Virus record (IMG/VR): IMGVR_UViG_3300045988_137242
DNA length: 64,000 bases
Strand: one strand, 5' to 3'
DNA from: a virus
In this document: positions 1 to 64,000 of the stretch, one piece after another
Layout: each line of letters starts with the position of its first letter
How positions within the stretch are numbered: the first letter of the stretch is position 1
Made by a program: the position numbers and the translations under genes
The notes under the pieces: generated by a model
Told to the model about the DNA's origin: nothing
Database searches by the model: none
The model's input: the letters and a program-made list of their open reading frames with translations, nothing else

Positions 1-30
1 TTGCTGTTCACTACGGTAAGCTTCATAATG

Positions 31-981
31 TCAATCCAATTTAAACGGGTTCTCCTGCGGTGCTTCTTCGGCAACAGGGACAGACTCGGTGGTGTCGGTT
101 GGCTGCTGCATCTCGCCAGTCTGGGAGTCAACCACGATAACCTCTTTAGGCTGAGCAAACTCCTCGTCACGAGTAGCCGAGGAATCCTGCATCTCGTCGT
201 CGCCCATTGCGGAAATCATCTCGATGGAGAGATAGCCATACTTGGAAAGGAGTCGGCGAAGAACCGTCTTGGTTCCCATAGAGATGAAATCGCCTTCCCA
301 TCCTACCTTTCCTGTAGAGCCGTTGACGGCTTGCGAGTTTGCGAGGTCGCATAGGTCGTCAACCGTAGGCAGCGGATTGTCGGGAGTAGCCTTGCGTTTG
401 AAGGACGGAGAGAATTTGAGAGCATAAGCAGCCATATCCTGCAGTGACATATAGAGCGTCTTGGTGAATCCGTTGGTTGTCTCGAAGTGTGCGAAGAAGC
501 CCTCAATCTTGTCGCTAATCTTGTCGCCTGACAAGTCAATCATGCCGGAAAGCTTGTCTTTGCTGACCAGTTCGCCCTCATATACGACATCAGCATTGAT
601 GTTGCGATACTGCCCGGTGCGCATAGCCATCTGGATGTAACCACGGTAGCCGATAGTGAGAGTAGGAGTAGGCACCTTACGGCGGCTGACCTTATCCCAG
701 TTGTTGAAAACCACTATGTAGGCATAACCGAGCTGCTTGTTGAGCGGTAGTTTGAGCGTTGCCGCCTTGATAGCCTCCTGAATAACCTTGTTAGGGTCGC
801 AAGCCTGCAGCTGCGTATCGTTGGAGAAAATCTCGATAAGAGACGTGGCGAAGGTGCCGGAGTTCTTGCCGAGGACATTCTTCAGTTGTGTCTGTACGTA
901 GTTGCCGTTCATCTTGCTGTTGAAAGTGATGATGCTCTGCTGAGCAGGCGTGAGTTTGTTGGTCTTTGCTATTTCAGACAT
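31..981 (-). CDS. recT: RecT-family single-strand annealing recombinase
   Basis: 316-aa ORF. Core segments LGYAYIVVF and TIGYRGYIQMAMRTGQY are typical of RecT annealases, and the C-terminal tail is acidic. It lies next to a recombination ATPase. Confidence 0.85.
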   Translation of the reverse strand: MSEIAKTNKLTPAQQSIITFNSKMNGNYVQTQLKNVLGKNSGTFATSLIEIFSNDTQLQACDPNKVIQEAIKAATLKLPLNKQLGYAYIVVFNNWDKVSRRKVPTPTLTIGYRGYIQMAMRTGQYRNINADVVYEGELVSKDKLSGMIDLSGDKISDKIEGFFAHFETTNGFTKTLYMSLQDMAAYALKFSPSFKRKATPDNPLPTVDDLCDLANSQAVNGSTGKVGWEGDFISMGTKTVLRRLLSKYGYLSIEMISAMGDDEMQDSSATRDEEFAQPKEVIVVDSQTGEMQQPTDTTESVPVAEEAPQENPFKLD

Positions 982-1016
982 ATTAAAAATGAATTTTTAT
1001 TTAGTTAAACAATCAA

Positions 1017-3002
1017 TTAATCTCCATAGCTGAAAGTAAGTTCGTTGTCGTTGCTTACGTAGAGTCTGATTTGCTGACTGCCGAAAGATAGCGGCGAGAG
1101 GTTGGACTCACATTCGTCAAGAATCATAGGCACAGAGAGGTCGTAGTATTTGGCGAAGGTGTGGGCTATGTCGATGCCTGCGTTGATGCGTGCAGCTGTG
1201 TTGAGTTGGCTGTAAGGCACACCTTGATGATAGCACTCGCAGAAGGGCTTTTTCTCGCCATCGAGATTACTCTTGAAGAGTGACCACTGCACGAAGGAGA
1301 AAAATCCGTTGACAGATTCCTCAATGATGGAGCAGGAACGCTGATTGTATTCAGATGTGATGTCAAGCTGTGTGTCGAGTTCGTCGAGCTGCTTCTGATA
1401 GGTTTTCTTGTCGTTCTTGACCTCTTCAATCTTGTCGTTTATGCGGTCGAAAGAATCTTTCTTGGCAAGACGAGAGGAGAGAGTATTAATCTCGGCTGTG
1501 AGCGAGGACTTCTTGGCAAGGAGTTCATCAAGCATCTTCTGCTGTTCCGTACTGAGTTCAGAAGGCTTGGAGAGTTCATCTTCAAGGTGTTTGAGTTCGG
1601 CAGCGGCTTGGGAATAGTTTTCGTTAGCCTGCAGAATATCCTCATAGGAGCGTGGCTTTTCCTTCTCCACCTCTTTCAGCCGGGCTTCGGCATCGTTGAG
1701 AGCCTTGTGAGCCTTGGTGAGCTGCTTGGTAGTGGAAGAGCGTTCTTCGTTCATCTTTTCGAGCAAGTCTTTACACTCCTTATGTTCAGCCTTAATCTCG
1801 TCAGCCCGAGCCAAGAGAGCTTTCAGCCGTTCCGCTTTGTCAAGATTGAAACGCTGTTCGGATTCGGCTTTAAGACGGTTGATTTCGGCGAACGGGAGAG
1901 CCTGTCCGCAATAACGACAGATGCCATCCTTGGCTTTCCATGACCACGACTCGCTGTTAATCTCCTGATACTGGGCGCCAGCCTGCTTGATGTCCTCCTT
2001 CTGCTGCTGCAGTTGTGCGTTGAGCTGAATTTCGGACTCGGTGAAGCCCTGCATCTTGGCTTTCAGTTCGTCAACGACAGACTGCGCCTGTGACTTCTCC
2101 TTACGACCATTGATGAGGTCGGAATCATGTTTCGTGCGTTCATCAACGGAGATATTTCTTGCGCCTTTCTCCATCTCATCAATGCGCTTGTGCTGAAATT
2201 CGATACGCTTGCGAAGGCTATCGTTACGCACTTGGTCCACCGCTCCGTTTTGGATTGCGTTAATCTGTTCGGAGATAGAATCAGCCTGTGAATTTTTCTC
2301 CTTCAATTCAGTCGAGAGACCGTCCCAATCTTCCGCTTCGACCTGTACGGCATTGAGTTCCCGGAGACGGACTGGGATGTTGTCGAGCTGCTTCTGTATC
2401 TCGGTGCGCTTATATTTAATATGATGAAGGAACTGATCAATGCTTTCTTTTTTGAGTGCTTCTACAACGAAGTCGTATTTTGCGGAGCCTTGCGTTATAG
2501 TCGCAATAGGAATTTCCGGGATAAGCTGCTCAAGGAATTTCCGCTGTTTGTCCCACGGAAGCTGAGCGAAGAACGTTGGAGAGCTTGCGATACGAAAGGT
2601 TATCTCCGGGCAGATGGCTTCGACAGCCTTCTTGTAGTCGCTTGCGGTGTAGATTTCTCCGTTGACGAAATACTTATAATTGTTCTTGCACTCCTTGCCT
2701 TTCCATGAATCGAGGAGGGTACGCTTGAATGTGGTGGACTCGCCATCAACGGAGACGGTGAGTTCTGCGGAGTGCTCGATTTCGGGGATGATGTTGTGGT
2801 CTTTGTCGTAGGTCTTGATGTTTAGGGCATTGCCCTTTGCGTCAGTGCCGTAGAGGACGTAGACGATGGCATTGGCGAGAGTGCTCTTGCCTATGCCGTT
2901 GCGTCCACTGACGTTTACTATGTTTCTGTTCAAGCGGTATTCTGCATTGCTGATGCCGCAGAAGTTAAGGAGCTTGATGTTTTGGAATGTTATTGTCTTC
3001 AT
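1017..3002 (-). CDS. Rad50/SbcC-like ATPase with coiled coil and zinc hook
   Basis: 661 aa. N-terminal Walker A GRNGIGKST, a long charged heptad-like middle containing a CxxC hook (CRYCGQ), and a C-terminal Walker B-like MILDECES. Confidence 0.75.
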   Translation of the reverse strand: MKTITFQNIKLLNFCGISNAEYRLNRNIVNVSGRNGIGKSTLANAIVYVLYGTDAKGNALNIKTYDKDHNIIPEIEHSAELTVSVDGESTTFKRTLLDSWKGKECKNNYKYFVNGEIYTASDYKKAVEAICPEITFRIASSPTFFAQLPWDKQRKFLEQLIPEIPIATITQGSAKYDFVVEALKKESIDQFLHHIKYKRTEIQKQLDNIPVRLRELNAVQVEAEDWDGLSTELKEKNSQADSISEQINAIQNGAVDQVRNDSLRKRIEFQHKRIDEMEKGARNISVDERTKHDSDLINGRKEKSQAQSVVDELKAKMQGFTESEIQLNAQLQQQKEDIKQAGAQYQEINSESWSWKAKDGICRYCGQALPFAEINRLKAESEQRFNLDKAERLKALLARADEIKAEHKECKDLLEKMNEERSSTTKQLTKAHKALNDAEARLKEVEKEKPRSYEDILQANENYSQAAAELKHLEDELSKPSELSTEQQKMLDELLAKKSSLTAEINTLSSRLAKKDSFDRINDKIEEVKNDKKTYQKQLDELDTQLDITSEYNQRSCSIIEESVNGFFSFVQWSLFKSNLDGEKKPFCECYHQGVPYSQLNTAARINAGIDIAHTFAKYYDLSVPMILDECESNLSPLSFGSQQIRLYVSNDNELTFSYGD

Positions 3003-3004
3003 TG

Positions 3005-3640
3005 CTAAAAGTATTTTTGTTGGAACTTACGGCGGAGATAGTTGGCTACGTCTTCCGGGGTTTTCAAGAATCCTTCGTTGATAAGCATGGCTACTTGCTT
3101 TTCGAGTTCAAAATATTCTTTCTGTTTTTCTTCGGTGCCATATTCGTTGCGAAGCTTCTTCTCGTGCTTGTTGGTCACTATGTAGTTGATGCCCTTGCCA
3201 AGAATAGGCATGTAGCGTTTCATCTGATGCGGAGTGCAAATCTTCCCCATTGCGGAAGCCAACTCTTTGTAAGCGTCACCTGCTTCATTACGATAGGTGA
3301 GCATTTGGTCTGAAACAAATTTCAGAACTTTGACTTTAAAGGCTGGATTCAGCCACATTGCAAAATCGAGAAACATTAGAGGATGTCCCCATGTTCCGCC
3401 ATTTTTCCCTCTTGAAGCTAAATAGGGAGTTTTCTCCCCATTTATATTCTCCTCTTCGCATAAGGCTTTTATAAACTCCTGTGTTGCCTTGTTACCGAGA
3501 TAGTCTTTCAGTTCTTTCTTTGTATTATTACTGTTATTCCATTTACTTAACAGGTCGGTCAGATTGAAATATCCGTCTTTGGTACGCTGCTCAACCACGA
3601 AGTTAGCGAGCGGTCTTTTCATTATCTGATTCGTTATCAT
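3005..3640 (-). CDS. KilA-N domain DNA-binding protein
   Basis: 211 aa. The pattern DGYFNLTDLL ... GTWGHPLMFLDFAMWLNPAFKVKV matches the KilA-N signature (GTWxHP ... A.WL.P.F). Confidence 0.6.
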   Translation of the reverse strand: MITNQIMKRPLANFVVEQRTKDGYFNLTDLLSKWNNSNNTKKELKDYLGNKATQEFIKALCEEENINGEKTPYLASRGKNGGTWGHPLMFLDFAMWLNPAFKVKVLKFVSDQMLTYRNEAGDAYKELASAMGKICTPHQMKRYMPILGKGINYIVTNKHEKKLRNEYGTEEKQKEYFELEKQVAMLINEGFLKTPEDVANYLRRKFQQKYF

Positions 3641-3908
3641 TGCTTTTTTGCTTTTTTAGTTCCTCATAATGGAGTTCGAGAGCCTTTGCTGCGCTGTATG
3701 CGAAGAGGTCGCTGTTGCGCATTGCTTGCAGGAGAAGTTTTTCCATGTCCTCTTGTGGGGCGTGTAGCCAAGAGTATGCTTCGGAGCGGTTGGCGTCGCC
3801 CATGAGGACGATAGCCCGAAAATGGTTGCCGAGGTCGGCTGCTTTGTCTGCCTTGTCGAGGGTCTTCTTGACTTGCAGGAAGAAGTCTTGTCTGATGTTT
3901 TTATTCAT
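3603..3908 (-). CDS. hypothetical protein
   Basis: 101-aa ORF on the operon strand, tightly packed with its neighbours. No motif recognised. Confidence 0.4.
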   Translation of the reverse strand: MNKNIRQDFFLQVKKTLDKADKAADLGNHFRAIVLMGDANRSEAYSWLHAPQEDMEKLLLQAMRNSDLFAYSAAKALELHYEELKKQKSNDNESDNEKTAR

Positions 3909-4104
3909 CTGTAATAGGTTTGATTAGAATGTCGTTCAGCGTCTTGCTGTAAGTGACTCTCTTTTGCCTCAGAAGGGTGTTGAGCGTTTCGGAGAGGTCT
4001 TTCTGAACGGCTGTTTTCAGTTTAGAATAAAGGACGCCGCACGGAATATGATTTTCCGGCGGCATCAGTTCTTTTATTTTCTCTATTATATAATCCTCGT
4101 TCAT
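3901..4104 (-). CDS. hypothetical small protein
   Basis: 67-aa ORF with 4-8 nt overlaps to both neighbours (operon packing). Confidence 0.4.
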   Translation of the reverse strand: MNEDYIIEKIKELMPPENHIPCGVLYSKLKTAVQKDLSETLNTLLRQKRVTYSKTLNDILIKPITDE

Positions 4105-4631
4105 AGTCTGTCGGTTGAGCCTAATCCTCTGCGCCAGCCTCTGACTCTGCCATTGACGAGACCGACTGTAGGGACGAAGGTGAAGCGTCCTTGACAGATT
4201 CGGTTTTTTTTCGGGATGATAATTTTGAAGCCCAAGAGACGTAGGAAGCGGTGTTTGAGCCGGAACTGTCCGAACTTGACTATAGCCTGCACTTCTTCTC
4301 CGTAGCCGGAATCTATCAGTCCGAGTATGACATCAGCGTTGATGCGCAGAGGGGATGGAGTGGGGGAAATCCATTGTAGCCACTTGGGGTAATAAGCATA
4401 GGCTATCATGCCTTTGCCGGATTGTCCGCTGCGTGGCTGTATCTGCATGCCTATGTCGGGCGGTAGTGCTATCTTGAATCCGAGGGGGATATAGACCCTT
4501 GTGTTAGGAACTGCCTCTGTATCTCTTGAAGTGAAGAGGTCGTAGGCTGCATCATGCGGATTTGCCTTGCGTGGTGTGTAGCAAGGGTCGTCGGGTTGGA
4601 TGGTGATTGTGGTGATTGGAATTTTTGTCAT
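4101..4631 (-). CDS. dut: dUTP diphosphatase (trimeric dUTPase family, with insertion)
   Basis: dUTPase motifs are present in order: AAYDLF, PRSGQSGKG, GLIDSGYGEEV, and C-terminal RGWRRGLGST. Confidence 0.8.
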   Translation of the reverse strand: MTKIPITTITIQPDDPCYTPRKANPHDAAYDLFTSRDTEAVPNTRVYIPLGFKIALPPDIGMQIQPRSGQSGKGMIAYAYYPKWLQWISPTPSPLRINADVILGLIDSGYGEEVQAIVKFGQFRLKHRFLRLLGFKIIIPKKNRICQGRFTFVPTVGLVNGRVRGWRRGLGSTDRL

Positions 4632-4638
4632 AATTTAT

Positions 4639-5394
4639 TTATTTTTCTATTAGTGGCAGTATGTTGTGGTTTTTCAGCTCTTCATACAAGAAGAGCCTTC
4701 CTTTCTGCGTCCATTTCGTGTGCATGACAGAACCGGAAGAGCCATCTTTGTGCTCGATGAAGATAGTGTCGGATTGTACGTATCCGTTCGGCAGATGTTT
4801 TGCATACAGAATCCATTGCCCTCCGACTTTGTGCTGAATGCCGAAGTTTCGGAGGAGTACGTTGAAAGACTTGGCAGATAATCCGTAGTCTTGTGCTATC
4901 TGCGTGGTATTGACAGTCTCTTTGCTTGCAAGAATCTTATCCAAGTATGTAACCTTTGGCTGCATGGTGGCTATTGTTCCGCTTAGTTCGACAATCTCCT
5001 TGGAGTTAGCTTCGAGCCGTTTTTGCTGCGCTTCAATCTGTTCGGCTTGGTCGGCTGCGAGACGCAGGGCTTCGGCGAAGGTGGTTGGGATTTTGGCAAT
5101 AGGGGAGAGCTGTTTGGTTTCGAGTTCTTCCCAACGGTTGATAATTCTTTCCCGAAGAAGGGCATCATAGCCACTGGCGAGAATCAGACACCCTTTCTTT
5201 GTGAGGGAATAACACTTCTGCTGCCTGTTTGATTTATCGACATAAGAGGTCTCCTCAAAATTGAGGGCATCTACACCTTGCTTTAAAATGTTCTGAATAT
5301 CACGTACAACATTGTCGTGACGCTTACCTGTAACCTCTGCGATTTCAAGTGAGGTCATTGTTTCTTTGTTGATGATTTCATTTCCATTCGTCAT
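4639..5394 (-). CDS. Rha-family regulator / KilAC-type antirepressor
   Basis: N-terminal TSLEIAEVTGKRHDNVVRDIQNIL (Rha signature). C-terminal TTQIAQDYGLSAKSFNVLLRNFGIQ ... (KilAC/ANT-like). Confidence 0.75.
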   Translation of the reverse strand: MTNGNEIINKETMTSLEIAEVTGKRHDNVVRDIQNILKQGVDALNFEETSYVDKSNRQQKCYSLTKKGCLILASGYDALLRERIINRWEELETKQLSPIAKIPTTFAEALRLAADQAEQIEAQQKRLEANSKEIVELSGTIATMQPKVTYLDKILASKETVNTTQIAQDYGLSAKSFNVLLRNFGIQHKVGGQWILYAKHLPNGYVQSDTIFIEHKDGSSGSVMHTKWTQKGRLFLYEELKNHNILPLIEK

Positions 5395-5890
5395 AGTTCT
5401 TTTCTATTTTTAGTCGTTCAACTTCCTTCTTGTAGAACTCAATGAGTTCTTGTAGCTCGAACAGAGACCAATTTCTGGCTTGACGATGTTTCCATTCTAA
5501 CAGTTCCATCTTCTTTGGACCAAGCTTCTTTTCTAAATACTTGCCCAAGTATATCAGATGTGAGCTGTTGAATCTGTTATCATATTGGCACTCGATTGTT
5601 ACGTTGTCCGGGTCAAATCTTGTCGCCATGTGAGTACGACTCCAATAATGGCTTGCGTCTCCTTTAGCGAAAGGTAGGATGCGCCTGCAAGTAGGGCATT
5701 GAAACACACCTTCATCGTTTACATCACGAAGTCTGATGTATAGCGAGAACCACCTGTCAAGCTTCTTGATGAGAGCTGATTTGCTCAGCCCTGCCTTAGC
5801 TTTTTTCTTCTCCTGCTGCTTGGCTTTGCTTTCCCAGGGTGTCTGTTTGAGAGGTGTCCTTTTGAGCGGTTTGTATCTTTTTAGAGCCAT
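5378..5890 (-). CDS. ninG: NinG-like recombination protein
   Basis: Pattern FSLYIRLRD ... CPTC ... DASHYWSR ... RF ... N ... ECQYDN parallels lambda NinG (IRxRD, CxxC, HY, CxxCN). Confidence 0.7.
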   Translation of the reverse strand: MALKRYKPLKRTPLKQTPWESKAKQQEKKKAKAGLSKSALIKKLDRWFSLYIRLRDVNDEGVFQCPTCRRILPFAKGDASHYWSRTHMATRFDPDNVTIECQYDNRFNSSHLIYLGKYLEKKLGPKKMELLEWKHRQARNWSLFELQELIEFYKKEVERLKIEKNYDEWK

Positions 5891-5898
5891 ATACCTTA

Positions 5899-6135
5899 TT
5901 ATATATCTCTGCTAATCACGTTGCCGAGGTCTGCGGAGAGGTTCTTGATTTTACTGTTGAGGATATTGATTCTACGAACGTACAGTTCGAAGACACATAG
6001 TGAGCACCATGCGTTGTCTTCGAGCAGCGTGTATATTTCGTTAACCCTTTCTTGATAAGGAAGGGTTGGGTTGATTTTTATCATATTTGGATTGGGGGTT
6101 AGTTCTTCAAATAAAGAGAATCCTTCTATCTTCAC
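5899..6135 (-). CDS. hypothetical protein
   Basis: 78-aa ORF, first gene of the leftward block. No motif recognised. Confidence 0.4.
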   Translation of the reverse strand: MKIEGFSLFEELTPNPNMIKINPTLPYQERVNEIYTLLEDNAWCSLCVFELYVRRINILNSKIKNLSADLGNVISRDI

Positions 6136-6623
6136 AGACGGAAGGATAAAGCAAAAATGTATTACAACTACAATGAAGTATCGCTATACTTCGATTTCCA
6201 TAACCTATGAATTAGAACTTAAATCTAATAATATGAAAAACTTCAATTTATATAATTGGTCATCTTATTCGAAAGTAAAGCCAGATGCTTTTTGTACGGC
6301 TTGCCCAAGGCTGCATCTGACGGGGCTTATATATGGTGATAAGAAATGTGCTACGAAAATATCTCCGCATTTCACAACGAGGAGATATGTACACTCATAT
6401 ACAATTAAATAACACAAAACTAATAACGAGTGGGACATCGAGGAGTTGCACCTCTAAGGTAATCATTCACATTAACATTATTAAAACACACGGCTAAAAT
6501 CTGCCTGTTTATTTACTCGTTCGACACAGACAAAAAACGAACATGTCCCGAAAAGCCTGCTTGTCTTCACAGATTTGCAGGTAAAAATTCAAAATAATGA
6601 TTTCAAAAGTAATAAAAAGGGGG

Positions 6624-6953
6624 GGGGAGGTGCGGCAGGGCTTGAACCTGCGTCTATGATAATTCATTATTCTGTCCATCGTGTTTCTGAACTACACACC
6701 TCTATTGGTTTCGGCTTGCAGCGTTATCTGCAATTTAAGAGCCATGCTCACCGAGGTCGTATTATGTCAAATCCTTTTATCCAATATCCAATAAGTCAAA
6801 GAGCTGCGCTGCGGAAGAGATAGTCGCCTCGGTTCTACTTCCTTATGGTTTACGCTTCCGTGATGATGGGGAGCGAAAGACTGTACCGTCCATCCAGTTG
6901 GTGGTGTGGTCGTTCTCGCTACGGAATGTCGGTCTTGAACCGTCTCCACACCT
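6624..6953 (-). ncRNA. tmRNA-like structured RNA (non-canonical)
   Basis: Acceptor pairing AGGUGUG (6953-6947) with CGCACCU (6634-6628). T arm GCAGG-UUCAAGC-CCUGC (6651-6635). A GGUUCAAGAC D-loop analogue. Long-range helix 6915-6903 with 6700-6689. Short internal tag-like frame GDYLFRSAAL* (6828-6796). There is no 3:70 G-U pair and no encoded CCA. Confidence 0.5.
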
Positions 6954-6962
6954 CAATAAAAC

Positions 6963-6970
6963 CAAATCTA
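6963..6970 (-). promoter_or_regulatory. Bacteroidota -7 box (TAGATTTG) upstream of the tmRNA-like gene
   Basis: The minus strand reads TAGATTTG, matching TAnnTTTG. It sits about 10 nt upstream of the proposed 5' acceptor strand. Confidence 0.4.
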
Positions 6971-7061
6971 ATCGTCTATGAAACTCTCTCTTCTATTCTC
7001 CCGAACTGAAGAGAGATAAAAAATTACGCTATGATATTATCCTATTGCCTATCGGCTTTGC

Positions 7062-7277
7062 TTAATCTTCTTCTATCAACAGCTCGGGGTATCTCTTGAC
7101 GAGGAGTCCACCATACAGGTTCTTTGTGATTGCCCTGATGTTACGTGCGAGTTCGGTGTTCGTCCGGTATGAAAGAGCATTGTAAACCATTGCTACATGG
7201 CATTCCGCTGTCTTGGCTATTAAAGGAATTTTGCTGTTCCTTACAAGAATTTTTGGCTTATATATTATTTTATCCAT
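7062..7277 (-). CDS. small putative DNA-binding protein (Cro-like position)
   Basis: 71 aa when started at the internal Met (MDKIIYK...). The longer ORF N-terminus is AT-rich low complexity. The gene is divergent from the CI-like gene and has a helix-turn-helix-like stretch IAKTAECHVAMVYNAL. Confidence 0.35.
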   Translation of the reverse strand: MDKIIYKPKILVRNSKIPLIAKTAECHVAMVYNALSYRTNTELARNIRAITKNLYGGLLVKRYPELLIEED

Positions 7278-7286
7278 AATTTTTAT

Positions 7287-7294
7287 TATATTTG
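7287..7294 (+). promoter_or_regulatory. candidate -7 box TATATTTG (rightward)
   Basis: Matches TAnnTTTG and points toward the CI-like gene. Confidence 0.3.
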
Positions 7295-7339
7295 CAACGT
7301 AAATGAATATACGATATATCATCGTGTAGAATACAGGTG

Positions 7340-7347
7340 CAAATATA
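7340..7347 (-). promoter_or_regulatory. candidate -7 box TATATTTG (leftward)
   Basis: The plus strand reads CAAATATA. It points toward the 7277 start and lies to the right of the rightward box, giving a face-to-face arrangement. Confidence 0.3.
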
Positions 7348-7441
7348 CAAGATTCTGAAGATACATCCAAATATTTAGATATATATGTCTATATATTTGT
7401 ATTTTATTTAATAATATTCAAAGATTTAAACATTGAGAATT

Positions 7442-7792
7442 ATGAGTTTGGCTGATAGGATTAATGAGGTGAGAGAGTATTATAAGCTGAGTGGCAATGC
7501 TTTAGCTGTTAGGATAGACATGAAGTACACTACGATATATAACTATCTGAACGGAAAAGACCCTTCTGCGGAGTTTCTTATACGCTTAAAATCCACGTTT
7601 GTGGATATAGACATGAACTGGCTGTTTACCGGGGAAGGCTCAATGTTGTTGAGTAAGGCGGTTACACCCGACAAGTTGATAAAGGAGCTTGCGGACACAA
7701 AGACGGAGCTGCTGATACAGAAGGGTGTAACGGATAGGCTGTGCAAGATTATTGAGGAGAGACTGAGACTCGATGGGAATAAAGAAGTGTAG
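7442..7792 (+). CDS. CI-type phage repressor (HTH)
   Basis: ATG lies 9 nt inside the listed ORF. HTH KLSGNALAVRIDMKYTTIYNYLNGK is followed by DMNWLFTGEGSM, the hallmark ending of the Bacteroidota Phage_CI_repr-type HTH. Confidence 0.8.
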   Translation: MSLADRINEVREYYKLSGNALAVRIDMKYTTIYNYLNGKDPSAEFLIRLKSTFVDIDMNWLFTGEGSMLLSKAVTPDKLIKELADTKTELLIQKGVTDRLCKIIEERLRLDGNKEV

Positions 7793-7802
7793 GGCGATTC
7801 TG

Positions 7803-8105
7803 CTAAAGTCCTTCCTGCAGCTTCATGTATTCTTCCTGCTGCTCTGTCATACCCTTGATTAGAGCATCCTTGACCTTTGCGAAGAATTCTTTCTGCGTGT
7901 TTCCTCTATGGATAACTACGACATTAGGGATTTTGATTTTATTGATAAAGGAAACGTTTTTCCGTGACAAAAAGACGATGCACAATTCGTATTGCGACAA
8001 GTAAAGAATGTAGCTGTTCGATTTCTTCTCGTGCATTTCTTCATACTTGAAACCTCTTTTGTCAAGAAAGTGTTTTATTTTATTGAATTTCAACTCGGCT
8101 TTCAT
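7803..8105 (-). CDS. hypothetical protein (lysogeny-region moron candidate)
   Basis: 100 aa from the internal Met (MKAELKF...). The upstream part of the listed ORF runs through AT-repeat and hairpin DNA. Confidence 0.45.
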   Translation of the reverse strand: MKAELKFNKIKHFLDKRGFKYEEMHEKKSNSYILYLSQYELCIVFLSRKNVSFINKIKIPNVVVIHRGNTQKEFFAKVKDALIKGMTEQQEEYMKLQEGL

Positions 8106-8770
8106 AAAATCGAACTTTTTTATTTTAACACAATTATATTTTACATATATATAATATATATTTATTATATTAATTAAGTTAATCAACTTAATCATGAATG
8201 GGCAATGTTTGCTGAGATTTGAGCAGAATTCCCCCTTACCCGCCAAGACTGTTTTGTCTTTAGGTCGGGCAGGGGTTTTCTGCGGTCGTTATGAACGGTG
8301 TAAAGTCCCTTCGACTCTCGCTCCTCATGCCAATCAACAGCAATATTGGTGGTACAGATTTTCCGTGTTGTTACGTCCTTGCCCTGCTCTGTACATTCAT
8401 TCCACAGGACCCTCTCATCGCAAGCCCAAAGAGGGTGTTTATTTTATAGTCTTGACGAAGTTGGTGTATTGAGCCGTCGCTAAGTCTTGACTTGTCTGTC
8501 GGGTTAAACAAAAGCCCTTTGACGAGAGCAAATTTATGTCGATTTTCGGTAGCTTCCAAGGATTGTTAAAATCGCTTTAAGAATTTAATTATATATAATT
8601 CGTAAACGATTATACGAAAATTATTTGTGTTACACCTGTGTTATCATTATCTTTGTAGGCGAAGAATAAGTTAATGGCAGTCAGAGAGATAGGTGAAATG
8701 TCTGATAATCCCAACGGAATCACAAAAATGTAAAAATTTACGCTTAAAAAAAGACATTTTATCCTTTGCT

Positions 8771-8813
8771 GAACGGCTGTAATTGCTTATAAATCAAGCT
8801 TTTACAGCCGTTC
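8771..8813. other. 12-bp perfect inverted repeat (hairpin/cruciform) between the repeat clusters
   Basis: GAACGGCTGTAA (8771-8782) pairs with TTACAGCCGTTC (8802-8813) across a 19-nt spacer. Confidence 0.5.
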
Positions 8814-8944
8814 TTGCGTTTTTCGGGGGCTATATTTACGTGTTGACGAACGTTCGTATACGTGTATACAATTTTGGATGCCGTAAAACCTTGGAAATCA
8901 GTACTATAGGCTTTTCTTCTACAAAAAGGTAGATTATTGTGTGT

Positions 8945-8952
8945 TACATTTG
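8945..8952 (+). promoter_or_regulatory. candidate -7 box TACATTTG for int
   Basis: Matches TAnnTTTG, lies 65 nt upstream of the int ATG, and overlaps the TGTGTTAC repeats. Confidence 0.35.
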
Positions 8953-9016
8953 TGTTACCCGTGATATGAGTTGTGATACCAAAAATCGCAATTTGTGTTA
9001 CCAAAAAAGGAAGAAA

Positions 9017-10153
9017 ATGAAAGATGTAAATTTAAGTATTATTCACAACAGAACTAAGCGAGGAACGCCTAAAAAGGCGGTTTCGGTGGAATTTCGCTTC
9101 ACTTTGAATCGTGAACGGAAGTATGTCTCTACAGGCATTAAAGTTTGTGTCGGGCAGTTTTCTGACAAGCGTTGTGTTATCATCCGGCATCCCGAAGCGG
9201 ACGAACTTAACAGGAAATTGGATATTATGTACCGAAGGATGCTTGAGGTGGTGCATAAGATGAACGAGGAAAAGGTGACGGACTTGTCTCGTCTGTCTGA
9301 CTTCCTGCGTGCTGACGAGGGTGAGAGAATGTCGTTTGCGGAGTATTGCGAGAAGAGGAAGGAGGAGCGCAACGTGTGCGAGAATACGAGGAAGAGGTAT
9401 GCGGTGTTTATCCGCTTCTTGAAGTCGTGGGGTAAGATTCATACGTTTGCGGATTGTAATGTGGCTAAGGTTAGGGCGATGGATGAATATCTGCACAAGA
9501 TGGGGTTGTCGCAAGGTACGGTGTACAATTATCACAAATATCTAAAGCTCTTTATACATGATGCCGTTATTGACGGATATATTACGGAGAATCCTTATAC
9601 TCGTCTGCCGTTCACTATTGCCAGGGGTGAGAAGCAGTATGTGGACTGCATCAACGAGGAACAGTTTGACGCAATTAAAGGATTGCGCATCAAGACTGTA
9701 CACATAAGGAAAGCGAGGGACTTGTTTTTGTTTCAATGTTATACAGGCTTGGCTTACTCGGACCTCATGTCGTTTGACTATGACAACTGCGAGGATATTG
9801 GTGGCAAGTTGTTCTATCATGCCAAGAGGACGAAGACGGACACGGATTTTGTTTTTCAATTGCTTCCTCCTGCGGTGGCTTTGTTGGAGAAGTATGACTA
9901 TCTGTTGCCGAAGATGAGCAATCAGAAGTATAATGATTATCTGAAGGTGGTTGGCGGTTTGGTCGGTGTGTCTAATCTGCACAGCCACATGGGTAGGGCT
10001 ACGGCTGCTACATTGTTTTTGTCGAAAGGCATGCCTATAAACATTGTGGCGAGGGTTCTTGGGCATACTACGCTGAAGCAGACTACGAGGTATGCGAGGA
10101 CGCTGAATAAGGATGTGATGGGGGCTTTCGACAAGTTGGAAGGTAAGATGTAG
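9017..10153 (+). CDS. int: tyrosine recombinase / phage integrase (Bacteroidota type)
   Basis: 378 aa from MKDVNLSIIHNRTKRG (arm-binding N-domain style). C-terminal catalytic signature HMGRATAATL ... LGHTTLKQTTRYA (H-x-x-R ... H ... Y). Confidence 0.9.
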   Translation: MKDVNLSIIHNRTKRGTPKKAVSVEFRFTLNRERKYVSTGIKVCVGQFSDKRCVIIRHPEADELNRKLDIMYRRMLEVVHKMNEEKVTDLSRLSDFLRADEGERMSFAEYCEKRKEERNVCENTRKRYAVFIRFLKSWGKIHTFADCNVAKVRAMDEYLHKMGLSQGTVYNYHKYLKLFIHDAVIDGYITENPYTRLPFTIARGEKQYVDCINEEQFDAIKGLRIKTVHIRKARDLFLFQCYTGLAYSDLMSFDYDNCEDIGGKLFYHAKRTKTDTDFVFQLLPPAVALLEKYDYLLPKMSNQKYNDYLKVVGGLVGVSNLHSHMGRATAATLFLSKGMPINIVARVLGHTTLKQTTRYARTLNKDVMGAFDKLEGKM

Positions 10154-10167
10154 GGGCAATAAAAAAA

Positions 10168-10207
10168 GGGACAGCCGTGTGTTTTTCTTACGGCTGTCCC
10201 TTTTCTT
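10168..10207. terminator. bidirectional intrinsic terminator
   Basis: 11-bp perfect stem GGGACAGCCGT/ACGGCTGTCCC, flanked by A7 upstream and TTTTCTT downstream. It lies between convergent genes. Confidence 0.65.
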
Positions 10208-10604
10208 AGATGTTGTCTCGTTCCCTTTTCTCACGGATGGCTTGGCGGATAAACTCGTTGCTCTTGCCTATCATGCTTTGCAGGAACTCGTACATTTCGT
10301 CATCGGCACGGAAGAATACAAGGTTTGTGAGTGCTTTCGGTCCGATGGGCTTTCGTCCGCTTCCCTTTCTGCGTCCTCCCCAATTAGGGTGAATGTTCAG
10401 TTTCTTGGGGTTGCCCTTGCGTGTGAGCTGCATCTTCATCTTCAGCTTGTCTTTAGAGTAGACTTCGGCTGTGATGGCATCGGGCGTGGAGCGCAGGCAT
10501 GAAGCGACGATAGCTTCAAGATTCTTGGCATTTGAGTATACCACTTCTGTTTCGTCCACTATCAACAGGTCATCATAGAGGACTACTCTCGCTTTGTTGC
10601 TCAT
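10206..10604 (-). CDS. protein with C-terminal ribbon-helix-helix-like domain
   Basis: 132 aa. The C-terminus LVFFRADDEMYEFLQSMIGKSNEFIRQAIREK fits a strand-helix-helix (CopG/Arc-like) pattern. Confidence 0.45.
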   Translation of the reverse strand: MSNKARVVLYDDLLIVDETEVVYSNAKNLEAIVASCLRSTPDAITAEVYSKDKLKMKMQLTRKGNPKKLNIHPNWGGRRKGSGRKPIGPKALTNLVFFRADDEMYEFLQSMIGKSNEFIRQAIREKRERDNI

Positions 10605-10670
10605 CTTATCCTAATATTGCTATAATGATAGTGATGAAGAACACTATCAAGATAAACCATTCCTTTTTGC

Positions 10671-10934
10671 TCATCGTATACCGTCTGTTGGTTCTATTGT
10701 CTTTATTTCTTCTATTCCTTCGTCCTCGGTGAAGAATCTTGTCTTGTGCTCGTCTGCGTATGCGACTGCGACAACTTCTTCTTTGCTGTCCTTGATTACG
10801 CACAAGTCTCCTCTTAGTATTCCTTGTCTGTCAAGGTAGTTTATAGCTGCGCTCTTTATCTCCAATGGGTTCATCTTCTTTGTTATCGTCTCTCCGCTCT
10901 CGGGAAAGACGAAATAGAATATTTGCTTTTTCAT
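10671..10934 (-). CDS. hypothetical protein
   Basis: 87-aa ORF overlapping the upstream gene by 4 nt. Confidence 0.45.
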   Translation of the reverse strand: MKKQIFYFVFPESGETITKKMNPLEIKSAAINYLDRQGILRGDLCVIKDSKEEVVAVAYADEHKTRFFTEDEGIEEIKTIEPTDGIR

Positions 10935-11320
10935 GCTGTTTTCTCCTCTTTTGTTTTGTTGTAAAATATTAATCCGAATCCTCTGTGTGTGACTTCTATT
11001 TCCGCATAGGTGTTTTCATCGAAGTCTCCTGTTTGCTGCTGCTTGATGTCGAAGACATCTGTCTGTAGCAGGTCTTCAAGCATTTCGTTGTTTATGCTTG
11101 TTGCCGTTCCTGTTTCGAGTGTGCAGGGGAAAAGGCGGTCTATGCGGACAAAGTATTTGTGGAACGTGACCTGTACAGGATGCACGATACCGCAATATCC
11201 GCAATATCTTTTCAGAAAGCCGTCTCTTGTGGTGTTGACGGAATATCCGTGCTTGAATAGACGAGAGAGAACGGCTTTCTTTATTCTTCTGTCTATCTCT
11301 ATCGGTTTGACGTGTATCAT
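10931..11320 (-). CDS. hypothetical protein
   Basis: 129-aa ORF coupled to PcfJ-like gene (1-nt overlap). Confidence 0.5.
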   Translation of the reverse strand: MIHVKPIEIDRRIKKAVLSRLFKHGYSVNTTRDGFLKRYCGYCGIVHPVQVTFHKYFVRIDRLFPCTLETGTATSINNEMLEDLLQTDVFDIKQQQTGDFDENTYAEIEVTHRGFGLIFYNKTKEEKTA

Positions 11321-12486
11321 TATGCTGCTTTCCTTTCTTTCTTTGTAATTTTCTTTATCATGTTCATGTTCTCTGTTACGAGTTTCACTATCTGCGTGTG
11401 ATATTTGCTCGGTTGGTTGTTCACTCCTCTACTCTGGACAATAGTAAAGCGTTTTAGGTTTACTTCTATCGTCTCGGTGTGCTTGCCGTTCACCTGTGCG
11501 GAGAGTATGAGTGTGTCTGCCTTCTTGTAATATCCCATGCCGAAGACGCAATGATGCATCAGTTCTCCTTCCTGCTTGAACTCCTTTACGCTCTTAAGAG
11601 GTCGGATAATGATTGTATCATCCGCAATGACGAGGTTGAGGAATTTCTTTATAAACTCCTTGTAGTGCTTCTGTGCTTCCTTGTCGGACATGGCTGCAAG
11701 TTCTCTTCTCCGCTTCTCCTCTGCAAGTTCTATCCTGTTCAGTCTGCGTGAATACAGATTATGTGCTGTCTGTAGGTTCTGCGGACATACATAGAATGGG
11801 TTGTGCGTGTCGTAATGGAGTTGCTTTGCCATGGTAACAACGTCTCTCCAAAGATTGTAGTCAAGTTCCTCTGTAAGGTAGCCGTGCTTCCATGCAAGTT
11901 TGACAATATCCTGCTCGTTCTGCAAGCGGTTAAGCAAGATAAGTTCGGCAATGCGTGGTTTCTGCTTGATGATAGTCTCAAGAAACGGAAATGTGTTTAC
12001 GTTCAAATCGTCCGTGAGCCATACATAATGCTCGCCAATCAGACAGAATTGGTTTTCTGTGTAATTGCAGATTGTGAGCTGCGCTTTCTTGCTACGGATG
12101 AAGAGTTTGGTGTATGATATGTCGGTTAGACGGTTGTAACCATAATTCTTCTTGTTTGTGCGTATTTCCAACGGACTGTCTTTAATGAATGTGTCGAAAT
12201 AATTTTGTCCCATGGAAAAACGCTGTTTGGCTCTTACTGCGTTGCCGTGTTTGCTCATCCATACCTGCATGAACTCTTCGCATACGTTGTCTATCTTCTT
12301 GTGCTTGATGAAAGAGAAGTAGCGGAGTACGGTAAACTCCTGCTTCTGCTCCAACACGGCATAATAGCGTTTGCGGTTGTTCTGCTCTGTATGTTGGCAG
12401 AATTTGTCAATGATATATTTCGGCAATGGGCGAAGTGTCTTTGACAACTCGTTTGCCTGTCTTTGGATTTGGGTCTTTGGTTTCAT
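11320..12486 (-). CDS. PcfJ-like protein
   Basis: 388 aa. C-terminal EGELMHHCVFGMGYYKK ... LILSAQVNGKHTETIEV ... IVQSRG resembles the PcfJ-like domain of conjugative elements. Confidence 0.5.
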   Translation of the reverse strand: MKPKTQIQRQANELSKTLRPLPKYIIDKFCQHTEQNNRKRYYAVLEQKQEFTVLRYFSFIKHKKIDNVCEEFMQVWMSKHGNAVRAKQRFSMGQNYFDTFIKDSPLEIRTNKKNYGYNRLTDISYTKLFIRSKKAQLTICNYTENQFCLIGEHYVWLTDDLNVNTFPFLETIIKQKPRIAELILLNRLQNEQDIVKLAWKHGYLTEELDYNLWRDVVTMAKQLHYDTHNPFYVCPQNLQTAHNLYSRRLNRIELAEEKRRRELAAMSDKEAQKHYKEFIKKFLNLVIADDTIIIRPLKSVKEFKQEGELMHHCVFGMGYYKKADTLILSAQVNGKHTETIEVNLKRFTIVQSRGVNNQPSKYHTQIVKLVTENMNMIKKITKKERKAA

Positions 12487-12752
12487 AATTTATATCTCCC
12501 TTGTTTTATCGCTTTCCCGAACATTGTCATCTGTGTTCGTCCGAAACTTTGTGTATCACTATAATAAGGCGTATAAGTCAAGCGTATATCTTCATCTTTA
12601 TAGCTTTTCGCATAAATGAAATGGCTGCTTAATTTAACACCTTTCTTCACGTAATGAATAAATGCCTTCTTCGCTTCTTTAAGCGTGCTATACTTTATCT
12701 CCTGTGAAATTACAGGATTAAAAATGCTAATAACATAATAATCTATCTTCAT
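12483..12752 (-). CDS. hypothetical protein
   Basis: 89-aa ORF with a 4-nt overlap to the downstream gene. Confidence 0.5.
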   Translation of the reverse strand: MKIDYYVISIFNPVISQEIKYSTLKEAKKAFIHYVKKGVKLSSHFIYAKSYKDEDIRLTYTPYYSDTQSFGRTQMTMFGKAIKQGRYKL

Positions 12753-12764
12753 ATCATAATAATC

Positions 12765-13154
12765 TTAGAATAAACTTAGTTCTTGGCATTTCGGGTTCTT
12801 GCTCTCTTTCTTTTTTATAGTTACCTTGCGCTTTAGCTTTATTTCCTTTGCTACGGTGGTGGTCCGCTCCTCCTGCTTAGGCTGTTCGGTGGAAACATTG
12901 CTCGGTAGCTGCTCTACCTTGACGCTGTCCTCTTGATAGTAGTGGATTATCTGCCCTGTCATGGATTCGTCGCTCCGTCCTACGCAACGGCATCTGCCTT
13001 TTCCGTTCTTGATTTCCTTGTATGCTTCACCTTGCAGATATTTGGCACATTCATCCACTGACTTGTTGGGCTTGGATAATAGAGCCTTGAAGTCTGCATC
13101 CTTTGCGCTCTGCTGCTTTATCAGCATTTCAATGTATTTCTTTAGCTCGTCCAT
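12765..13154 (-). CDS. PcfK-like protein (tentative)
   Basis: 129 aa. SVDECAKYLQGEAYK ... IIHYYQED pattern plus a basic tail. PcfK-like genes commonly accompany PcfJ-like genes. Confidence 0.35.
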   Translation of the reverse strand: MDELKKYIEMLIKQQSAKDADFKALLSKPNKSVDECAKYLQGEAYKEIKNGKGRCRCVGRSDESMTGQIIHYYQEDSVKVEQLPSNVSTEQPKQEERTTTVAKEIKLKRKVTIKKKESKNPKCQELSLF

Positions 13155-13160
13155 AATAAG

Positions 13161-13517
13161 TTAGGCTTTAAAGTTGTAAATCTTTTTAATTCTCTCTTTC
13201 TCTGCAATGAGTTTCGCTTTCAGAGTGTCCCATTTGCTTACTATAACTTCAAGTTCCGTGAAGGGCTGCTCATGTGTTCTCACAAGTGAGGTCAACGACT
13301 TTCGGCTGTTGTTGTTGTAGAAACAACTTTTCCCTCGGAGCGTGAAATCTCCTTGCGTCCTCGTCAGTTGTACCTTGCCGTTTTCTATTGCAAGTAGCGT
13401 TCTTGCACTCGGATATAAGATAATAACTATCTCCTTGCAGTTGTCGGAAATCCATTGTTGGATGTCGTTCCAACAACGGATTAGCTGCATATTTTTGTTT
13501 ACATCGGGTTTCTTCAT
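13161..13517 (-). CDS. hypothetical protein
   Basis: 118-aa ORF in operon packing. Confidence 0.5.
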   Translation of the reverse strand: MKKPDVNKNMQLIRCWNDIQQWISDNCKEIVIILYPSARTLLAIENGKVQLTRTQGDFTLRGKSCFYNNNSRKSLTSLVRTHEQPFTELEVIVSKWDTLKAKLIAEKERIKKIYNFKA

Positions 13518-13801
13518 TTGCTCTTTATCTTTAGTTCCTTACAGACTGTCTCCTTAATATCCTTGCTCATGTATTGGCGGTAGCACTTACCGCTTTTTGA
13601 CTTGCGCCAAATATAGCATGCGCCTGTATATTTGTTTATCACTATCGGATAGGCTTTGCCTTTTGACTCGAAATTGTATGGGGTAACTAACGTATCTCGT
13701 TCGGTCTTCCGTTGGCGAGTAAAGGTGTTGCCTTTTCTTATAGTTTGCCCTACTGCGCACATGGCGCAAAACAGGGCTGCGGTGATGATTAGATATTTCA
13801 T
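13514..13801 (-). CDS. small secreted protein
   Basis: 95 aa with an N-terminal signal-like MKYLIITAALFCAMCAVGQ. Confidence 0.5.
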   Translation of the reverse strand: MKYLIITAALFCAMCAVGQTIRKGNTFTRQRKTERDTLVTPYNFESKGKAYPIVINKYTGACYIWRKSKSGKCYRQYMSKDIKETVCKELKIKSK

Positions 13802-13808
13802 AATTCTT

Positions 13809-14270
13809 TTAGTTTATATTGTCGCAAATTGCAATACGCAACCCTGCACTGATGAGTTTTGGTAGGTAGGTGTCAAGTGCAGAGTAAGGGAATCCTGCCA
13901 AGCGCAATGGCTGTCCGTCTTCTTCTTTCATCGTGTTGTATCTTGTCAGCGTAATGTTGAGAATATCGGCAACGACTTCTGCGTCTTCGCTGTATGCTTC
14001 GTAAAAATCCCCTGTGCGGAACAATAGGGTACAGTCGGGGTGTTTCTCTTTTATGGATGCCCACCTTTCATGCAATGTCCTTTGCTCCTTTGGCTCATAC
14101 TGTCTCTCTTTTGCCTTAATGTTCTTGCCAATCATGTAGCTAATCTCGCTCTCCTTGTATTTTAGCGTTTTGAACAGGTAGTCTTCAACTTCTGTTATGC
14201 TCCATGTGTCGGGGCAATTACAGATTTTCTCTACCGTGCATGTCTGATAGTTTAAAATTGCTATATCCAT
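13809..14270 (-). CDS. orphan MutS domain I (mismatch-binding domain) protein
   Basis: The C-terminal 90 aa, [37 protein letters not shown] ... [27 protein letters not shown], align motif for motif with the MutS N-terminal domain, including the GDFYE Phe-x-Glu. No ATPase or clamp domains are present. Confidence 0.7.
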
Positions 14271-14350
14271 AATCTATATGTTTAAGTTAATAAATAGTGC
14301 CGTTGGCGGTGTCGCTCCGCTATTGGTTTCTGTCCCCAACGGCTATGGTT

Positions 14351-14623
14351 TCAAGCGTAAAACAATAGGGTTATAATGTTGTCTGTTGTTACCTGCCTAA
14401 TCAGCAAGTTCGGGTCAATTGCATTTTTGCGGATGCTTACCGTGTAAGCTATATCCGTTATCTCTCCCTCCTGCATCTTGATATAGGCTTTCGTCTCTGT
14501 CCGATACAAGATTGTGTCTTTGCCGTTTATCTTGCCTGTTAGAGTATTAATTAACTCTCTTCCTGTACCCTCGTCAAAGATTCTCTTCAACTCTGTAGGG
14601 CTGCTGCATCTGTATGTATTCAT
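14351..14623 (-). CDS. hypothetical protein
   Basis: 90-aa ORF with a 4-nt overlap to the upstream gene. Confidence 0.45.
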   Translation of the reverse strand: MNTYRCSSPTELKRIFDEGTGRELINTLTGKINGKDTILYRTETKAYIKMQEGEITDIAYTVSIRKNAIDPNLLIRQVTTDNIITLLFYA

Positions 14624-14883
14624 TTTCTGTAAAGTATTATTGATGTTCCGTCTAAATCTACGTCAAAACCTTGTATTTGGTTTCTTCTCTCTGCAATGGC
14701 TCCTGCAACTTCTCTCGCTAAAAAGGTGTAATAAGGTCGGATATATACGTATTCCTGTCTTATCAGTACTTGCACAGGGCAATTACTGATAGCTCCTGTT
14801 AGCTCGTTGCGGTATAAGCCAACATTGTAGATTTTGTTGTCAAATAAGGCTCTGATTTCTTCGGGGTTGATTACTTTTTCCAT
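14620..14883 (-). CDS. hypothetical protein
   Basis: 87-aa ORF. Confidence 0.45.
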   Translation of the reverse strand: MEKVINPEEIRALFDNKIYNVGLYRNELTGAISNCPVQVLIRQEYVYIRPYYTFLAREVAGAIAERRNQIQGFDVDLDGTSIILYRK

Positions 14884-14902
14884 ATCTGTAGTGTTTTTTT
14901 AA

Positions 14903-15217
14903 TTAAGCATGTGTTATAATTTCATTTGCAAGTATATACATTCTGCCTTTTCCGTATGTCTCAATGAACTCGTCTATAACATCATCAATGCTACAAGAGT
15001 CTGTAATTGTATTCCACTCTTTTGTGTGATGAAAAAATGAGCCGTAAGAGTACCAACATATCTTGTAATTCCATCCGATTGGCATGTAGCCGAACTCGTC
15101 AGGATTATACTCGCTACATATATATAGCTTGCAATAATTCCCCTTATGGGTTCTTATTTCATTTGTCGGTGCTATTGGAATATCCTTTCCATAGCCGTAA
15201 GTTATTCGTCCGTTCAT
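14903..15217 (-). CDS. hypothetical protein
   Basis: 104-aa ORF, W/Y/C-rich. A purine-rich leader AAAAAGGAGATAAGAA precedes the ATG. Confidence 0.5.
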   Translation of the reverse strand: MNGRITYGYGKDIPIAPTNEIRTHKGNYCKLYICSEYNPDEFGYMPIGWNYKICWYSYGSFFHHTKEWNTITDSCSIDDVIDEFIETYGKGRMYILANEIITHA

Positions 15218-15229
15218 TTCTTATCTCCT

Positions 15230-15700
15230 TTTTTGATTAGGTTTGGGGGCGGCTGCTTGCAGCCGTGGGGGGCGAAGCCCCTTATCCCTTAAAATTTTTG
15301 CACGGTGTACGTTGTGCTCCCTACGTCTGCAACTATGTAGCCTACGCTTTGCAGTTAAACTCCGCATATAGAGTAGCCGTCTATCGGATGCTAAGCCGAC
15401 GTATGATTTTCCGACTTCACTACGCTTTGTCGGTACGGACTGCCCTCCGCACAGGGTTGTTACGTTTCCTCGGTTTGTGGGGTTGTCTCCCCGATTTCCG
15501 CTTTCAGTCGTTTTTTATAAGGTGGTCGGCTCAAAGGTAACTACTAACCGCAAATCACTTCCACCATCTTAGCTAAGTGTGTAGGTAGGATAGACGTTGC
15601 ATCTACCCCGAACGGCTTGATACCGTATCTACCTTTATTCCTCCGTGAAATGTTTATAATGTCTGCCTACATATATTCCTACAATGTAGGCAATGAGTGA
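15230..15700 (-). ncRNA. candidate structured non-coding RNA (unknown class)
   Basis: This is the only long gap in an otherwise gap-free operon, and no ORF lies on the operon strand. GC is visibly higher than in the flanks. Many short stems carry GAAA-type loops, and two stem-loops share the decamer CTACGCTTTG (15342-15351 and 15420-15429). Confidence 0.3.
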
Positions 15701-15711
15701 TGTTATTGTTA

Positions 15712-15942
15712 TTATTGCCATTTCGTTGTCCTCCCTGCTATTTTAGGGTATGTCTTGTCAATCAGTCGGCAAACGTTGTCGCTACCGTCATATCTCTCAA
15801 GTGTACCGTCGTCCTCCATATTATATAATAATGTGCGGATGTCCTTCTTCAGCTGATGATTTTCTTGTGCCAATCTGTTCATGTTCGCACAACTTGCTAT
15901 CAGCATAGCTATTACTGCTATCAATGTTAGTTTCGTTTTCAT
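15712..15942 (-). CDS. small lipoprotein
   Basis: 76 aa with signal plus lipobox MKTKLTLIAVIAMLIASC. Confidence 0.55.
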   Translation of the reverse strand: MKTKLTLIAVIAMLIASCANMNRLAQENHQLKKDIRTLLYNMEDDGTLERYDGSDNVCRLIDKTYPKIAGRTTKWQ

Positions 15943-16024
15943 TTTCTTGTCTCCTGTTTTTGTTAAATATTGTGCCGTGTGTGGGCTTGAACCACATGCG
16001 AGCCTTTTCTCTCACGGCTAAGGA

Positions 16025-16351
16025 TTATCTCCTTTTTGCTTGAAAATCCATCCACCACATATCCAAATCTTCTTGCACCTCCTCAAATATGGTGTTGACT
16101 TTTACGTATTTGCTTTCATTTTTCTTGATGAAAGATTTTGCCATCTTTAAGCAATAAGTTCCTGCAAAGCTTCCGCCCTCCGTTTGATGATTGCCGTAAT
16201 AGATTGTGAAGTGGTTGGTGTCTTCTTTTTTATGCCCTTTTCTTTGTCCTACGGCAAGTATACCGTAAAAGGCATTATGAAAAATGTACTGTTCACCTGT
16301 GAATATTACATTTACTTCGCAATTGTTTCGATTTAGTTTTGTTATCTCCAT
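16025..16351 (-). CDS. hypothetical protein
   Basis: 108-aa ORF. Confidence 0.5.
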   Translation of the reverse strand: MEITKLNRNNCEVNVIFTGEQYIFHNAFYGILAVGQRKGHKKEDTNHFTIYYGNHQTEGGSFAGTYCLKMAKSFIKKNESKYVKVNTIFEEVQEDLDMWWMDFQAKRR

Positions 16352-16366
16352 GATTCTTATCTCCTA

Positions 16367-16621
16367 TTATAAAAGTGCTGATTTAAGTTTAGCTATAGCC
16401 TTTGATTTCGTCTCGGCATAGCACGGTATATTAATATCTCCATTCTCTCCGATGTATTCCGCCGCTGTCCACTTGTAGTAGTAGTCCTGTGCATCATACT
16501 GGTATTTCGCTTCTTGGATTGTGTCGAACTCATCACATGGAGAGTCGGTCAGCTTGTCAAATACGGTAACGAAGACTTCTATCTTCACATTCCTACCGTT
16601 CACTTTAATCTCTCTTGCCAT
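16367..16621 (-). CDS. hypothetical protein
   Basis: 84-aa ORF with an AGGAGA-like leader. Confidence 0.5.
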   Translation of the reverse strand: MAREIKVNGRNVKIEVFVTVFDKLTDSPCDEFDTIQEAKYQYDAQDYYYKWTAAEYIGENGDINIPCYAETKSKAIAKLKSALL

Positions 16622-16636
16622 TTTCTTGTCTCCTAT

Positions 16637-16753
16637 TTACTTGGTTATTTTTGTTCTCATTATCTTTCTTGCTATACCTCTTGTTTCTTCGTTGGTGAAG
16701 AGAAGACGTATAACTTGTGAGTACTCCTTGTTTGTGATTTTAATTATTGTCAT
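16637..16753 (-). CDS. possible 38-aa leader ORF of the leftward operon
   Basis: ATG ACA ATA ... TAA reads MTIIKITNKEYSQVIRLLFTNEETRGIARKIMRTKITK. It is below the ORF-track cutoff. Confidence 0.25.
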   Translation of the reverse strand: MTIIKITNKEYSQVIRLLFTNEETRGIARKIMRTKITK

Positions 16754-16794
16754 ATCTTTAAGTTTTTATTTTCTGCTGCAAATGTAGCTATAAT

Positions 16795-16960
16795 ACGTTA
16801 CATTCACAAATAATTAACACGGAAATGTAACGTTTTAACGTTGAATTAACTAAAACACAATGTAATGTTAATATATTACTATAAATATTAACATGTAACG
16901 TATATAGGTTGTAAATTGCGTAATATTGTATATCTTTGCAAATTGTATATAATGTAACGT
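16795..16960. promoter_or_regulatory. operator-like array of ATGTAACGT sites
   Basis: Perfect direct copies at 16825-16833, 16893-16901 and 16952-16960. One-mismatch copy at 16860-16868. Inverted copy at 16795-16803. The array lies in the divergent region between the leftward operon and the XRE gene. Confidence 0.45.
16931..16938 (+). promoter_or_regulatory. candidate -7 box TATCTTTG for the XRE operon
   Basis: Matches TAnnTTTG, lies 30 nt upstream of the ATG at 16968, and is flanked by two ATTGTATAT repeats. Confidence 0.4.
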
Positions 16961-16967
16961 AATAAGT

Positions 16968-17258
16968 ATGAGAATAAAAGAAGTAATGAAGTCACACGGC
17001 ATCACTCAAGAAGAACTTGCCGCACGCATGGATATTAATAGAGTGTCGGTAAATCGTCTGTTGAGTGAAAAAAATGATATGCGTATGTCTACACTTCAAA
17101 AATTTGCAGACGCTATTGGTTGTCGTGTGACTGAACTTATAGAAGAAAGAAGTGAAGAATTCACGGCATTTATCAAGTATAAGGATATACATTATACTGC
17201 CGATTCGCTTGCCGAATTAAATAAAATAGTTGAGGAATTAAATATTATTGCAAAATGA
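16968..17258 (+). CDS. XRE-family HTH transcriptional regulator
   Basis: 96 aa. GITQEELAARMDINRVSVNRLLSEKNDMRMSTLQKFADAIG is a classic XRE HTH. Confidence 0.75.
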   Translation: MRIKEVMKSHGITQEELAARMDINRVSVNRLLSEKNDMRMSTLQKFADAIGCRVTELIEERSEEFTAFIKYKDIHYTADSLAELNKIVEELNIIAK

Positions 17259-17845
17259 AAAAGTTTTTTTTATGTATGATGTGCTTATTTGCTCTGTGCG
17301 GATATGCGCAAGAAGATGAGGATGATTTAATCGGTGGCAAGCGTTATAATGAATGGCTCGCAAATCTGACATGCACGGAAGTTTGCGGTGTTCGTTTTGG
17401 CTCGCAATATGAAACCGCAAAAGAAGTATTGCAAAATAAGTTCGGAAGTCCAGATTATACCCTTACAGACGAAAACCAAATAGTATATAACTATAAGACG
17501 TATGGCGGTATTGCTTTTTCGACAATTGTCTTTGCTTTTCAACGGAACAACAATAATAGCTACATGAATCAATGTGTTATGTTGATAGACTGCAAAACCG
17601 CGCAAGAAGTAAAAGAGAAAAGGGATTATATATTTTCTAAGGTGATAGAAAAATATGGTACATGGAATGAATATATTGACAAGAATGGATTTAAATATTA
17701 TCAAAGTGGTATATCGCCATTAGGCGGTGAAATAGGTAGTGGGTTCGATATTGACGTGATGAAATATAACAAGCCGTACAACGGATATAATTACTTTGCA
17801 CGTATAATATACGGACCATACAACTACATACACGAAGAGTTTTGA
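17255..17845 (+). CDS. secreted protein of unknown function
   Basis: 196 aa. Start overlaps the XRE stop (ATGA). Signal peptide MKKFFLCMMCLFALCGYAQ. Confidence 0.55.
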   Translation: MKKFFLCMMCLFALCGYAQEDEDDLIGGKRYNEWLANLTCTEVCGVRFGSQYETAKEVLQNKFGSPDYTLTDENQIVYNYKTYGGIAFSTIVFAFQRNNNNSYMNQCVMLIDCKTAQEVKEKRDYIFSKVIEKYGTWNEYIDKNGFKYYQSGISPLGGEIGSGFDIDVMKYNKPYNGYNYFARIIYGPYNYIHEEF

Positions 17846-17957
17846 TGCGCAGCCATGGGGGACGGTGCTCCGCACCGTGGGGGCTCGCCCCCTTATCCCC
17901 TCCTCGTTTTGTTGTTCCCTCCTCCATGTGTAGATAAAGAGGGAAGAAGTAAAGGAG

Positions 17958-18001
17958 ACAAGCAGATACAAGGCAAACAAGACAAAACAAGCGAAAACAA
18001 G
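17958..18001 (+). repeat. five helically phased ACAAG repeats
   Basis: ACAAG begins at 17958, 17968, 17977, 17987 and 17997 (spacing 10, 9, 10, 10) in a T-poor purine/A-rich tract. Confidence 0.6.
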
Positions 18002-18115
18002 CACCTTGATTAAGTCAAACGTAAAACAAAACGTCCAACACCGAAAAATCAGCGCAAAAACAGCGAAAATCATATAACATTCATGCACGTGCGTACCTTA
18101 TTATATAGAGAAGTG

Positions 18116-18214
18116 AAAAATTGCGAAAAATATTGACAGAAAAGCAGGAGAAAAGCACGAAAAATCAACGGAAAAACAGAACAATCGAGATTTGAAAGAA
18201 AAATTGCGAAAAAT
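18116..18214 (+). repeat. 16-nt perfect direct repeat AAAAATTGCGAAAAAT (two copies)
   Basis: Copies at 18116-18131 and 18199-18214. Confidence 0.6.
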
Positions 18215-18266
18215 GCTTGTACTCACCCTCGGAGAGATTTTGACTAACACTTTAAAAATCAAATGG

Positions 18267-18284
18267 TTGTAAAAATTTTTACAA
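18267..18284. promoter_or_regulatory. 18-bp perfect palindrome TTGTAAAAATTTTTACAA
   Basis: Self-complementary by inspection, within the non-coding region upstream of the rightward virion operon. Confidence 0.4.
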
Positions 18285-18447
18285 TTTATAAAAATCGTAG
18301 AGTAGTATACAAATCGGGCTTGTTTTTAACGGAAATTAGGGGAAAAAGAGGACAATTTTGGCTCCGACAAAGAAAAATGTTTACAAAGCGGTGGGGAAAA
18401 CGTGGGTTGGGAGACGAGTTTATGAGGTATTTTTTAGCGTATTTTTG

Positions 18448-18507
18448 GCGCATTAAGGCGCAATTGAGCGTGTTTAAGCGCAATTTGGGCGCAATATAAA
18501 GCGCAAT
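18448..18507 (+). repeat. iteron-like GCGCA(A/T)T array
   Basis: GCGCA starts at 18448, 18458, 18478, 18489 and 18501 (spacing 10, 20, 11, 12), immediately upstream of the 18538 ORF. Confidence 0.55.
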
Positions 18508-18537
18508 AATGGAATAGAATGCTAAAAAATACAAGAT

Positions 18538-19281
18538 ATGAGAGAGATTAATTGGATATGTAGGAGAGAGTTGAGCGTGGCTCCTGTATTAGGGGACAGA
18601 CTTAACTGGGTGGCTACGGCTGCGGCTTTAGGACTTGGTGCGCTGTCGGCAGGAACTTCCGTGGCAGGTGGGCTGTTGTCTCGCAATGCGGCAAAAAAAG
18701 CGGCAAGACAGGTTAAGTACAGACGCAATGCGGAGAAGGCATGGTATGATAAGGAGTATAACACGGACTACATTGATACGAAGGCAGGGCAAAACCTTAT
18801 GAGACGTGCGCAAGAGGTACAGGATAAGTATGTCAAGCGTGCAGAGGGTGCTGCTGCTGTTGGTGGCGGTACGGATGCTTCTGTTGCTCTTGCCAAAGAG
18901 AACGCTAACAAGGCGGTGAGTGATACGATTGCGAACGTTGCTGCACAGGACACGGCACGTAAGCAGAGAGTAGCTGACCAACATCTTGCTAACAATAACG
19001 TTATCTCTGCGCAATCGCAACAGGTAGAGCAGAGTAAAGCGGATGCAACGGCAGGGGCTGCACAAGGTGCGTCGAATGCTGCGGCAAGTGCGGCAATCCT
19101 TGTGGGGTTACAACCTAACAAGGCTAATGCGGTGAGTGATAGCAAGTTAGCAGGTAAGGATGCGGCAGTTGGTAACACAGATGTAACACAACAGCCACAA
19201 AGCACCTCTTCTCCTGTAGATAATGTGCCTTCGCTTGATGATGCGGTAGGAGTAAGCAGGAGTAAGACGAGGTATCTGTAG
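18538..19281 (+). CDS. virion/ejection-protein candidate with hydrophobic N-terminus
   Basis: 247 aa. An alternative GTG start at 18577 is preceded by AGGAGA. N-terminal WVATAAALGLGALSAGTSVAGGLL is followed by an A/Q/N-rich low-complexity region. It is the first gene of the operon that ends with the giant ORF. Confidence 0.5.
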   Translation: MREINWICRRELSVAPVLGDRLNWVATAAALGLGALSAGTSVAGGLLSRNAAKKAARQVKYRRNAEKAWYDKEYNTDYIDTKAGQNLMRRAQEVQDKYVKRAEGAAAVGGGTDASVALAKENANKAVSDTIANVAAQDTARKQRVADQHLANNNVISAQSQQVEQSKADATAGAAQGASNAAASAAILVGLQPNKANAVSDSKLAGKDAAVGNTDVTQQPQSTSSPVDNVPSLDDAVGVSRSKTRYL

Positions 19282-19440
19282 CCGTGAGGTGGTGGAGTGG
19301 TGAGCGATGTCACGAGGTGGCGATGGCTGACGAGACGGTGAGGCATGAGGCAGGGTGATAGGCGACCCAAAGGGGTACACCCCCTTGACCACCGCTGCGA
19401 ATTATAGTGGATAAATACATAAATAAAAACCCACCATCCC

Positions 19441-19498
19441 CCCCCACCCCTATCTTCCAAAATCGGTTTTCCGATTTCCCCCACCCCTAAAAAATCGG
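19441..19498 (+). repeat. C-rich direct repeat CCCCCACCCCTA ... AAAATCGG (two copies)
   Basis: CCCCCACCCCTA at 19441-19452 and 19478-19489, each followed by AAAATCGG. A hairpin AAATCGG-TTTT-CCGATTT lies between them. A C8 run at 19438-19445 overlaps the first copy. Confidence 0.5.
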
Positions 19499-19544
19499 AG
19501 TATGTTAAAACGTTTAACAATTAATTAATAAGGACAATATCGAT

Positions 19545-20069
19545 ATGAGCAAGAGAACAATCAAGAATAACAGTAATAGTAAGGAGTTTGAGAAAGCCAA
19601 AGGCAAGTGTTTTTTTTCGTTCTATGATGTAGACAATGATTGTGAAGGTGATAAGTCTTTGCATAATAAGGAGAGAAGCAGTAAGAAGATTAAATTGCGT
19701 ATTGACCCGAACGTTGAGATTTTCAAGATGTTCATTGATAGGGTTAAGGAAGATGGCGAGAAGGAGGGCAATGCGGTTGTTGATAATTCGGCATTGAAGG
19801 AAGCGGCAAGGCAGTTCAATGATGCCATGTTGGATGAGTTGCAGGACAGGTTGAAGAGACAGGCGAGTGTTTATGATCGTGTTGTTGAGACTTTGTTTGG
19901 CGAGCTGAACCGTTTGCGTGGTCGCATTAAGGAGCTTGAGAATTCTTTGTTGGAGAAGGATGAGGTTCTTGATGATGTGATTGAGGAGTTGGCAGACAAG
20001 GAAAGGCAGTTGTCGGCTGTTCGTGATGCTGTTGGTTATGGTGTTGATGTCAAGTGTGATGAGTTATGA
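19545..20069 (+). CDS. coiled-coil protein
   Basis: 174 aa, with a charged heptad-like C-terminal half (LRGRIKELENSLLEKDEVLDDVIEELADKERQL). Confidence 0.55.
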   Translation: MSKRTIKNNSNSKEFEKAKGKCFFSFYDVDNDCEGDKSLHNKERSSKKIKLRIDPNVEIFKMFIDRVKEDGEKEGNAVVDNSALKEAARQFNDAMLDELQDRLKRQASVYDRVVETLFGELNRLRGRIKELENSLLEKDEVLDDVIEELADKERQLSAVRDAVGYGVDVKCDEL

Positions 20070-21388
20070 TATATCAGGATGTGAATAATAATAATGGCAA
20101 TAACAATGGGAATGGTGTTGTTCAACAGCCAGTTCAGCCTCAGCAGCAGCAGCCTAATAAGGTTGCGATAAGTGAGCCTGCCCCTATGGTTCAACAGGCG
20201 GCTCAACAGAGTTTTGCCATGAATAATTTTTTCAATGGCGGCAATAGGGCGGTTGGCAGGTTTGAGAATCCGAATGTTGTGAATCCTCCTTTGGTGAATG
20301 CCGGTGAGAGTGTTCCTGAGCAGCCGAAGAATCCAGCTCCTGTGACAGATGAACCTTCTCATGCTCCGAGTTGGGAGGAGATGGACAACATGGCTCAGGA
20401 CAATGTCAACAATAGCAATGATGGTGGCGGCAGTAGTCTTTCTCTTTCGGATGTATTGAATGGAGGTAGTGGTAATGCAAGCCGTGACGAGAAGTCACAG
20501 TTTGTTGCGGAGCCAGAGAAGAAGGATGGTGGTTTCTTCAAGTGGATAAAGGGTCTGTTGCCGAAGAGCCGTCCGGGCATGAGGGAAGGCGAGACAGAGG
20601 ACGAGTATGACAGACGGAGGACACGTAACATGCAGATGGTGGCGACGCTTGCAGATGCGATACGCCATATCGGCAATATCGTGAATACATCGAAGGGTGC
20701 GACACAGCAGAAGTTCAATAGTCCAGTGGAGTTGTTGGAGCAGGGTTATCAGCAGCGTAAGGCAGAGCGTCAGAAGCAGGCGGCGTTGGATGCGGATGCG
20801 GCTTACAAGCTTGCGGATTTGAGTTTGAAGGAGAAGGCGGCAGAGGCTAACCGTTCGTATAAGGACTTCGCCAGACAGATGAATGTAGCTAAGTTCGGCT
20901 ATCAGCAGGCAAAGGATGAGGCAGAGCGAAAGCGCAGGGCAGAACGAGATGCGGAGAATAAGGACTATAAGGAGAGAGTTTTTGCGCACAGGAAGGAGCA
21001 GGATAAGATTTCCAATAGTTTAAGACAGCAGTCCATCAACAAGCGTGGCAGCGGTGGTGGAGGAAAGAAAGGCGGTTCCTCTTCGCATAAATACGTTACT
21101 TGGGATGCAGACGGTAATCCTCATTATGCAGAGAATAAGACGATGTATGAAGCCAATGAAGCCTATTACAACGGAAATACAGGAGGCAAGACCTCACGTT
21201 CGGTAAGCAAGGAGAACGTAACAAGCAAGGGCTTGGAGAGAGTTACAAACCGAACGTCCGGTCCATCTGTTGCTCAACAGGCAGGAGCACAGAGAAGAAA
21301 GCGTGATGAAGCGAGGAGAGCAGCCAAGCCAAAGCAGAAAGGCAAGAGTAGTGGTAAGAAAGGCTGGGCATCCGGTTTTAAATTATAA
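20066..21388 (+). CDS. low-complexity basic protein (internal virion protein candidate)
   Basis: 440 aa. ATGA overlap with the upstream gene. N/Q-rich N-terminus, K/R/E-rich centre, and a GGGKKGG tail. Confidence 0.6.
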   Translation: MIYQDVNNNNGNNNGNGVVQQPVQPQQQQPNKVAISEPAPMVQQAAQQSFAMNNFFNGGNRAVGRFENPNVVNPPLVNAGESVPEQPKNPAPVTDEPSHAPSWEEMDNMAQDNVNNSNDGGGSSLSLSDVLNGGSGNASRDEKSQFVAEPEKKDGGFFKWIKGLLPKSRPGMREGETEDEYDRRRTRNMQMVATLADAIRHIGNIVNTSKGATQQKFNSPVELLEQGYQQRKAERQKQAALDADAAYKLADLSLKEKAAEANRSYKDFARQMNVAKFGYQQAKDEAERKRRAERDAENKDYKERVFAHRKEQDKISNSLRQQSINKRGSGGGGKKGGSSSHKYVTWDADGNPHYAENKTMYEANEAYYNGNTGGKTSRSVSKENVTSKGLERVTNRTSGPSVAQQAGAQRRKRDEARRAAKPKQKGKSSGKKGWASGFKL

Positions 21389-21406
21389 TCAAAAGAGAGA
21401 AAAGCA

Positions 21407-24400
21407 ATGGCAATAGATAGAACGAAATTAAAGCAGATACACAATCTGTTGGCGCAGAACGGTTTTGCGCAGGACTATTCTACGTTTGAGAAGAAGTTTG
21501 CTGGTAATGCAAATTACGGCAACCGCAAGAAGGTTTATGACCTTATCACTGAGAATGGCGGTGATATAGGCGGTTCGTATGAAGATTTCATGAAAAGGAT
21601 TCAATCGAAGCCTCAGACTACTTCTCAGAGAGCGATGCAGTTTGGTGGTAGGCAGTTGCCGAAGCCTAAGCGTGCTCCGAGTAACGCTTCTCCATTCGTG
21701 CAGTCGCTGTATGCGAAGGATATGGCGGAGCGAGGTGAGCAGCAGCCTACGGACTATGTGAGCAAGAGAGAGGACTACACTTCTCCGAAGGCTGTTCAGA
21801 ACATGAGCAGGAGAAGTCAGATGGCAGGCAGGAATGCGGCTAAGTCGGCTGCAAAGGAGATAGACAAGCAGTATATGCAGTCGCAGCCAGTGATGAATAC
21901 AGGAACTCCGGCAGATGAGTATGTAGGCAAGACAGAGAGACAGTTGGAGAAGCAGATGAGTGATGCTGCAGACCAATTTGTGAAGAACAATATGAGTAGC
22001 TACATTGCAAATGCAGTCTCTGGAGAACAGGATGCAGCCTTGCAGCGAGCACTCAATGCTACAGACAATGTTCCTTCAATGGCAGGATTGGGAGGAATGG
22101 GTCTGATGGTGAAAGGCAAGACTTTCAACGAACAGGTAGACCCGGATTTGATGATAAAGAATCTTGAAGGGAACTTGGATAAGAACTTGCAGAATATCTT
22201 TTCCAATCCGCAGGTTGCACAGAAGATAGAAGCAGATGCAAGAAATCTTGGTGTTTCAGTAGATACATATATCCAACGTATAGTGCCAAGCTTGCGGAAT
22301 AGTCTTGCCAATGCTCTTAATGAATCGGAATATCAAAGAGCTTTGCCTAAGAATATGCTTGACAATGTAGCAAACAGATTTATCAATTCAAATACGTTGG
22401 GCAAGATGATTAGGCTTGCCACACAGACAAGGAGCCAGAGAGTCATGAACGAACAGGCTATGGCAGCAACGGCAGCAGGCGAGAATCCATATTACAAGAG
22501 CGGAGCAATAGAAAATGTTACGGCAGATGTTGGCGGTATGGTGCTTGATCCTGTTTTCGGTGGTGCCGCCAAGGGTGGTGCGATGGTAGCAGGCAAGTTG
22601 TTAGGCAGTGGAGCGAAAGCTGCAGCAGTAATGGCGAACGGCACGTTGGCGCAGCGTTTGGGTATGAAGGCTGCGCAGGCGGCGGTAGGTGGCGGAACAA
22701 CAGGTTTTTTATTTGATGCGACAAATTCCGTTGTTCAGAATTTCTCTACTGGTGAAGATACATCTTTGGGTAATACGTTGAAGACAGCAGTAACTGGCGG
22801 AGCAAAAGGTGCTGTGAATTTTGGCATTATGGGACTGACTGGAGTTCCTCTCGGAGAGCTTGGAAGAGGTGTCGGCATAAAGGCTGGCGGTTCATTCTGG
22901 GGTAATGTAGGAAGGGCGACAGGAAAGGTGAGCCTTGAAGCAGGCAAGACCTATATGGAAGCTATGGGAATGTATCTCGGCGGTTATGCAGTGGGTAAGC
23001 TTGAAGGAGCCAAGGATGCCAATGGCAAGCCTATAGAGTTTGACTTGTTTGACGGAACGTTGGAGAGTCTTCCTACGGCAATCGGTTTCCGTGTTCAGCA
23101 TGCACTTGGCGGTTTGAAGGGCGGCAGGAAGAATGCTAAGGGTGAAGATATAGGATGGTTGGGTTCTACTGTAGCGAACGTGAAGGAGTTTCTTACTTCC
23201 GACAAGGCGAAGACCTCGAACATGCTCATGAGCGAAGACGAGAGACAGCAGATATTCAATTCCGGGGCGCAGAACGGCGTGATGCGAGACGGAGAGAACA
23301 TAGTGAGCTATGCGAGGAGGACAAAGAAGAACAAACTCCACTATGATGATCCACGGACTTATGACGACCCTACAGGAAAGGAGAGCATAGAGTCAGACGT
23401 GGAGATGATGAAGAACACCTACGACCAGATAATGGCAGACCCGAAAGTATCTTGGGATGCAAAGGCGAAGTTCTCTGCAATGGTAATGGGTGTGATGCCC
23501 GATTCGCGTCCTATGATGGACTATTGCACGTTTACGACAGAGAAGGTAGGCGGTGACGAGGCAGGAGTGAAGAAGTATATCAACGAGTATTCTGCCGACG
23601 GTACGCTGTTGTCGAAGACAAGTTACGACAATGTAGACAAGAGAGAACAGGCGTTGTATAAGATGGCGATGACAAAGGAAGGTCAGAGGCTTTGGAACGT
23701 GATGGGTACGCTTGTGGGCATAGACAAGAACAACTATGACTACCAAAACGCTTTCTTTATGGAACGTGTGAAGGATGCGAAGGACGGTGCGGAGATACAG
23801 GCGTTTGCTGACGGAATGGGCACGAAGGGTTCGGCGGTGGAACAGGAGTTCACCAACTGGGTCTTGAACAACGGTTCGGTAATGAAGGCAATTGATGCGT
23901 TTGCCCAAGAGAGCGGCATGAAGAAAGAAGATGTTGTGAAGCTGATGAACAAAGACCCTTTGCACAGGACGGAGGAAGAGCAGCTGCTGTGCGTGAAGCT
24001 CCGCAGGGAGATGGAGAAACAGGCATTCCCTGCCGACAAGGTTCATGAGGAGCAGAGCAATCTGGAGGGTAAGGACGTAGCGGACGACAATAGCCTTGGT
24101 ACGGAGGAGCCTAATACAGGAGCCGTGGCAGAGCAGCTTGACAATCTCTCCAAGGCAGAAGAGGGTGTTGAGGCTCTGATGAGAGATAATGACGTGTTCG
24201 GAGACAACTTCAAGAAGATGCAGGAGGAGGGTATGACCAATCCTCAGATATACGACTGGATGATACAGAATGGCGGCATGACTCAGGAGCAGTTGAAGCC
24301 TTTTGCCGACTACATCAATGCCAATGCGAGGGTGCAGGGCATGCAGCAGCGGACGCAGCAGAAGATGGAGGAGCTTGTTGGCAAGGTGGTCCATGATTGG

Positions 24401-27400
24401 AGTTATCGAGGCACGATGAATGGTGTGAAGACCGATGGCGAACAGGTGCTGTTTGTCGAGGACAGGGACGGACGCAGACTGATGGTAGGTTCGGGTGATG
24501 TAGCCTTTGATTCCGTGACCGGCAGGGCGAAGGAAGATGTGGGCGATATGCTTGTATGTCTTGACCCGGAGACCAAGGAACTGGTGTATATGAAGGCAGA
24601 GGATGCCAAGTTTGTCGGTGTTCAGAATCCTGATGAATTTGCCAACGAGTATCGCCAAAAGTTGCAGGAGATAAACTCTCAGCCTTATAACGAGGCAATG
24701 CAGCGACAGGCAGAGCGTGATGCGGCGAAGAATCAGCAGGAAACGAATGAAGGAGAAACGAAGACGGAAGTGGCGGCACCCGAGACACCGATGCCGAAGG
24801 AAGATAATCCTGAATTATATAAGGTGGCAGATTCACTGCAAGGAAAAATCGGGCAGTCTTTGTCTAAGGATGAAGCGGATAGTCTTGTGTCTGAAATGGA
24901 AAATCGTGCCGAACCTGCAAGAGAATTGGAGTTAACACCAGAGAACTGGACTGCCGAATTTGGTGAAGACGGTAAGGTTGCAACCCCACTCGGCGAGGTA
25001 AAGATGGGAGAGAACCAATACTTTAAACTTGCCAAGGAGGGAAGAAACGGAAAACTTGGTTTGATTAAGCCTACATTGGAAGACCCAGATGTAATCATCG
25101 AGGATGCAAGTCAAGCTAAAGAAGGTCAAGTAACAGAACGTCATAGTTCATACTTGTTTGTAAAAGCATTCACTGGCAAGGATGGAAATCGTGTATATTA
25201 CTTTACTTCTGTTACGGTTAGCCGTGATGGAAAAGAGGTTGTAGTTTCCAACCAAGAAAGAAGAGCAAAACGAATTGCTACGGTAATGGAGAGTGGAAAG
25301 ATTCTATATTTAAAAGGAAATCAGTCTGCATCCGTTGCGCAGAACGAGAAGCCTGTTTCTCTTGGTGATTCGAACTCCTCTACTACTACAGGCAGTCAAG
25401 GAGCCTTGCACGGTATCAATTCACCTGATTTACATGGCAAAGATACGAACAATTCTTCAAACGGCAATGGGAATGAAGGAACTTTAACACATTCTGCTGC
25501 TTCTTACGAGAAGAATGACATACCTGTAGACAAGGACGGAGAGCCGGCTTACGAGCAGGTGCCGAAGGAAAGGACAGTAGAGGATTTGTTCGGCAAGCTT
25601 GGCGGTGACGGTAATCTTGCACATAGCTTTGCGGAAGCCAAGGTAGCGGAAGCAGAGAAGGAGCGGAAGGCTTTGTTGAAGAAAGAGCCTAAGATGGGAA
25701 CCAAGATAAACGAGTATCTGAAGAAGAAGCGTGAGCATGATGAAGCTGTCAAGGCAGCAGAGGCAAAGGTTGCCTACTGGAATGACGTGAAAGGTGAGAT
25801 AGAGAAGCTGACACACACCACCCCTGAAGAGCTGAAGGAGCAACAGGCAGAGCTTGAAGGTACTGCAGCTACGGCAGAGCACAAGGCGTTGTATGGCGAG
25901 GGTCAGCCAGCAGACGGCACCGCTCTTGCAGCGAAGTTCGTTGCTGATGCCAAGATAACGCCAGAGAGTTTCAAGAAAGAGACAGGTTTCGGTACAGCAG
26001 AGCAGGCAGGTTTCGTGGGCATGATAGCCAAGGAAGAGAACGGCGGCAAGTCTATAGAGCGTCTTGCCGAGGACTTGGTGTACTATGACAACACGGAACA
26101 TAACGGTACGTACTTCCACGGCGACACCAACGAAGCGAGAAACGCCATCATCTCAGCCTTGGGTGCAGCGAGAACCCGTAAGGGACTCCGAGAGCTTGCC
26201 CAGCCCGACCTTGCGAAGTTTGAGAGTGAGCGAGCACAGGAGCGAGACAATGCTTATCATGAGGCTTACGGTATGGATTATGAAGAATATTTGGCATATT
26301 CTGAGCAGGAAATGCCTCATATATTAGAAAAAATAAATAACTTTGACGAGGAAAAGTATCTGCAAGACAAGGCAGAGGAGATTACGAACCAAATAGATAA
26401 AGAACATGGAAAAGCAATTGGAAGAGATGAGTCCGCAGGAGAAGAGCCAGTATATGGTGAAGGCGATAAAGTTCTGCCTGGCACACGGACTGATGAGCGA
26501 GGAGGAGGTGAAAGCCCCGAAGAACATGCAGGAAGAACGGAAGCTGAGCGCAGAAGCGATACTGAAAATGCGGCTCTACCAGAAGAAGCATCCTCAGGAG
26601 CCGGAAGAGTAGATGAGCGGCAGAAAGAAGTTGATGAGGCAGTGAAGCATGTAGCCACTGAGATAACGAAACAGACAGGTATTGAAGTGGTTACTGACGA
26701 GCGTGAGGGTCAGAGTGCTTTGGAGAGAGGTTTGCAGGTAGACAATAGCGTTAGAGAGCATAGAGCTTCGGCAGGCAGTACGATAGCAGGCATGCAACTG
26801 TTGCCAAAAGAACTGCGTATGAACGAGAGTGTGCTTACTGACCAGATATTGAACTATCATGGTGACTACATAGGCAAACTTCTTGAAAATGCTCAAGAAG
26901 ATTCGTCCGTATCATACTTCTCCGCTCATGATGGCAAATGGTACTTCTACAGCGTTGATAAAGACAGGAACATAAACATCTTGGATGCCGTAGAAGCATC
27001 AAGAGAAAACTTCGATTTATTTAAAGATAAACTGAAAGAATATGGATTTGACGGAAAATCAACAGCTCTTCGTAATGCTTTGTCGTCGTATGGCTACATC
27101 GGACGAACAGACAGCGATTTGCTTAAGTCTTTTCTCGCTGGAGGAACACAAAGCCGCAGTAGATTTCGTGATGGAGAGACTTCGGAAGGGAGAAGAGCCG
27201 ACAGAAATAGAGTGGCTGGAGAAGCTGACGGAACTCAATCTGAAGGCGATACGCAAGAAGCGAGGGAAATAAGGCAGTTCCGCACCAAGGATGGTGAGGT
27301 GTATGGCTTTACTGTAGACGGCAAGATATATCTTGACACGAAGAAGATGAAGCCGGAAACACCTCTGCATGAGTATACGCACTTGTGGACGGAGGCTTTG

Positions 27401-30400
27401 AAGAAGAAGAACCCGGAAGAGTGGGAGAACGTGAAGAAGCTCTTTGACGAGGTTGAAGGACTGAAAGATGAAGTACAGAAGCTGTATCCCGAACAGGAAG
27501 GCGATGCTTTGTATGACGAGATGATAGCGACCTATTCCGGCAGAGAGGGAACAAAGAAGCTTGAAGCGGTGGTCCGTGAGCTTGCTGCCAAGAATGGAAG
27601 CGGTGTAGCGGAAAGCGTCAAGGAGCAAGGCTTTATATATAAGGTAAAGGAAGCTCTGCAGAAATATTGGAAGGGAGTTGCCGATATGCTTCATATCCAC
27701 TTCACGACAGCCGAGGAAGTAGCTGACAAGGTGTTGGCAGACTGGGCAAAAGGAGTGAATCCGAAAGAGGAGAAGGTGGATGAGAAGAAAGAAGCAGTAA
27801 AAGCTGAGGAGCCCAAGCTGCCACTGAATCCTATAGAGCGTACAGCACTTGAATACCACGAAGAGAAAGTGGGTGCTGCACGTAAGGCATACGAAGAGGC
27901 GAAGGCTTCGGGTGACGAGTCAGAAATGAAGCGCACAAGAGACGAGTTCAAGAAAGCTCTTGACGACAAGCTGAAAGCGCAAGGCGTGGGCTTGGTGCAG
28001 AGAAGAAAGGAGATAGCTAATGAACTCGGCAAGGAAGAAGCAGAGAAGATAGACAAGCCTTGGAAAGACATGGACGGAGAAGAGCGTATGGCAGTAGCCG
28101 AGCAGAATCCGCTTACCGAGGAAGAAATCAGAAACAAGACCTCAGAAGAGAATCAAGATTTAATAGAAGATGCCATAGACTACCTAAACGGCAATCATGG
28201 CTTCGCACAACAAATAGCTTATTTAAAAATTTACGACGATGTTAGAAATAGACATGAGAATGTTTCCGGCGATAGCGGAACGGGAGACAGAACACAGTTG
28301 GATGCTGCCAATACTACAGGCGGCGAAGGATTGGGACTGGGACGAGGACGAGAAAGCGGAGGACCTGATGGACCAGTGGATAGAGGAGCAGGCAACGAAG
28401 CTGCATCCGGAGAGCGAACAGGCGGAGAGAGTGGTAAGGACAACCCTACTTTACCTGTTGGAAAACAAGGCGATAAGCAAGGTGAAGGAAGTCCATCCGG
28501 AATGGGCGGACTATCTGCCGGAGGTGCTGACGCCACAGGAGGCGGTGCAGTTAGCGGAGATGGACATGTATCTGACGGAAGCGGACGTGGAGGCGTCGAT
28601 AGATCTTCTAAGCCGGATGCAAGACGGAAGCCTGCAGCCAAGCAAGGAACTACTTGGCGAAATCGCACAGGCGCAGAAATAAAGCAGGAAGCCAAAGAAG
28701 CCAAGGAGGGACTGAAAGCAGCGTTGAAAGAGATGCTGAAACGAGGACGAGGCGAAGCAAGCATAAGTCTTACAGGTCTTAACTCCCGACAGATAGAGTA
28801 TGTGCCAGAGTTGATGAAAGCCGTGAAGCGTTACGGTATGTCGCTGATAGACCAAGGCATATACAAGGTAAAAGACTGGATGAACAATATCCGTGAGGGT
28901 ATCTATGACGACATGAAAGCCATAGGTTTCACGGATAAGGATATTGACGACTTCATCGAAGAGATGTGGAACTCCAAGATGCCGATGGATGGCGAGACCC
29001 ATACCATAGCTGAATGGAGTACAATCTATGGCAACGCCCAGCTGAGGAAGAAACTCAGCGAGAAGCTTGGCGAGAAGTACGAGCGTCAGATGGCAGCCGA
29101 GCCAATAGCGGTGAAGGTAGGCGACAGGAAGAACATTGAGGAGACGTTGCCGTTCTTGTTGCCTCAGCAGCAGGAAGACGTGCTGAAAGCCGAGACGCAG
29201 TTTTTCGGCAACGAGCATGCAGACCGAGAGCACGCATACGGCAAGGGTTATCTGTTCACCAACGGCACTGGAACAGGAAAGACCTATACCGGATTGGGTA
29301 TAGCCAAACGACTTGCCAAGCAAGGCAAGGGACGAATACTGTTCGTTACTCCAAGTCAGAAGAAGGTGAATGACTGGATGAAAGACGGAAAGAACCTCGG
29401 CTTGGACATCCGTGACCTTGATTCGTGGGCTAAGGAACGAGGCACGACAGCTACCACCGAGAGCGGCGAGGGAATGGTAATCACGACTTTTGCCAACTTC
29501 GGACTAAACAAGAAGCTTCTTGAAACCGAATGGGATGCCGTTATCTATGACGAGTGCCACCGCATTATGGAAAACAAGAAGGGAGCCGAAACGGCAAGAA
29601 GCATGCAGCACTACATGATGACGAACCGTGACGAGAACCATTGTTTCCTCAGACTGCAAGAAACAAACAAGGACTATCAGAAGATGCGCCTTGCTTCGGA
29701 GAAGTTTGACGAAGAGAGAAGCAATGAGATAGGACGCATAATGAGGGAGTATAAAGAGAGTCATCCAGAGGCAAGGACAAAGGATGTCATCAACGCTACG
29801 TATAAGCTACAGCCGAAAGAGCTGAACAGCTTTGCTCCTGCAGATGCAGCGAAGTTCCCCAAGTTGGGCAAGGCTTACCAAGAGTTTATGTCGGCGAAAG
29901 AGCACTATTATAAAGATGTAGAGCCTAAGCTGAGAGAGCAAGCCAAGAATACTTGGAAGAAAACGAAGACCATCTTCCTGTCAGCAACGCCGTTCAATAC
30001 GAGAGAGAACCTTGATTATGTAGAAGGCTACATCTTCAAATATCCCGAAATGAGCGATGATGGCATGAACGGCAGGACGCGATTCTATCTTGACCATTTC
30101 GGTGCAGCATACAAATACCGCTATCACCGACTGGAGCAGACAGTGAGCAATCCAGATGCCATTGCAAAGCAGGAAGTAGCATTCTCTGACTATCTGCAGA
30201 ATACGCTCGGAACGATGAGCGGAAGAATCATAGACAGCCCTTATGACTATTCACGAGACTTTCCTACCGTATCTCCCGACCATGCAGAGGAATTCAACAT
30301 AGCCGTGCAGGATGCCGTGAGAGGACGTTATCTCGGTTCTGCATACAGGAAGACTATAGGCGAATACAACTATGGCAGCGCATTATTTGAGACGATGAAG

Positions 30401-33400
30401 GTGGCGAATATCATAGACCGCATAAAGCAGCATCTTGACGCAGGGCGCAAGGTGGTGATATTCCACCGCAGGACAGAGACGAAGACTCCGATAAAGCCAC
30501 CGTTCGCCTATATGCTTGAAGTTGCCAACAAGGAAATCTCTCTGATGCGACCGGGCAAGGAGAGGGAAGAGTATATCCGGGAGGTGAATGCTTTCCGCAA
30601 GGAGCATGCCGGGCTGTTGCAATGGGAGAAGACCTTGGACTACAGTATGCCGAGAGAGCAGCTTGCCAAGGTGTTCGGCAAGAACAACGTGCTGTTCTTC
30701 AGTGGCAAAGAAAGCAAGACGGTGAAGGATAAAGCCGTAGATACGTTCAACGACGACAATAGCGGCAAGAATATCATTGTGATACAGGAGGCGAGCGGCA
30801 AGGAAGGAATCTCTCTGCACGACACGACAGGCAAGCATCAGCGAGTATGTATAACGCTTGGTCTGCCTCAGAGCCCAATCACGGCATTGCAGATAGAGGG
30901 ACGCACGTACCGAATCGGCAACAAAAGTAATGCCATCTTTGAATATCCGGTATTGGGTTTGAACTCTGAGATGATGCTGTTTGGCGAGAAGTTCAACAAT
31001 CAGGTGTCAACGACAGAGAATCTTGCACTTGGCAGTCAGGCGAGAAACTTGCGAGAGAGCTTTGCTAAAGGTATACTGGAGCATAGCGGAGTAGTACCTA
31101 TTGACCAACAGGGAGTCGGCGGCAAGGAATTTGACGCACCAAAGCAAGGTGACAGTGATCCGTTTGATGATGCCGTGCTTGACTACTACAGCAACCAGAA
31201 GCTCAACAGGAAGAACCGAGAAGGTGTGGACTATTTTCCAACGCCGGAGCCACTTGGCTACAAGATGATGGAATGGGCAAGAGCCGGAGAGGGCGACACT
31301 ATATTGGAGCCAAGTGCCGGACATGGAGCTATAGCAAGGTATGCGCCCAAGGAGAACCAGTTGACAGGAATAGAGCCAAGTCAGAGCCTGTTCGCCAAGT
31401 TGCAGTTGAAGGCAGGAGGTTTGGGCAGGAAATTCATGAACACCGTGTTTGAGAACTACGACATAAGCAACAAGCACGACGTAGTTGTAATGAATCCACC
31501 GTTCGGTACGGCAGGAGCGACAGCGATAGCCCATCTCGACAAGGCTTTCAAGCACTTGGAGGAAGGCGGTAGAGTAGTAGCCATAATACCGAGAGGCAGC
31601 ACCGACAAGAAGTTTGACAAATGGCTGGACGGACAGAAGAACGTTGCCATGCGTGCAGAGGTAGACCTACCCGACATAGTATTCCAGCAGGCTGGAACAT
31701 CGGTAGTGAGCCGTGTTGTGGTGCTCGACAAGATAACGGATGCGGCATTGCGCAGCAAGGCAGGCAAAACGGAGCGTATAGACCTTAGCGGACGCTATGA
31801 CAAGATAGAGGATTTCTTTGAGGAGCTGAGAAATATAGAGATGCCTGAGCGAATCATAGACACGCAAGCCAAGATGCAGAAGAAGGCGAAGGCGGCAAAG
31901 ACCAGTATCAAGGAGATAAAGGGTGTAAGAGACGTGAAGCTTGACAAGAACGGCATTTTGGTAAGCATGCGAGGTGACTGGATGGACTACGGCATCAGTT
32001 TCTCGGGCAGCGACAAGCCTCAATATTGGAGAGAGAAGATGTCAAACTTCTACGAGAAGTATGAGGAGTTGGAGAAATCAGCCTTCAACGAAGACAAGAA
32101 AGCTGTATTCAGCGAGATGAAAGAGCTTAGCTGCAAGCTTGCCGGAATGACCGAGGACGAGATGCAGAGATATATAGCAGGTCGCAGGAACAGTGGCGAA
32201 CAGGATGGTGTTCATTTCAGAACAGAGGAAGATATAGAGGATGTTAACAAGAGGTTCAATGAGCGTCTTGAAAGTCTGAAAGCTGACCCTAAACAAAAGG
32301 GTGGAGAACTGAAACTTGGATATCCGGGTACATTCTTAAAAGATGCAGGATTTGGTGACAGCGAAATTGTTTTGGAATATGCCAAGATAGAAAGAAAGTC
32401 ATCGGAGGAATACAAGAATGACCATCCTTTTGATGTTGAAGATATAAAGGATTTGCCGAAAGCCATAAATACCCCTATTGCCGTATTTGATAATACAAAC
32501 GGGAAAGAGGCAGGAAAGACAATTCTTACAGAGCTGCAAAAGGACGGAAAGAATTTTATTGTTGCTATACGTGCAGCAGAACGTCGTCAAAAGGGTGGAA
32601 TAGTTTTGGAAGTAAACGAAATAAAAACTTTGTTCCCGAAAGAGGCACGTGGAATCGTAAATTGGTTTAACACGGGTAAGACCTGTAATGTAGACAAAGA
32701 AAAAGCCCTCACTTGGTTAGGGGCCCTCCGCACCCATCGCGGAACCTGGCTAACCGAGCAAGAGCTTTCTTCTGCCACAAATGTAGTGAAAGATTTTGAT
32801 ATAGAAAAGCGCAAGTCGCTGAATTTTCGCATAGGGGACAATAAAACCGAAAAACAGAACAATTCTGTTGCGACAATATCAGAAGATGCGCCAGTAGTGG
32901 TGAAGCATGTGGACAGAGTGTCGAAGGAGACAGGAGTGAAGGTGAACATGGTGCAGAGCGCAGAGGAAGTGAACAGTCCGAGAGTGAAGAAAGCCATAGA
33001 GGATGGCAAAGAGGTTACAGGCTGGTATGACGAAAGGACAGGCGAGGTGCATCTGTATATGCCGAATATCCATGACCGGTATACCGCCGAGAAGACCATC
33101 TGGCATGAGACGGTAGGACACAAGGGCATGCGTGGATTGATGGGCGAGCAGTTTGACAAATTCCTTCGTGACATGTGGTATGACCTTGACAAGCCCGAGA
33201 ATGCGGAGCTGAAGAAGCTCGTGGACGAAGAGAGGAGACGCAATCCTCTGAATATCTATGATGCCATAGAGGAAGGGATAGCGAGACTTGCCGAGGAAGG
33301 CAGAGGCGAGCCGGGCTTTTGGCGAAATATCAGAAACAAGGTGACGGACTTCTTCCGTGAGATAGGCTACAGGATAGCACCGAACACGAAGGACGTGAAG

Positions 33401-36400
33401 TATCTGTTGTGGCTGAGCAAGAACCTACAGAAGAATCCTAACGATGTGTTCTACAAGATGAGGGCAGAAGCCGTGAGATGGCGACTGGACCATGAGGCAG
33501 TACCCGATGTGATAGAGGCGAACGGCATGTTCTTTGACAATGACGGGAAGAATCGAGAATACGTGCTTGACTTGAGCCAAAAGGACTTTGAGCAGGCTAC
33601 AGACGGTAAGATACATTTCAGGACATCACCAGCCACGGCATCCAAGATAGAAGAGTATAACAGACGACTTGAAGGGAAAATCTACTCAGCCAAGGAGAGT
33701 ACGGTGGACTATATGCAGTCTGTGCAGGAGTATATGGAAACCGTATCGGGAAAGAAGAATGTGGCAAGAGACATCCCGTCTTCTTGTAATCCGCTGCAAG
33801 CTGAAAACAGAAGCAGTAGTATAAGTCAGAAGAAATGCGATAGATACGACAGGAAGTATATGACTCCTCTTGATGATGTTTTCAAGAAAGTTATTTCGTA
33901 TGTGGATGGAAAGAACAGCGATTTCCAGAAGCAGAATACGGAGCTTTATATGATTATGAAGCATGGACTGGAGAGAAATCGAGTGTTCTTTGTGCGCGAC
34001 CGTATCGGAGAAAATCTGAGAGAGGAAATAAAGAGCATAAGGGAAGCTGCTGAGCAACAGCCAGAACCGAAGAAATGGGAACGCACAGAGACAGAGAAGG
34101 CGAAGATGAAAGCAGATGCTCTGTCAAAAGAGTGGGAACAGAAGTTTGGTGAGCTGAGCAAAGACTTGGAAGATGGCAAGCTACAGCTTGACGAATACTA
34201 CGGACAGATGGACGAGTGGATTCGCAGTAAGATATACGAGGAGTATGAATCCACCAAATATGACTACTCCGGTCTTACTGATATTATCAAGAACACTAAA
34301 GACTGGAAGAGTGATGCCGACATCATAGAAAAGGTAAAGGATGTAGAGAAGAAAATCAATGACGGGAAGAGCGGATTGGTAAAGGAATTCTGGGAGAAGA
34401 AGAGAGCCGCTACCGATGCTATCATAGATTCGGAATACGATTCGGGTAAGATAGACAAAGATTCGGCGGCGCACTTCAAGAGTATGTTCAACTGGTATGT
34501 GCCATTGAGAAAGTTCAATGAGACTACCGCCGAGGATGTATACGGTTATATCACAGAGAGCGGCGACCCCAGTCAGTATATAGGTTCTGTCATAGCCAAG
34601 GCGAACGGACGAAAGAGCCTTAGCGATACCAATGTGATGGCTCAGATATTTGCGATGGCGAAAAGTTCCATAATAAGCGGAGAGAAGAATATTGTGAAAC
34701 AATACTTCGCAAGATTCGTGGAGGCTTACGAGACAGGCGAAGCACAGGAAAAGGTTTTTGTAGAGATACATCCTTGGGCTGAAAGGCATGTCGTTGACGG
34801 CAAAGAAGTGTGGGAAGAGGTATATCCACAAGTGCCAGAGGATGCCACCCAGCATGAGATAAGCGATATATTACAGACTTTTGAAGACAAGATGCGGGCG
34901 AAGGAGGCTTTGGGCGAGGCAAGGCTATTGACACGTAGAGGCAGTGTCGGCTACAAGTTTCAGCGTGAGAAAAACAAGAATGAGCATATAGTAGAGGTGT
35001 ATATTGCCGGTAAGAAGCGTATGTATTTCTGTCAAGGCAACCCACGGGCAGCCCAAGCGATAAACGGTCTGTTGCACGATTCTGGAACGTCAAAAGGCAA
35101 GCTGTCGGCATGGATTTCAAAGAAGTCGTCATCCATCAACAGGACATGTGCGCAGCTGAACACGTCATACAACCCGGACTTCTTCTCCTCCAACATGGTA
35201 CGAGACTTTACTGTGTCATCCGCAATTCTTGTCAAGGAAGGACCGAAATACGCAAAGAGGTTCTGTAGGGAGTATTACAACAACTTGAAGTTCCTCAATG
35301 GTGAGGACAGCTATTGGAAGATGCTCGGCAAGTATAACAATGACAAGATAGACGAAAGCAACACACGTCAGAAGTACTTCAAGGAGTTCATGGACAATGG
35401 CGGTCAGACAGGTTTCGTGCAGCTTGAGAAGCTTGAAAGAGTCATTAAGGAGTATAACAACCTTGTAAAGACAGGCAAGAGAGACGCTGACGGATGGTTT
35501 GCGAGAGCTTTGAAGAAGGCGGGATTCATCGAGATCGCTAACGAGACGTTTGAGAACATAGCGAGATATTCATGCTACGTGACATCAAGAGAGTCTGGGC
35601 GAAGTATAGGACGAAGTGTATATGATGCAAAGGAAGTTTCGGGCAACTTCAATAGGCACGGAAGCGGAGATGCCATCAGTACTTTGAAGACAGCGAATGA
35701 CAGTAAGTCGGACGTGGCGTTCAGAAATGTAGTCGGCTTCTTCAACAGCTACATGAAGAATCACACGATGTTCTACAATGCTGGTGTGCAGGGTGCGAAC
35801 ATGTTGTTTAAGAACTATAAGTTTGCTCCTGTGGCAACGGCAATGTCGTTAGGTGTGATGCCGTTTGCCTTGAATATGGCAATCGCTGCGATAAACCAGT
35901 TTTTGATGGGCATAGAAGACGAGAAGAAGCGAGGTGGCGTGAAAGACCCTTATGCCGAGTTGCCAGAGTGGAAACGAAGGAACAATATCAACATCTATAT
36001 ATTTAGAGGTCATTTCTTCACGTTGCCGTTAGGTATAGAGTTGAGAGCCTTTTACGGGCTTGGCGATGTAGCCTTGGCACATAGCTTCTATGATGGTTTG
36101 AAGAGTGACACTCCGATAGGATATGACATACTCGGACAGTTGGCGCAGCTGGTACCAAGTTCTGACTTTTTGGGGCATCATGCTCCGGGCGACAATACAA
36201 CAGACGCATTGAAGGATGTAGCACTTGCTGTAACACCAACAGCACTGAAGGCTGGTGGTGAACTTGTAGCTAACAGAGACTGGACGGGGCGACCGATATA
36301 CCGAGACCAGACCTATCTTGACATAGCTCCAAGATGGAAGCGAGCTTATGACAGTACGAATGAAGCGTTTGTAAAAGTTAATAAGTTGGCAAACAAATGG

Positions 36401-36997
36401 ACTGCGGATATGCCGGATGCGACGGAAGATATGAAGGGTAATGATGCGGCAGACTTTTGGACAGCCCCTTACGGTTGGCAGCACATGATGGAAGGTTATG
36501 TTGGCGGTATGGGAGCTACCATAGGCAGAGTGGCTAAGACAGGATATGCCGTAGGCAAAAGCCTTAAGGCTGGATATAATGGCGAGAATGCTATCAAGGA
36601 TGCTTATGCCGAATGGGAGAAGTTTGACAAGAATCAGATACCATTATACCGAAACTTCATCTATACTTCCACCGAGGGGCATGACATGCAGAGAACGAAG
36701 TCGAAGTGGTACAACTATACAGATGAGCTACGGCAGACGAAGTATAACTTAGACCAGTTGAAGACCAATACTCCCGACTTGAAGTTAAACTTGGAGAACG
36801 AGGCTAAGAAGTATAAGTTCAGTCAAGGCAAGGAGGGTCGGAGGCTTGAAATATGGAATGCTGCAAATAGTTATATCGGCAAGAAGAAGAATCTTCTGAA
36901 GAAGACCTCAGACCCAGAGGTAATAAAGTCGATAAATAACGACATCAATCTTAAGATGCAGGAAGCCGTGAGGGATTTGGATAAGTTGAGTGAGTAG
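21407..36997 (+). CDS. giant polyvalent protein (5196 aa): hydrophobic Gly-rich region, two HExxH modules, SNF2-type helicase, N6-adenine DNA methyltransferase, large C-terminal region
   Basis: One uninterrupted 15.6-kb frame.
- Helicase motifs: GTGTGKTYT (nt ~29264), DECH (29549), SATP, QIEGRTYRIGN (~30890).
- MTase motifs: LEPSAGHG (~31305) and NPPF (31493).
- HExxH motifs: HEYTH (27368) and HETVGH (33104).
This architecture parallels phage/conjugative-element polyvalent proteins and P1 DarB. Confidence 0.85.
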   Translation: MAIDRTKLKQIHNLLAQNGFAQDYSTFEKKFAGNANYGNRKKVYDLITENGGDIGGSYEDFMKRIQSKPQTTSQRAMQFGGRQLPKPKRAPSNASPFVQSLYAKDMAERGEQQPTDYVSKREDYTSPKAVQNMSRRSQMAGRNAAKSAAKEIDKQYMQSQPVMNTGTPADEYVGKTERQLEKQMSDAADQFVKNNMSSYIANAVSGEQDAALQRALNATDNVPSMAGLGGMGLMVKGKTFNEQVDPDLMIKNLEGNLDKNLQNIFSNPQVAQKIEADARNLGVSVDTYIQRIVPSLRNSLANALNESEYQRALPKNMLDNVANRFINSNTLGKMIRLATQTRSQRVMNEQAMAATAAGENPYYKSGAIENVTADVGGMVLDPVFGGAAKGGAMVAGKLLGSGAKAAAVMANGTLAQRLGMKAAQAAVGGGTTGFLFDATNSVVQNFSTGEDTSLGNTLKTAVTGGAKGAVNFGIMGLTGVPLGELGRGVGIKAGGSFWGNVGRATGKVSLEAGKTYMEAMGMYLGGYAVGKLEGAKDANGKPIEFDLFDGTLESLPTAIGFRVQHALGGLKGGRKNAKGEDIGWLGSTVANVKEFLTSDKAKTSNMLMSEDERQQIFNSGAQNGVMRDGENIVSYARRTKKNKLHYDDPRTYDDPTGKESIESDVEMMKNTYDQIMADPKVSWDAKAKFSAMVMGVMPDSRPMMDYCTFTTEKVGGDEAGVKKYINEYSADGTLLSKTSYDNVDKREQALYKMAMTKEGQRLWNVMGTLVGIDKNNYDYQNAFFMERVKDAKDGAEIQAFADGMGTKGSAVEQEFTNWVLNNGSVMKAIDAFAQESGMKKEDVVKLMNKDPLHRTEEEQLLCVKLRREMEKQAFPADKVHEEQSNLEGKDVADDNSLGTEEPNTGAVAEQLDNLSKAEEGVEALMRDNDVFGDNFKKMQEEGMTNPQIYDWMIQNGGMTQEQLKPFADYINANARVQGMQQRTQQKMEELVGKVVHDWSYRGTMNGVKTDGEQVLFVEDRDGRRLMVGSGDVAFDSVTGRAKEDVGDMLVCLDPETKELVYMKAEDAKFVGVQNPDEFANEYRQKLQEINSQPYNEAMQRQAERDAAKNQQETNEGETKTEVAAPETPMPKEDNPELYKVADSLQGKIGQSLSKDEADSLVSEMENRAEPARELELTPENWTAEFGEDGKVATPLGEVKMGENQYFKLAKEGRNGKLGLIKPTLEDPDVIIEDASQAKEGQVTERHSSYLFVKAFTGKDGNRVYYFTSVTVSRDGKEVVVSNQERRAKRIATVMESGKILYLKGNQSASVAQNEKPVSLGDSNSSTTTGSQGALHGINSPDLHGKDTNNSSNGNGNEGTLTHSAASYEKNDIPVDKDGEPAYEQVPKERTVEDLFGKLGGDGNLAHSFAEAKVAEAEKERKALLKKEPKMGTKINEYLKKKREHDEAVKAAEAKVAYWNDVKGEIEKLTHTTPEELKEQQAELEGTAATAEHKALYGEGQPADGTALAAKFVADAKITPESFKKETGFGTAEQAGFVGMIAKEENGGKSIERLAEDLVYYDNTEHNGTYFHGDTNEARNAIISALGAARTRKGLRELAQPDLAKFESERAQERDNAYHEAYGMDYEEYLAYSEQEMPHILEKINNFDEEKYLQDKAEEITNQIDKEHGKAIGRDESAGEEPVYGEGDKVLPGTRTDERGGGESPEEHAGRTEAERRSDTENAALPEEASSGAGRVDERQKEVDEAVKHVATEITKQTGIEVVTDEREGQSALERGLQVDNSVREHRASAGSTIAGMQLLPKELRMNESVLTDQILNYHGDYIGKLLENAQEDSSVSYFSAHDGKWYFYSVDKDRNINILDAVEASRENFDLFKDKLKEYGFDGKSTALRNALSSYGYIGRTDSDLLKSFLAGGTQSRSRFRDGETSEGRRADRNRVAGEADGTQSEGDTQEAREIRQFRTKDGEVYGFTVDGKIYLDTKKMKPETPLHEYTHLWTEALKKKNPEEWENVKKLFDEVEGLKDEVQKLYPEQEGDALYDEMIATYSGREGTKKLEAVVRELAAKNGSGVAESVKEQGFIYKVKEALQKYWKGVADMLHIHFTTAEEVADKVLADWAKGVNPKEEKVDEKKEAVKAEEPKLPLNPIERTALEYHEEKVGAARKAYEEAKASGDESEMKRTRDEFKKALDDKLKAQGVGLVQRRKEIANELGKEEAEKIDKPWKDMDGEERMAVAEQNPLTEEEIRNKTSEENQDLIEDAIDYLNGNHGFAQQIAYLKIYDDVRNRHENVSGDSGTGDRTQLDAANTTGGEGLGLGRGRESGGPDGPVDRGAGNEAASGERTGGESGKDNPTLPVGKQGDKQGEGSPSGMGGLSAGGADATGGGAVSGDGHVSDGSGRGGVDRSSKPDARRKPAAKQGTTWRNRTGAEIKQEAKEAKEGLKAALKEMLKRGRGEASISLTGLNSRQIEYVPELMKAVKRYGMSLIDQGIYKVKDWMNNIREGIYDDMKAIGFTDKDIDDFIEEMWNSKMPMDGETHTIAEWSTIYGNAQLRKKLSEKLGEKYERQMAAEPIAVKVGDRKNIEETLPFLLPQQQEDVLKAETQFFGNEHADREHAYGKGYLFTNGTGTGKTYTGLGIAKRLAKQGKGRILFVTPSQKKVNDWMKDGKNLGLDIRDLDSWAKERGTTATTESGEGMVITTFANFGLNKKLLETEWDAVIYDECHRIMENKKGAETARSMQHYMMTNRDENHCFLRLQETNKDYQKMRLASEKFDEERSNEIGRIMREYKESHPEARTKDVINATYKLQPKELNSFAPADAAKFPKLGKAYQEFMSAKEHYYKDVEPKLREQAKNTWKKTKTIFLSATPFNTRENLDYVEGYIFKYPEMSDDGMNGRTRFYLDHFGAAYKYRYHRLEQTVSNPDAIAKQEVAFSDYLQNTLGTMSGRIIDSPYDYSRDFPTVSPDHAEEFNIAVQDAVRGRYLGSAYRKTIGEYNYGSALFETMKVANIIDRIKQHLDAGRKVVIFHRRTETKTPIKPPFAYMLEVANKEISLMRPGKEREEYIREVNAFRKEHAGLLQWEKTLDYSMPREQLAKVFGKNNVLFFSGKESKTVKDKAVDTFNDDNSGKNIIVIQEASGKEGISLHDTTGKHQRVCITLGLPQSPITALQIEGRTYRIGNKSNAIFEYPVLGLNSEMMLFGEKFNNQVSTTENLALGSQARNLRESFAKGILEHSGVVPIDQQGVGGKEFDAPKQGDSDPFDDAVLDYYSNQKLNRKNREGVDYFPTPEPLGYKMMEWARAGEGDTILEPSAGHGAIARYAPKENQLTGIEPSQSLFAKLQLKAGGLGRKFMNTVFENYDISNKHDVVVMNPPFGTAGATAIAHLDKAFKHLEEGGRVVAIIPRGSTDKKFDKWLDGQKNVAMRAEVDLPDIVFQQAGTSVVSRVVVLDKITDAALRSKAGKTERIDLSGRYDKIEDFFEELRNIEMPERIIDTQAKMQKKAKAAKTSIKEIKGVRDVKLDKNGILVSMRGDWMDYGISFSGSDKPQYWREKMSNFYEKYEELEKSAFNEDKKAVFSEMKELSCKLAGMTEDEMQRYIAGRRNSGEQDGVHFRTEEDIEDVNKRFNERLESLKADPKQKGGELKLGYPGTFLKDAGFGDSEIVLEYAKIERKSSEEYKNDHPFDVEDIKDLPKAINTPIAVFDNTNGKEAGKTILTELQKDGKNFIVAIRAAERRQKGGIVLEVNEIKTLFPKEARGIVNWFNTGKTCNVDKEKALTWLGALRTHRGTWLTEQELSSATNVVKDFDIEKRKSLNFRIGDNKTEKQNNSVATISEDAPVVVKHVDRVSKETGVKVNMVQSAEEVNSPRVKKAIEDGKEVTGWYDERTGEVHLYMPNIHDRYTAEKTIWHETVGHKGMRGLMGEQFDKFLRDMWYDLDKPENAELKKLVDEERRRNPLNIYDAIEEGIARLAEEGRGEPGFWRNIRNKVTDFFREIGYRIAPNTKDVKYLLWLSKNLQKNPNDVFYKMRAEAVRWRLDHEAVPDVIEANGMFFDNDGKNREYVLDLSQKDFEQATDGKIHFRTSPATASKIEEYNRRLEGKIYSAKESTVDYMQSVQEYMETVSGKKNVARDIPSSCNPLQAENRSSSISQKKCDRYDRKYMTPLDDVFKKVISYVDGKNSDFQKQNTELYMIMKHGLERNRVFFVRDRIGENLREEIKSIREAAEQQPEPKKWERTETEKAKMKADALSKEWEQKFGELSKDLEDGKLQLDEYYGQMDEWIRSKIYEEYESTKYDYSGLTDIIKNTKDWKSDADIIEKVKDVEKKINDGKSGLVKEFWEKKRAATDAIIDSEYDSGKIDKDSAAHFKSMFNWYVPLRKFNETTAEDVYGYITESGDPSQYIGSVIAKANGRKSLSDTNVMAQIFAMAKSSIISGEKNIVKQYFARFVEAYETGEAQEKVFVEIHPWAERHVVDGKEVWEEVYPQVPEDATQHEISDILQTFEDKMRAKEALGEARLLTRRGSVGYKFQREKNKNEHIVEVYIAGKKRMYFCQGNPRAAQAINGLLHDSGTSKGKLSAWISKKSSSINRTCAQLNTSYNPDFFSSNMVRDFTVSSAILVKEGPKYAKRFCREYYNNLKFLNGEDSYWKMLGKYNNDKIDESNTRQKYFKEFMDNGGQTGFVQLEKLERVIKEYNNLVKTGKRDADGWFARALKKAGFIEIANETFENIARYSCYVTSRESGRSIGRSVYDAKEVSGNFNRHGSGDAISTLKTANDSKSDVAFRNVVGFFNSYMKNHTMFYNAGVQGANMLFKNYKFAPVATAMSLGVMPFALNMAIAAINQFLMGIEDEKKRGGVKDPYAELPEWKRRNNINIYIFRGHFFTLPLGIELRAFYGLGDVALAHSFYDGLKSDTPIGYDILGQLAQLVPSSDFLGHHAPGDNTTDALKDVALAVTPTALKAGGELVANRDWTGRPIYRDQTYLDIAPRWKRAYDSTNEAFVKVNKLANKWTADMPDATEDMKGNDAADFWTAPYGWQHMMEGYVGGMGATIGRVAKTGYAVGKSLKAGYNGENAIKDAYAEWEKFDKNQIPLYRNFIYTSTEGHDMQRTKSKWYNYTDELRQTKYNLDQLKTNTPDLKLNLENEAKKYKFSQGKEGRRLEIWNAANSYIGKKKNLLKKTSDPEVIKSINNDINLKMQEAVRDLDKLSE

Positions 36998-37024
36998 TTT
37001 CCAAAATGGAAATAACCAGTAGGG

Positions 37025-37058
37025 GAAGAGCGAGCTTAATGCTCACTCTTCTCTTTAT
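37025..37058 (+). terminator. intrinsic terminator after the giant ORF
   Basis: Stem GAAGAGCGAGC/GCTCACTCTTC (10 of 11 bp), loop TTAAT, followed by TCTTTATT. Confidence 0.55.
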
Positions 37059-37705
37059 TCAAAATAAATGTATTCCCCTTTTTTTTCTTTGTAGGCTATA
37101 TAAATAAAATATCCAATTAGATATAACACCAATTCTATCATTGTTATAATAATAAAGAAATAATCTTCCCTTATAGAAGAAATGACTATTCTTTTTGTGT
37201 CAAAATGGTCCAACAAAAAAAGAATGGAGAAAAGGATGATATAAAACCCTGCAATTATACCAACGACATATCCTATTATATGGGGTTCTTCTTTTCTGTA
37301 GAAATAATCCAGCAAATCTAATTCTTTAGAATAATATGTGCGTGCGATTATTACAGGAGAGCAGACTAACGGATAGAACAAAGCGACTGTCATTATTTCG
37401 TTCAAGTAGTCTTTCCCGAAATAATAGTAATCCAAAAGGCTCATAATAATACAGCATAACATGTTTGACAAGACCCAAAGCAAATATCTATATCTGGATC
37501 TGTGCGTTTTGGAAGAACACATGTCAATAAGAAAAGGGGCGGCAGAAGCAACAATAGGTATCATGTTTTGGTAGGTCATATTGTCTCCACATCTTTTAGC
37601 CCATAAATATAAGACAGGCATATAAAGTAATACCCAAGTGGAAATTCTTACATGATGACAGAGAAGAAATCTCTTAATACCTGTTTTGTTTGTTCTTTGT
37701 TTCAT
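37055..37705 (-). CDS. multi-pass membrane protein
   Basis: 216 aa with about six hydrophobic segments. No motif recognised. Confidence 0.55.
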   Translation of the reverse strand: MKQRTNKTGIKRFLLCHHVRISTWVLLYMPVLYLWAKRCGDNMTYQNMIPIVASAAPFLIDMCSSKTHRSRYRYLLWVLSNMLCCIIMSLLDYYYFGKDYLNEIMTVALFYPLVCSPVIIARTYYSKELDLLDYFYRKEEPHIIGYVVGIIAGFYIILFSILFLLDHFDTKRIVISSIREDYFFIIITMIELVLYLIGYFIYIAYKEKKGEYIYFE

Positions 37706-37947
37706 TTGTTGTAATATTCTCTATATTTTTCACTATAACATATATGGCATGGTGTTTTATACATGTCTATAGCTTCTTTTTTTGTAAGCTTCATAACAAT
37801 ACCACTGCAATTCCTTAATCCCTTGCAATACTCTGTCCTGTGGAATCTTCTTGAATATCCTCCAGTACATATATACACATTATCTGCACAAGACGACAGA
37901 GTTATAACTCCTAAGAGTACATAAAATAATAAGACTGATTTCTTCAT
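37702..37947 (-). CDS. Cys-rich small lipoprotein (paralog of 40469-40675)
   Basis: 81 aa from MKKSVLLFYVLLGVITLSSC (lipobox). Shared core VYICTGGYSRRFH ... C.GL.NC ... TPCHICY. Confidence 0.6.
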   Translation of the reverse strand: MKKSVLLFYVLLGVITLSSCADNVYICTGGYSRRFHRTEYCKGLRNCSGIVMKLTKKEAIDMYKTPCHICYSEKYREYYNK

Positions 37948-38130
37948 AGAAATAATTGTTAAAGCGTAATCCTTTTGCAAAAGTATAAAAAAAATCAATA
38001 GGGTGTATCTTAAAAAAGTGTTTTATTTTTTTTGATGCAAATAATCCTCATGGTAAGTGGTTGAAAGTATGGTAGTTAGGTGTGGAAAAATAGATGTTGA
38101 GGATAGTTAGGCATGATGGATATTGGTTAG

Positions 38131-38138
38131 TAACTTTG
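38131..38138 (+). promoter_or_regulatory. candidate -7 box TAACTTTG
   Basis: Matches TAnnTTTG, 49 nt upstream of the 38187 start. Confidence 0.4.
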
Positions 38139-38186
38139 CAGCAAGTTCAATAGTGGACGAAACCAACACAAAAACTATTTATTATT

Positions 38187-38981
38187 ATGGAAGCAGAGAA
38201 AATAATCTGTTGCGATGGAGCGCGAAACAATGATGCTCTCGCATGGGCGGCAATGGCAAACAGGGACAATGACATGAACGGTTGGATGAATAATCCTTTC
38301 GCTTATATCATGTTTATGGCGATGTTCGGCAATGGCGGTTTTGGTTGGGGCAACCGCGGCAACCAAGTTCAGGATGCCGAAATCCAATCAAAGCTGAACC
38401 AGTTGAGCACCCAACTACAGGATGGCAACAACACCAATCTTTTGATGGATGCCATCAAGGGCAACAACACCGCTTTGGGCCAGCTTGCAAGTAACTTGAA
38501 CTGCGATTTCAACCAGTTGCAGAGCGGTATCTGCGCCGTGCAGTCAGCCATTCAGCAAGTAGGCGGTCAGGTGGGTTATTCGGCAGAGCGAGTGATTAAT
38601 GCCGTGAACTTGGGCGACATGAACCTCATTCAGCAGTTGAAGGACTGTTGCTGCCAGACTCAGCAGAACATTATCCGCATGGGTTATGAGAACCAGCTGG
38701 GACAGAAGGACATCGTGAATCAGATGCAGCAAGGCTTCTCCTACACCAATACCGGTATAGAGAGAGCTGCAGCAAACATCGGGTTCCAGATGAACCAGAT
38801 AGCGTGTGACTTGAAGACGAACGCCAACGGCAACACTCAGAGGATCATCGACACTCTGAACTGTCACTGGAATCAAGACTTGCAGCAGAAGTACAATGAT
38901 GCGAGGTTAGAGCTGTCACAGCAAAAGCAGAACGCTACGCTGATAGCGGCATTGGGTGCCAAGACCACCGCTACGGCATGA
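38187..38981 (+). CDS. N/Q-rich protein with hydrophobic Gly-rich N-terminal segment
   Basis: 264 aa. NPFAYIMFMAMFGNGGFGWGN is followed by a Q/N-rich helical-looking region with several Cys residues (CCC at DCCCQ). Confidence 0.5.
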   Translation: MEAEKIICCDGARNNDALAWAAMANRDNDMNGWMNNPFAYIMFMAMFGNGGFGWGNRGNQVQDAEIQSKLNQLSTQLQDGNNTNLLMDAIKGNNTALGQLASNLNCDFNQLQSGICAVQSAIQQVGGQVGYSAERVINAVNLGDMNLIQQLKDCCCQTQQNIIRMGYENQLGQKDIVNQMQQGFSYTNTGIERAAANIGFQMNQIACDLKTNANGNTQRIIDTLNCHWNQDLQQKYNDARLELSQQKQNATLIAALGAKTTATA

Positions 38982-39067
38982 ATGGAGGAAGGGTCATTGC
39001 CTACGGAAAAGAAATCCGAGCAAAGGCTCTTCCCTTTTGTTTCACGTAAGAGGAAAGGGAAGAAGAT

Positions 39068-39538
39068 ATGATATTCAAGGATATGAAACAGGGATACCCT
39101 GTGTATATGTTGCACAAGGGTGACGAGATGAGAGTGGGAACCGGCAAGGTGGTGACGGCAACCGCACCGAGATTTCCGCAACAGTATAGCGGACAGGCTC
39201 TTGCCATGGTAGTAGACGTGACGATAGAGGAGGACGGCACGAACAAGACCTATACCATGCCTGCCGATTCAACGGTGGTGAGTGCCGGGATGACGGTATT
39301 GTCGGTAGACAGAGAGGGTATCCTCCGTGATGTGGAGGCGATGAAAGCCGAGAGTGAGGATGCACTTGCTTCGATGGAGAAGCACAGAGCGAGGGTAGAA
39401 AGCTGCGATAAGATTCTGACAGAGTGGAATCCTGTTCTTGCGGAGAAGAAGAAGCAGGAGGAGCGGATAGGCTCTTTGGAGAATGGTATGAACGAGCTGA
39501 AAGCTATGATGAGGGCTTTAAGTGAAAAGTTAGGTTAG
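39068..39538 (+). CDS. hypothetical protein with C-terminal coiled coil
   Basis: 156-aa ORF with a purine-rich leader. Confidence 0.5.
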   Translation: MIFKDMKQGYPVYMLHKGDEMRVGTGKVVTATAPRFPQQYSGQALAMVVDVTIEEDGTNKTYTMPADSTVVSAGMTVLSVDREGILRDVEAMKAESEDALASMEKHRARVESCDKILTEWNPVLAEKKKQEERIGSLENGMNELKAMMRALSEKLG

Positions 39539-39549
39539 GAGGATTGGTT

Positions 39550-39909
39550 ATGGTAATGTATATATTGTTAAATGACGTAAGAGTGACGCATGAGCCGCAT
39601 TTTTGTGAAAAAACCGCAAAAAGGGCAATGAAAGGACTGCGATATGTAGACAAGGAAGGTGTGGAGCATACGGAACCGAAGTGGACGGAGAGGATGATAG
39701 AGGAAGCGACGAAAGACTTGGAGTTTCCCGAAGGTACAACAGTATGGGACAAATATGTGGCATACAACTCCTTCTATGCAGACACGTGTAGGGTGTTGTC
39801 GGATGGTGAGGCTTTCAAGGCTGCCTACGAGTTTTACTTCAAGGATGATGATTATGTATTGGAGGGGAGTAAGATTTGGTGGTACATGAGGGCAATGATT
39901 GGTGATTAG
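39550..39909 (+). CDS. hypothetical protein, KIWWYM-tail family (paralog of 60687-61028)
   Basis: AGGAGGA lies 6 nt upstream of the ATG at 39550. The C-terminus ends ...DDDYVLEGSKIWWYMRAM. Confidence 0.5.
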   Translation: MVMYILLNDVRVTHEPHFCEKTAKRAMKGLRYVDKEGVEHTEPKWTERMIEEATKDLEFPEGTTVWDKYVAYNSFYADTCRVLSDGEAFKAAYEFYFKDDDYVLEGSKIWWYMRAMIGD

Positions 39910-39921
39910 GGTGAGAAAGAG

Positions 39922-39955
39922 GGAAAGGCGAGCGGTGGGGTTCGCCTTTCCTTTT
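39922..39955 (+). terminator. intrinsic terminator
   Basis: 10-bp perfect stem GGAAAGGCGA/TCGCCTTTCC followed by TTTT. Confidence 0.7.
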
Positions 39956-40059
39956 GGTGTATTATTACTTTTTGGATAAAGTTATAAAAAACAACGACAG
40001 ATTGTAGAATTATTGTATAATATTTTACGATAAAAGTTGTGTAAAGAGGAATATTTTAT

Positions 40060-40067
40060 TACTTTTG
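40060..40067 (+). promoter_or_regulatory. candidate -7 box TACTTTTG
   Basis: Matches TAnnTTTG, 32 nt upstream of the 40099 start. Confidence 0.4.
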
Positions 40068-40098
40068 TGGGGTGATTACGCTTAAAATGATATAAGAT

Positions 40099-40467
40099 AT
40101 GAAGAAGATAGTGTTATTTGTTATGCCGTTCTGTCTACTTGGTTGTTCTGAAAATAAAGAGAAAGAGGAGCCAAAGAGAGGAGAACTTACGGAGTTTGTT
40201 TATGTTGACAGGTCTAAGTGTCTTCATGTTGACAAAAACTGCATGAGTCTGATTTATTTGGGTGATGAAGATAATTCAAAGGGAAATTATCAGGTGAGTT
40301 TCGTTGAAACAAAAAGTCTTTCTCACAAAGACTACAAGTCGGTTTGCAGTCTTTGTGTATCAAATGAAACTTTCAAAAAGATAAGGGAAATCACAGAAAA
40401 TAACAGCTATGGGGAGGAAGAAGAAAGCGATAGTTGCTTTTCTAATACAAAAAGTTTAGGACTATAA
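40099..40467 (+). CDS. lipoprotein with CxH...C / CxxC pattern
   Basis: 122 aa. Lipobox FCLLGC. SKCLHVDKNC ... VCSLC resembles an expanded version of the small Cys-lipoprotein core. Confidence 0.55.
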   Translation: MKKIVLFVMPFCLLGCSENKEKEEPKRGELTEFVYVDRSKCLHVDKNCMSLIYLGDEDNSKGNYQVSFVETKSLSHKDYKSVCSLCVSNETFKKIREITENNSYGEEEESDSCFSNTKSLGL

Positions 40468-40468
40468 T

Positions 40469-40675
40469 ATGAGGAAGATTATCTTGTTATTCAGCATTAT
40501 TGTGTGTTTATCTTCGTGCTCTAACATGGTGTATGTTTGTACGGGAGGATATTCATATAGATACCACAAATCAAGGTCTTGTGATGGGCTAAGTAATTGC
40601 GGAGGAGAGATTAAAGAAGTAAGTAAAGAAGAGGCAAAGAGTATTGGTAGGACTCCTTGCCGTATGTGCTATTAG
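40469..40675 (+). CDS. Cys-rich small lipoprotein (paralog of 37702-37947)
   Basis: 68 aa. Lipobox CLSSC. Core VYVCTGGYSYRYH ... CDGLSNC ... TPCRMCY. Confidence 0.6.
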   Translation: MRKIILLFSIIVCLSSCSNMVYVCTGGYSYRYHKSRSCDGLSNCGGEIKEVSKEEAKSIGRTPCRMCY

Positions 40676-40689
40676 GAGGAATAAAAAAT

Positions 40690-40713
40690 GAGGCAGGTTC
40701 TTAGTTCTGCCTC
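40690..40713. terminator. hairpin terminator between convergent genes
   Basis: GAGGCAG/CTGCCTC stem. A U-run follows on the minus-strand transcript (ATTTTTTAT). Confidence 0.5.
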
Positions 40714-40719
40714 ACCTTA

Positions 40720-40932
40720 TTATAATATACAACATCTTGCTAATGCGCCGATGGGAATGGAGAGGATGCCTCTAATGAGATTTCCTCTGTTCCATCTTCC
40801 TTGATAGTAGTGGCAGCGGTCGTTGTCTTCATGTATTATGAGGGCAAGTATGGCGTAGCCACTTCCGAAGAGCATGGCGATAAGAAAGTATACCGCCATG
40901 CCGAGGATATTGTTTCGGTTTCTTTTAGTCAT
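40720..40932 (-). CDS. small membrane protein
   Basis: 70 aa from the internal Met (MTKRNRNNILGMAVYFLIAMLFGSGYAILALII). The 8-nt overlap with the upstream stop suggests coupling. Confidence 0.45.
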   Translation of the reverse strand: MTKRNRNNILGMAVYFLIAMLFGSGYAILALIIHEDNDRCHYYQGRWNRGNLIRGILSIPIGALARCCIL

Positions 40933-41149
40933 GAGGCTGTTCAGATGATGGGTCCTCATACACCAAGTTATGCTCATCTACGTAAGCCTTGGCTTCTGAG
41001 TATGTATCAAACTCTACTGCGGTGGCATTCACTGATGGGAATACCTCAGCATTATCACCTTCCTCTGTGAGAGGGAACACCATCTTGGTTCCCTCATGTA
41101 CCACCTTATACTTCTTTGTTAACTTAATGACTGCGCATTTGCCGTGCAA
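40925..41149 (-). CDS. hypothetical protein
   Basis: 74-aa ORF. Confidence 0.45.
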   Translation of the reverse strand: MHGKCAVIKLTKKYKVVHEGTKMVFPLTEEGDNAEVFPSVNATAVEFDTYSEAKAYVDEHNLVYEDPSSEQPHD

Positions 41150-41180
41150 TGCACGAAAATCCTTTCTATCTTTCGCATAA

Positions 41181-41744
41181 TCATTGCCAATCTATTTTTA
41201 CTGTTCCTGATGATGCACCTGAAGGTATCCAAATCTCCCAAGGCTGGGAATAGAAACCATACTTGACAGTATGACTGCCATAATAACCTACTTTTGAGGA
41301 AGTACTGGCTGTATAAATCTGGTCTTCACTATCTGTGTCCATATATAGTATCCATTTAGTACTTCCATTCACTGTCTCACATCTTACAATATTTAATAGC
41401 ATACCAGAGCCTGTAACATCCATAAATGGAGTACTGCTCCAATAACTGGATGGTATCTTTAAGCAGGGAGCCAAAATGCCATTCAGCAATGTTCTTAGAT
41501 TACTGAGGGTTATCTCTGTATTTGTTGAACCGTCTGAATAATAGAACTTCTTTTTTAGAGCATAATCCAAAATAACACCATAAGTATATTTTCTGGATAA
41601 TACCTGACTGTCATTTGATATTGTTATAATACTCCTACCCTGCAAAGCTGCCCTGATGATATAATAATCCTTTTCATTTAAATTGTCCTTTATCTTCTTG
41701 AAAATCTTTGTCAAGGCATCACTCGTCATACTAAACATGCTCAT
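41181..41744 (-). CDS. hypothetical protein (fibre-module accessory)
   Basis: 187-aa ORF at the distal end of the fibre gene row. Confidence 0.5.
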   Translation of the reverse strand: MSMFSMTSDALTKIFKKIKDNLNEKDYYIIRAALQGRSIITISNDSQVLSRKYTYGVILDYALKKKFYYSDGSTNTEITLSNLRTLLNGILAPCLKIPSSYWSSTPFMDVTGSGMLLNIVRCETVNGSTKWILYMDTDSEDQIYTASTSSKVGYYGSHTVKYGFYSQPWEIWIPSGASSGTVKIDWQ

Positions 41745-41837
41745 ATCTTTTACTTTTTATTTAAATGGGTCAGGACAGGACAAACATACCCACTCCCGAC
41801 CCAGCAATCTTATATTACCACTCTCTTAGACCATAAC

Positions 41838-42986
41838 TTACTTAGCGTTATTCCACAATGTTGTGATATCAGTATCTGTAAGATCTGTAAACTCACTGGA
41901 ATCAACCTTACCATCTATAGTGTCCTGCATAGCATTAAGGGATTCACAGAGTACCTTATTCTGCAAAGGATTTGTAGAAGTAGGATTTAATACAGAATCT
42001 ACAACAGTTTTATTAGCACCTGCAGCTATACCATCAAGTTTTGTTTTATCAGTACTTGACATCAAACCATTATTACTTGTAGTAGCTACACCATAAGTAG
42101 TGTTGCTATCTGTCCAAGGAACGTTCACAAATGCACGACCGTTATAGAATAGTTCTACAGGGTATAATCTATCACTTTTTGCAGTAGTAGAATGAAAACC
42201 ACTTATAACAGTATCTTGAGTTTTTGCATCAAATGATATAGGAGTACCAATACTTTTTGCCCTAACACCTCCAAGAGCACCTTCTGTAGCTGTTGGCAAA
42301 GAATATTTGTTGGCTCCCGCAGTTATGCCATCCAACTTGGTTTTATATGCTGCCGTAAAGTCATTTGTACTCAAATCCTTACCACTCACCTTATCCACCT
42401 TGTTGTTCAAGGCTGCCTGTGTAGCTGTAGATATAGGCTTGTTAGCGTCACTGGTATTATCTACATTACCAAGACCTACTGCACTCTTCGACAACTCCGT
42501 CTTCTTAACATAAGGTGACAAGTCTACATTTGCCTTCCACTCACCAAGCTGCTCCCAATAGTAGACAAGACCTGCCTGACCAGAAGGAAGGGGTTCATTT
42601 TTCGACAGTCTGACATACTCCTTGTAAACATTGTCTGTTCCACTTGCAGTACTCTTTACAAGATAAATCCTGCCGCCTTTAGCAGTAGAGGCATCTGGAA
42701 GTGTAGTCACAACCTCACACAACGTTGTATCAATACCAAGATCCCCAAGAGTAAGATTACCACTACCTGTAAGACTCTTACCATTGATGGTCTTTACGGA
42801 AGCCACTTTCTTCTGAGCCTCTGCCAAAGCTCCTGCTGCTGCAGTAACAGCATTATCTGCTGTCTTCTGGGCATTGGCTGCATTGGTCTTTGCTGTATTA
42901 GCTGTACTCTGGGCTGTATTAATTGAGCCCTTTACAAGTGAAGCAAATTTGCTCAAATTGTCTTTTGAAATATATTCTCTTGCCAT
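41838..42986 (-). CDS. tail fibre / receptor-binding protein
   Basis: 382 aa. A/N/T-rich N-terminal coiled region, internal repeats KLDGITAGANKY / KLDGIAAGANKT, and C-terminal TDTDITTLW motif shared with neighbours. Confidence 0.6.
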   Translation of the reverse strand: MAREYISKDNLSKFASLVKGSINTAQSTANTAKTNAANAQKTADNAVTAAAGALAEAQKKVASVKTINGKSLTGSGNLTLGDLGIDTTLCEVVTTLPDASTAKGGRIYLVKSTASGTDNVYKEYVRLSKNEPLPSGQAGLVYYWEQLGEWKANVDLSPYVKKTELSKSAVGLGNVDNTSDANKPISTATQAALNNKVDKVSGKDLSTNDFTAAYKTKLDGITAGANKYSLPTATEGALGGVRAKSIGTPISFDAKTQDTVISGFHSTTAKSDRLYPVELFYNGRAFVNVPWTDSNTTYGVATTSNNGLMSSTDKTKLDGIAAGANKTVVDSVLNPTSTNPLQNKVLCESLNAMQDTIDGKVDSSEFTDLTDTDITTLWNNAK

Positions 42987-43031
42987 AATCTAAAAAAATT
43001 AATCCTTGTTTTAATTGTATCTATATTATTT

Positions 43032-43460
43032 TTACTTCGTAATAGCCTCACGCCACAGATTGTCTATATCGGTATCTGCAAGGGCTGTAAGCTCTGCTTC
43101 CTTGACATATTTCTTGTCTGCCTCTGCTGTGGTCTGATAGGAACTCATGTCCACGGTGCCTGCACTGAACTTCTGCCAGCCTTCTGCTTTCTTCCTGTTT
43201 TCCCAATTCTTCAACTGATACAAATCTCCATTGCCTTTGCCATCAGCATCTACTACATACCACAACTGACCTATTGCATCATTGTCTGTATTGTTCTTGG
43301 AAACACTCAACTGCCAGTCATTCAAAGCATACAAGGCTGTGAGATTTGCTACTGTCCTATGACCACTTATCTCATCTGCATATACAACACCATACCCTGT
43401 TTCTGTGGTATTGTTGCTCCTCAGGGTATTTGCCTGCGCTAAACCTTTTCTTGTTGCCAT
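43032..43460 (-). CDS. tail fibre-module protein
   Basis: 142 aa. C-terminal ADTDIDNLW motif. The middle resembles part of the 41838-42986 product. Confidence 0.5.
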   Translation of the reverse strand: MATRKGLAQANTLRSNNTTETGYGVVYADEISGHRTVANLTALYALNDWQLSVSKNNTDNDAIGQLWYVVDADGKGNGDLYQLKNWENRKKAEGWQKFSAGTVDMSSYQTTAEADKKYVKEAELTALADTDIDNLWREAITK

Positions 43461-43490
43461 ATCTTTTTTCCTTTCTTTTTAACGTTCTTA

Positions 43491-44762
43491 TTATGCAAAA
43501 TCCAACTTGGCATTGGTAAATGCTCCCTGCTGCTCACTCGTATATACATTATACTCTATCTGCTTGCCTGTCTCTGGGTCTTTCACTGTCAAGGTCTGGA
43601 AGGTGAATCCTCCATCCAACAGAGGAGTAGCATCATTCATCGTTATCCTTGACAGCTTGCCAAGCTTGCTTGGATATGCATATACGTAATACTGGCTGGC
43701 TGTAGTACTTACTCCTGTCACTACCTTTGACTTGCCACTCTGCTGATAATGGTCTCCCCCCTGACCAAGAGCACTTAGCTTACTCTGCAGACTGCTTACA
43801 GTGAGAGCTGCACCTACTGCTCCCATTACTACCTTATAGTCAAAATGTACCTTCAGTGTAGCTGACTTGCTGTCCATAGCTGTACCATCGGATGCCTTGA
43901 TGCAGCCATCCACAAGAATCAGTCCCTGCTTTGGGGCTTTCACACTGGCAGTAATAACTGTGTCTTCTGTTATATTATCTACTGTTACCTCATCTGACCA
44001 TACTCCTGAAGCTGGCAATGCCTTGCTTGCCCAGTTACCACCATTAACTGCCGTTGGATCCTTATAACCCTCTGTCTTCTTCCACATATAACTGCCTGAG
44101 AAGGTTACTGTATAGCCATACAAGGTGTTGAGATTCCCTATACCTGAAGATGTCTGTACATTCTTGCCGTCTGCTGTCTTCACTGTCCAAGGGGATGATA
44201 TTCCTCCTGATTCTGATAATGACTTCTTACCTATTGTCACTCCTACCAAAGGCAAATCTCCATCCATGATTGCCTTGATGTCCTTGGCATTCTTGGCTCC
44301 CTTGTCTCCTGCATAGGCTGTAGAAGAGGTCTCTCCCAATGATACACCGCCTGAGCTTATTTCCACCAGCTCTGTACCACCCCAACGGTAGGTCTTGTTG
44401 GTATTTATATCTACAAATATCTTACCTCCATAAGGATTACCGTTCAGCTCCTGATAGTTCTCCCTCGTTCCCCAGTTATTGTAGTAGGTCTTTGCTTGGG
44501 TAAGACCCGTCTGAGCTGCAAAACACTTCTTGGCTCTTACATATACTACAGTATATACTGTACTGCCACCAAAGCTGGATGTCTGAATAGTAGCATCGTC
44601 TACAAAGCCTTCAAACTCTACTATATCATCTACATAACTTGGTAGCTTGTCTGCTGGTATCATACCATTCTCATCCAAACTTACCTTCTTGTCAAGCTCT
44701 GGCTTGATCTTATTGGCTATGAGATGCCTCAAACCTGTCTCATCTAAAAACTTTTTCTCCAT
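43491..44762 (-). CDS. tail fibre / receptor-binding protein (paralog of 44786-45289 at the N-terminus)
   Basis: 423 aa. The N-terminal ~85 aa (FLDETGLRHLIANKIKPELDKKVSLDENGMIPADKLP ... YTVVYVRAKKCFAAQ) align with the neighbouring gene. Confidence 0.6.
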   Translation of the reverse strand: MEKKFLDETGLRHLIANKIKPELDKKVSLDENGMIPADKLPSYVDDIVEFEGFVDDATIQTSSFGGSTVYTVVYVRAKKCFAAQTGLTQAKTYYNNWGTRENYQELNGNPYGGKIFVDINTNKTYRWGGTELVEISSGGVSLGETSSTAYAGDKGAKNAKDIKAIMDGDLPLVGVTIGKKSLSESGGISSPWTVKTADGKNVQTSSGIGNLNTLYGYTVTFSGSYMWKKTEGYKDPTAVNGGNWASKALPASGVWSDEVTVDNITEDTVITASVKAPKQGLILVDGCIKASDGTAMDSKSATLKVHFDYKVVMGAVGAALTVSSLQSKLSALGQGGDHYQQSGKSKVVTGVSTTASQYYVYAYPSKLGKLSRITMNDATPLLDGGFTFQTLTVKDPETGKQIEYNVYTSEQQGAFTNAKLDFA

Positions 44763-44785
44763 ATTGATAATAATTTATATAATGT

Positions 44786-45289
44786 TTACTCATTTATATT
44801 CCATATCTCATCTATCTTGCTGTCAGCAATACTGCCTACATTGCCTCCTGTAGAAGATACTTCTACCAAATCACTGCCACTCCACCTGTAGCTCTTCTGT
44901 GTTGTCTTGTCTACAAAGATCTTGTTGGAGTGGGGAACTGGCTGCTGAGCATCATCATTCTGATACTTTGCATATGTCTCCCATACATTGTAATACAATG
45001 GAGGTTTTGAAACAGATACTCCTCCACTTGCCTGCGGCACCTGAGCTGCAAAATACTTCTTTGCCTTCACATATACTACTGTATAGTTGGAGGCTGTGGT
45101 ACCCACCTGTTGTATCTCAGCATCATCCACAAAGCCATCAAACTCAACCATCTCCATACTATTACCAGGAATGAGTTCTGAAGGTATCATGCCATTCTCA
45201 TCAAGCTCTACCTTATTTCCTAAAGCTGCCTTGATCTTCTTTACAAGATAGTCAAGTCCAATCTCATCTAAAAATCTTGAATTTTCCAT
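44786..45289 (-). CDS. tail fibre-module protein (N-terminal paralog of 43491-44762)
   Basis: 167 aa. FLDEIGLDYLVKKIKAALGNKVELDENGMIPSELIP ... YTVVYVKAKKYFAAQ, with C-terminal SKIDEIW. Confidence 0.55.
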   Translation of the reverse strand: MENSRFLDEIGLDYLVKKIKAALGNKVELDENGMIPSELIPGNSMEMVEFDGFVDDAEIQQVGTTASNYTVVYVKAKKYFAAQVPQASGGVSVSKPPLYYNVWETYAKYQNDDAQQPVPHSNKIFVDKTTQKSYRWSGSDLVEVSSTGGNVGSIADSKIDEIWNINE

Positions 45290-45305
45290 ATCTTTTTTCG
45301 TTTAC

Positions 45306-45668
45306 TTAGTTTCTTTCCCATATATCGGCTATATCACTGTTCTCTATCTTTGACACACTGCTTCCTTGGGAGATAATGTCTTGTATCATCTTCTCAAGTT
45401 CCTGAGTCTTGCCTTTTAAAGTTTGGATGTCCTTGAACGCTTGTTCTATTTCTAATATCGTATCTGAAGGAATCCCCGTGGCTGCCTCAATAAGCTTTAG
45501 TAAAGATGGGCTAAGCTTTTCAGCCGTTACCGACCCCTTAGCTATCTTGCCAGTAGTCACCGAAGCGTCAGCCAACCTATCCGTAGTGATAGCGGACTTA
45601 TCAATATCGTCCGTCTTAATCAGCGGCACCATAGTACCGAGTTTAACATCTTGTTTATATGTAGGCAT
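45306..45668 (-). CDS. tail fibre/collar protein with short fibre repeats
   Basis: 120 aa. Repeats ITTDRLADASVTTGKIAKGSVTAEKL, a coiled-coil segment, and C-terminal SDIADIW. Confidence 0.5.
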   Translation of the reverse strand: MPTYKQDVKLGTMVPLIKTDDIDKSAITTDRLADASVTTGKIAKGSVTAEKLSPSLLKLIEAATGIPSDTILEIEQAFKDIQTLKGKTQELEKMIQDIISQGSSVSKIENSDIADIWERN

Positions 45669-45933
45669 ATCTGATAAGTTTAGGTTCAGAGGAAGTAAAA
45701 ATGCGAATAGTAGAAGCTGGTGCGTTTAGCTGCATGCGCAGATGGAAAACCGTAGCGTTCCTGTGCTTCTTCATGGGAACCATAGGGAACTCGCCGTTTC
45801 GGTTCTTCTGTCTGATAACCACCTTGCCCGGTGTCTTCAGTTCAATCATGAGATAGAAGTTGCGTTGTTCCGTAATATCGGGAGAGACCCACGCCTTTTC
45901 CGTATTGCTGTATGTTGCAGAAATATTCTTCAT
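45655..45933 (-). CDS. hypothetical virion protein
   Basis: 92 aa from the internal Met (MKNISATYS...), which abuts the upstream stop at 45935. The longer listed ORF overlaps the upstream gene. Confidence 0.45.
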   Translation of the reverse strand: MKNISATYSNTEKAWVSPDITEQRNFYLMIELKTPGKVVIRQKNRNGEFPMVPMKKHRNATVFHLRMQLNAPASTIRIFTSSEPKLIRYAYI

Positions 45934-45934
45934 A

Positions 45935-46618
45935 TCACTTCGCTGTTTGGTTAACGCCCAGTTGCTGCAGGGCAATAGAATACATTTGTGTAGCCTTGGT
46001 ATCATCATAGGCAGACAGGAGCAGGAATGCGATATAATAGATGAGGGCATTTCTGAAAGTGTCAGAAATGTTGACCACCTCTTTCTCGTTTTCATCCTCA
46101 GAAATCTGCGTAGGCACACCGACATAAGACACCGTGACAATCCTGTCTTCGGGAACCGGTTGTACGAGAAGTTTCAGAGGCGATACACGCATGATAGCCG
46201 CAAGCGGTCTGTCGGCAGTCCCCTTAGACGACTCGTCAAACATAAGCAGTTCCTCATCATCAGTATCTTCCATCGGGACGACCCCCTTGTGCCAGCCCCT
46301 TGCCCTAACACGGTTGATGTTAAAGACAGCGATGTTGGAAGGCATAGAGATAATGCCGATGTCGGGATAGTTCTCGTACAGCTCCACCGAAATATCAGTA
46401 GACACCGACACCGAGCTTGCCGCCTTAGTATCAGAAGACCCAGACAAGACAGACGAAGCCGTGGCAGTGATAGCAATCCAGTGGAGAGCGTCAGGGATTT
46501 TTGCCTTTATGATATTATCCATATAGGCATCCTCCTTGTCGTCAATGATGGCAGAAGAGTTGTTCGACTCCTCGTCAACGCACCATCTAACAGCCTTAAT
46601 TATTTCCTCTACGCTCAT
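45935..46618 (-). CDS. virion protein (adaptor/connector-size)
   Basis: 227-aa ORF between the capsid gene and the fibres. Function inferred only from position. Confidence 0.45.
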   Translation of the reverse strand: MSVEEIIKAVRWCVDEESNNSSAIIDDKEDAYMDNIIKAKIPDALHWIAITATASSVLSGSSDTKAASSVSVSTDISVELYENYPDIGIISMPSNIAVFNINRVRARGWHKGVVPMEDTDDEELLMFDESSKGTADRPLAAIMRVSPLKLLVQPVPEDRIVTVSYVGVPTQISEDENEKEVVNISDTFRNALIYYIAFLLLSAYDDTKATQMYSIALQQLGVNQTAK

Positions 46619-46638
46619 GATACCACAGATAAAAAAGG

Positions 46639-47082
46639 TTACTCGTCAAAATCCGGGAATATAAGCCCAGCCTTAGAAGCATGCTTCAAAGCTGTGGGGA
46701 GAGTCTTGCACTCCTTATCGAAGCGGTCGTTAATGTACGCAATGACTTCATCAGAAGTGTGTATATTCCTAACCTCCTCCTTCTTCGGCTGTTTAGGAGC
46801 GGCAGGAGTAGGAACAGAAACAGAGTTAGTTTCATTCTCACGTTCCGCTTTCTCGCCCGGGAACTCCTCCTGTTCGTGTTCTATAACCACCGTTTCCCCC
46901 TTAAAGAGCAAGCTATCCTCCAACAGCTCTTGGAAATAGCGACCCCTCAGCGTGAGAGTAGGGTATTTGTTGATATTGATATTACCGTCAGTGAAGTTAA
47001 AGCGCACCTCATTACCCTGCTTGCCATACAGCAGATAGCTGACATTGTTACGATGAACCCTTGCTTTATATGTTTTAATCAT
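46639..47082 (-). CDS. hypothetical virion protein
   Basis: 147-aa ORF directly downstream of the capsid gene. Confidence 0.45.
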   Translation of the reverse strand: MIKTYKARVHRNNVSYLLYGKQGNEVRFNFTDGNININKYPTLTLRGRYFQELLEDSLLFKGETVVIEHEQEEFPGEKAERENETNSVSVPTPAAPKQPKKEEVRNIHTSDEVIAYINDRFDKECKTLPTALKHASKAGLIFPDFDE

Positions 47083-47156
47083 ATTCTTATACTTTCTTTT
47101 TAAATGGGCAGGACTGAAACATCCTGCCCGTTGATAGCTTATTTATGAAACGTCAG

Positions 47157-48833
47157 TTACGCAGCTGTATCCTGTCCGGTGTATACAGTCCAAGCGGTGC
47201 CAGTGTAGTAGTAGACAGAACCCTTCTCGTAAGTGGTCTCACCAACCTTATAGTCCTGTGTGAGAGCCACCTTCATGCCCTTAGACGGAGTGTCCGGCAG
47301 TTTCGGTGCAGAGATGATGGTGCCGAGTGATTCGGTAGCAATCTGTGCAATCTTAGAAGCCGGTCCGACGAGGATAGAGTTGTAGCCACGGAGAGCCACG
47401 GAGTCAGCCTCCTGATGGATCCAACGCTTAGCGTCACGCACTTCTCCACCACCCTTCGACATATCGTTGGTCTGTTCCTTTTTGCCGATTTTGACATAAC
47501 GGCGAGAAGCCTTCGGGTCGAAGATAACCATGAAGTCCGACATGCCCAAGAGGTCGAGCGTCTGCGCCCATACGAAATCGATGGAACCGAAAGTGTCCTT
47601 GAAACGCTTGAAGGTAAGGTCAAACTCATTATGGTTGATGAAGTCATTCTGATGACTACCCTCAAGTTTGACATTTTCAAGACGCTCGATAGCGTTCTTT
47701 CCGCAGAATGCGAAGCATCGGTCGTTTTCCGAGAATTCGGTAAACTGGAGCTTAGAGAGAGCGACAAAGTCTCCGAGAGTGTAAGTGTCGCCGATAGCAT
47801 ACGTATTGGTGAGCTGATTGATGATACCCTCCGAAGTGTAGACATCCTCAATCTGTCCGTCGCCAGTTTCCGCCTTGAATCGAGACTTACAACCCAAAAG
47901 GTAAGTACGTTCCGCACGAAGGTTGTACTTGATAATAGCGTCAGTTTTGAGGTCAGCCACTGTGATAGGCTGTTCCTTCTTCACCTTCTCGTAGTCGTCG
48001 GTAAACACGATGTTCAGAAGTTTCTTCTGTACATACACCTTTTTCTCTCTTGGCTGGAAGTTCTCAGGAGTGATAGTAAGCTGAGACTCCGAAGCCGCCG
48101 AAGCCGCAGCGAGCAGCGTAGTACCGACAGGAATAGCAGGACACGTCATATTGTCAAGATTCTCCCTTGTGTCGCCCTCGTTCTTCGGCTGACCATTGAC
48201 AGCCTGCATGACAGCCTTCTTGCCGTTAGCCTCAATGACGTAGAGCATAAGAGTACCCTCTTTCTTGGTTTTGGAACCCTCCGCATAACCAGCGACACCT
48301 GAAGCAATCACCGTAGTACCCTTATAGAAAGGACGGATAGAGCCAGAGAAGTTAGTGGAATTAATCTCCACTGTATCGCCTGTAGGAATCTCGGTAGTAA
48401 CCTGTCCGTCGAGCGTCTCACCGCCGACACGCTGATGCGACACCTCCCAGTTCTTGATGTTCACCGTCTTTGCCATCTGACGGACGATAGAGAGGATAGG
48501 AGTCTTGAACGGATAGAACTTCACAATCTCGCTATCCCACTCCTTTTCGAGCAGTCCACCTTCACGAAGCTGAGTACTTGAAGCCTGCGAGCCAGTAAGG
48601 TCCTGACCATCCTTTTTACCACCAGGGCTAAGACGGTCGCTTGTGTTAGCATCAACAGGCTCCTTAGCGTCAACCGTCTCCTTGGAAGCCGGTTCGGGAC
48701 CCTCGTCACCAATCTGCGGTTCGAAAGTATCAGCTACAGCCATAACACCGCCGCCAGTCACGACAGCGAGAAGCATCAGAATCATCTTGCAGACGAACTG
48801 AGCATAATGGGAAAAAATAATATTCTTCTTCAT
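47157..48833 (-). CDS. major capsid protein candidate
   Basis: 558 aa. It immediately follows a scaffold-like gene and faces the portal gene. Its size and position are typical of HK97-fold capsid proteins. An alternative start is at 48743 (MAVADTF...). Confidence 0.55.
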   Translation of the reverse strand: MKKNIIFSHYAQFVCKMILMLLAVVTGGGVMAVADTFEPQIGDEGPEPASKETVDAKEPVDANTSDRLSPGGKKDGQDLTGSQASSTQLREGGLLEKEWDSEIVKFYPFKTPILSIVRQMAKTVNIKNWEVSHQRVGGETLDGQVTTEIPTGDTVEINSTNFSGSIRPFYKGTTVIASGVAGYAEGSKTKKEGTLMLYVIEANGKKAVMQAVNGQPKNEGDTRENLDNMTCPAIPVGTTLLAAASAASESQLTITPENFQPREKKVYVQKKLLNIVFTDDYEKVKKEQPITVADLKTDAIIKYNLRAERTYLLGCKSRFKAETGDGQIEDVYTSEGIINQLTNTYAIGDTYTLGDFVALSKLQFTEFSENDRCFAFCGKNAIERLENVKLEGSHQNDFINHNEFDLTFKRFKDTFGSIDFVWAQTLDLLGMSDFMVIFDPKASRRYVKIGKKEQTNDMSKGGGEVRDAKRWIHQEADSVALRGYNSILVGPASKIAQIATESLGTIISAPKLPDTPSKGMKVALTQDYKVGETTYEKGSVYYYTGTAWTVYTGQDTAA

Positions 48834-48859
48834 CTTGTTTTGTATATATATTAAAAAAA

Positions 48860-49636
48860 TTAGTTACTGCGAATGCCGTCAAAGAAACTCTCCCTCTTGC
48901 GTTTCGGTGCAGCCGGAGCATTACCGGCACCACTCGTAGAAAGCGAAGGTGGAATACCCTCAGAGGCAGAAGAGCGGATATTATTCTGAATCTTCTCGTT
49001 GCGAGCCTTCATTGCCGCCTCCTCACGAGCCGAAGAAATATCAGAATCATAGTTGTAGGCGTTCATGAAAAGCTTCCAAGTGTCGGTGGAGATATTGCCA
49101 TCCTCGGCATCACCGATAACTCCCCACACCTTAGCGTAGAGGTCGTTCGCCTCCTCGTCAGACAATCCAAGCTTATCAAGAGCCTCACGAGACTTCTGGA
49201 GATTATTCATCAGCTCCTCACTATGCTTCTCCTGTTCCGCAACCTTCTCCTGATATGCGGTAATCTGTTCCGCCACCTTCTTGCCCAGCTTCTCATCTTC
49301 GAGAGCCGCCTTGATGTCGATGCCCTGCGAAGCCATCCACTCAAACGGATGCATACCCTTACGAGTAGAGTCGAGTACCATAGCGGCGAGCCACTTGTTG
49401 TTGTCAAGCATCTTGCTGAGTGCCGCACCGCTCTCCTCGTATTTTCCAAGAGCGTCAGCATCATCATTCATCGCAGCATAGCGAGCCTCCTTATCCTCGA
49501 AGTCAACATCAGAATGACGCTTAGCGAACCGCTTGGAAAAAGCCGTTCTGTTAGGTCGTTCATCGACGGTCTCGGCAGGATTAGCCTGCTGTGCAGCCGC
49601 TTCATTATCCATTTGCTTTAAATCTGTTTTTGCCAT
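48860..49636 (-). CDS. scaffolding protein candidate
   Basis: 258 aa from MAKTDLKQMDNE.... Acidic and helical (EEKLGKKVAEQITAYQEKVAEQEKHSEELMNNLQK). Located between the portal and capsid genes. Confidence 0.5.
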   Translation of the reverse strand: MAKTDLKQMDNEAAAQQANPAETVDERPNRTAFSKRFAKRHSDVDFEDKEARYAAMNDDADALGKYEESGAALSKMLDNNKWLAAMVLDSTRKGMHPFEWMASQGIDIKAALEDEKLGKKVAEQITAYQEKVAEQEKHSEELMNNLQKSREALDKLGLSDEEANDLYAKVWGVIGDAEDGNISTDTWKLFMNAYNYDSDISSAREEAAMKARNEKIQNNIRSSASEGIPPSLSTSGAGNAPAAPKRKRESFFDGIRSN

Positions 49637-49753
49637 ATTCAAATGCGTTAAAACTTTTCGGCAAAGATGCAAATAACCAAAAGGCGAATTGCCGTATTCC
49701 AATCACGAACAAAGCGGCGGTTGGAATACGACAAAGAAGGGTTTGTTTCTCCC

Positions 49754-49761
49754 TATTTTTG
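49754..49761 (+). promoter_or_regulatory. candidate -7 box TATTTTTG for the portal-terminase operon
   Basis: Matches TAnnTTTG, 33 nt upstream of 49794. Confidence 0.4.
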
Positions 49762-49793
49762 CGCATATAATATAACAATGTGTAAGGAAAAAT

Positions 49794-51809
49794 ATGGTAA
49801 AGTCGAGATTACTGACACTAAGCCGTGTGATGCCTCGTCATAACAGCTACGACTCCGTGAAAGCCCGCAAGAGCCGTCAGGAGCACGGCAGAGACTGGGA
49901 GCTACGTTGCCGTTGCTATAACGCATGGAGCAATCTCAGCGGAGTGCGAGAGACGAGGGCGAGGACGATGCGCTACTGCACAGGCGACCAATGGAGCGAT
50001 ACGGTGAGAGTGTACCGCCACGGCTATTGGCAAGAGATGAGCGAACGGGAGTATATGGAGAAGCGGAACCAGACCCCGATGAGCAACAACATAATGGTAA
50101 GCATCTTGGAAAGCATAACAGGACTATATGCCAAGCAAGGCACCGAACCTGTATGCTTTGCGAGAGACAACGACTCCCGACAGCTCAGCGACATGATGAG
50201 TGCGACGATGCAATGCAACTGGCAGACCACCGAGATGCAAGACATGCTGAACCATGCGATAAAAGACTATCTGCAAGGAGGGCAGATGTTCGTAAGAGAA
50301 AGTTGGGAAGACAAAGAGTTAGAGATGCCTGATTCGTGGACCGAGCTGATGGAGCCCGATCACATGTTCTTCGAGTGTGGCAGCGACCCACGGCACAACG
50401 ATATAAGTCTGATAGGCGTTCTGCATGACGTAAGCCGGGAAGACCTATACAAGAAATTCGCAAGAGCAGAATACAATCTGACGATAGCCGACCTTGACAG
50501 CATCTTCGACATAAACCAGACAGACGACAGCAGTGAAGGTTACGAGTTCAACGAAGAGAAGCAGCTTGAAAACCTCAGCTTCGACTACTCCAACAAAGGC
50601 AGACACTATGCGAGAGTAATCGAAGTGTGGACCACTGAGACCAAGGCAAGACTACAATGTTTCGACCCGATAGCGACGAGCGGCACGAAAGCCTACTTCC
50701 GCATAGACATGGACGATACGGCGATGATAGCGAAGCTTCGTAGCGACAACGAGAAGCGCAAGCAGCAGTATGACGAGGCAGGAGTGCCCGAAGACGAGCG
50801 AGCATACATCAAGAGTTGGGAGATAGCCGACAAATACTGGTATTACACCTATATGGCACCCGACGGAACGGTGCTATGCCAAGGTGAGACCCCCTATGAC
50901 TACAAGAGCCATCCGTTTACGATGAAGCTGTATCCATATATCAACGGCGAGATACACCCGTTTATGGCGAACGTGATAGACCAACAGCGGTATATCAACA
51001 GACTGATAGTAATGAACGACATGGCGATAAGAAGCAGCTTCAAGGGTTTCAAGATGATACCGACCACCGTGTTGGGCAATATGACCCCGGAGCAGTTTAT
51101 GGAAAATGCCATAGAATACGACGGATGGATATTCTATACGCCGAAGAAGACCATGCCGAACGTAAGACCAGAGATAATAACCTCGAATGCGGTGAATATC
51201 GGCACCAACGAACTACTGCAGATAGAGCTGAATCTGATAAGAGAAGTGAGCAATGTGAGCGGAGCCCTGCAAGGCAAGACCCCTTCGGCAGGAACGTCAG
51301 CCGCACGCTATGCGCAGGAAAGCCAGAACGCCACCACTTCGCTGTACACCATCCTTTCAGACATGGACGTGTTCACCGAGAAGCTTGCCACCAAGAAGTG
51401 CATGACGATCCAGCAGTTCTATGAAGACGGCAGGAAGGTATACGACAGGAACTTCAACAAGGTATACAAATACGACAGGTTGTCGGCGAGAGACATACAC
51501 TTCAAGATAAGCATCAAGAACGCCGCTGCCACCGCCACCTACAACACCATGCAGAACGACACCCTTGACAAGCTGTTGGAGATGGGCGGCATAAACATCG
51601 TGCAGTATCTGCAGAACCTCAATGCCCCATTTGCCGACAAGCTGTTGGCAAGCGTACAGGAGCAGCAGGCGCAGCTCGAACAGATGTATGCACAGCAGCA
51701 ACAGATGGCGCAGCAGCAAGGCGGAGGACAGGTAGACGAGAATGGCATTGTGCAGGGAGCCGACCAAGGAGCCGTGCAGCAGTTCTTCAATAACAATCAA
51801 GCAGCATAA
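49794..51809 (+). CDS. portal protein candidate
   Basis: 671 aa. N-terminal RYCTGDQW-type motif, acidic overall, and a Q-rich helical C-terminus (QEQQAQLEQMYAQQQQMAQQQ). Adjacent to scaffold/capsid. Confidence 0.6.
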   Translation: MVKSRLLTLSRVMPRHNSYDSVKARKSRQEHGRDWELRCRCYNAWSNLSGVRETRARTMRYCTGDQWSDTVRVYRHGYWQEMSEREYMEKRNQTPMSNNIMVSILESITGLYAKQGTEPVCFARDNDSRQLSDMMSATMQCNWQTTEMQDMLNHAIKDYLQGGQMFVRESWEDKELEMPDSWTELMEPDHMFFECGSDPRHNDISLIGVLHDVSREDLYKKFARAEYNLTIADLDSIFDINQTDDSSEGYEFNEEKQLENLSFDYSNKGRHYARVIEVWTTETKARLQCFDPIATSGTKAYFRIDMDDTAMIAKLRSDNEKRKQQYDEAGVPEDERAYIKSWEIADKYWYYTYMAPDGTVLCQGETPYDYKSHPFTMKLYPYINGEIHPFMANVIDQQRYINRLIVMNDMAIRSSFKGFKMIPTTVLGNMTPEQFMENAIEYDGWIFYTPKKTMPNVRPEIITSNAVNIGTNELLQIELNLIREVSNVSGALQGKTPSAGTSAARYAQESQNATTSLYTILSDMDVFTEKLATKKCMTIQQFYEDGRKVYDRNFNKVYKYDRLSARDIHFKISIKNAAATATYNTMQNDTLDKLLEMGGINIVQYLQNLNAPFADKLLASVQEQQAQLEQMYAQQQQMAQQQGGGQVDENGIVQGADQGAVQQFFNNNQAA

Positions 51810-51812
51810 GGT

Positions 51813-52307
51813 ATGGCAGAGACAAGACAGATAACCGTCAAGTATGACGACATAAAGAAGAGGGTGAAGACGCAGATGTCCATAATCGGCAAGAGGCTCA
51901 CCGACACCCAAGGACACATACTATTTACAGGAGTGACCCTATCCTCAGCCGAAGAAAGCGTATTGAAGCAATACACGAAAGATGCCGTATACGTATTTTC
52001 TGGACAGTTATCCCCCCATGTGGATGCCGTGACCGACACCGAAATCAACGTAGCCTTCCTTATCAATGACACAAGAATCAACGACTTCAAGGCACAGCTG
52101 TTTGAAGAGAATTTCAGAAGCTACGTGGCGGCATACGTGGCATACGACATACTGACCATCAACCGGCTCGACATAGCCAAGAAATATGCCGAGGACATGG
52201 CGAACCACGTAAATGCAGCCTTACAGCTACTGTGTACGGCAGATGCGCCAGAAGCGAGCGGCAAGACGCTATTGGACATGAAGGGCGAAGTGACATTAGA
52301 AGAGTGA
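51813..52307 (+). CDS. hypothetical head-associated protein
   Basis: 164-aa ORF, 3 nt after the portal stop. Confidence 0.45.
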   Translation: MAETRQITVKYDDIKKRVKTQMSIIGKRLTDTQGHILFTGVTLSSAEESVLKQYTKDAVYVFSGQLSPHVDAVTDTEINVAFLINDTRINDFKAQLFEENFRSYVAAYVAYDILTINRLDIAKKYAEDMANHVNAALQLLCTADAPEASGKTLLDMKGEVTLEE

Positions 52308-52332
52308 AACGAAAAAGAGAGGAGAAGAAGAT

Positions 52333-53124
52333 ATGATAATAAGATTCCAGATAGTGAAGTCGACAGTGATAGAAGCCGTGAAGAACGCCACCTATATGAA
52401 GGCGAGAATAGACAGCGCAGCCGACGAGAAAGCGACAAAGATGAGTCTGCAAGAAACGGCAGGTACCGAAGACGTACACGACAGGACACTGACCCATGAC
52501 TTCAGGACAGCCCTTGAAGTGGTGAAGACCATCCTTGTAGACTACATAGTGCCAACGGCGCAGACGATAGGCGACAACGTAATCTTCTACAACGAGAAAG
52601 ACGACGATGTGGTAGACTTCACGCTTGACGTGTCAAGACGTTACAACGGAACGCTCACCGACACCTTGGCGAGGATGACAGCCAAATACGTAGAAGACTA
52701 CATGATGTACCAATGGTGGTTGAAGACCAGCAACCAGAAGCAAGCCGAGCCATACCAAGCCTTCCTTGTGTTTGACGAGCAGAACATAAGACGCTGCTTT
52801 GTGCTGAGTGGGCCGAAAGTGCCCACTGTGCCCTACACACAGAGCTTGACAGCCAAAGTAGACGGTAGCGAAAGCGATGGCGGCGTGACGATAGCCTTGG
52901 ACGATGAAGACGTGACGCTATCATACACCATAGATGCCGGAGCCATAGATGACATAGAAGCAAGAAGCAGCGACCCGGAGATAATGGAAGTGCACCGAGA
53001 CCGGGATCCACACTGTTTCCGTCTGAAAGCAAAGAACACAGGAGTAGTGACCATAACGCTGTTCTCGCGGCATAGCGACAAGATAGAAACAGAAGTAGAG
53101 ATAACGATAGCAAAGGAGGTGTGA
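52333..53124 (+). CDS. head-associated protein with C-terminal Ig-like (Big_2-like) domain
   Basis: 263 aa. C-terminal VTLSYTIDAGAIDDIEARSSDPEIMEVH ... NTGVVTITLFS ... EVEITI resembles bacterial Ig-like group 2 domains. Confidence 0.45.
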   Translation: MIIRFQIVKSTVIEAVKNATYMKARIDSAADEKATKMSLQETAGTEDVHDRTLTHDFRTALEVVKTILVDYIVPTAQTIGDNVIFYNEKDDDVVDFTLDVSRRYNGTLTDTLARMTAKYVEDYMMYQWWLKTSNQKQAEPYQAFLVFDEQNIRRCFVLSGPKVPTVPYTQSLTAKVDGSESDGGVTIALDDEDVTLSYTIDAGAIDDIEARSSDPEIMEVHRDRDPHCFRLKAKNTGVVTITLFSRHSDKIETEVEITIAKEV

Positions 53125-53125
53125 C

Positions 53126-53734
53126 ATGGAATTCAACGCATTACATCCCGAACACTACGACAGAGAACGAGGTTGGAAAGACAGTCCCAACCCTTTTGAC
53201 GTGCGCAAGAAAGTTGCAGGACACACATATACCGACAAGAGGATCTTCATCTACGCCACACAGCTATGGTATGACATAGACGGAACGACCATGATGGTTG
53301 GCAGGGCGAGACGAGGCAACCAGACCAATCAGGAAGAAGAGATACCGACGAGCGAGAACGACAGCGAGCGTCCAATCTTCTACCGGTGGTTTGACAAATA
53401 CATATCAAAGGCAGAAGGCATACTGTCATCATACGTGATGAAGCCCGAAGGCAAGGTAAGAGACAACGCCTTGAAAGAATGGGACGAGAAAGAGATATGG
53501 CTAAGGATGCCCGACTGCTGGGACGATACCCGTTATGACGCATTAGTGCAGGCAATACACGACTACATATCTACAGGAGCATTGTATGAATATTTCCTGC
53601 TGAAGCTGACAAGCCGAGACCCATTGACGGTAGACAAGTACAGTCAGCTTGAAGATGCCGAATTAGAGATAACCGACAATGCCAACGCCATGAAGCCCGG
53701 TGGCATGATACACACACTAAAGCCATTCGGATAA
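53126..53734 (+). CDS. hypothetical head-associated protein
   Basis: 202-aa ORF with a strong AAGGAGGT leader. Confidence 0.45.
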   Translation: MEFNALHPEHYDRERGWKDSPNPFDVRKKVAGHTYTDKRIFIYATQLWYDIDGTTMMVGRARRGNQTNQEEEIPTSENDSERPIFYRWFDKYISKAEGILSSYVMKPEGKVRDNALKEWDEKEIWLRMPDCWDDTRYDALVQAIHDYISTGALYEYFLLKLTSRDPLTVDKYSQLEDAELEITDNANAMKPGGMIHTLKPFG

Positions 53735-53737
53735 GCC

Positions 53738-54136
53738 ATGGGAGATTTTGACGACGTGAAGAGCGTGAGGGAGATAATGCAGGAGAAGAGGGCAAAAGCC
53801 AAGACCATACTCCCGGTGAAGAAAAGCGCACAGAAAGAGTTCCTGAGAGATTTCTTGGCAAGAAACCAGGAGAAGTTTGAGAGTTGCATGAACGAGCTTG
53901 CGGAATACGACCCGAAGACCTACGTGACGGTATACAAAGACCTCATGAAGCACATGATACCAAAGCAGAGCGAGGTGAGCGTGACGCACGGACTGGATGA
54001 AGACTTCAAGCAACTTGCGGCATTGAGCTTGACGAAGGTAAAAGAAGGCAACGAGCTTGACGTGTCAAGAGTAGAGCAGATACAGGATGCTGATTACGAA
54101 GAACTAAACGATTTGGCAAATGGCACACGTGACTGA
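53738..54136 (+). CDS. small terminase subunit candidate
   Basis: 132 aa, directly upstream of and overlapping the large terminase gene. Assigned from position only. Confidence 0.35.
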   Translation: MGDFDDVKSVREIMQEKRAKAKTILPVKKSAQKEFLRDFLARNQEKFESCMNELAEYDPKTYVTVYKDLMKHMIPKQSEVSVTHGLDEDFKQLAALSLTKVKEGNELDVSRVEQIQDADYEELNDLANGTRD

Positions 54137-56255
54137 AAGAGAGATAGAAGATCTCGTGGCAGAGAACAGACGGAGGTACGACGAGATATACGGAACGTAT
54201 GACCCTTGGACTGGAGAGAACTGCTACGACTTCGAGAACAGGGAGCTGATGGAGCTTCCTGACTTTCTGATAAAGAAGATGTGGGTGCCGAAAGAATGTA
54301 TGCGCACCCTGCTGTACCGCCAGTTGAAACTCGTAGGCAGTCTGAGAGAGTTCATCATACGAGTATGGAAGAAGCCATACGAAGAAGGCGAGTACTACAC
54401 ACAACGGTATGTAGCCCTGCTGACCTTCGAGATAATGAAAGTAAGATTTCGTGAAGACCCCGAATTTGCCCTGTATGCGACCGACAAGATAGAAGACAAG
54501 GTGTCGGGAGACATGATACCCTTCAAGCTAAACTATCCCCAAAGGAAACTGCTAAAAATCTTCGAAGACCTGCGCACAAGCGGAGCTGCGATACGAGTGG
54601 TGATATTGAAAGCAAGACAGTGGGGCGGTTCGACACTGACCCAGCTATACATAAAATGGATACAGGACTTCCGAAGAGACGGATGGAACGCCATCGTGCT
54701 TGCGCAGCAGAAGAACACGGCGAAGAAAATCAAAGCCATGTACAGGAAAGCCTTGGAGCATCAGCCCGGCTGGACAGTAGGATGCAGCGGAGCCAAGCTG
54801 CAGTTCTCGCCATACGAAAACTCTCCCGACGACTTCCAAGTGACAGACGGAATAAGAGCCATAAGGCGCAGTACGCTGACTGTGGCATCGTTCGAGAACT
54901 TCGATTCTGTCCGAGGCAGTAACTTCCACTGTGCGCATTACTCCGAGGTGGCATACTGGAAGAAGACCCCCGAACATGATCCTGAGGGTGTGATTTCGTC
55001 TATATCGGGAGGTATAAGAAACCAAGAAGATAACTTGGAGGTGTTTGAGAGTACAGGAAAAGGAAATTCGGGATTCTTCTATGACAAGTGTCAGTTGGCG
55101 ATGGACGAGAAGAACAACGACGCATACAGATTCCTCTTCATACCCTGCTTCTTCATAGAGCACGACATGGAAGAAGTGAAGAACGAGAAAGCCTTTGCCC
55201 GATGGCTGCTGCAGAACAGAGACAGGACGACCTGCCCGAAAGGTTATCGAGAGACAGGAAAGTTTTTCTGGAAGATGTGGGAAAAGGGAGCGTGCTTCCA
55301 AGCAATAGAATGGTACAGAAACTTCCGCAACAAGTTCACGACCCATGCCTTCTGTGCTACCGAGGCACCAGTGGACGAAGAAGACGCTTTCAGAAACTCC
55401 GGCAACCTCGTGTTTAATCCATACAGCATAGACGACCTGCAGAAGAAATACAAGAAAGCCCCGATGTATACGGCAGACATAGTGGTGAACACAAGCCACA
55501 AGAACGAGGAGACGATAAAGAAATCAAAGATAGAGATCAGGACCGACGGCGAGGGCGACTTGAAGATATGGGCAGTGCCGAACTGCCTGAAGATAGAGAA
55601 CAGGTATATCGTAAGCGTGGATATAGGCGGCAAGAGTACAACGTCCGACTACACGGTGATGACCGTTATAGACCGCTTCGGTCTGATACCAACGATAAAA
55701 GGCAAGCCGAGAGTGGTGGCGAGATACCGGGGACATGTGCGTCACGACAAGTTAGCATGGATGGCGGCAGCCTTGGCGCACTACTATGACGATGCGCTGT
55801 TGGTGATAGAGAGCAACACGGCAGACCGCGAGAAGAACAACAACACCGAGGGCGACCACTTCCTGACCATTTTGGAAGAGATAGCGGACTACTACGACAA
55901 TCTGTATCAGAGGACGAGCAGTTCGGAAGACGTGGGCGAGAACGTGCTGATGAAATACGGTTTCCAGACAAACAAGCTGACGAAGCAGCAGATAATAGAC
56001 AACTTGGAAGAGTTTGTGGACGATATGCTGTGGGACGAGCCCGACAAGGAGATGTATCACGAGCTGAGAATATACGAGCGCAGGGAAGACGGCAGTCTTG
56101 GTAATATCGTTGGCAGCGGCAATCATGACGACGTTCTGATGAGTACCGCGATAGGTCTGTGGGTAAGTCTGTGCGACATGGAGAAGCCGTATTGGAAGAA
56201 GAAAGAGAAGACGAGCAGCGGAGGAGACGGAGTACATACCGTTGCTAAGATATAG
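54120..56255 (+). CDS. terL: large terminase subunit
   Basis: 711 aa. Walker A-like KARQWGGST. RNase H-like nuclease segments VSVDIGGKSTTSDYTVMTVID and GSGNHDDVLMSTAIGLW. Confidence 0.75.
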   Translation: MAHVTEREIEDLVAENRRRYDEIYGTYDPWTGENCYDFENRELMELPDFLIKKMWVPKECMRTLLYRQLKLVGSLREFIIRVWKKPYEEGEYYTQRYVALLTFEIMKVRFREDPEFALYATDKIEDKVSGDMIPFKLNYPQRKLLKIFEDLRTSGAAIRVVILKARQWGGSTLTQLYIKWIQDFRRDGWNAIVLAQQKNTAKKIKAMYRKALEHQPGWTVGCSGAKLQFSPYENSPDDFQVTDGIRAIRRSTLTVASFENFDSVRGSNFHCAHYSEVAYWKKTPEHDPEGVISSISGGIRNQEDNLEVFESTGKGNSGFFYDKCQLAMDEKNNDAYRFLFIPCFFIEHDMEEVKNEKAFARWLLQNRDRTTCPKGYRETGKFFWKMWEKGACFQAIEWYRNFRNKFTTHAFCATEAPVDEEDAFRNSGNLVFNPYSIDDLQKKYKKAPMYTADIVVNTSHKNEETIKKSKIEIRTDGEGDLKIWAVPNCLKIENRYIVSVDIGGKSTTSDYTVMTVIDRFGLIPTIKGKPRVVARYRGHVRHDKLAWMAAALAHYYDDALLVIESNTADREKNNNTEGDHFLTILEEIADYYDNLYQRTSSSEDVGENVLMKYGFQTNKLTKQQIIDNLEEFVDDMLWDEPDKEMYHELRIYERREDGSLGNIVGSGNHDDVLMSTAIGLWVSLCDMEKPYWKKKEKTSSGGDGVHTVAKI

Positions 56256-56256
56256 A

Positions 56257-56325
56257 CAAGTTGACAAGGGACGAGTTGACAAGTTGACGAGTTGACAAGG
56301 GACGAGTTGACGAGGGACGAGGGAA
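56257..56325 (+). repeat. tandem GTTGAC(A/G)A / GGGACGA repeat array
   Basis: GTTGACRA at 56260, 56275, 56283, 56291 and 56306 (spacing 15, 8, 8, 15), interleaved with GGGACGA units. Located between terL and the 918-aa gene. Confidence 0.7.
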
Positions 56326-56343
56326 ATTTAAAACAAAAAAGAT

Positions 56344-59100
56344 ATGGAGAGAAATAGTGAGACGCAGACGCTGAGTTACAGCAAAGGCATGACGAATGTG
56401 CCAAGCGACATGCTGTCGAGCGACAGTGAGCTGCAAGAGTCGATAGGTTTCATCCACAAGGACGGAGAGATGAAGCCAGTGCAGGACGCTGTACAGATAG
56501 GCAATGTGCCATATAAGATAATGTACGTGCATAAGATGCCGGACTACGAGATGCTGATAGCCTATGACGGTACAGACAAGATACACTGCTATAGCATACA
56601 AGGCGTGGATAACATAACGGGCGAGCAAGAGGCAGGCAGCTACAGTTTAGGCGAGACGTACAGCATAAGCAGTGTGGGCAATACCCTTGTGGCTGCTACA
56701 AGCAAAGGACTACACTACCTGCTGTTCAAGGGTGGCACATACAAAGACTTAGGTACAGAACTGCCCATACCGACCATGAAGTTCAAGACCTTGGCGACAG
56801 AGCTGATAAGCAAGAAGAGAACCGTGTGCGCCTTGAACGAGATAATAGACTACACGAAGATGTGGGCGAAGTATGGCGACAACGGAGACCTGACAGAGAT
56901 TACAGGATACAACACACCATCAACGCCAGACGCAGAGATATACTACGAATATCACGTGAAGAAGAACAATGCCGATGCGGAGAGCAGCTTCCAAGATGCC
57001 GTGAGAGGCAATGTGGCAGAAGGCATAAAGAAGATAAAAGAAGAGAACCACTTCGCCTTTCCTTTCTTCGTGCGTTATGCCCTGCGTCTGTATGACGGCA
57101 GCTATGTGAGGATAAGCAATCCTATACTAATCTGCCCTACGATAAACAGGAACTTCCATTTCACGCCAGTCCGATACAATTCAGAGACGAACACCTACGA
57201 AGACTGTCCTTACGACGGAACGAACTTCGTGACCAAATTCATGTGGTTTCCGTGGTATTCCGCATTATCCTACTACGCCAGTGTGAGCAATGCGGAAGAG
57301 TGGAAAGACATAGTAAAAGACGTGGTGGTGTTCGCTACAGACGAAGTGGAGCCGTTTGACCTGACCGGAGAGTACGAGTTCAGAAGCGCACTGGAGGTAA
57401 ATGGCAGTTGCTATGCGAACCAAGTGTCAAGGAAAGAAGTGCAGGCGAGTTTGACGGGAGAAGACAAGGAAATAGAATTCAATCATTACTATGATTTCAA
57501 CATCAATACATACAAGGCAAGACACGTGATAATGCCTGTGAAATACAAGTCGGATGATGAAATAATAGACAATTTACTGGAAAAGACACAGTTCTACAAG
57601 CTGTTCAGCCTGAGCATAGAAAAAGGCGAGGCAAGCGGCGTGACCTACAAGGAAGCCCCGATAAAGCAACACGTGGTAGAGAATCTGACAGAGCAGGAGC
57701 AGTTGGAGAGAGACGACTACTACGGCTGGACAAAGACCTTTGCGAAAAAGATATTCCCCTACAACAAGAGGATAAACCTGATAGGCATAGAAAGGAAGCC
57801 ATTCGGCGGTTTCGGTTATTTCATGCCGATAACGTCGGTACTGTCGAGTCCGGAAGTGGAATCCTCCTCGGCAGATGCGGCAGAATACGAGGTGTATACC
57901 CATATAGTATCGGAGAGCATGGATGCGTGGGTGAAGTCGGAACATACCTATACGGCACTGCCGGAGATGCTGAACGGCTGGATGTACTATCCTGATCCAC
58001 ATGCCACGGAGATGAGAGTGGTGAAGAAAGGAACATCGATGGGCGTATCGCTGAAGCTGAGGACCCACCCGATGCTGAACGGAGCATACAGCTTCGGCAG
58101 TCTGCCGTTTCCGAGAGTGAGCCAAGCCGAATACACATGGCAGATGCTCATACTGCCGAGAGTAGACGAGACGGCAAGAGACGTGTTTGATTCCAACGTG
58201 TATACCTCAGAAGTAAACAATCCGTTCGTCTTTGCAGCGTCGGGCGACAACCAAGTAGGAACGGGAAAAGTGTTAGGGATAATAGCCAATACGGAAGCCG
58301 TGAGCCAAGGGCAGTTTGGACAATATCCGCTGATAGTGTTCACGAATGAGGGTATCTACGGATTGTCGGTAAGTACAGACGGACTATACAAGAGTTCATA
58401 CCCGGTATCGAGAGAGGCATGCGATGAGGATTCGCCCTTGGTACCGACAGACAACATGGTAGTCTTTGTGTCGAAGAAAGGTCTGATGGCTACGACAGGC
58501 GGACAGGTGGCGTGTCTGAGTGGAGTGCTGAACGGACGTGCTGCAGAGAACTTCGTGACGTTAGGAGACGGGAGGTTCCGGGATTATGTGAAAGGCAGTC
58601 TGATAGCCTATGACTTCAGAGATTCGCTGCTGAGGATATACGGCAAGGGCAAGACCTACCAATACATATATAATATAGGAGACAAGACCTTTGCAATGGC
58701 GGACAACGGCATGGAGGCTCAGGCAGTGGTGAACAACTATCCAGACAACCTTATACAAGACATCAAGGGCAACATATATTCGTTGACGAGGAAGCCCGAC
58801 ATCAATGACGACGAGAGAGAGTATGAGGGAAAGATAGTGACAAGACCGCTAAAACTTGGCGGTTCGCTGACGCTGAAAAGTCTGCGGAAGATAAAGCACC
58901 TTATGGACACCCGGCAGGGAACGGTAGAGCTGGAGATATGGGCGAGCAACAACGCAAGAGAGTGGTGCCAGCTGCATAGTCTGAAAGGCAAGCCTTGGAG
59001 CTACTTTGTGTTTAAATACACGTTGAGAGGCTTCAAGGCTAACGATTCCTTTTCCGGAACAGTGGTGAGAGTGCAGAAAAGGCGGCTCATCGGGATGTGA
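56344..59100 (+). CDS. large virion protein (tail/nozzle candidate)
   Basis: 918-aa ORF after terL. No motif recognised, so the role is inferred from size and context only. Confidence 0.35.
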   Translation: MERNSETQTLSYSKGMTNVPSDMLSSDSELQESIGFIHKDGEMKPVQDAVQIGNVPYKIMYVHKMPDYEMLIAYDGTDKIHCYSIQGVDNITGEQEAGSYSLGETYSISSVGNTLVAATSKGLHYLLFKGGTYKDLGTELPIPTMKFKTLATELISKKRTVCALNEIIDYTKMWAKYGDNGDLTEITGYNTPSTPDAEIYYEYHVKKNNADAESSFQDAVRGNVAEGIKKIKEENHFAFPFFVRYALRLYDGSYVRISNPILICPTINRNFHFTPVRYNSETNTYEDCPYDGTNFVTKFMWFPWYSALSYYASVSNAEEWKDIVKDVVVFATDEVEPFDLTGEYEFRSALEVNGSCYANQVSRKEVQASLTGEDKEIEFNHYYDFNINTYKARHVIMPVKYKSDDEIIDNLLEKTQFYKLFSLSIEKGEASGVTYKEAPIKQHVVENLTEQEQLERDDYYGWTKTFAKKIFPYNKRINLIGIERKPFGGFGYFMPITSVLSSPEVESSSADAAEYEVYTHIVSESMDAWVKSEHTYTALPEMLNGWMYYPDPHATEMRVVKKGTSMGVSLKLRTHPMLNGAYSFGSLPFPRVSQAEYTWQMLILPRVDETARDVFDSNVYTSEVNNPFVFAASGDNQVGTGKVLGIIANTEAVSQGQFGQYPLIVFTNEGIYGLSVSTDGLYKSSYPVSREACDEDSPLVPTDNMVVFVSKKGLMATTGGQVACLSGVLNGRAAENFVTLGDGRFRDYVKGSLIAYDFRDSLLRIYGKGKTYQYIYNIGDKTFAMADNGMEAQAVVNNYPDNLIQDIKGNIYSLTRKPDINDDEREYEGKIVTRPLKLGGSLTLKSLRKIKHLMDTRQGTVELEIWASNNAREWCQLHSLKGKPWSYFVFKYTLRGFKANDSFSGTVVRVQKRRLIGM

Positions 59101-59566
59101 TGGGAGCTTTCAGTCCCCACAGATAGCCAATCCAAAAGCAGTAGAGATGAAGAAGAGCATTGATGTTGGGGAAGAACATGGTGAGGAGGATGAAGGGCAT
59201 AACCGTTTTTGCGGCATCCTTCAACCTGCCGACCCTTCCCCACATGATGCCGAAAGCGGCGAAGAGGAATCCCGACAGTCCCATGGTGGGTTCGTTGACC
59301 CACGTAGGGAGGAAGCTGGCGAGGATGGCAATAACGAAAGCAGGCAGGACGGAAATCCTGTTTTTGATGTTCCACAACACCATGAGGTTGATGGCGAGGT
59401 GGAAGATGTTGGCATGAAAGAAGCTGTATACAAAATGGTTGACGAATGGACCGCCGTGACAGAAGCCTATATGCCAGAAAGCACAAAGGAGGCAGACGAC
59501 GCTAAGCGTTATCTTTAGCGGCAAGTTTTTTTCTCCGTATATCCATTTCACGGTAGTCTTTACCAT
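59087..59566 (-). CDS. rhomboid-family intramembrane serine protease (minimal six-TM form)
   Basis: 159 aa from the internal Met. TM2 motif FFHANIFHLAINLMVLW (H-x4-H-x3-N), TM4 GLSGFLFAAFG (GxSG), and TM6 LLHLYCFWIGYLWG (His). Confidence 0.6.
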   Translation of the reverse strand: MVKTTVKWIYGEKNLPLKITLSVVCLLCAFWHIGFCHGGPFVNHFVYSFFHANIFHLAINLMVLWNIKNRISVLPAFVIAILASFLPTWVNEPTMGLSGFLFAAFGIMWGRVGRLKDAAKTVMPFILLTMFFPNINALLHLYCFWIGYLWGLKAPITSR

Positions 59567-59957
59567 ATTTCTTATAGTAACAGAAGATAAACTTAAGATT
59601 CTTGGGCTGCATGAAGAACTCGGGAGCCGGTTCACAGACAAGGAACTGCGTGACGAAACGCAAGGACTTACCGATAAACTGCTTACGCTGTGAGAACTCA
59701 ATGTATTTCTCGTAGAGAGAATAATAAAGCCTTCGTTTTGGCGGTTTCATACGGTCAACGACAGAGAAGTCTCCGACGATCATGTGTCGCAGTTTCTCCC
59801 ACGCCTGTTGTGCTGAGATATAATAACGAGGAGCCGGAGAAGATACGACCTTCTCCCATGCTTCCTTTTGTGAGTGGCAATGAGGAGCCACCATCCTGTA
59901 GACTTTCAAGAGGTCTTCTCTTTGTCTGACAATCAATTCATAGTTCGCTTTGGTCAT
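59502..59957 (-). CDS. hypothetical protein
   Basis: 151-aa ORF upstream of the rhomboid gene on the same strand. Confidence 0.5.
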   Translation of the reverse strand: MTKANYELIVRQREDLLKVYRMVAPHCHSQKEAWEKVVSSPAPRYYISAQQAWEKLRHMIVGDFSVVDRMKPPKRRLYYSLYEKYIEFSQRKQFIGKSLRFVTQFLVCEPAPEFFMQPKNLKFIFCYYKKYGKDYREMDIRRKKLAAKDNA

Positions 59958-59982
59958 TCAGTGTGGTATAATTAAGATGCGA

Positions 59983-59990
59983 CAAATATA
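59983..59990 (-). promoter_or_regulatory. candidate -7 box TATATTTG (leftward)
   Basis: The plus strand reads CAAATATA, 26 nt upstream of the 59957 start. Confidence 0.4.
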
Positions 59991-60083
59991 CGAAATAAAT
60001 TGAATATGAGCAAGTAGGAGACGTGTAAGTTTAAAAAAATAAAATAAAACAGCCTACGAATAACAATGTGGCATAAAAAACGC

Positions 60084-60091
60084 TATATTTG
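60084..60091 (+). promoter_or_regulatory. candidate -7 box TATATTTG (rightward, lysis operon)
   Basis: Matches TAnnTTTG, 55 nt upstream of 60146. Confidence 0.4.
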
Positions 60092-60145
60092 CGGTAAATT
60101 ATAACAACGCAAAAAGGAATCGACTAAAATATAATATATACGCTT

Positions 60146-60694
60146 ATGGAAAAAATGGAAGAAAATCCGCTGTCAGAAGAAGACCGACAACGGATAATAG
60201 ACGGTTTGATGAACAGAAAGATATGGCGGTACTACAAGATGCTTTCGAAATGGGCACCCATGCTGATGATGCTCGGTCACTGGTATGGCGTGTGGGACTA
60301 CGGACGCTATCCGAGGGCTATGATATTGGACACGGAGGTGAACGGCAACTGCATCATCTGGATATACGTATTGGCGTATGTGTACATGCCGTTGGCTATG
60401 ATACCCGTGAGTTACTTTTTCCGTTACTGCTGGATATACAGAATACCATTTTTCTACTTCTTCGGCATCAATGCGATACGGCTTTATTACCGACACTGGC
60501 TGATAACTCCTGAACAGTTGGAGATGCACCATGTGTTTATTATATTCACTTTAATACTATACAATTATGGAATTATCAAAATCGCTCTTACACGTGGCTG
60601 GTTCAGCCTACAGAATGTTGCAAGATGGAGAATGTGGCTTTACAGAAGAGGAAGAAGAGACCGTGAGAAGGAACCTACTGAACTGGATGGATAA
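60146..60694 (+). CDS. W/Y-rich multi-pass membrane protein
   Basis: 182 aa with about four hydrophobic segments. First gene of the rightward lysis-region operon. Confidence 0.5.
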   Translation: MEKMEENPLSEEDRQRIIDGLMNRKIWRYYKMLSKWAPMLMMLGHWYGVWDYGRYPRAMILDTEVNGNCIIWIYVLAYVYMPLAMIPVSYFFRYCWIYRIPFFYFFGINAIRLYYRHWLITPEQLEMHHVFIIFTLILYNYGIIKIALTRGWFSLQNVARWRMWLYRRGRRDREKEPTELDG

Positions 60695-61028
60695 CAGGCA
60701 CCACTATGACGAGAAGACCGGCAGAGCCTGCATAGCCAACATCTACTATTTCAAGGACGATACGCACAAGGAGTATGCACCATATTTCGACCATGAGGAG
60801 ATGATGGAAGAATACGGGAGGCTGCGAGACGAGTTGTTCGGATATACGTACTGGGACTTCGCCGTGACGATGAACGTGATGTTCAGCAACCATCATGAGA
60901 CCTTGAAAAAGGTGTCGAAGAAAGGAGAAGAGCTGCTGAGGATGACAGGCAGAATGGCTGTGAACTTTCTCAACGACGAGGACACGGGACACCCTACGGA
61001 CAAAATATGGTGGTACATGAACGGCTAA
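60687..61028 (+). CDS. hypothetical protein, KIWWYM-tail family
   Basis: 113 aa from the Met that overlaps the upstream stop (ATGGATAA). The C-terminus ...HPTDKIWWYMNG is paralogous to 39550-39909. Confidence 0.45.
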   Translation: MDNRHHYDEKTGRACIANIYYFKDDTHKEYAPYFDHEEMMEEYGRLRDELFGYTYWDFAVTMNVMFSNHHETLKKVSKKGEELLRMTGRMAVNFLNDEDTGHPTDKIWWYMNG

Positions 61029-61102
61029 ATTGGAACACTGCAAAAGGAACGCATGAAGAGATATATCTTTGTTGGCAGAAAGAAAAATAACGACAAAGAT
61101 AT

Positions 61103-61543
61103 ATGACAGAGATAGTACATACACTACTGGAAGAGCACCTATACAGGGCGGCATTGATAATAGCCATCTGTATGGGTGCTATTATTATAGCCATGTTTGC
61201 CGATCTTGTGTCGGGCGTGAAGAAAGCTATAGAGAACGGCGAGGCAACGACATCAACCGGGTTCAAGAAGACGTGTGACAAGGCGAGGAAGTATTTTACG
61301 CCATTCTTGGCTGTGATGTGTGTAGACATTATAGCGTGTATCATAATCCCATTGCCAGTGTTCAGCATGATATGGGCAGGTTATGTGTGCTTCTGCGAGT
61401 TCAAGAGCGTGAGAGAGAAGTCGTGGGAGAAGGCGGAGATAAGGAAACAGGAACGGACGCTGAGCATACTGCTTGAAAACAAGGACGACATAGCGAAAAC
61501 GATAGCGGACCTTATAAAGGAGAACCAAAAGGAGGAGAAATGA
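61103..61543 (+). CDS. holin (phage_holin_4-like)
   Basis: 146 aa. TM1, then FADLVSGVKKAIENGEATTSTGFKKTCDKARKY (D..(T/S)G ... S..G..K pattern), then two more TMs. Directly upstream of the amidase. Confidence 0.65.
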   Translation: MTEIVHTLLEEHLYRAALIIAICMGAIIIAMFADLVSGVKKAIENGEATTSTGFKKTCDKARKYFTPFLAVMCVDIIACIIIPLPVFSMIWAGYVCFCEFKSVREKSWEKAEIRKQERTLSILLENKDDIAKTIADLIKENQKEEK

Positions 61544-61998
61544 TGAGAAAGATAGAGAGGATATTTGTACATTGTACGGCAAGTGCGCAGTCGTGGGGAG
61601 TGAAGGAGCTGTGGGCTGAGTTCAAGCAGAAGGGCTGGAAGAATCCGGGTTATCACTATGTGGTGACGAAGGATGGAGCAGTGCATCAGATGCTTGCCAT
61701 AGAGGAGGTGAGCAATGGAGTGAAGGGCTACAACAGTACGGCGATAAACGTGGCGTATGTGGGTGGCATATACAAGGCGAACAACACGTTCGGCAAGGTG
61801 GTATGGAAGCCTACGGACAACAGGACTGCTGAGCAGAGGATGTCGTTGCGGAAGCTGCTGACGATACTGAAAAAGAAATATCCGGATGCAAAAATAATGG
61901 GACACAGAAGCATCTGGGGAGAGGACACGCCCGACAGATGGCAGAAGAGTTGTCCCTGCTTCAATGCGGTAGAGGAATACAAGAATATAAAAGCATAG
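61540..61998 (+). CDS. N-acetylmuramoyl-L-alanine amidase (T7-lysozyme/PGRP type endolysin)
   Basis: 152 aa. IFVHCTAS, GWKNPGYHYVV, NSTAINVAYVGG and H ... SCPCF align with T7 lysozyme motifs. Confidence 0.9.
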   Translation: MMRKIERIFVHCTASAQSWGVKELWAEFKQKGWKNPGYHYVVTKDGAVHQMLAIEEVSNGVKGYNSTAINVAYVGGIYKANNTFGKVVWKPTDNRTAEQRMSLRKLLTILKKKYPDAKIMGHRSIWGEDTPDRWQKSCPCFNAVEEYKNIKA

Positions 61999-62001
61999 GC
62001 T

Positions 62002-62469
62002 ATGGAAGATTTCGATATGGGCGATATGTTGCGGAAGCTGTTGACTGCATTCTTGGCATTTATCATGGCGGTGGCGATATGTGGCATTATCGGTGCGCTG
62101 GCAGGCTGCAAGAGTGTGGAGTATGTGAAGGTGCCGGAATATCATACGGAGTATAAGACTAAGACCGACTCTTTCGTGAAGAGGGACAGCGTGTACTTCA
62201 AAGATTCGGTATATGTGGTGCAGCGAGGCGACACCTTATATTATAATAAGGTGGTGTATAGAGACAGGTACCGCAACGTGTATAAGGCAAGGACGGACAC
62301 GGTGGTACGGCAGGATTCGATAAGAGTGCCATATCCGGTGGAGCGGACGCTGACTAAGACGGAGCGTTGGCTAATGGGGGTTGGCAAATGGGCTATGGTG
62401 CTGCTGTGTGCGGTGGTGGTTGTTGCGGTGGTCCGTGTGATATGGTGGTATAGGAACAAAAAATGTTGA
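62002..62469 (+). CDS. unimolecular spanin-like protein
   Basis: 155 aa. N-terminal signal with lipobox GALAGC, a beta-rich middle, and a C-terminal TM MVLLCAVVVVAVVRVIWW. Immediately after the endolysin. Confidence 0.5.
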   Translation: MEDFDMGDMLRKLLTAFLAFIMAVAICGIIGALAGCKSVEYVKVPEYHTEYKTKTDSFVKRDSVYFKDSVYVVQRGDTLYYNKVVYRDRYRNVYKARTDTVVRQDSIRVPYPVERTLTKTERWLMGVGKWAMVLLCAVVVVAVVRVIWWYRNKKC

Positions 62470-62473
62470 GGCT

Positions 62474-62794
62474 ATGGGTGTCGTGTCGGATGAATTGAAG
62501 ATGATAGATGCTCTGCTGATGGAGTTTCACGAGCGGATACAGAGTGGCAGGTGCTTGACGAACAGGGAGCAGAACCGGATGATGCTGAGTTTTCTGCACC
62601 AGATAGCCAACAAGGACGAGCCGAAGAGCAAGACACAGGCTTGCGAGTATGTGAGGGTGTCGAGGGCTACGTTTGATAGGCTTGTGGCATGTGGCAAGAT
62701 GCCGAAAGGAAAGAAGATAAAGGGTTTTACGGAATTGGTTTGGTATGAAAAGGATTTGGATAAATATATAGACAGGTTGTTAGTAAATGTTTAA
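62474..62794 (+). CDS. excisionase/MerR-like HTH DNA-binding protein
   Basis: 106 aa. C-terminal ACEYVRVSRATFDRLVACGKMPKGKKIKGFTELVWYEKDLDKYI fits the HTH_17/Xis-like pattern. Confidence 0.5.
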   Translation: MGVVSDELKMIDALLMEFHERIQSGRCLTNREQNRMMLSFLHQIANKDEPKSKTQACEYVRVSRATFDRLVACGKMPKGKKIKGFTELVWYEKDLDKYIDRLLVNV

Positions 62795-62833
62795 ATTTGC
62801 GTTTTTCATTGTTATTTTGGTTTTAAAGTGGAA

Positions 62834-62871
62834 ATCCCCACTCGGCGAAGTGTCGGGTGGGGATGCTTTTT
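62834..62871. terminator. intrinsic terminator
   Basis: Stem ATCCCCAC/GTGGGGAT with an inner helix, followed by GCTTTTTATTT. Between convergent genes. Confidence 0.6.
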
Positions 62872-62890
62872 ATTTCATTCTCTTCATACA

Positions 62891-63247
62891 CTACTTCTTT
62901 TTGCCTAACCATTCCATTATGTGACGATAGGTATCGTCTTTGTATGTTCTTAATGTTACATCAAAATTGCCGTCTTTGAAGTAATCAGATAAATCACCAC
63001 GCCAATAACCATTTATTAGATTTTCCCGAATCGTGCTTGCCGTTTCTTCAATACAACGTTTGATGAGCTTCTGTTGCTTCACATTCTTGTTGTAATGAAA
63101 GAGTGAATACGATGCTCTTTTGAGCCATTTCCACCACTTTGATGTGAACTTCTTTACTTCTATCTTTTCAGGAAGTACCTCTCTTTTTGTGTGCATATCA
63201 ATGAGCTTGTTATACTCTTCTATGCTAATTGTTATTTGTCTTTCCAT
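62891..63247 (-). CDS. hypothetical protein
   Basis: 118 aa from the second Met (MERQITIS...), which sits 1 nt after the stop of the YopX-type frame. Confidence 0.45.
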   Translation of the reverse strand: MERQITISIEEYNKLIDMHTKREVLPEKIEVKKFTSKWWKWLKRASYSLFHYNKNVKQQKLIKRCIEETASTIRENLINGYWRGDLSDYFKDGNFDVTLRTYKDDTYRHIMEWLGKKK

Positions 63248-63248
63248 A

Positions 63249-63617
63249 CTATTTCTCTTTATCGAATTTATTGCCAATAACTTTTAAACGCCTATTATGC
63301 AACATTCTACCCATAGTATTTGTTGGATAGAGAACAGGGACTTCTGTATTTATCAAGCTAAAACTACTAATACCTTGATTCCAAACTACTTCATATGTGC
63401 TGTCTGTCTTCTCGCTTCTGAGCAAATCGTGTTCATAGATAGAAGTTCCGTAACGATCCCTTGCGCCTGTAAACTGGCAGACTGTATAAGGGTCAACGTC
63501 AGTTATACCATCTTTTATATGGTCTCCTCCTATACATACCCTATTTCCAATACGTACTAAGTCACCCTCAAACCATTTTCCTGAATTGAGTTGCTTTGCC
63601 TTGAACTTGATATTTTC
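63249..63617 (-). CDS. YopX-family frame without canonical start codon
   Basis: My own reverse-complement translation gives ENIKFKAKQLNSGKWFEGDLV ... PYTVCQFTGARDRYGTSIYEHDLL ... YEVVWNQG ... LKVIGNKFDKEK*, which shows YopX hallmarks. The frame opens right after a TAA. It has no ATG/GTG/TTG before residue ~104, so it is absent from the ORF track. Confidence 0.5.
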   Translation of the reverse strand, partial: ENIKFKAKQLNSGKWFEGDLVRIGNRVCIGGDHIKDGITDVDPYTVCQFTGARDRYGTSIYEHDLLRSEKTDSTYEVVWNQGISSFSLINTEVPVLYPTNTMGRMLHNRRLKVIGNKFDKEK

Positions 63618-63669
63618 TTAATAGATTCTTCTTTTTAATAATTATATTAATTGCAGTTACTTTACTCAT
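63568..63669 (-). CDS. 33-aa ORF preceded by a perfect AAGGAGG
   Basis: ATG at 63669 with AAGGAGGATAAGCA upstream. Reads MSKVTAINIIIKKKNLLRKYQVQGKATQFRKMV* and overlaps the YopX frame in another phase. Confidence 0.3.
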   Translation of the reverse strand: MSKVTAINIIIKKKNLLRKYQVQGKATQFRKMV

Positions 63670-63797
63670 TGCTTATCCTCCTTTTTTCTGTTTCTTTCTA
63701 TATGTTTTAGTTGTGAAATACTTATATTACCATATCGTTTATACACACCTTTAAGATATACAATATAGCCAGCTAATGTTATTTTATTTGCATCCAT
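63666..63797 (-). CDS. 43-aa ORF, ATGA-coupled to the next
   Basis: MDANKITLAGYIVYLKGVYKRYGNISISQLKHIERNRKKEDKQ*. Its stop overlaps the next ATG. Confidence 0.3.
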   Translation of the reverse strand: MDANKITLAGYIVYLKGVYKRYGNISISQLKHIERNRKKEDKQ

Positions 63798-64000
63798 ATT
63801 CTCTTCTTTTTACCCTCTCCATGATGTTATCAAAATAATAACGGATTGGAGTCCTTATGAGAGCCTTTCACTCATTAATGGTCTTCGATGTGTACTAAAT
63901 GCTTGATGCCTTTTCCACATAAGAGTGCTCTGAGGTGAATTGTCAAGCGGTAATTGATATTTTACGGCTACACCTAATGCCAACCAATCTAATTCGAGCA

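What the first reader, a model, noticed from the sequence alone, without database searches (positions are those of the whole stretch)
21407..36997. 5196-aa single-ORF polyvalent protein occupying a quarter of the window
One uninterrupted frame of 15,591 nt encodes at least six recognisable parts:
- a Gly/Ala-rich hydrophobic region;
- two nuclease-like alpha/beta modules;
- two minimal HExxH modules;
- a long disordered G/S/D-rich linker (28268-28650);
- an SNF2-type helicase;
- a gamma-class N6-adenine methyltransferase, followed by a ~1200-aa C-terminal region with hydrophobic helices (e.g. 35822-35915).

Multidomain polyvalent proteins of phages and conjugative elements are an established concept. 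They are co-delivered with DNA to disarm host defences. This one is exceptionally long, and most of its length (roughly residues 1-1100, 1300-1950, 2000-2550 and 4000-5196) matches nothing I can recognise.

It follows three small low-complexity proteins in one operon, like the internal-core/ejection gene sets of podoviruses.
Basis: partly seen in the sequence, partly recalled or inferred. Interest (0 to 1): 0.85.

Follow-up and report, generated by a model that had tools for sequence, protein, structure and literature searches.

The report
Giant polyvalent protein of gut phage
This is a real 5,196-residue gene of a gut Prevotella/Segatella-type phage. It belongs to the already described class of giant multi-enzyme "polyvalent" proteins that phages are thought to pack into the virion and inject with their DNA, and it is mid-sized within a large, so far undescribed family of Bacteroidales phages.

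Summary
The ORF at 21407-36997 is real: 5,196 codons, no internal stop, under purifying selection. About 40 viral contigs carry intact orthologues of 4,688-6,478 aa. Pfam finds PBECR2, an SNF2/Strawberry-notch-like helicase, MuF-C and LPD38. An N6-adenine methylase is recognised by its invariant TP…NPPF motifs and methylase family hits. These are signature domains of phage-type polyvalent proteins (Iyer et al. 2017).

The C-terminal ~1,350 aa is homologous to the C-terminus of the "DarB-like" giants of Bcep22-like, Ralstonia GP4 and Stx phages. Proteomics has found those proteins in virions.

- The length is not exceptional.
- The second metal motif is HExxxH, not HExxH.
- The C-terminus contains a recognised domain (LPD38).
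- The helicase precedes the methylase, the reverse of P1 DarB.

New here:
- The family has a frame-plus-payload layout. An N-terminal domain locked to residue 1 and the C module are conserved.
- Two internal bays hold swappable cassettes. One 376-aa in-frame cassette separates this protein from a relative that is 91% identical upstream of the cassette and 99% downstream.
- The N module (1-1150) and the C module have no match among solved structures.

Verdict: a new member of a known kind; moderate interest.

The parts
21407..36997 (+). Giant polyvalent-protein gene, 5,196 codons plus stop
   Evidence: intact orthologues in about 40 viral contigs; dN/dS 0.03-0.27
21407..21601 (+). N-terminal ~65-aa domain made of two ~30-aa repeats (aa 1-65)
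   Evidence: In 55 of 55 representative proteins of at least 2,000 aa that carry it, it starts within the first 15 residues. The repeat unit is visible in small proteins. No Pfam match.
21407..24856 (+). Conserved N module (aa 1-1150), including the Gly/Ala-rich stretch at aa 370-560 (22514-23086)
   Evidence: Present in 25 of 41 relatives; many invariant residues. No Pfam, PHROG or PDB match. AF2 pLDDT 61.5 and no significant Foldseek PDB match.
24962..25309 (+). PBECR2 domain, predicted BECR-fold RNase (aa 1186-1301), in variable bay 1
   Evidence: Pfam PF18810, E 2.3e-9, 38 bits against a cut-off of 27.1
26648..27775 (+). 376-aa in-frame cassette (aa 1748-2123) that is absent from the nearest relatives; it carries an unknown module and the HEYTH module
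   Evidence: L058 and L023 align at 91% over aa 1-1747 and 99% over aa 2124-5196, with nothing in between. The cassette starts at the end of the linker aa 1683-1748.
27269..27766 (+). HEYTH module (aa 1955-2120), zincin-like by motif only
   Evidence: H, E and H are invariant in 10 sequences. The same module sits downstream of the methylase in L047, L050 and L053. No Pfam or PDB match.
28235..28732 (+). Long G/S/D/E-rich linker (aa 2277-2442)
   Evidence: sequence
29174..31006 (+). SNF2 / Strawberry-notch-like helicase (about aa 2590-3200)
   Evidence: ResIII 2.8e-12, DEAD, AAA_34, Helicase_C; motifs invariant in the family
31214..31741 (+). Gamma-type N6-adenine DNA methyltransferase (about aa 3270-3445)
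   Evidence: TP motif, EPSAGHG and NPPF are invariant. PHROG DNA methyltransferase families. Aligns to the P1 DarB methylase at 27% over 194 aa.
32402..32707 (+). MuF_C domain (PBECR clade), aa 3666-3767, in variable bay 2
   Evidence: Pfam PF18819, E 7e-18; shared by only about 9 of 41 relatives
32894..36994 (+). Conserved C module (aa 3830-5196). It contains the HETVGH motif (aa 3900-3905), the hydrophobic helix aa 4811-4829 (35837-35893) and LPD38 at aa 4847-5046 (35945-36544).
   Evidence: Present in 36-40 of 41 relatives. LPD38 E 6e-22. phrog_14770. Homologous to the C-termini of the Stx-phage, GP4 and Bcep22-like giants. 63 BFVD fold matches and none in PDB.
18538..19281 (+). Upstream 247-aa Ala-rich protein with a TM-like segment at aa 25-47
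   Evidence: syntenic upstream of the giant in 20 of the 43 related loci searched
19545..20069 (+). Upstream 174-aa charged, coiled-coil-like protein; its stop overlaps the next start (ATGA)
20066..21388 (+). Upstream 440-aa N/Q/G/K-rich protein; it ends 18 nt before the start of the giant
   Evidence: syntenic in 25 of the 43 related loci searched; marginal similarity to BF1-TP2 gp69

Best explanation
The ORF encodes a phage-type polyvalent protein of a temperate-type Bacteroidales (most likely Segatella/Prevotella) phage.

Shown here:
- The gene is real and under selection.
- It has a fixed frame: a ~65-aa domain locked to the N-terminus, an N module (aa 1-1150) and a ~1,350-aa C module containing LPD38.
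- A payload lies between the frame parts. It is a helicase-then-methylase pair plus two bays, about aa 1150-2200 and 3600-3830.
- In this phage the bays hold PBECR2, an unknown module, a HEYTH module and MuF-C. In relatives they hold ddrB-ParB, LPD3, InPase, kinase, ART, SLT and other PBECR domains.
- The modules are separated by hydrophobic-poor linkers.

Inferred:
- Like its C-terminal homologues in Bcep22-like and Stx phages, the protein is loaded into the capsid and leaves through the tail with the DNA.
- The terminal frame provides loading and exit. It may also contribute to envelope crossing, together with the three small upstream proteins.
- The SNF2-methylase pair translocates on and methylates the entering DNA to blunt restriction, working like DarB.
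- The BECR-type RNase domains attack host or defence RNAs.
- The two zincin-like His motifs cut the chain at the linkers or cut host targets.

The confidence of 0.6 is for the whole statement. That it is a real polyvalent-protein gene is about 0.95. That it is packaged and ejected is about 0.65. That the terminal modules are the loading and exit frame is about 0.45.
For: Real gene:
-.

Polyvalent class:
- Pfam PBECR2, MuF_C, LPD38 and SNF2. The methylase is called from invariant motifs and PHROG methylase families.
- Iyer et al. list LPD38 and PBECR2 as phage-only and describe an HEXXXH variant of the metallopeptidase.

Phage context:
- Portal, terminase-like gene, tail fibres, RecT and Ant.

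Homology of the C module to giants found in virions:
- tblastn at 25% identity, E 1e-16 to 1e-10, to Stx phages, Ralstonia GP4 and Burkholderia BcepMigl/CSP3.
- JC1 gp69 (4,515 aa) was found in CsCl-purified virions by mass spectrometry.
- phi24B gp47 was found in virions and proposed as an ejection protein.
- BFVD fold matches to the C-terminal parts of many phage giants.

Frame plus payload:
- Coverage profile across relatives.
- Bays with different Pfam domains.
- The 376-aa cassette difference from a relative that is 91% identical upstream and 99% downstream of it.
- The HEYTH module sits at other positions in relatives.
- Among 54 representatives of at least 3,500 aa that share the N-terminus, 38 have the C module, 35 of them at the very C-terminus. 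Only 10 have the helicase-methylase core.
- BF1-TP2 gp68 keeps the C module but has no helicase-methylase core.

Needed for infection in a relative of the class:
- The 2,198-aa polyvalent protein of PTXU04 is a 'Fit' gene by CRISPRi-ART.

Enzymes intact:
- Catalytic motifs are invariant in the family.
Against: - There are no virion proteomics, structures or genetics for this phage lineage, so packaging and ejection rest on homology of about 400 C-terminal residues at ~25% identity.
- The morphology of the lineage is unknown.
- The protein has no lytic transglycosylase, unlike several ejection-type giants. Only one relative has an SLT domain.
- It has a single strongly hydrophobic segment, so a membrane-channel role is weakly grounded.
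- The zincin assignment of both His motifs rests on invariant residues and the predicted strand-helix pattern only. There is no Pfam or PDB match, and the AF2 confidence there is low.
- The domain order is the reverse of P1 DarB and similarity to DarB is weak. An anti-restriction role is therefore an analogy.
Confidence: 0.6

Rival explanations
1. A purely accessory anti-restriction cargo, like P1 DarB. It would be packaged and injected but dispensable, with no role in particle assembly or DNA delivery. The N and C modules would serve only as packaging tags.
For: - Helicase plus N6A methylase with intact motifs.
- Relatives in cultured phages are annotated 'DarB-like antirestriction'.
- The payload domains are typical conflict effectors.
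Against: - The most conserved parts are the about 2,500 aa of N and C modules, not the enzymes.
- Only 10 of 54 related giants keep the helicase-methylase core.
- The LPD38-bearing protein of PTXU04 is needed for plaque formation.
- One relative carries an SLT domain, which is typical of envelope-crossing proteins.
Confidence: 0.2
2. A prophage-encoded defence or superinfection-exclusion protein that acts in the lysogen and is not packaged. SNF2 plus methylase plus nuclease resembles DISARM-, BREX- or MADS-type systems.
For: - C-module homologues lie on 100-480-kb Bacteroidales contigs, that is, in prophages.
- PADLOC gives domain-level hits: mad2 at E 1.7e-14 and PbeA at 7e-9.
Against: - The PADLOC hits cover only the methylase fold (160 aa) and the helicase P-loop region (about 110 aa). 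No system-specific component matches.
- The gene lies with virion genes and is translationally close-coupled to conserved upstream genes.
- Homologues were found in virions.
Confidence: 0.07
3. A tail tape-measure-like or other external tail protein that has picked up enzyme domains.
For: - It is the largest gene.
- It has a Gly/Ala-rich stretch.
- It is preceded by small genes.
- No tape-measure gene was recognised elsewhere in the window.
Against: - At the usual ~1.5 Å per residue (my own knowledge), 5,196 aa would give a tail of about 780 nm.
- Length varies from 4,688 to 6,478 aa among close relatives through cassette gain and loss. That does not fit a length ruler.
- phi24B gp47 is absent from the external virion density.
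- No sheath, tube or tape-measure gene is annotated in BF1-TP2.
Confidence: 0.05
4. An assembly or annotation artefact: several genes fused by sequencing errors.
For: Two related contigs (L028, L038) have one in-frame TAG each.
Against: - 39 other contigs have the intact frame.
- The two TAGs are at different sites, each replaces a conserved sense codon inside the helicase, and the frame continues unchanged after them.
- dN/dS is low across the linkers and the unknown parts.
Confidence: 0.02

Closest known systems
Phage-type polyvalent proteins (Iyer, Burroughs, Anand, de Souza, Aravind 2017, PMC5512222)
   Same: - Many unrelated effector domains in one chain.
- Hub domains SNF2 and N6A-MTase, and probably a metallopeptidase.
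- The phage-only domains PBECR2 and LPD38.
- Encoded next to virion genes.
- Orthologues differ by domain shuffling.
   Different: About three quarters of the chain is not covered by the Pfam families derived from that work: the N module, aa 1300-1950, aa 2124-2590, and most of the C module outside LPD38.
P1 DarB (2,255 aa; anti-restriction, packaged in the head)
   Same: - A gamma-type N6A methylase with the TP…NPPF motifs.
- An SNF2-like helicase in the same chain.
   Different: - DarB has the methylase first (aa 88-274) and the helicase after it (aa 836-1523). Here the helicase precedes the methylase.
- Similarity is only 27% over 194 aa.
- No LPD36 was detected.
- DarB has no LPD38-type C module.
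'DarB-like' giants of Bcep22-like phages (JC1 gp69, 4,515 aa), Ralstonia GP4 and Stx phages (phi24B gp47, 2,811 aa)
   Same: - A homologous C-terminal region (aa ~4577-4988 here) that includes LPD38.
- The gene follows two smaller virion-protein genes.
- It takes up about a fifth of the genome.
   Different: - Proteobacterial hosts.
- Other N-terminal parts (LPD5, LPD1, SLT).
- Identity is about 25%, over roughly 400 aa only.
Bacteroides phages BF1-TP2 gp68 (3,633 aa), BKO1-TP3 and BS-TP4 (Gut Microbes 2025, PMC12694917)
   Same: - The same phage lineage: portals are 31-36% identical.
- The same gene order upstream in BF1-TP2, the only one examined.
- C modules 25-28% identical over 42-49% of the 2,596-aa query, that is, most of the C module.
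   Different: - BF1-TP2 gp68 has no helicase-methylase core and no N module.
- The paper does not discuss these proteins.
Helicobacter prophage jhp1044 polyvalent proteins
   Same: Orthologues differ by extensive domain rearrangement. Here the parallel is two bays whose content changes, and a module found at different positions in different relatives.
   Different: A different domain set (four PBECR plus ddrB-ParB), much smaller proteins, and no LPD38 frame described.

Membership tests
Phage-type polyvalent proteins (Iyer et al. 2017) | Several unrelated catalytic or binding domains in one polypeptide, including hub domains (SNF2 ATPase, N6A methylase, PBECR/MuF-C) | tested here: met
   PBECR2, SNF2-type helicase, MuF_C and LPD38 pass Pfam cut-offs. 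The methylase is shown by motifs and PHROG families.
Phage-type polyvalent proteins (Iyer et al. 2017) | Domains restricted to the phage subset (LPD38, PBECR2) | tested here: met
   Both are present and are listed as phage-only in the paper.
Phage-type polyvalent proteins (Iyer et al. 2017) | Encoded by a phage with a portal-terminase system, among virion genes | tested here: met
   Portal phrog_156 at E 6.5e-51, terminase-like gene, tail-fibre genes
Phage-type polyvalent proteins (Iyer et al. 2017) | Zincin-like metallopeptidase with HEXXH or HEXXXH plus a downstream Glu | tested here: inconclusive
   HEYTH and HETVGH, with downstream Glu residues, are invariant. The predicted strand-hairpin then helix pattern fits. 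No Pfam or PDB match was found and the two modules are unrelated by hhalign.
Phage-type polyvalent proteins (Iyer et al. 2017) | Packaged in the virion and delivered with the DNA | not testable with these tools
   Known only for homologues
P1 DarB family (methylase-helicase dyad) | EcoKI/TaqI-like gamma-class N6A methylase with a TP motif and NPP(Y/F) | tested here: met
   TPEP at aa 3279-3282, EPSAGHG at aa 3301-3307, NPPF at aa 3363-3366, invariant in the family
P1 DarB family (methylase-helicase dyad) | Order LPD36 - methylase - SNF2 helicase (methylase N-terminal to helicase) | tested here: not met
   The helicase (aa 2590-3200) precedes the methylase (aa 3270-3445). No LPD36 hit. In DarB the methylase is at aa 88-274 and the helicase at aa 836-1523.
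P1 DarB family (methylase-helicase dyad) | Protection of incoming DNA from type I restriction | not testable with these tools
   An experimental property
LPD38-type giant virion proteins (Bcep22-like, GP4, Stx phages) | Homologous C-terminal region with LPD38 at or near the C-terminus | tested here: met
   LPD38 at E 6e-22; tblastn hits to these phages; BFVD fold hits
LPD38-type giant virion proteins (Bcep22-like, GP4, Stx phages) | Peptidoglycan-cleaving domain (SLT / LT_GEWL) in the same chain | tested here: not met
   None in this protein. One relative has SLT. This feature is frequent in the group but not universal.
LPD38-type giant virion proteins (Bcep22-like, GP4, Stx phages) | Detected in purified virions | not testable with these tools
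   Shown for JC1 gp69 and phi24B gp47 only
Anti-phage defence systems with SNF2 plus methylase (DISARM, BREX, MADS) | Full-length match to system-specific components, with partner genes nearby | tested here: not met
   PADLOC gives only partial domain-level hits. The neighbours are phage virion and low-complexity genes.

The most novel reading that the evidence does not exclude
The position-locked N-terminal domain with the N module, together with the ~1,350-aa C module, form a self-contained loading-and-exit frame. Neither matches any solved structure. Bacteroidales phages would use this frame to carry an exchangeable payload of anti-defence enzymes through the tail. The Gly/Ala-rich stretch and the three small upstream proteins would build the envelope-crossing conduit. 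If so, the family would be a natural cargo-delivery scaffold with two defined insertion bays.
Probability: 0.25. Interest if true: 0.6.

Novelty: new member of a known kind. Interest (0 to 1): 0.35.

Why it matters
- Giant polyvalent proteins take up about a fifth of these genomes, yet how they are loaded, arranged in the capsid and expelled is still open. The phi24B authors list it as an open question.
- This family gives about 40 natural variants with the same frame and different payloads. One pair, 91% identical upstream and 99% downstream of the indel, differs by one 376-aa cassette. That marks where foreign domains are tolerated.
- C-module relatives occur in many Bacteroidales genomes (183 confirmed stretches). 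They are therefore probably a common part of the arms race between gut phages and their hosts.
- Cultured relatives exist in which packaging and function could be tested.

Tried and rejected
- **Nucleotide search of GenBank phages:** megablast of the ORF found no match.
- **N-terminal 2,600 aa against phages:** one weak hit only, to BF1-TP2.
- **N module against the 5.8-billion-protein index:** 2-3 partial hits only, alone or as a 20-sequence profile. That index returned almost only fragments, none longer than about 2,350 aa.
- **Pfam on ten 640-aa windows and ten shorter unknown segments at E up to 10:** nothing beyond the five known domains.
- **NCBIfam:** only a partial helicase hit.
- **PDB by sequence:** nothing, either with the two halves or with family profiles of the N module, C module, HEYTH module and HExxxH module.
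- **Foldseek of both AF2 models against PDB:** no match below E 0.18. Only weak SH3/Tudor-like hits for a small barrel in the N-module model; I place it at about aa 1001-1073 from the model's strand pattern, but the search gives no coordinates.
- **Are the two His-motif modules related?** hhalign probability 0.5%, so rejected.
- **Pfam on 15 members of both His-motif modules:** no peptidase family.
- **Homology of the 440-aa upstream protein:** marginal to BF1-TP2 gp69 (E 0.012) and absent to the Ruegeria 45A6 counterpart.
- **Programmed readthrough at the in-frame TAGs of L028 and L038:** rejected. They lie at different sites and each replaces a conserved sense codon, Arg in L028 and Gln in L038.
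- **Structured RNA in the 264-nt gap upstream of the 174-aa gene:** z-score 0.1.
- **Rfam and tRNA scans of the window:** nothing.
- **Sigma-70 promoter scan:** uninformative, and this promoter type does not apply to Bacteroidota anyway.
- **Piya et al. 2017 on P1 Dar packaging:** the paper could not be read.
Full report
**1.

The window has one ORF from 21407 to 36997 on the + strand. It starts with ATG, has 5,196 codons and no internal stop. It is not a chance frame.

A scan of IMG/VR with the helicase-methylase part returned 43 loci. Of these, 39 carry one uninterrupted orthologous frame of 4,688-6,478 aa inside the fetched DNA, and two more have a single in-frame TAG.

Against the nearest relative (contig 3300045988_121962, locus L058), dN/dS is 0.03-0.27 in every 250-codon block. 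That includes blocks with no recognisable domain. Only the 127 codons after the indel reach 0.49.

**2. What is recognisable**

Pfam finds:
- PBECR2 at aa 1186-1301.
- ResIII/DEAD/AAA_34 at aa 2601-2736 and Helicase_C/Helicase_C_4 at aa ~3076-3182.
- A weak methyltransferase hit at aa 3329-3396.
- MuF_C at aa 3666-3767.
- LPD38 at aa 4847-5046.

PHROGs places the helicase-methylase part in phrog_10691 and phrog_5143, and aa ~3870-5192 in phrog_14770. All three are of unknown function.

The catalytic motifs are invariant in all aligned family sequences (37-41 of the 41 aligned rows). These are GTGTGKT, DE[CS]H and QxEGRxxRxG of the helicase, and TPEP, EPSAGHG and NPPF of the methylase. The TP…NPPF pattern is the one Iyer et al. 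give for the EcoKI/TaqI-like gamma-class adenine methylases of polyvalent proteins.

Together these domains cover roughly a quarter of the chain. The rest gave nothing in:
- Pfam, even in short pieces at E up to 10.
- NCBIfam.
- PDB sequences.

**3.

- The first metal motif is HEYTH (aa 1988-1992). The second is HETVGH (aa 3900-3905), which is HExxxH. H3900, E3901, H3905, G3907 and a downstream EE (aa 3955-3956) are invariant across relatives as distant as Bacteroides phage BF1-TP2.
- Iyer et al. describe exactly such an HEXXXH variant of the polyvalent-protein metallopeptidase. I could not confirm a zincin fold. There was no Pfam or PDB match for either module, also with family profiles. The AF2 confidence at the motif is low, and the two modules are not related to each other.
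- The length is not exceptional. The protein is mid-range in its own family. Representatives that share its N-terminus reach 6,927 aa. JC1 gp69 has 4,515 aa, and a 12,242-aa polyvalent protein is cited in the literature.

**4. Context**

The window is a phage. It has:
- A portal (phrog_156, E 6.5e-51) and a terminase-like gene.
- Tail-fibre-like genes.
- RecT, an SbcC-like nuclease and an anti-repressor.

The portal matches only the three cultured Bacteroides temperate phages BS-TP4, BKO1-TP3 and BF1-TP2, at 31-36% identity. Each of these also carries a C-module homologue; BF1-TP2 gp68 (3,633 aa) is the only one whose full size I read.

The closest cellular records for the C module are Segatella copri, Candidatus Segatella violae and Leyella stercorea, at 41-45%. 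In all, 183 confirmed stretches lie almost entirely in Bacteroidales genomes, many on contigs of 100-480 kb, which means prophages. A partial N-module homologue is labelled Segatella copri. The host is therefore most likely a Prevotellaceae member.

The morphology of this lineage is not known. The paper on the cultured relatives gives no micrographs for them. No sheath, tube or tape-measure gene is annotated in BF1-TP2.

**5. Anatomy from comparison: a frame with two payload bays**

Coverage of the window protein by 41 relatives is as follows:

| Region (aa) | Relatives covering it |
|---|---|
| 1-1150 | 25 |
| about 1200-1950 | 2-9 |
| 2200-3600 | 36-40 |
| 3600-3800 | 9-15 |
| 3850-5196 | 27-40 (at least 34 as far as aa 5150) |

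In relatives the two poorly shared stretches hold other polyvalent-protein domains. In 38 bay segments these were:
- ddrB-ParB in 16.
- LPD3 in 8.
- InPase in 6.
- LPD14 in 4.
- MuF_C in 3.
- One each of SLT, PBECR1, PBECR2, PBECR3, Kinase-PolyVal, ART-PolyVal and a second methyltransferase.

The two nearest relatives are 91% identical over aa 1-1747 and 99% over aa 2124-5196, and they lack aa 1748-2123 altogether. This 376-aa in-frame piece begins where a hydrophobic-poor linker ends. It carries an unknown module plus the HEYTH module. In L047, L050 and L053 the HEYTH module sits downstream of the methylase instead.

Synonymous divergence to L058 is mosaic. It is 0 over the last ~1,200 codons, 0.03-0.11 in the middle and up to 0.59 around PBECR2. 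The gene therefore recombines between close relatives.

**6. The frame extends beyond this family**

An exhaustive profile search with the first ~665 positions found 212 representative proteins, 51 of the best 150 being at least 4,000 aa long.

The first ~65 residues are two copies of a ~30-aa unit. In all 55 representatives of at least 2,000 aa that have this domain, it starts within the first 15 residues. It also occurs as 2-4 tandem copies in small proteins.

Of 54 representatives of at least 3,500 aa:
- 38 have the C module, 35 of them at the very C-terminus.
- Only 10 have the helicase-methylase core.

BF1-TP2 gp68 likewise keeps the C module without the core. So the helicase-methylase pair is itself payload, and the ends are the constant part.

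**7. Structure**

- **C module.** AF2 on aa 3850-5049 with 31 sequences gave pLDDT 65 and pTM 0.58, mostly helical. Foldseek found nothing in PDB (best E 0.3). It found 63 matches at E ≤ 1e-3 in BFVD, the listed ones largely C-terminal pieces of other phage giants. These include proteins labelled LPD38, LT_GEWL and RelA/SpoT, and one from Ralstonia phage Alix.
- **N module.** AF2 with 19 sequences gave pLDDT 61.5. Confidence was good for aa ~180-360 and 670-1110 and poor for the Gly/Ala-rich aa 370-606. PDB search gave only weak SH3/Tudor-like hits; from the model's strand pattern I assign them to a small barrel at about aa 1001-1073.

Neither frame module has a relative of known structure.

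**8. Link to proteins with experimental data**

The C module at aa ~4577-4988 aligns at ~25% identity (E 1e-16 to 1e-10) with the giants of several phage groups:
- Stx phages, annotated 'LPD5 domain-containing protein'.
- Ralstonia GP4, annotated 'DarB-like antirestriction'.
- Burkholderia BcepMigl and CSP3.

Experimental data on members of this class:
- JC1 gp69 of the Bcep22 group was the second-highest-scoring protein in the mass-spectrometry table of purified virions.
- phi24B gp47 (LPD5, LPD1, LPD38, MuF-C) is abundant in virions but absent from the external density. Its authors propose it as an ejection protein.
- The 2,198-aa polyvalent protein of coliphage PTXU04 is needed for efficient plating.

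In JC1, Ruegeria 45A6, BF1-TP2 and this window, the giant follows a small gene and a ~440-510-aa gene. Sequence homology of these small proteins beyond Bacteroidales phages was not detectable.

**9. Mechanism, with steps marked**

Shown:
- A selected, intact gene with frame-plus-payload modularity.
- Intact helicase and methylase motifs.
- C-terminal homology to virion-associated giants.

Inferred from that homology and from the literature:
- The protein is loaded into the capsid and leaves with the DNA.

Inferred from position and conservation only:
- The N-terminal domain and the N and C modules mediate loading and exit. They may also help cross the envelope, together with the 247-aa protein, which has a TM-like segment, and the 174- and 440-aa proteins.

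Inferred by analogy with DarB and the model of Iyer et al.:
- The SNF2 motor moves the methylase along the entering DNA to pre-empt restriction.
- PBECR2 and MuF-C act as RNases on host or defence RNA.
- The His-motif modules cut the chain at the linkers or cut host proteins.

**10. Membership**

- The protein meets the tested criteria for phage-type polyvalent proteins.
- It should not be filed as a DarB orthologue. The helicase precedes the methylase, the reverse of DarB. No LPD36 was found, and similarity is 27% over 194 aa.
- The helicase-then-methylase block also occurs in 'DarB-like' proteins of Serratia phage Parlo and Pseudomonas phage Skulduggery, at 34-36% over ~880 aa.
- Parts of the block match 2,026 plasmids, most of them conjugative. 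Only five plasmids cover at least 80% of it, the best being a 63.6-kb Aquimarina plasmid (36% identity over 86% of the query). The other listed plasmid hits cover only the methylase region.
- A defence-system reading is not supported.

**11. Verdict**

The finding is real and correctly classified in outline, but it is an ordinary-sized member of a known class. What is worth keeping:
- A large Bacteroidales-phage family with a conserved, structurally uncharacterised frame.
- An N-terminal domain locked to position 1.
- Two clearly delimited payload bays, with a natural one-cassette difference between near-identical phages.

Noticed in passing
window 21407-21601; proteins P0084, P0103, P0109, P0134, P0205: The first ~65 aa of the giant are two copies of a ~30-aa unit (consensus roughly LYDALKADG…(T/S)YEEF). 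The same unit occurs 2-4 times in tandem in small proteins that have signal- or lipoprotein-like N-termini. It also occurs once next to a protein-kinase fragment. No Pfam family covers it.
   Followed up: partly
L028:11024-11026 and L038:10130-10132 (IMG/VR contigs 3300045988_104950 and _082671): One in-frame TAG in each orthologue, inside the helicase. One replaces a conserved Arg codon and the other a conserved Gln codon, and the frame continues unchanged afterwards. The sites differ, so a sequencing error or a recent nonsense mutation is more likely than programmed readthrough.
   Followed up: partly
window 37802-37878 and 40529-40605: A 77-nt inverted repeat (73% complementary). By my own reading of the DNA (not run through a tool), it lies within two small, divergently oriented paralogous genes for Cys-rich proteins with lipoprotein-like signal peptides (MKKSVLLFYVLLGVITLSSC… and MRKIILLFSIIVCLSSC…). 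These genes flank the four-gene block 38187-40467.
   Followed up: partly
window 21407-36997 compared with L058: Mosaic divergence within one gene. The last ~1,200 codons are identical to contig 3300045988_121962. The PBECR2 region has dS 0.59 and dN 0.16. This points to recent recombination inside the ORF.
   Followed up: yes
window 44511-44555 and 45041-45085: A 45-nt direct repeat (87% identity) spaced 530 nt apart, inside two adjacent minus-strand ORFs (43491-44762 and 44786-45289) near the tail-fibre genes.
   Followed up: no
window 37055-37705 (minus strand): A 216-aa ORF convergent with the giant, with no Pfam or PHROG match. It is conserved only in the two nearest contigs. BF1-TP2 has a convergent gene annotated as DnaJ-like at the same position.
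   Followed up: no
window 19282-19544: A 264-nt gap between the 247-aa and 174-aa genes, with a G-rich then C-rich composition (runs such as CCCCCCCCACCCC). Its predicted RNA folding is no better than shuffled sequence.
   Followed up: yes
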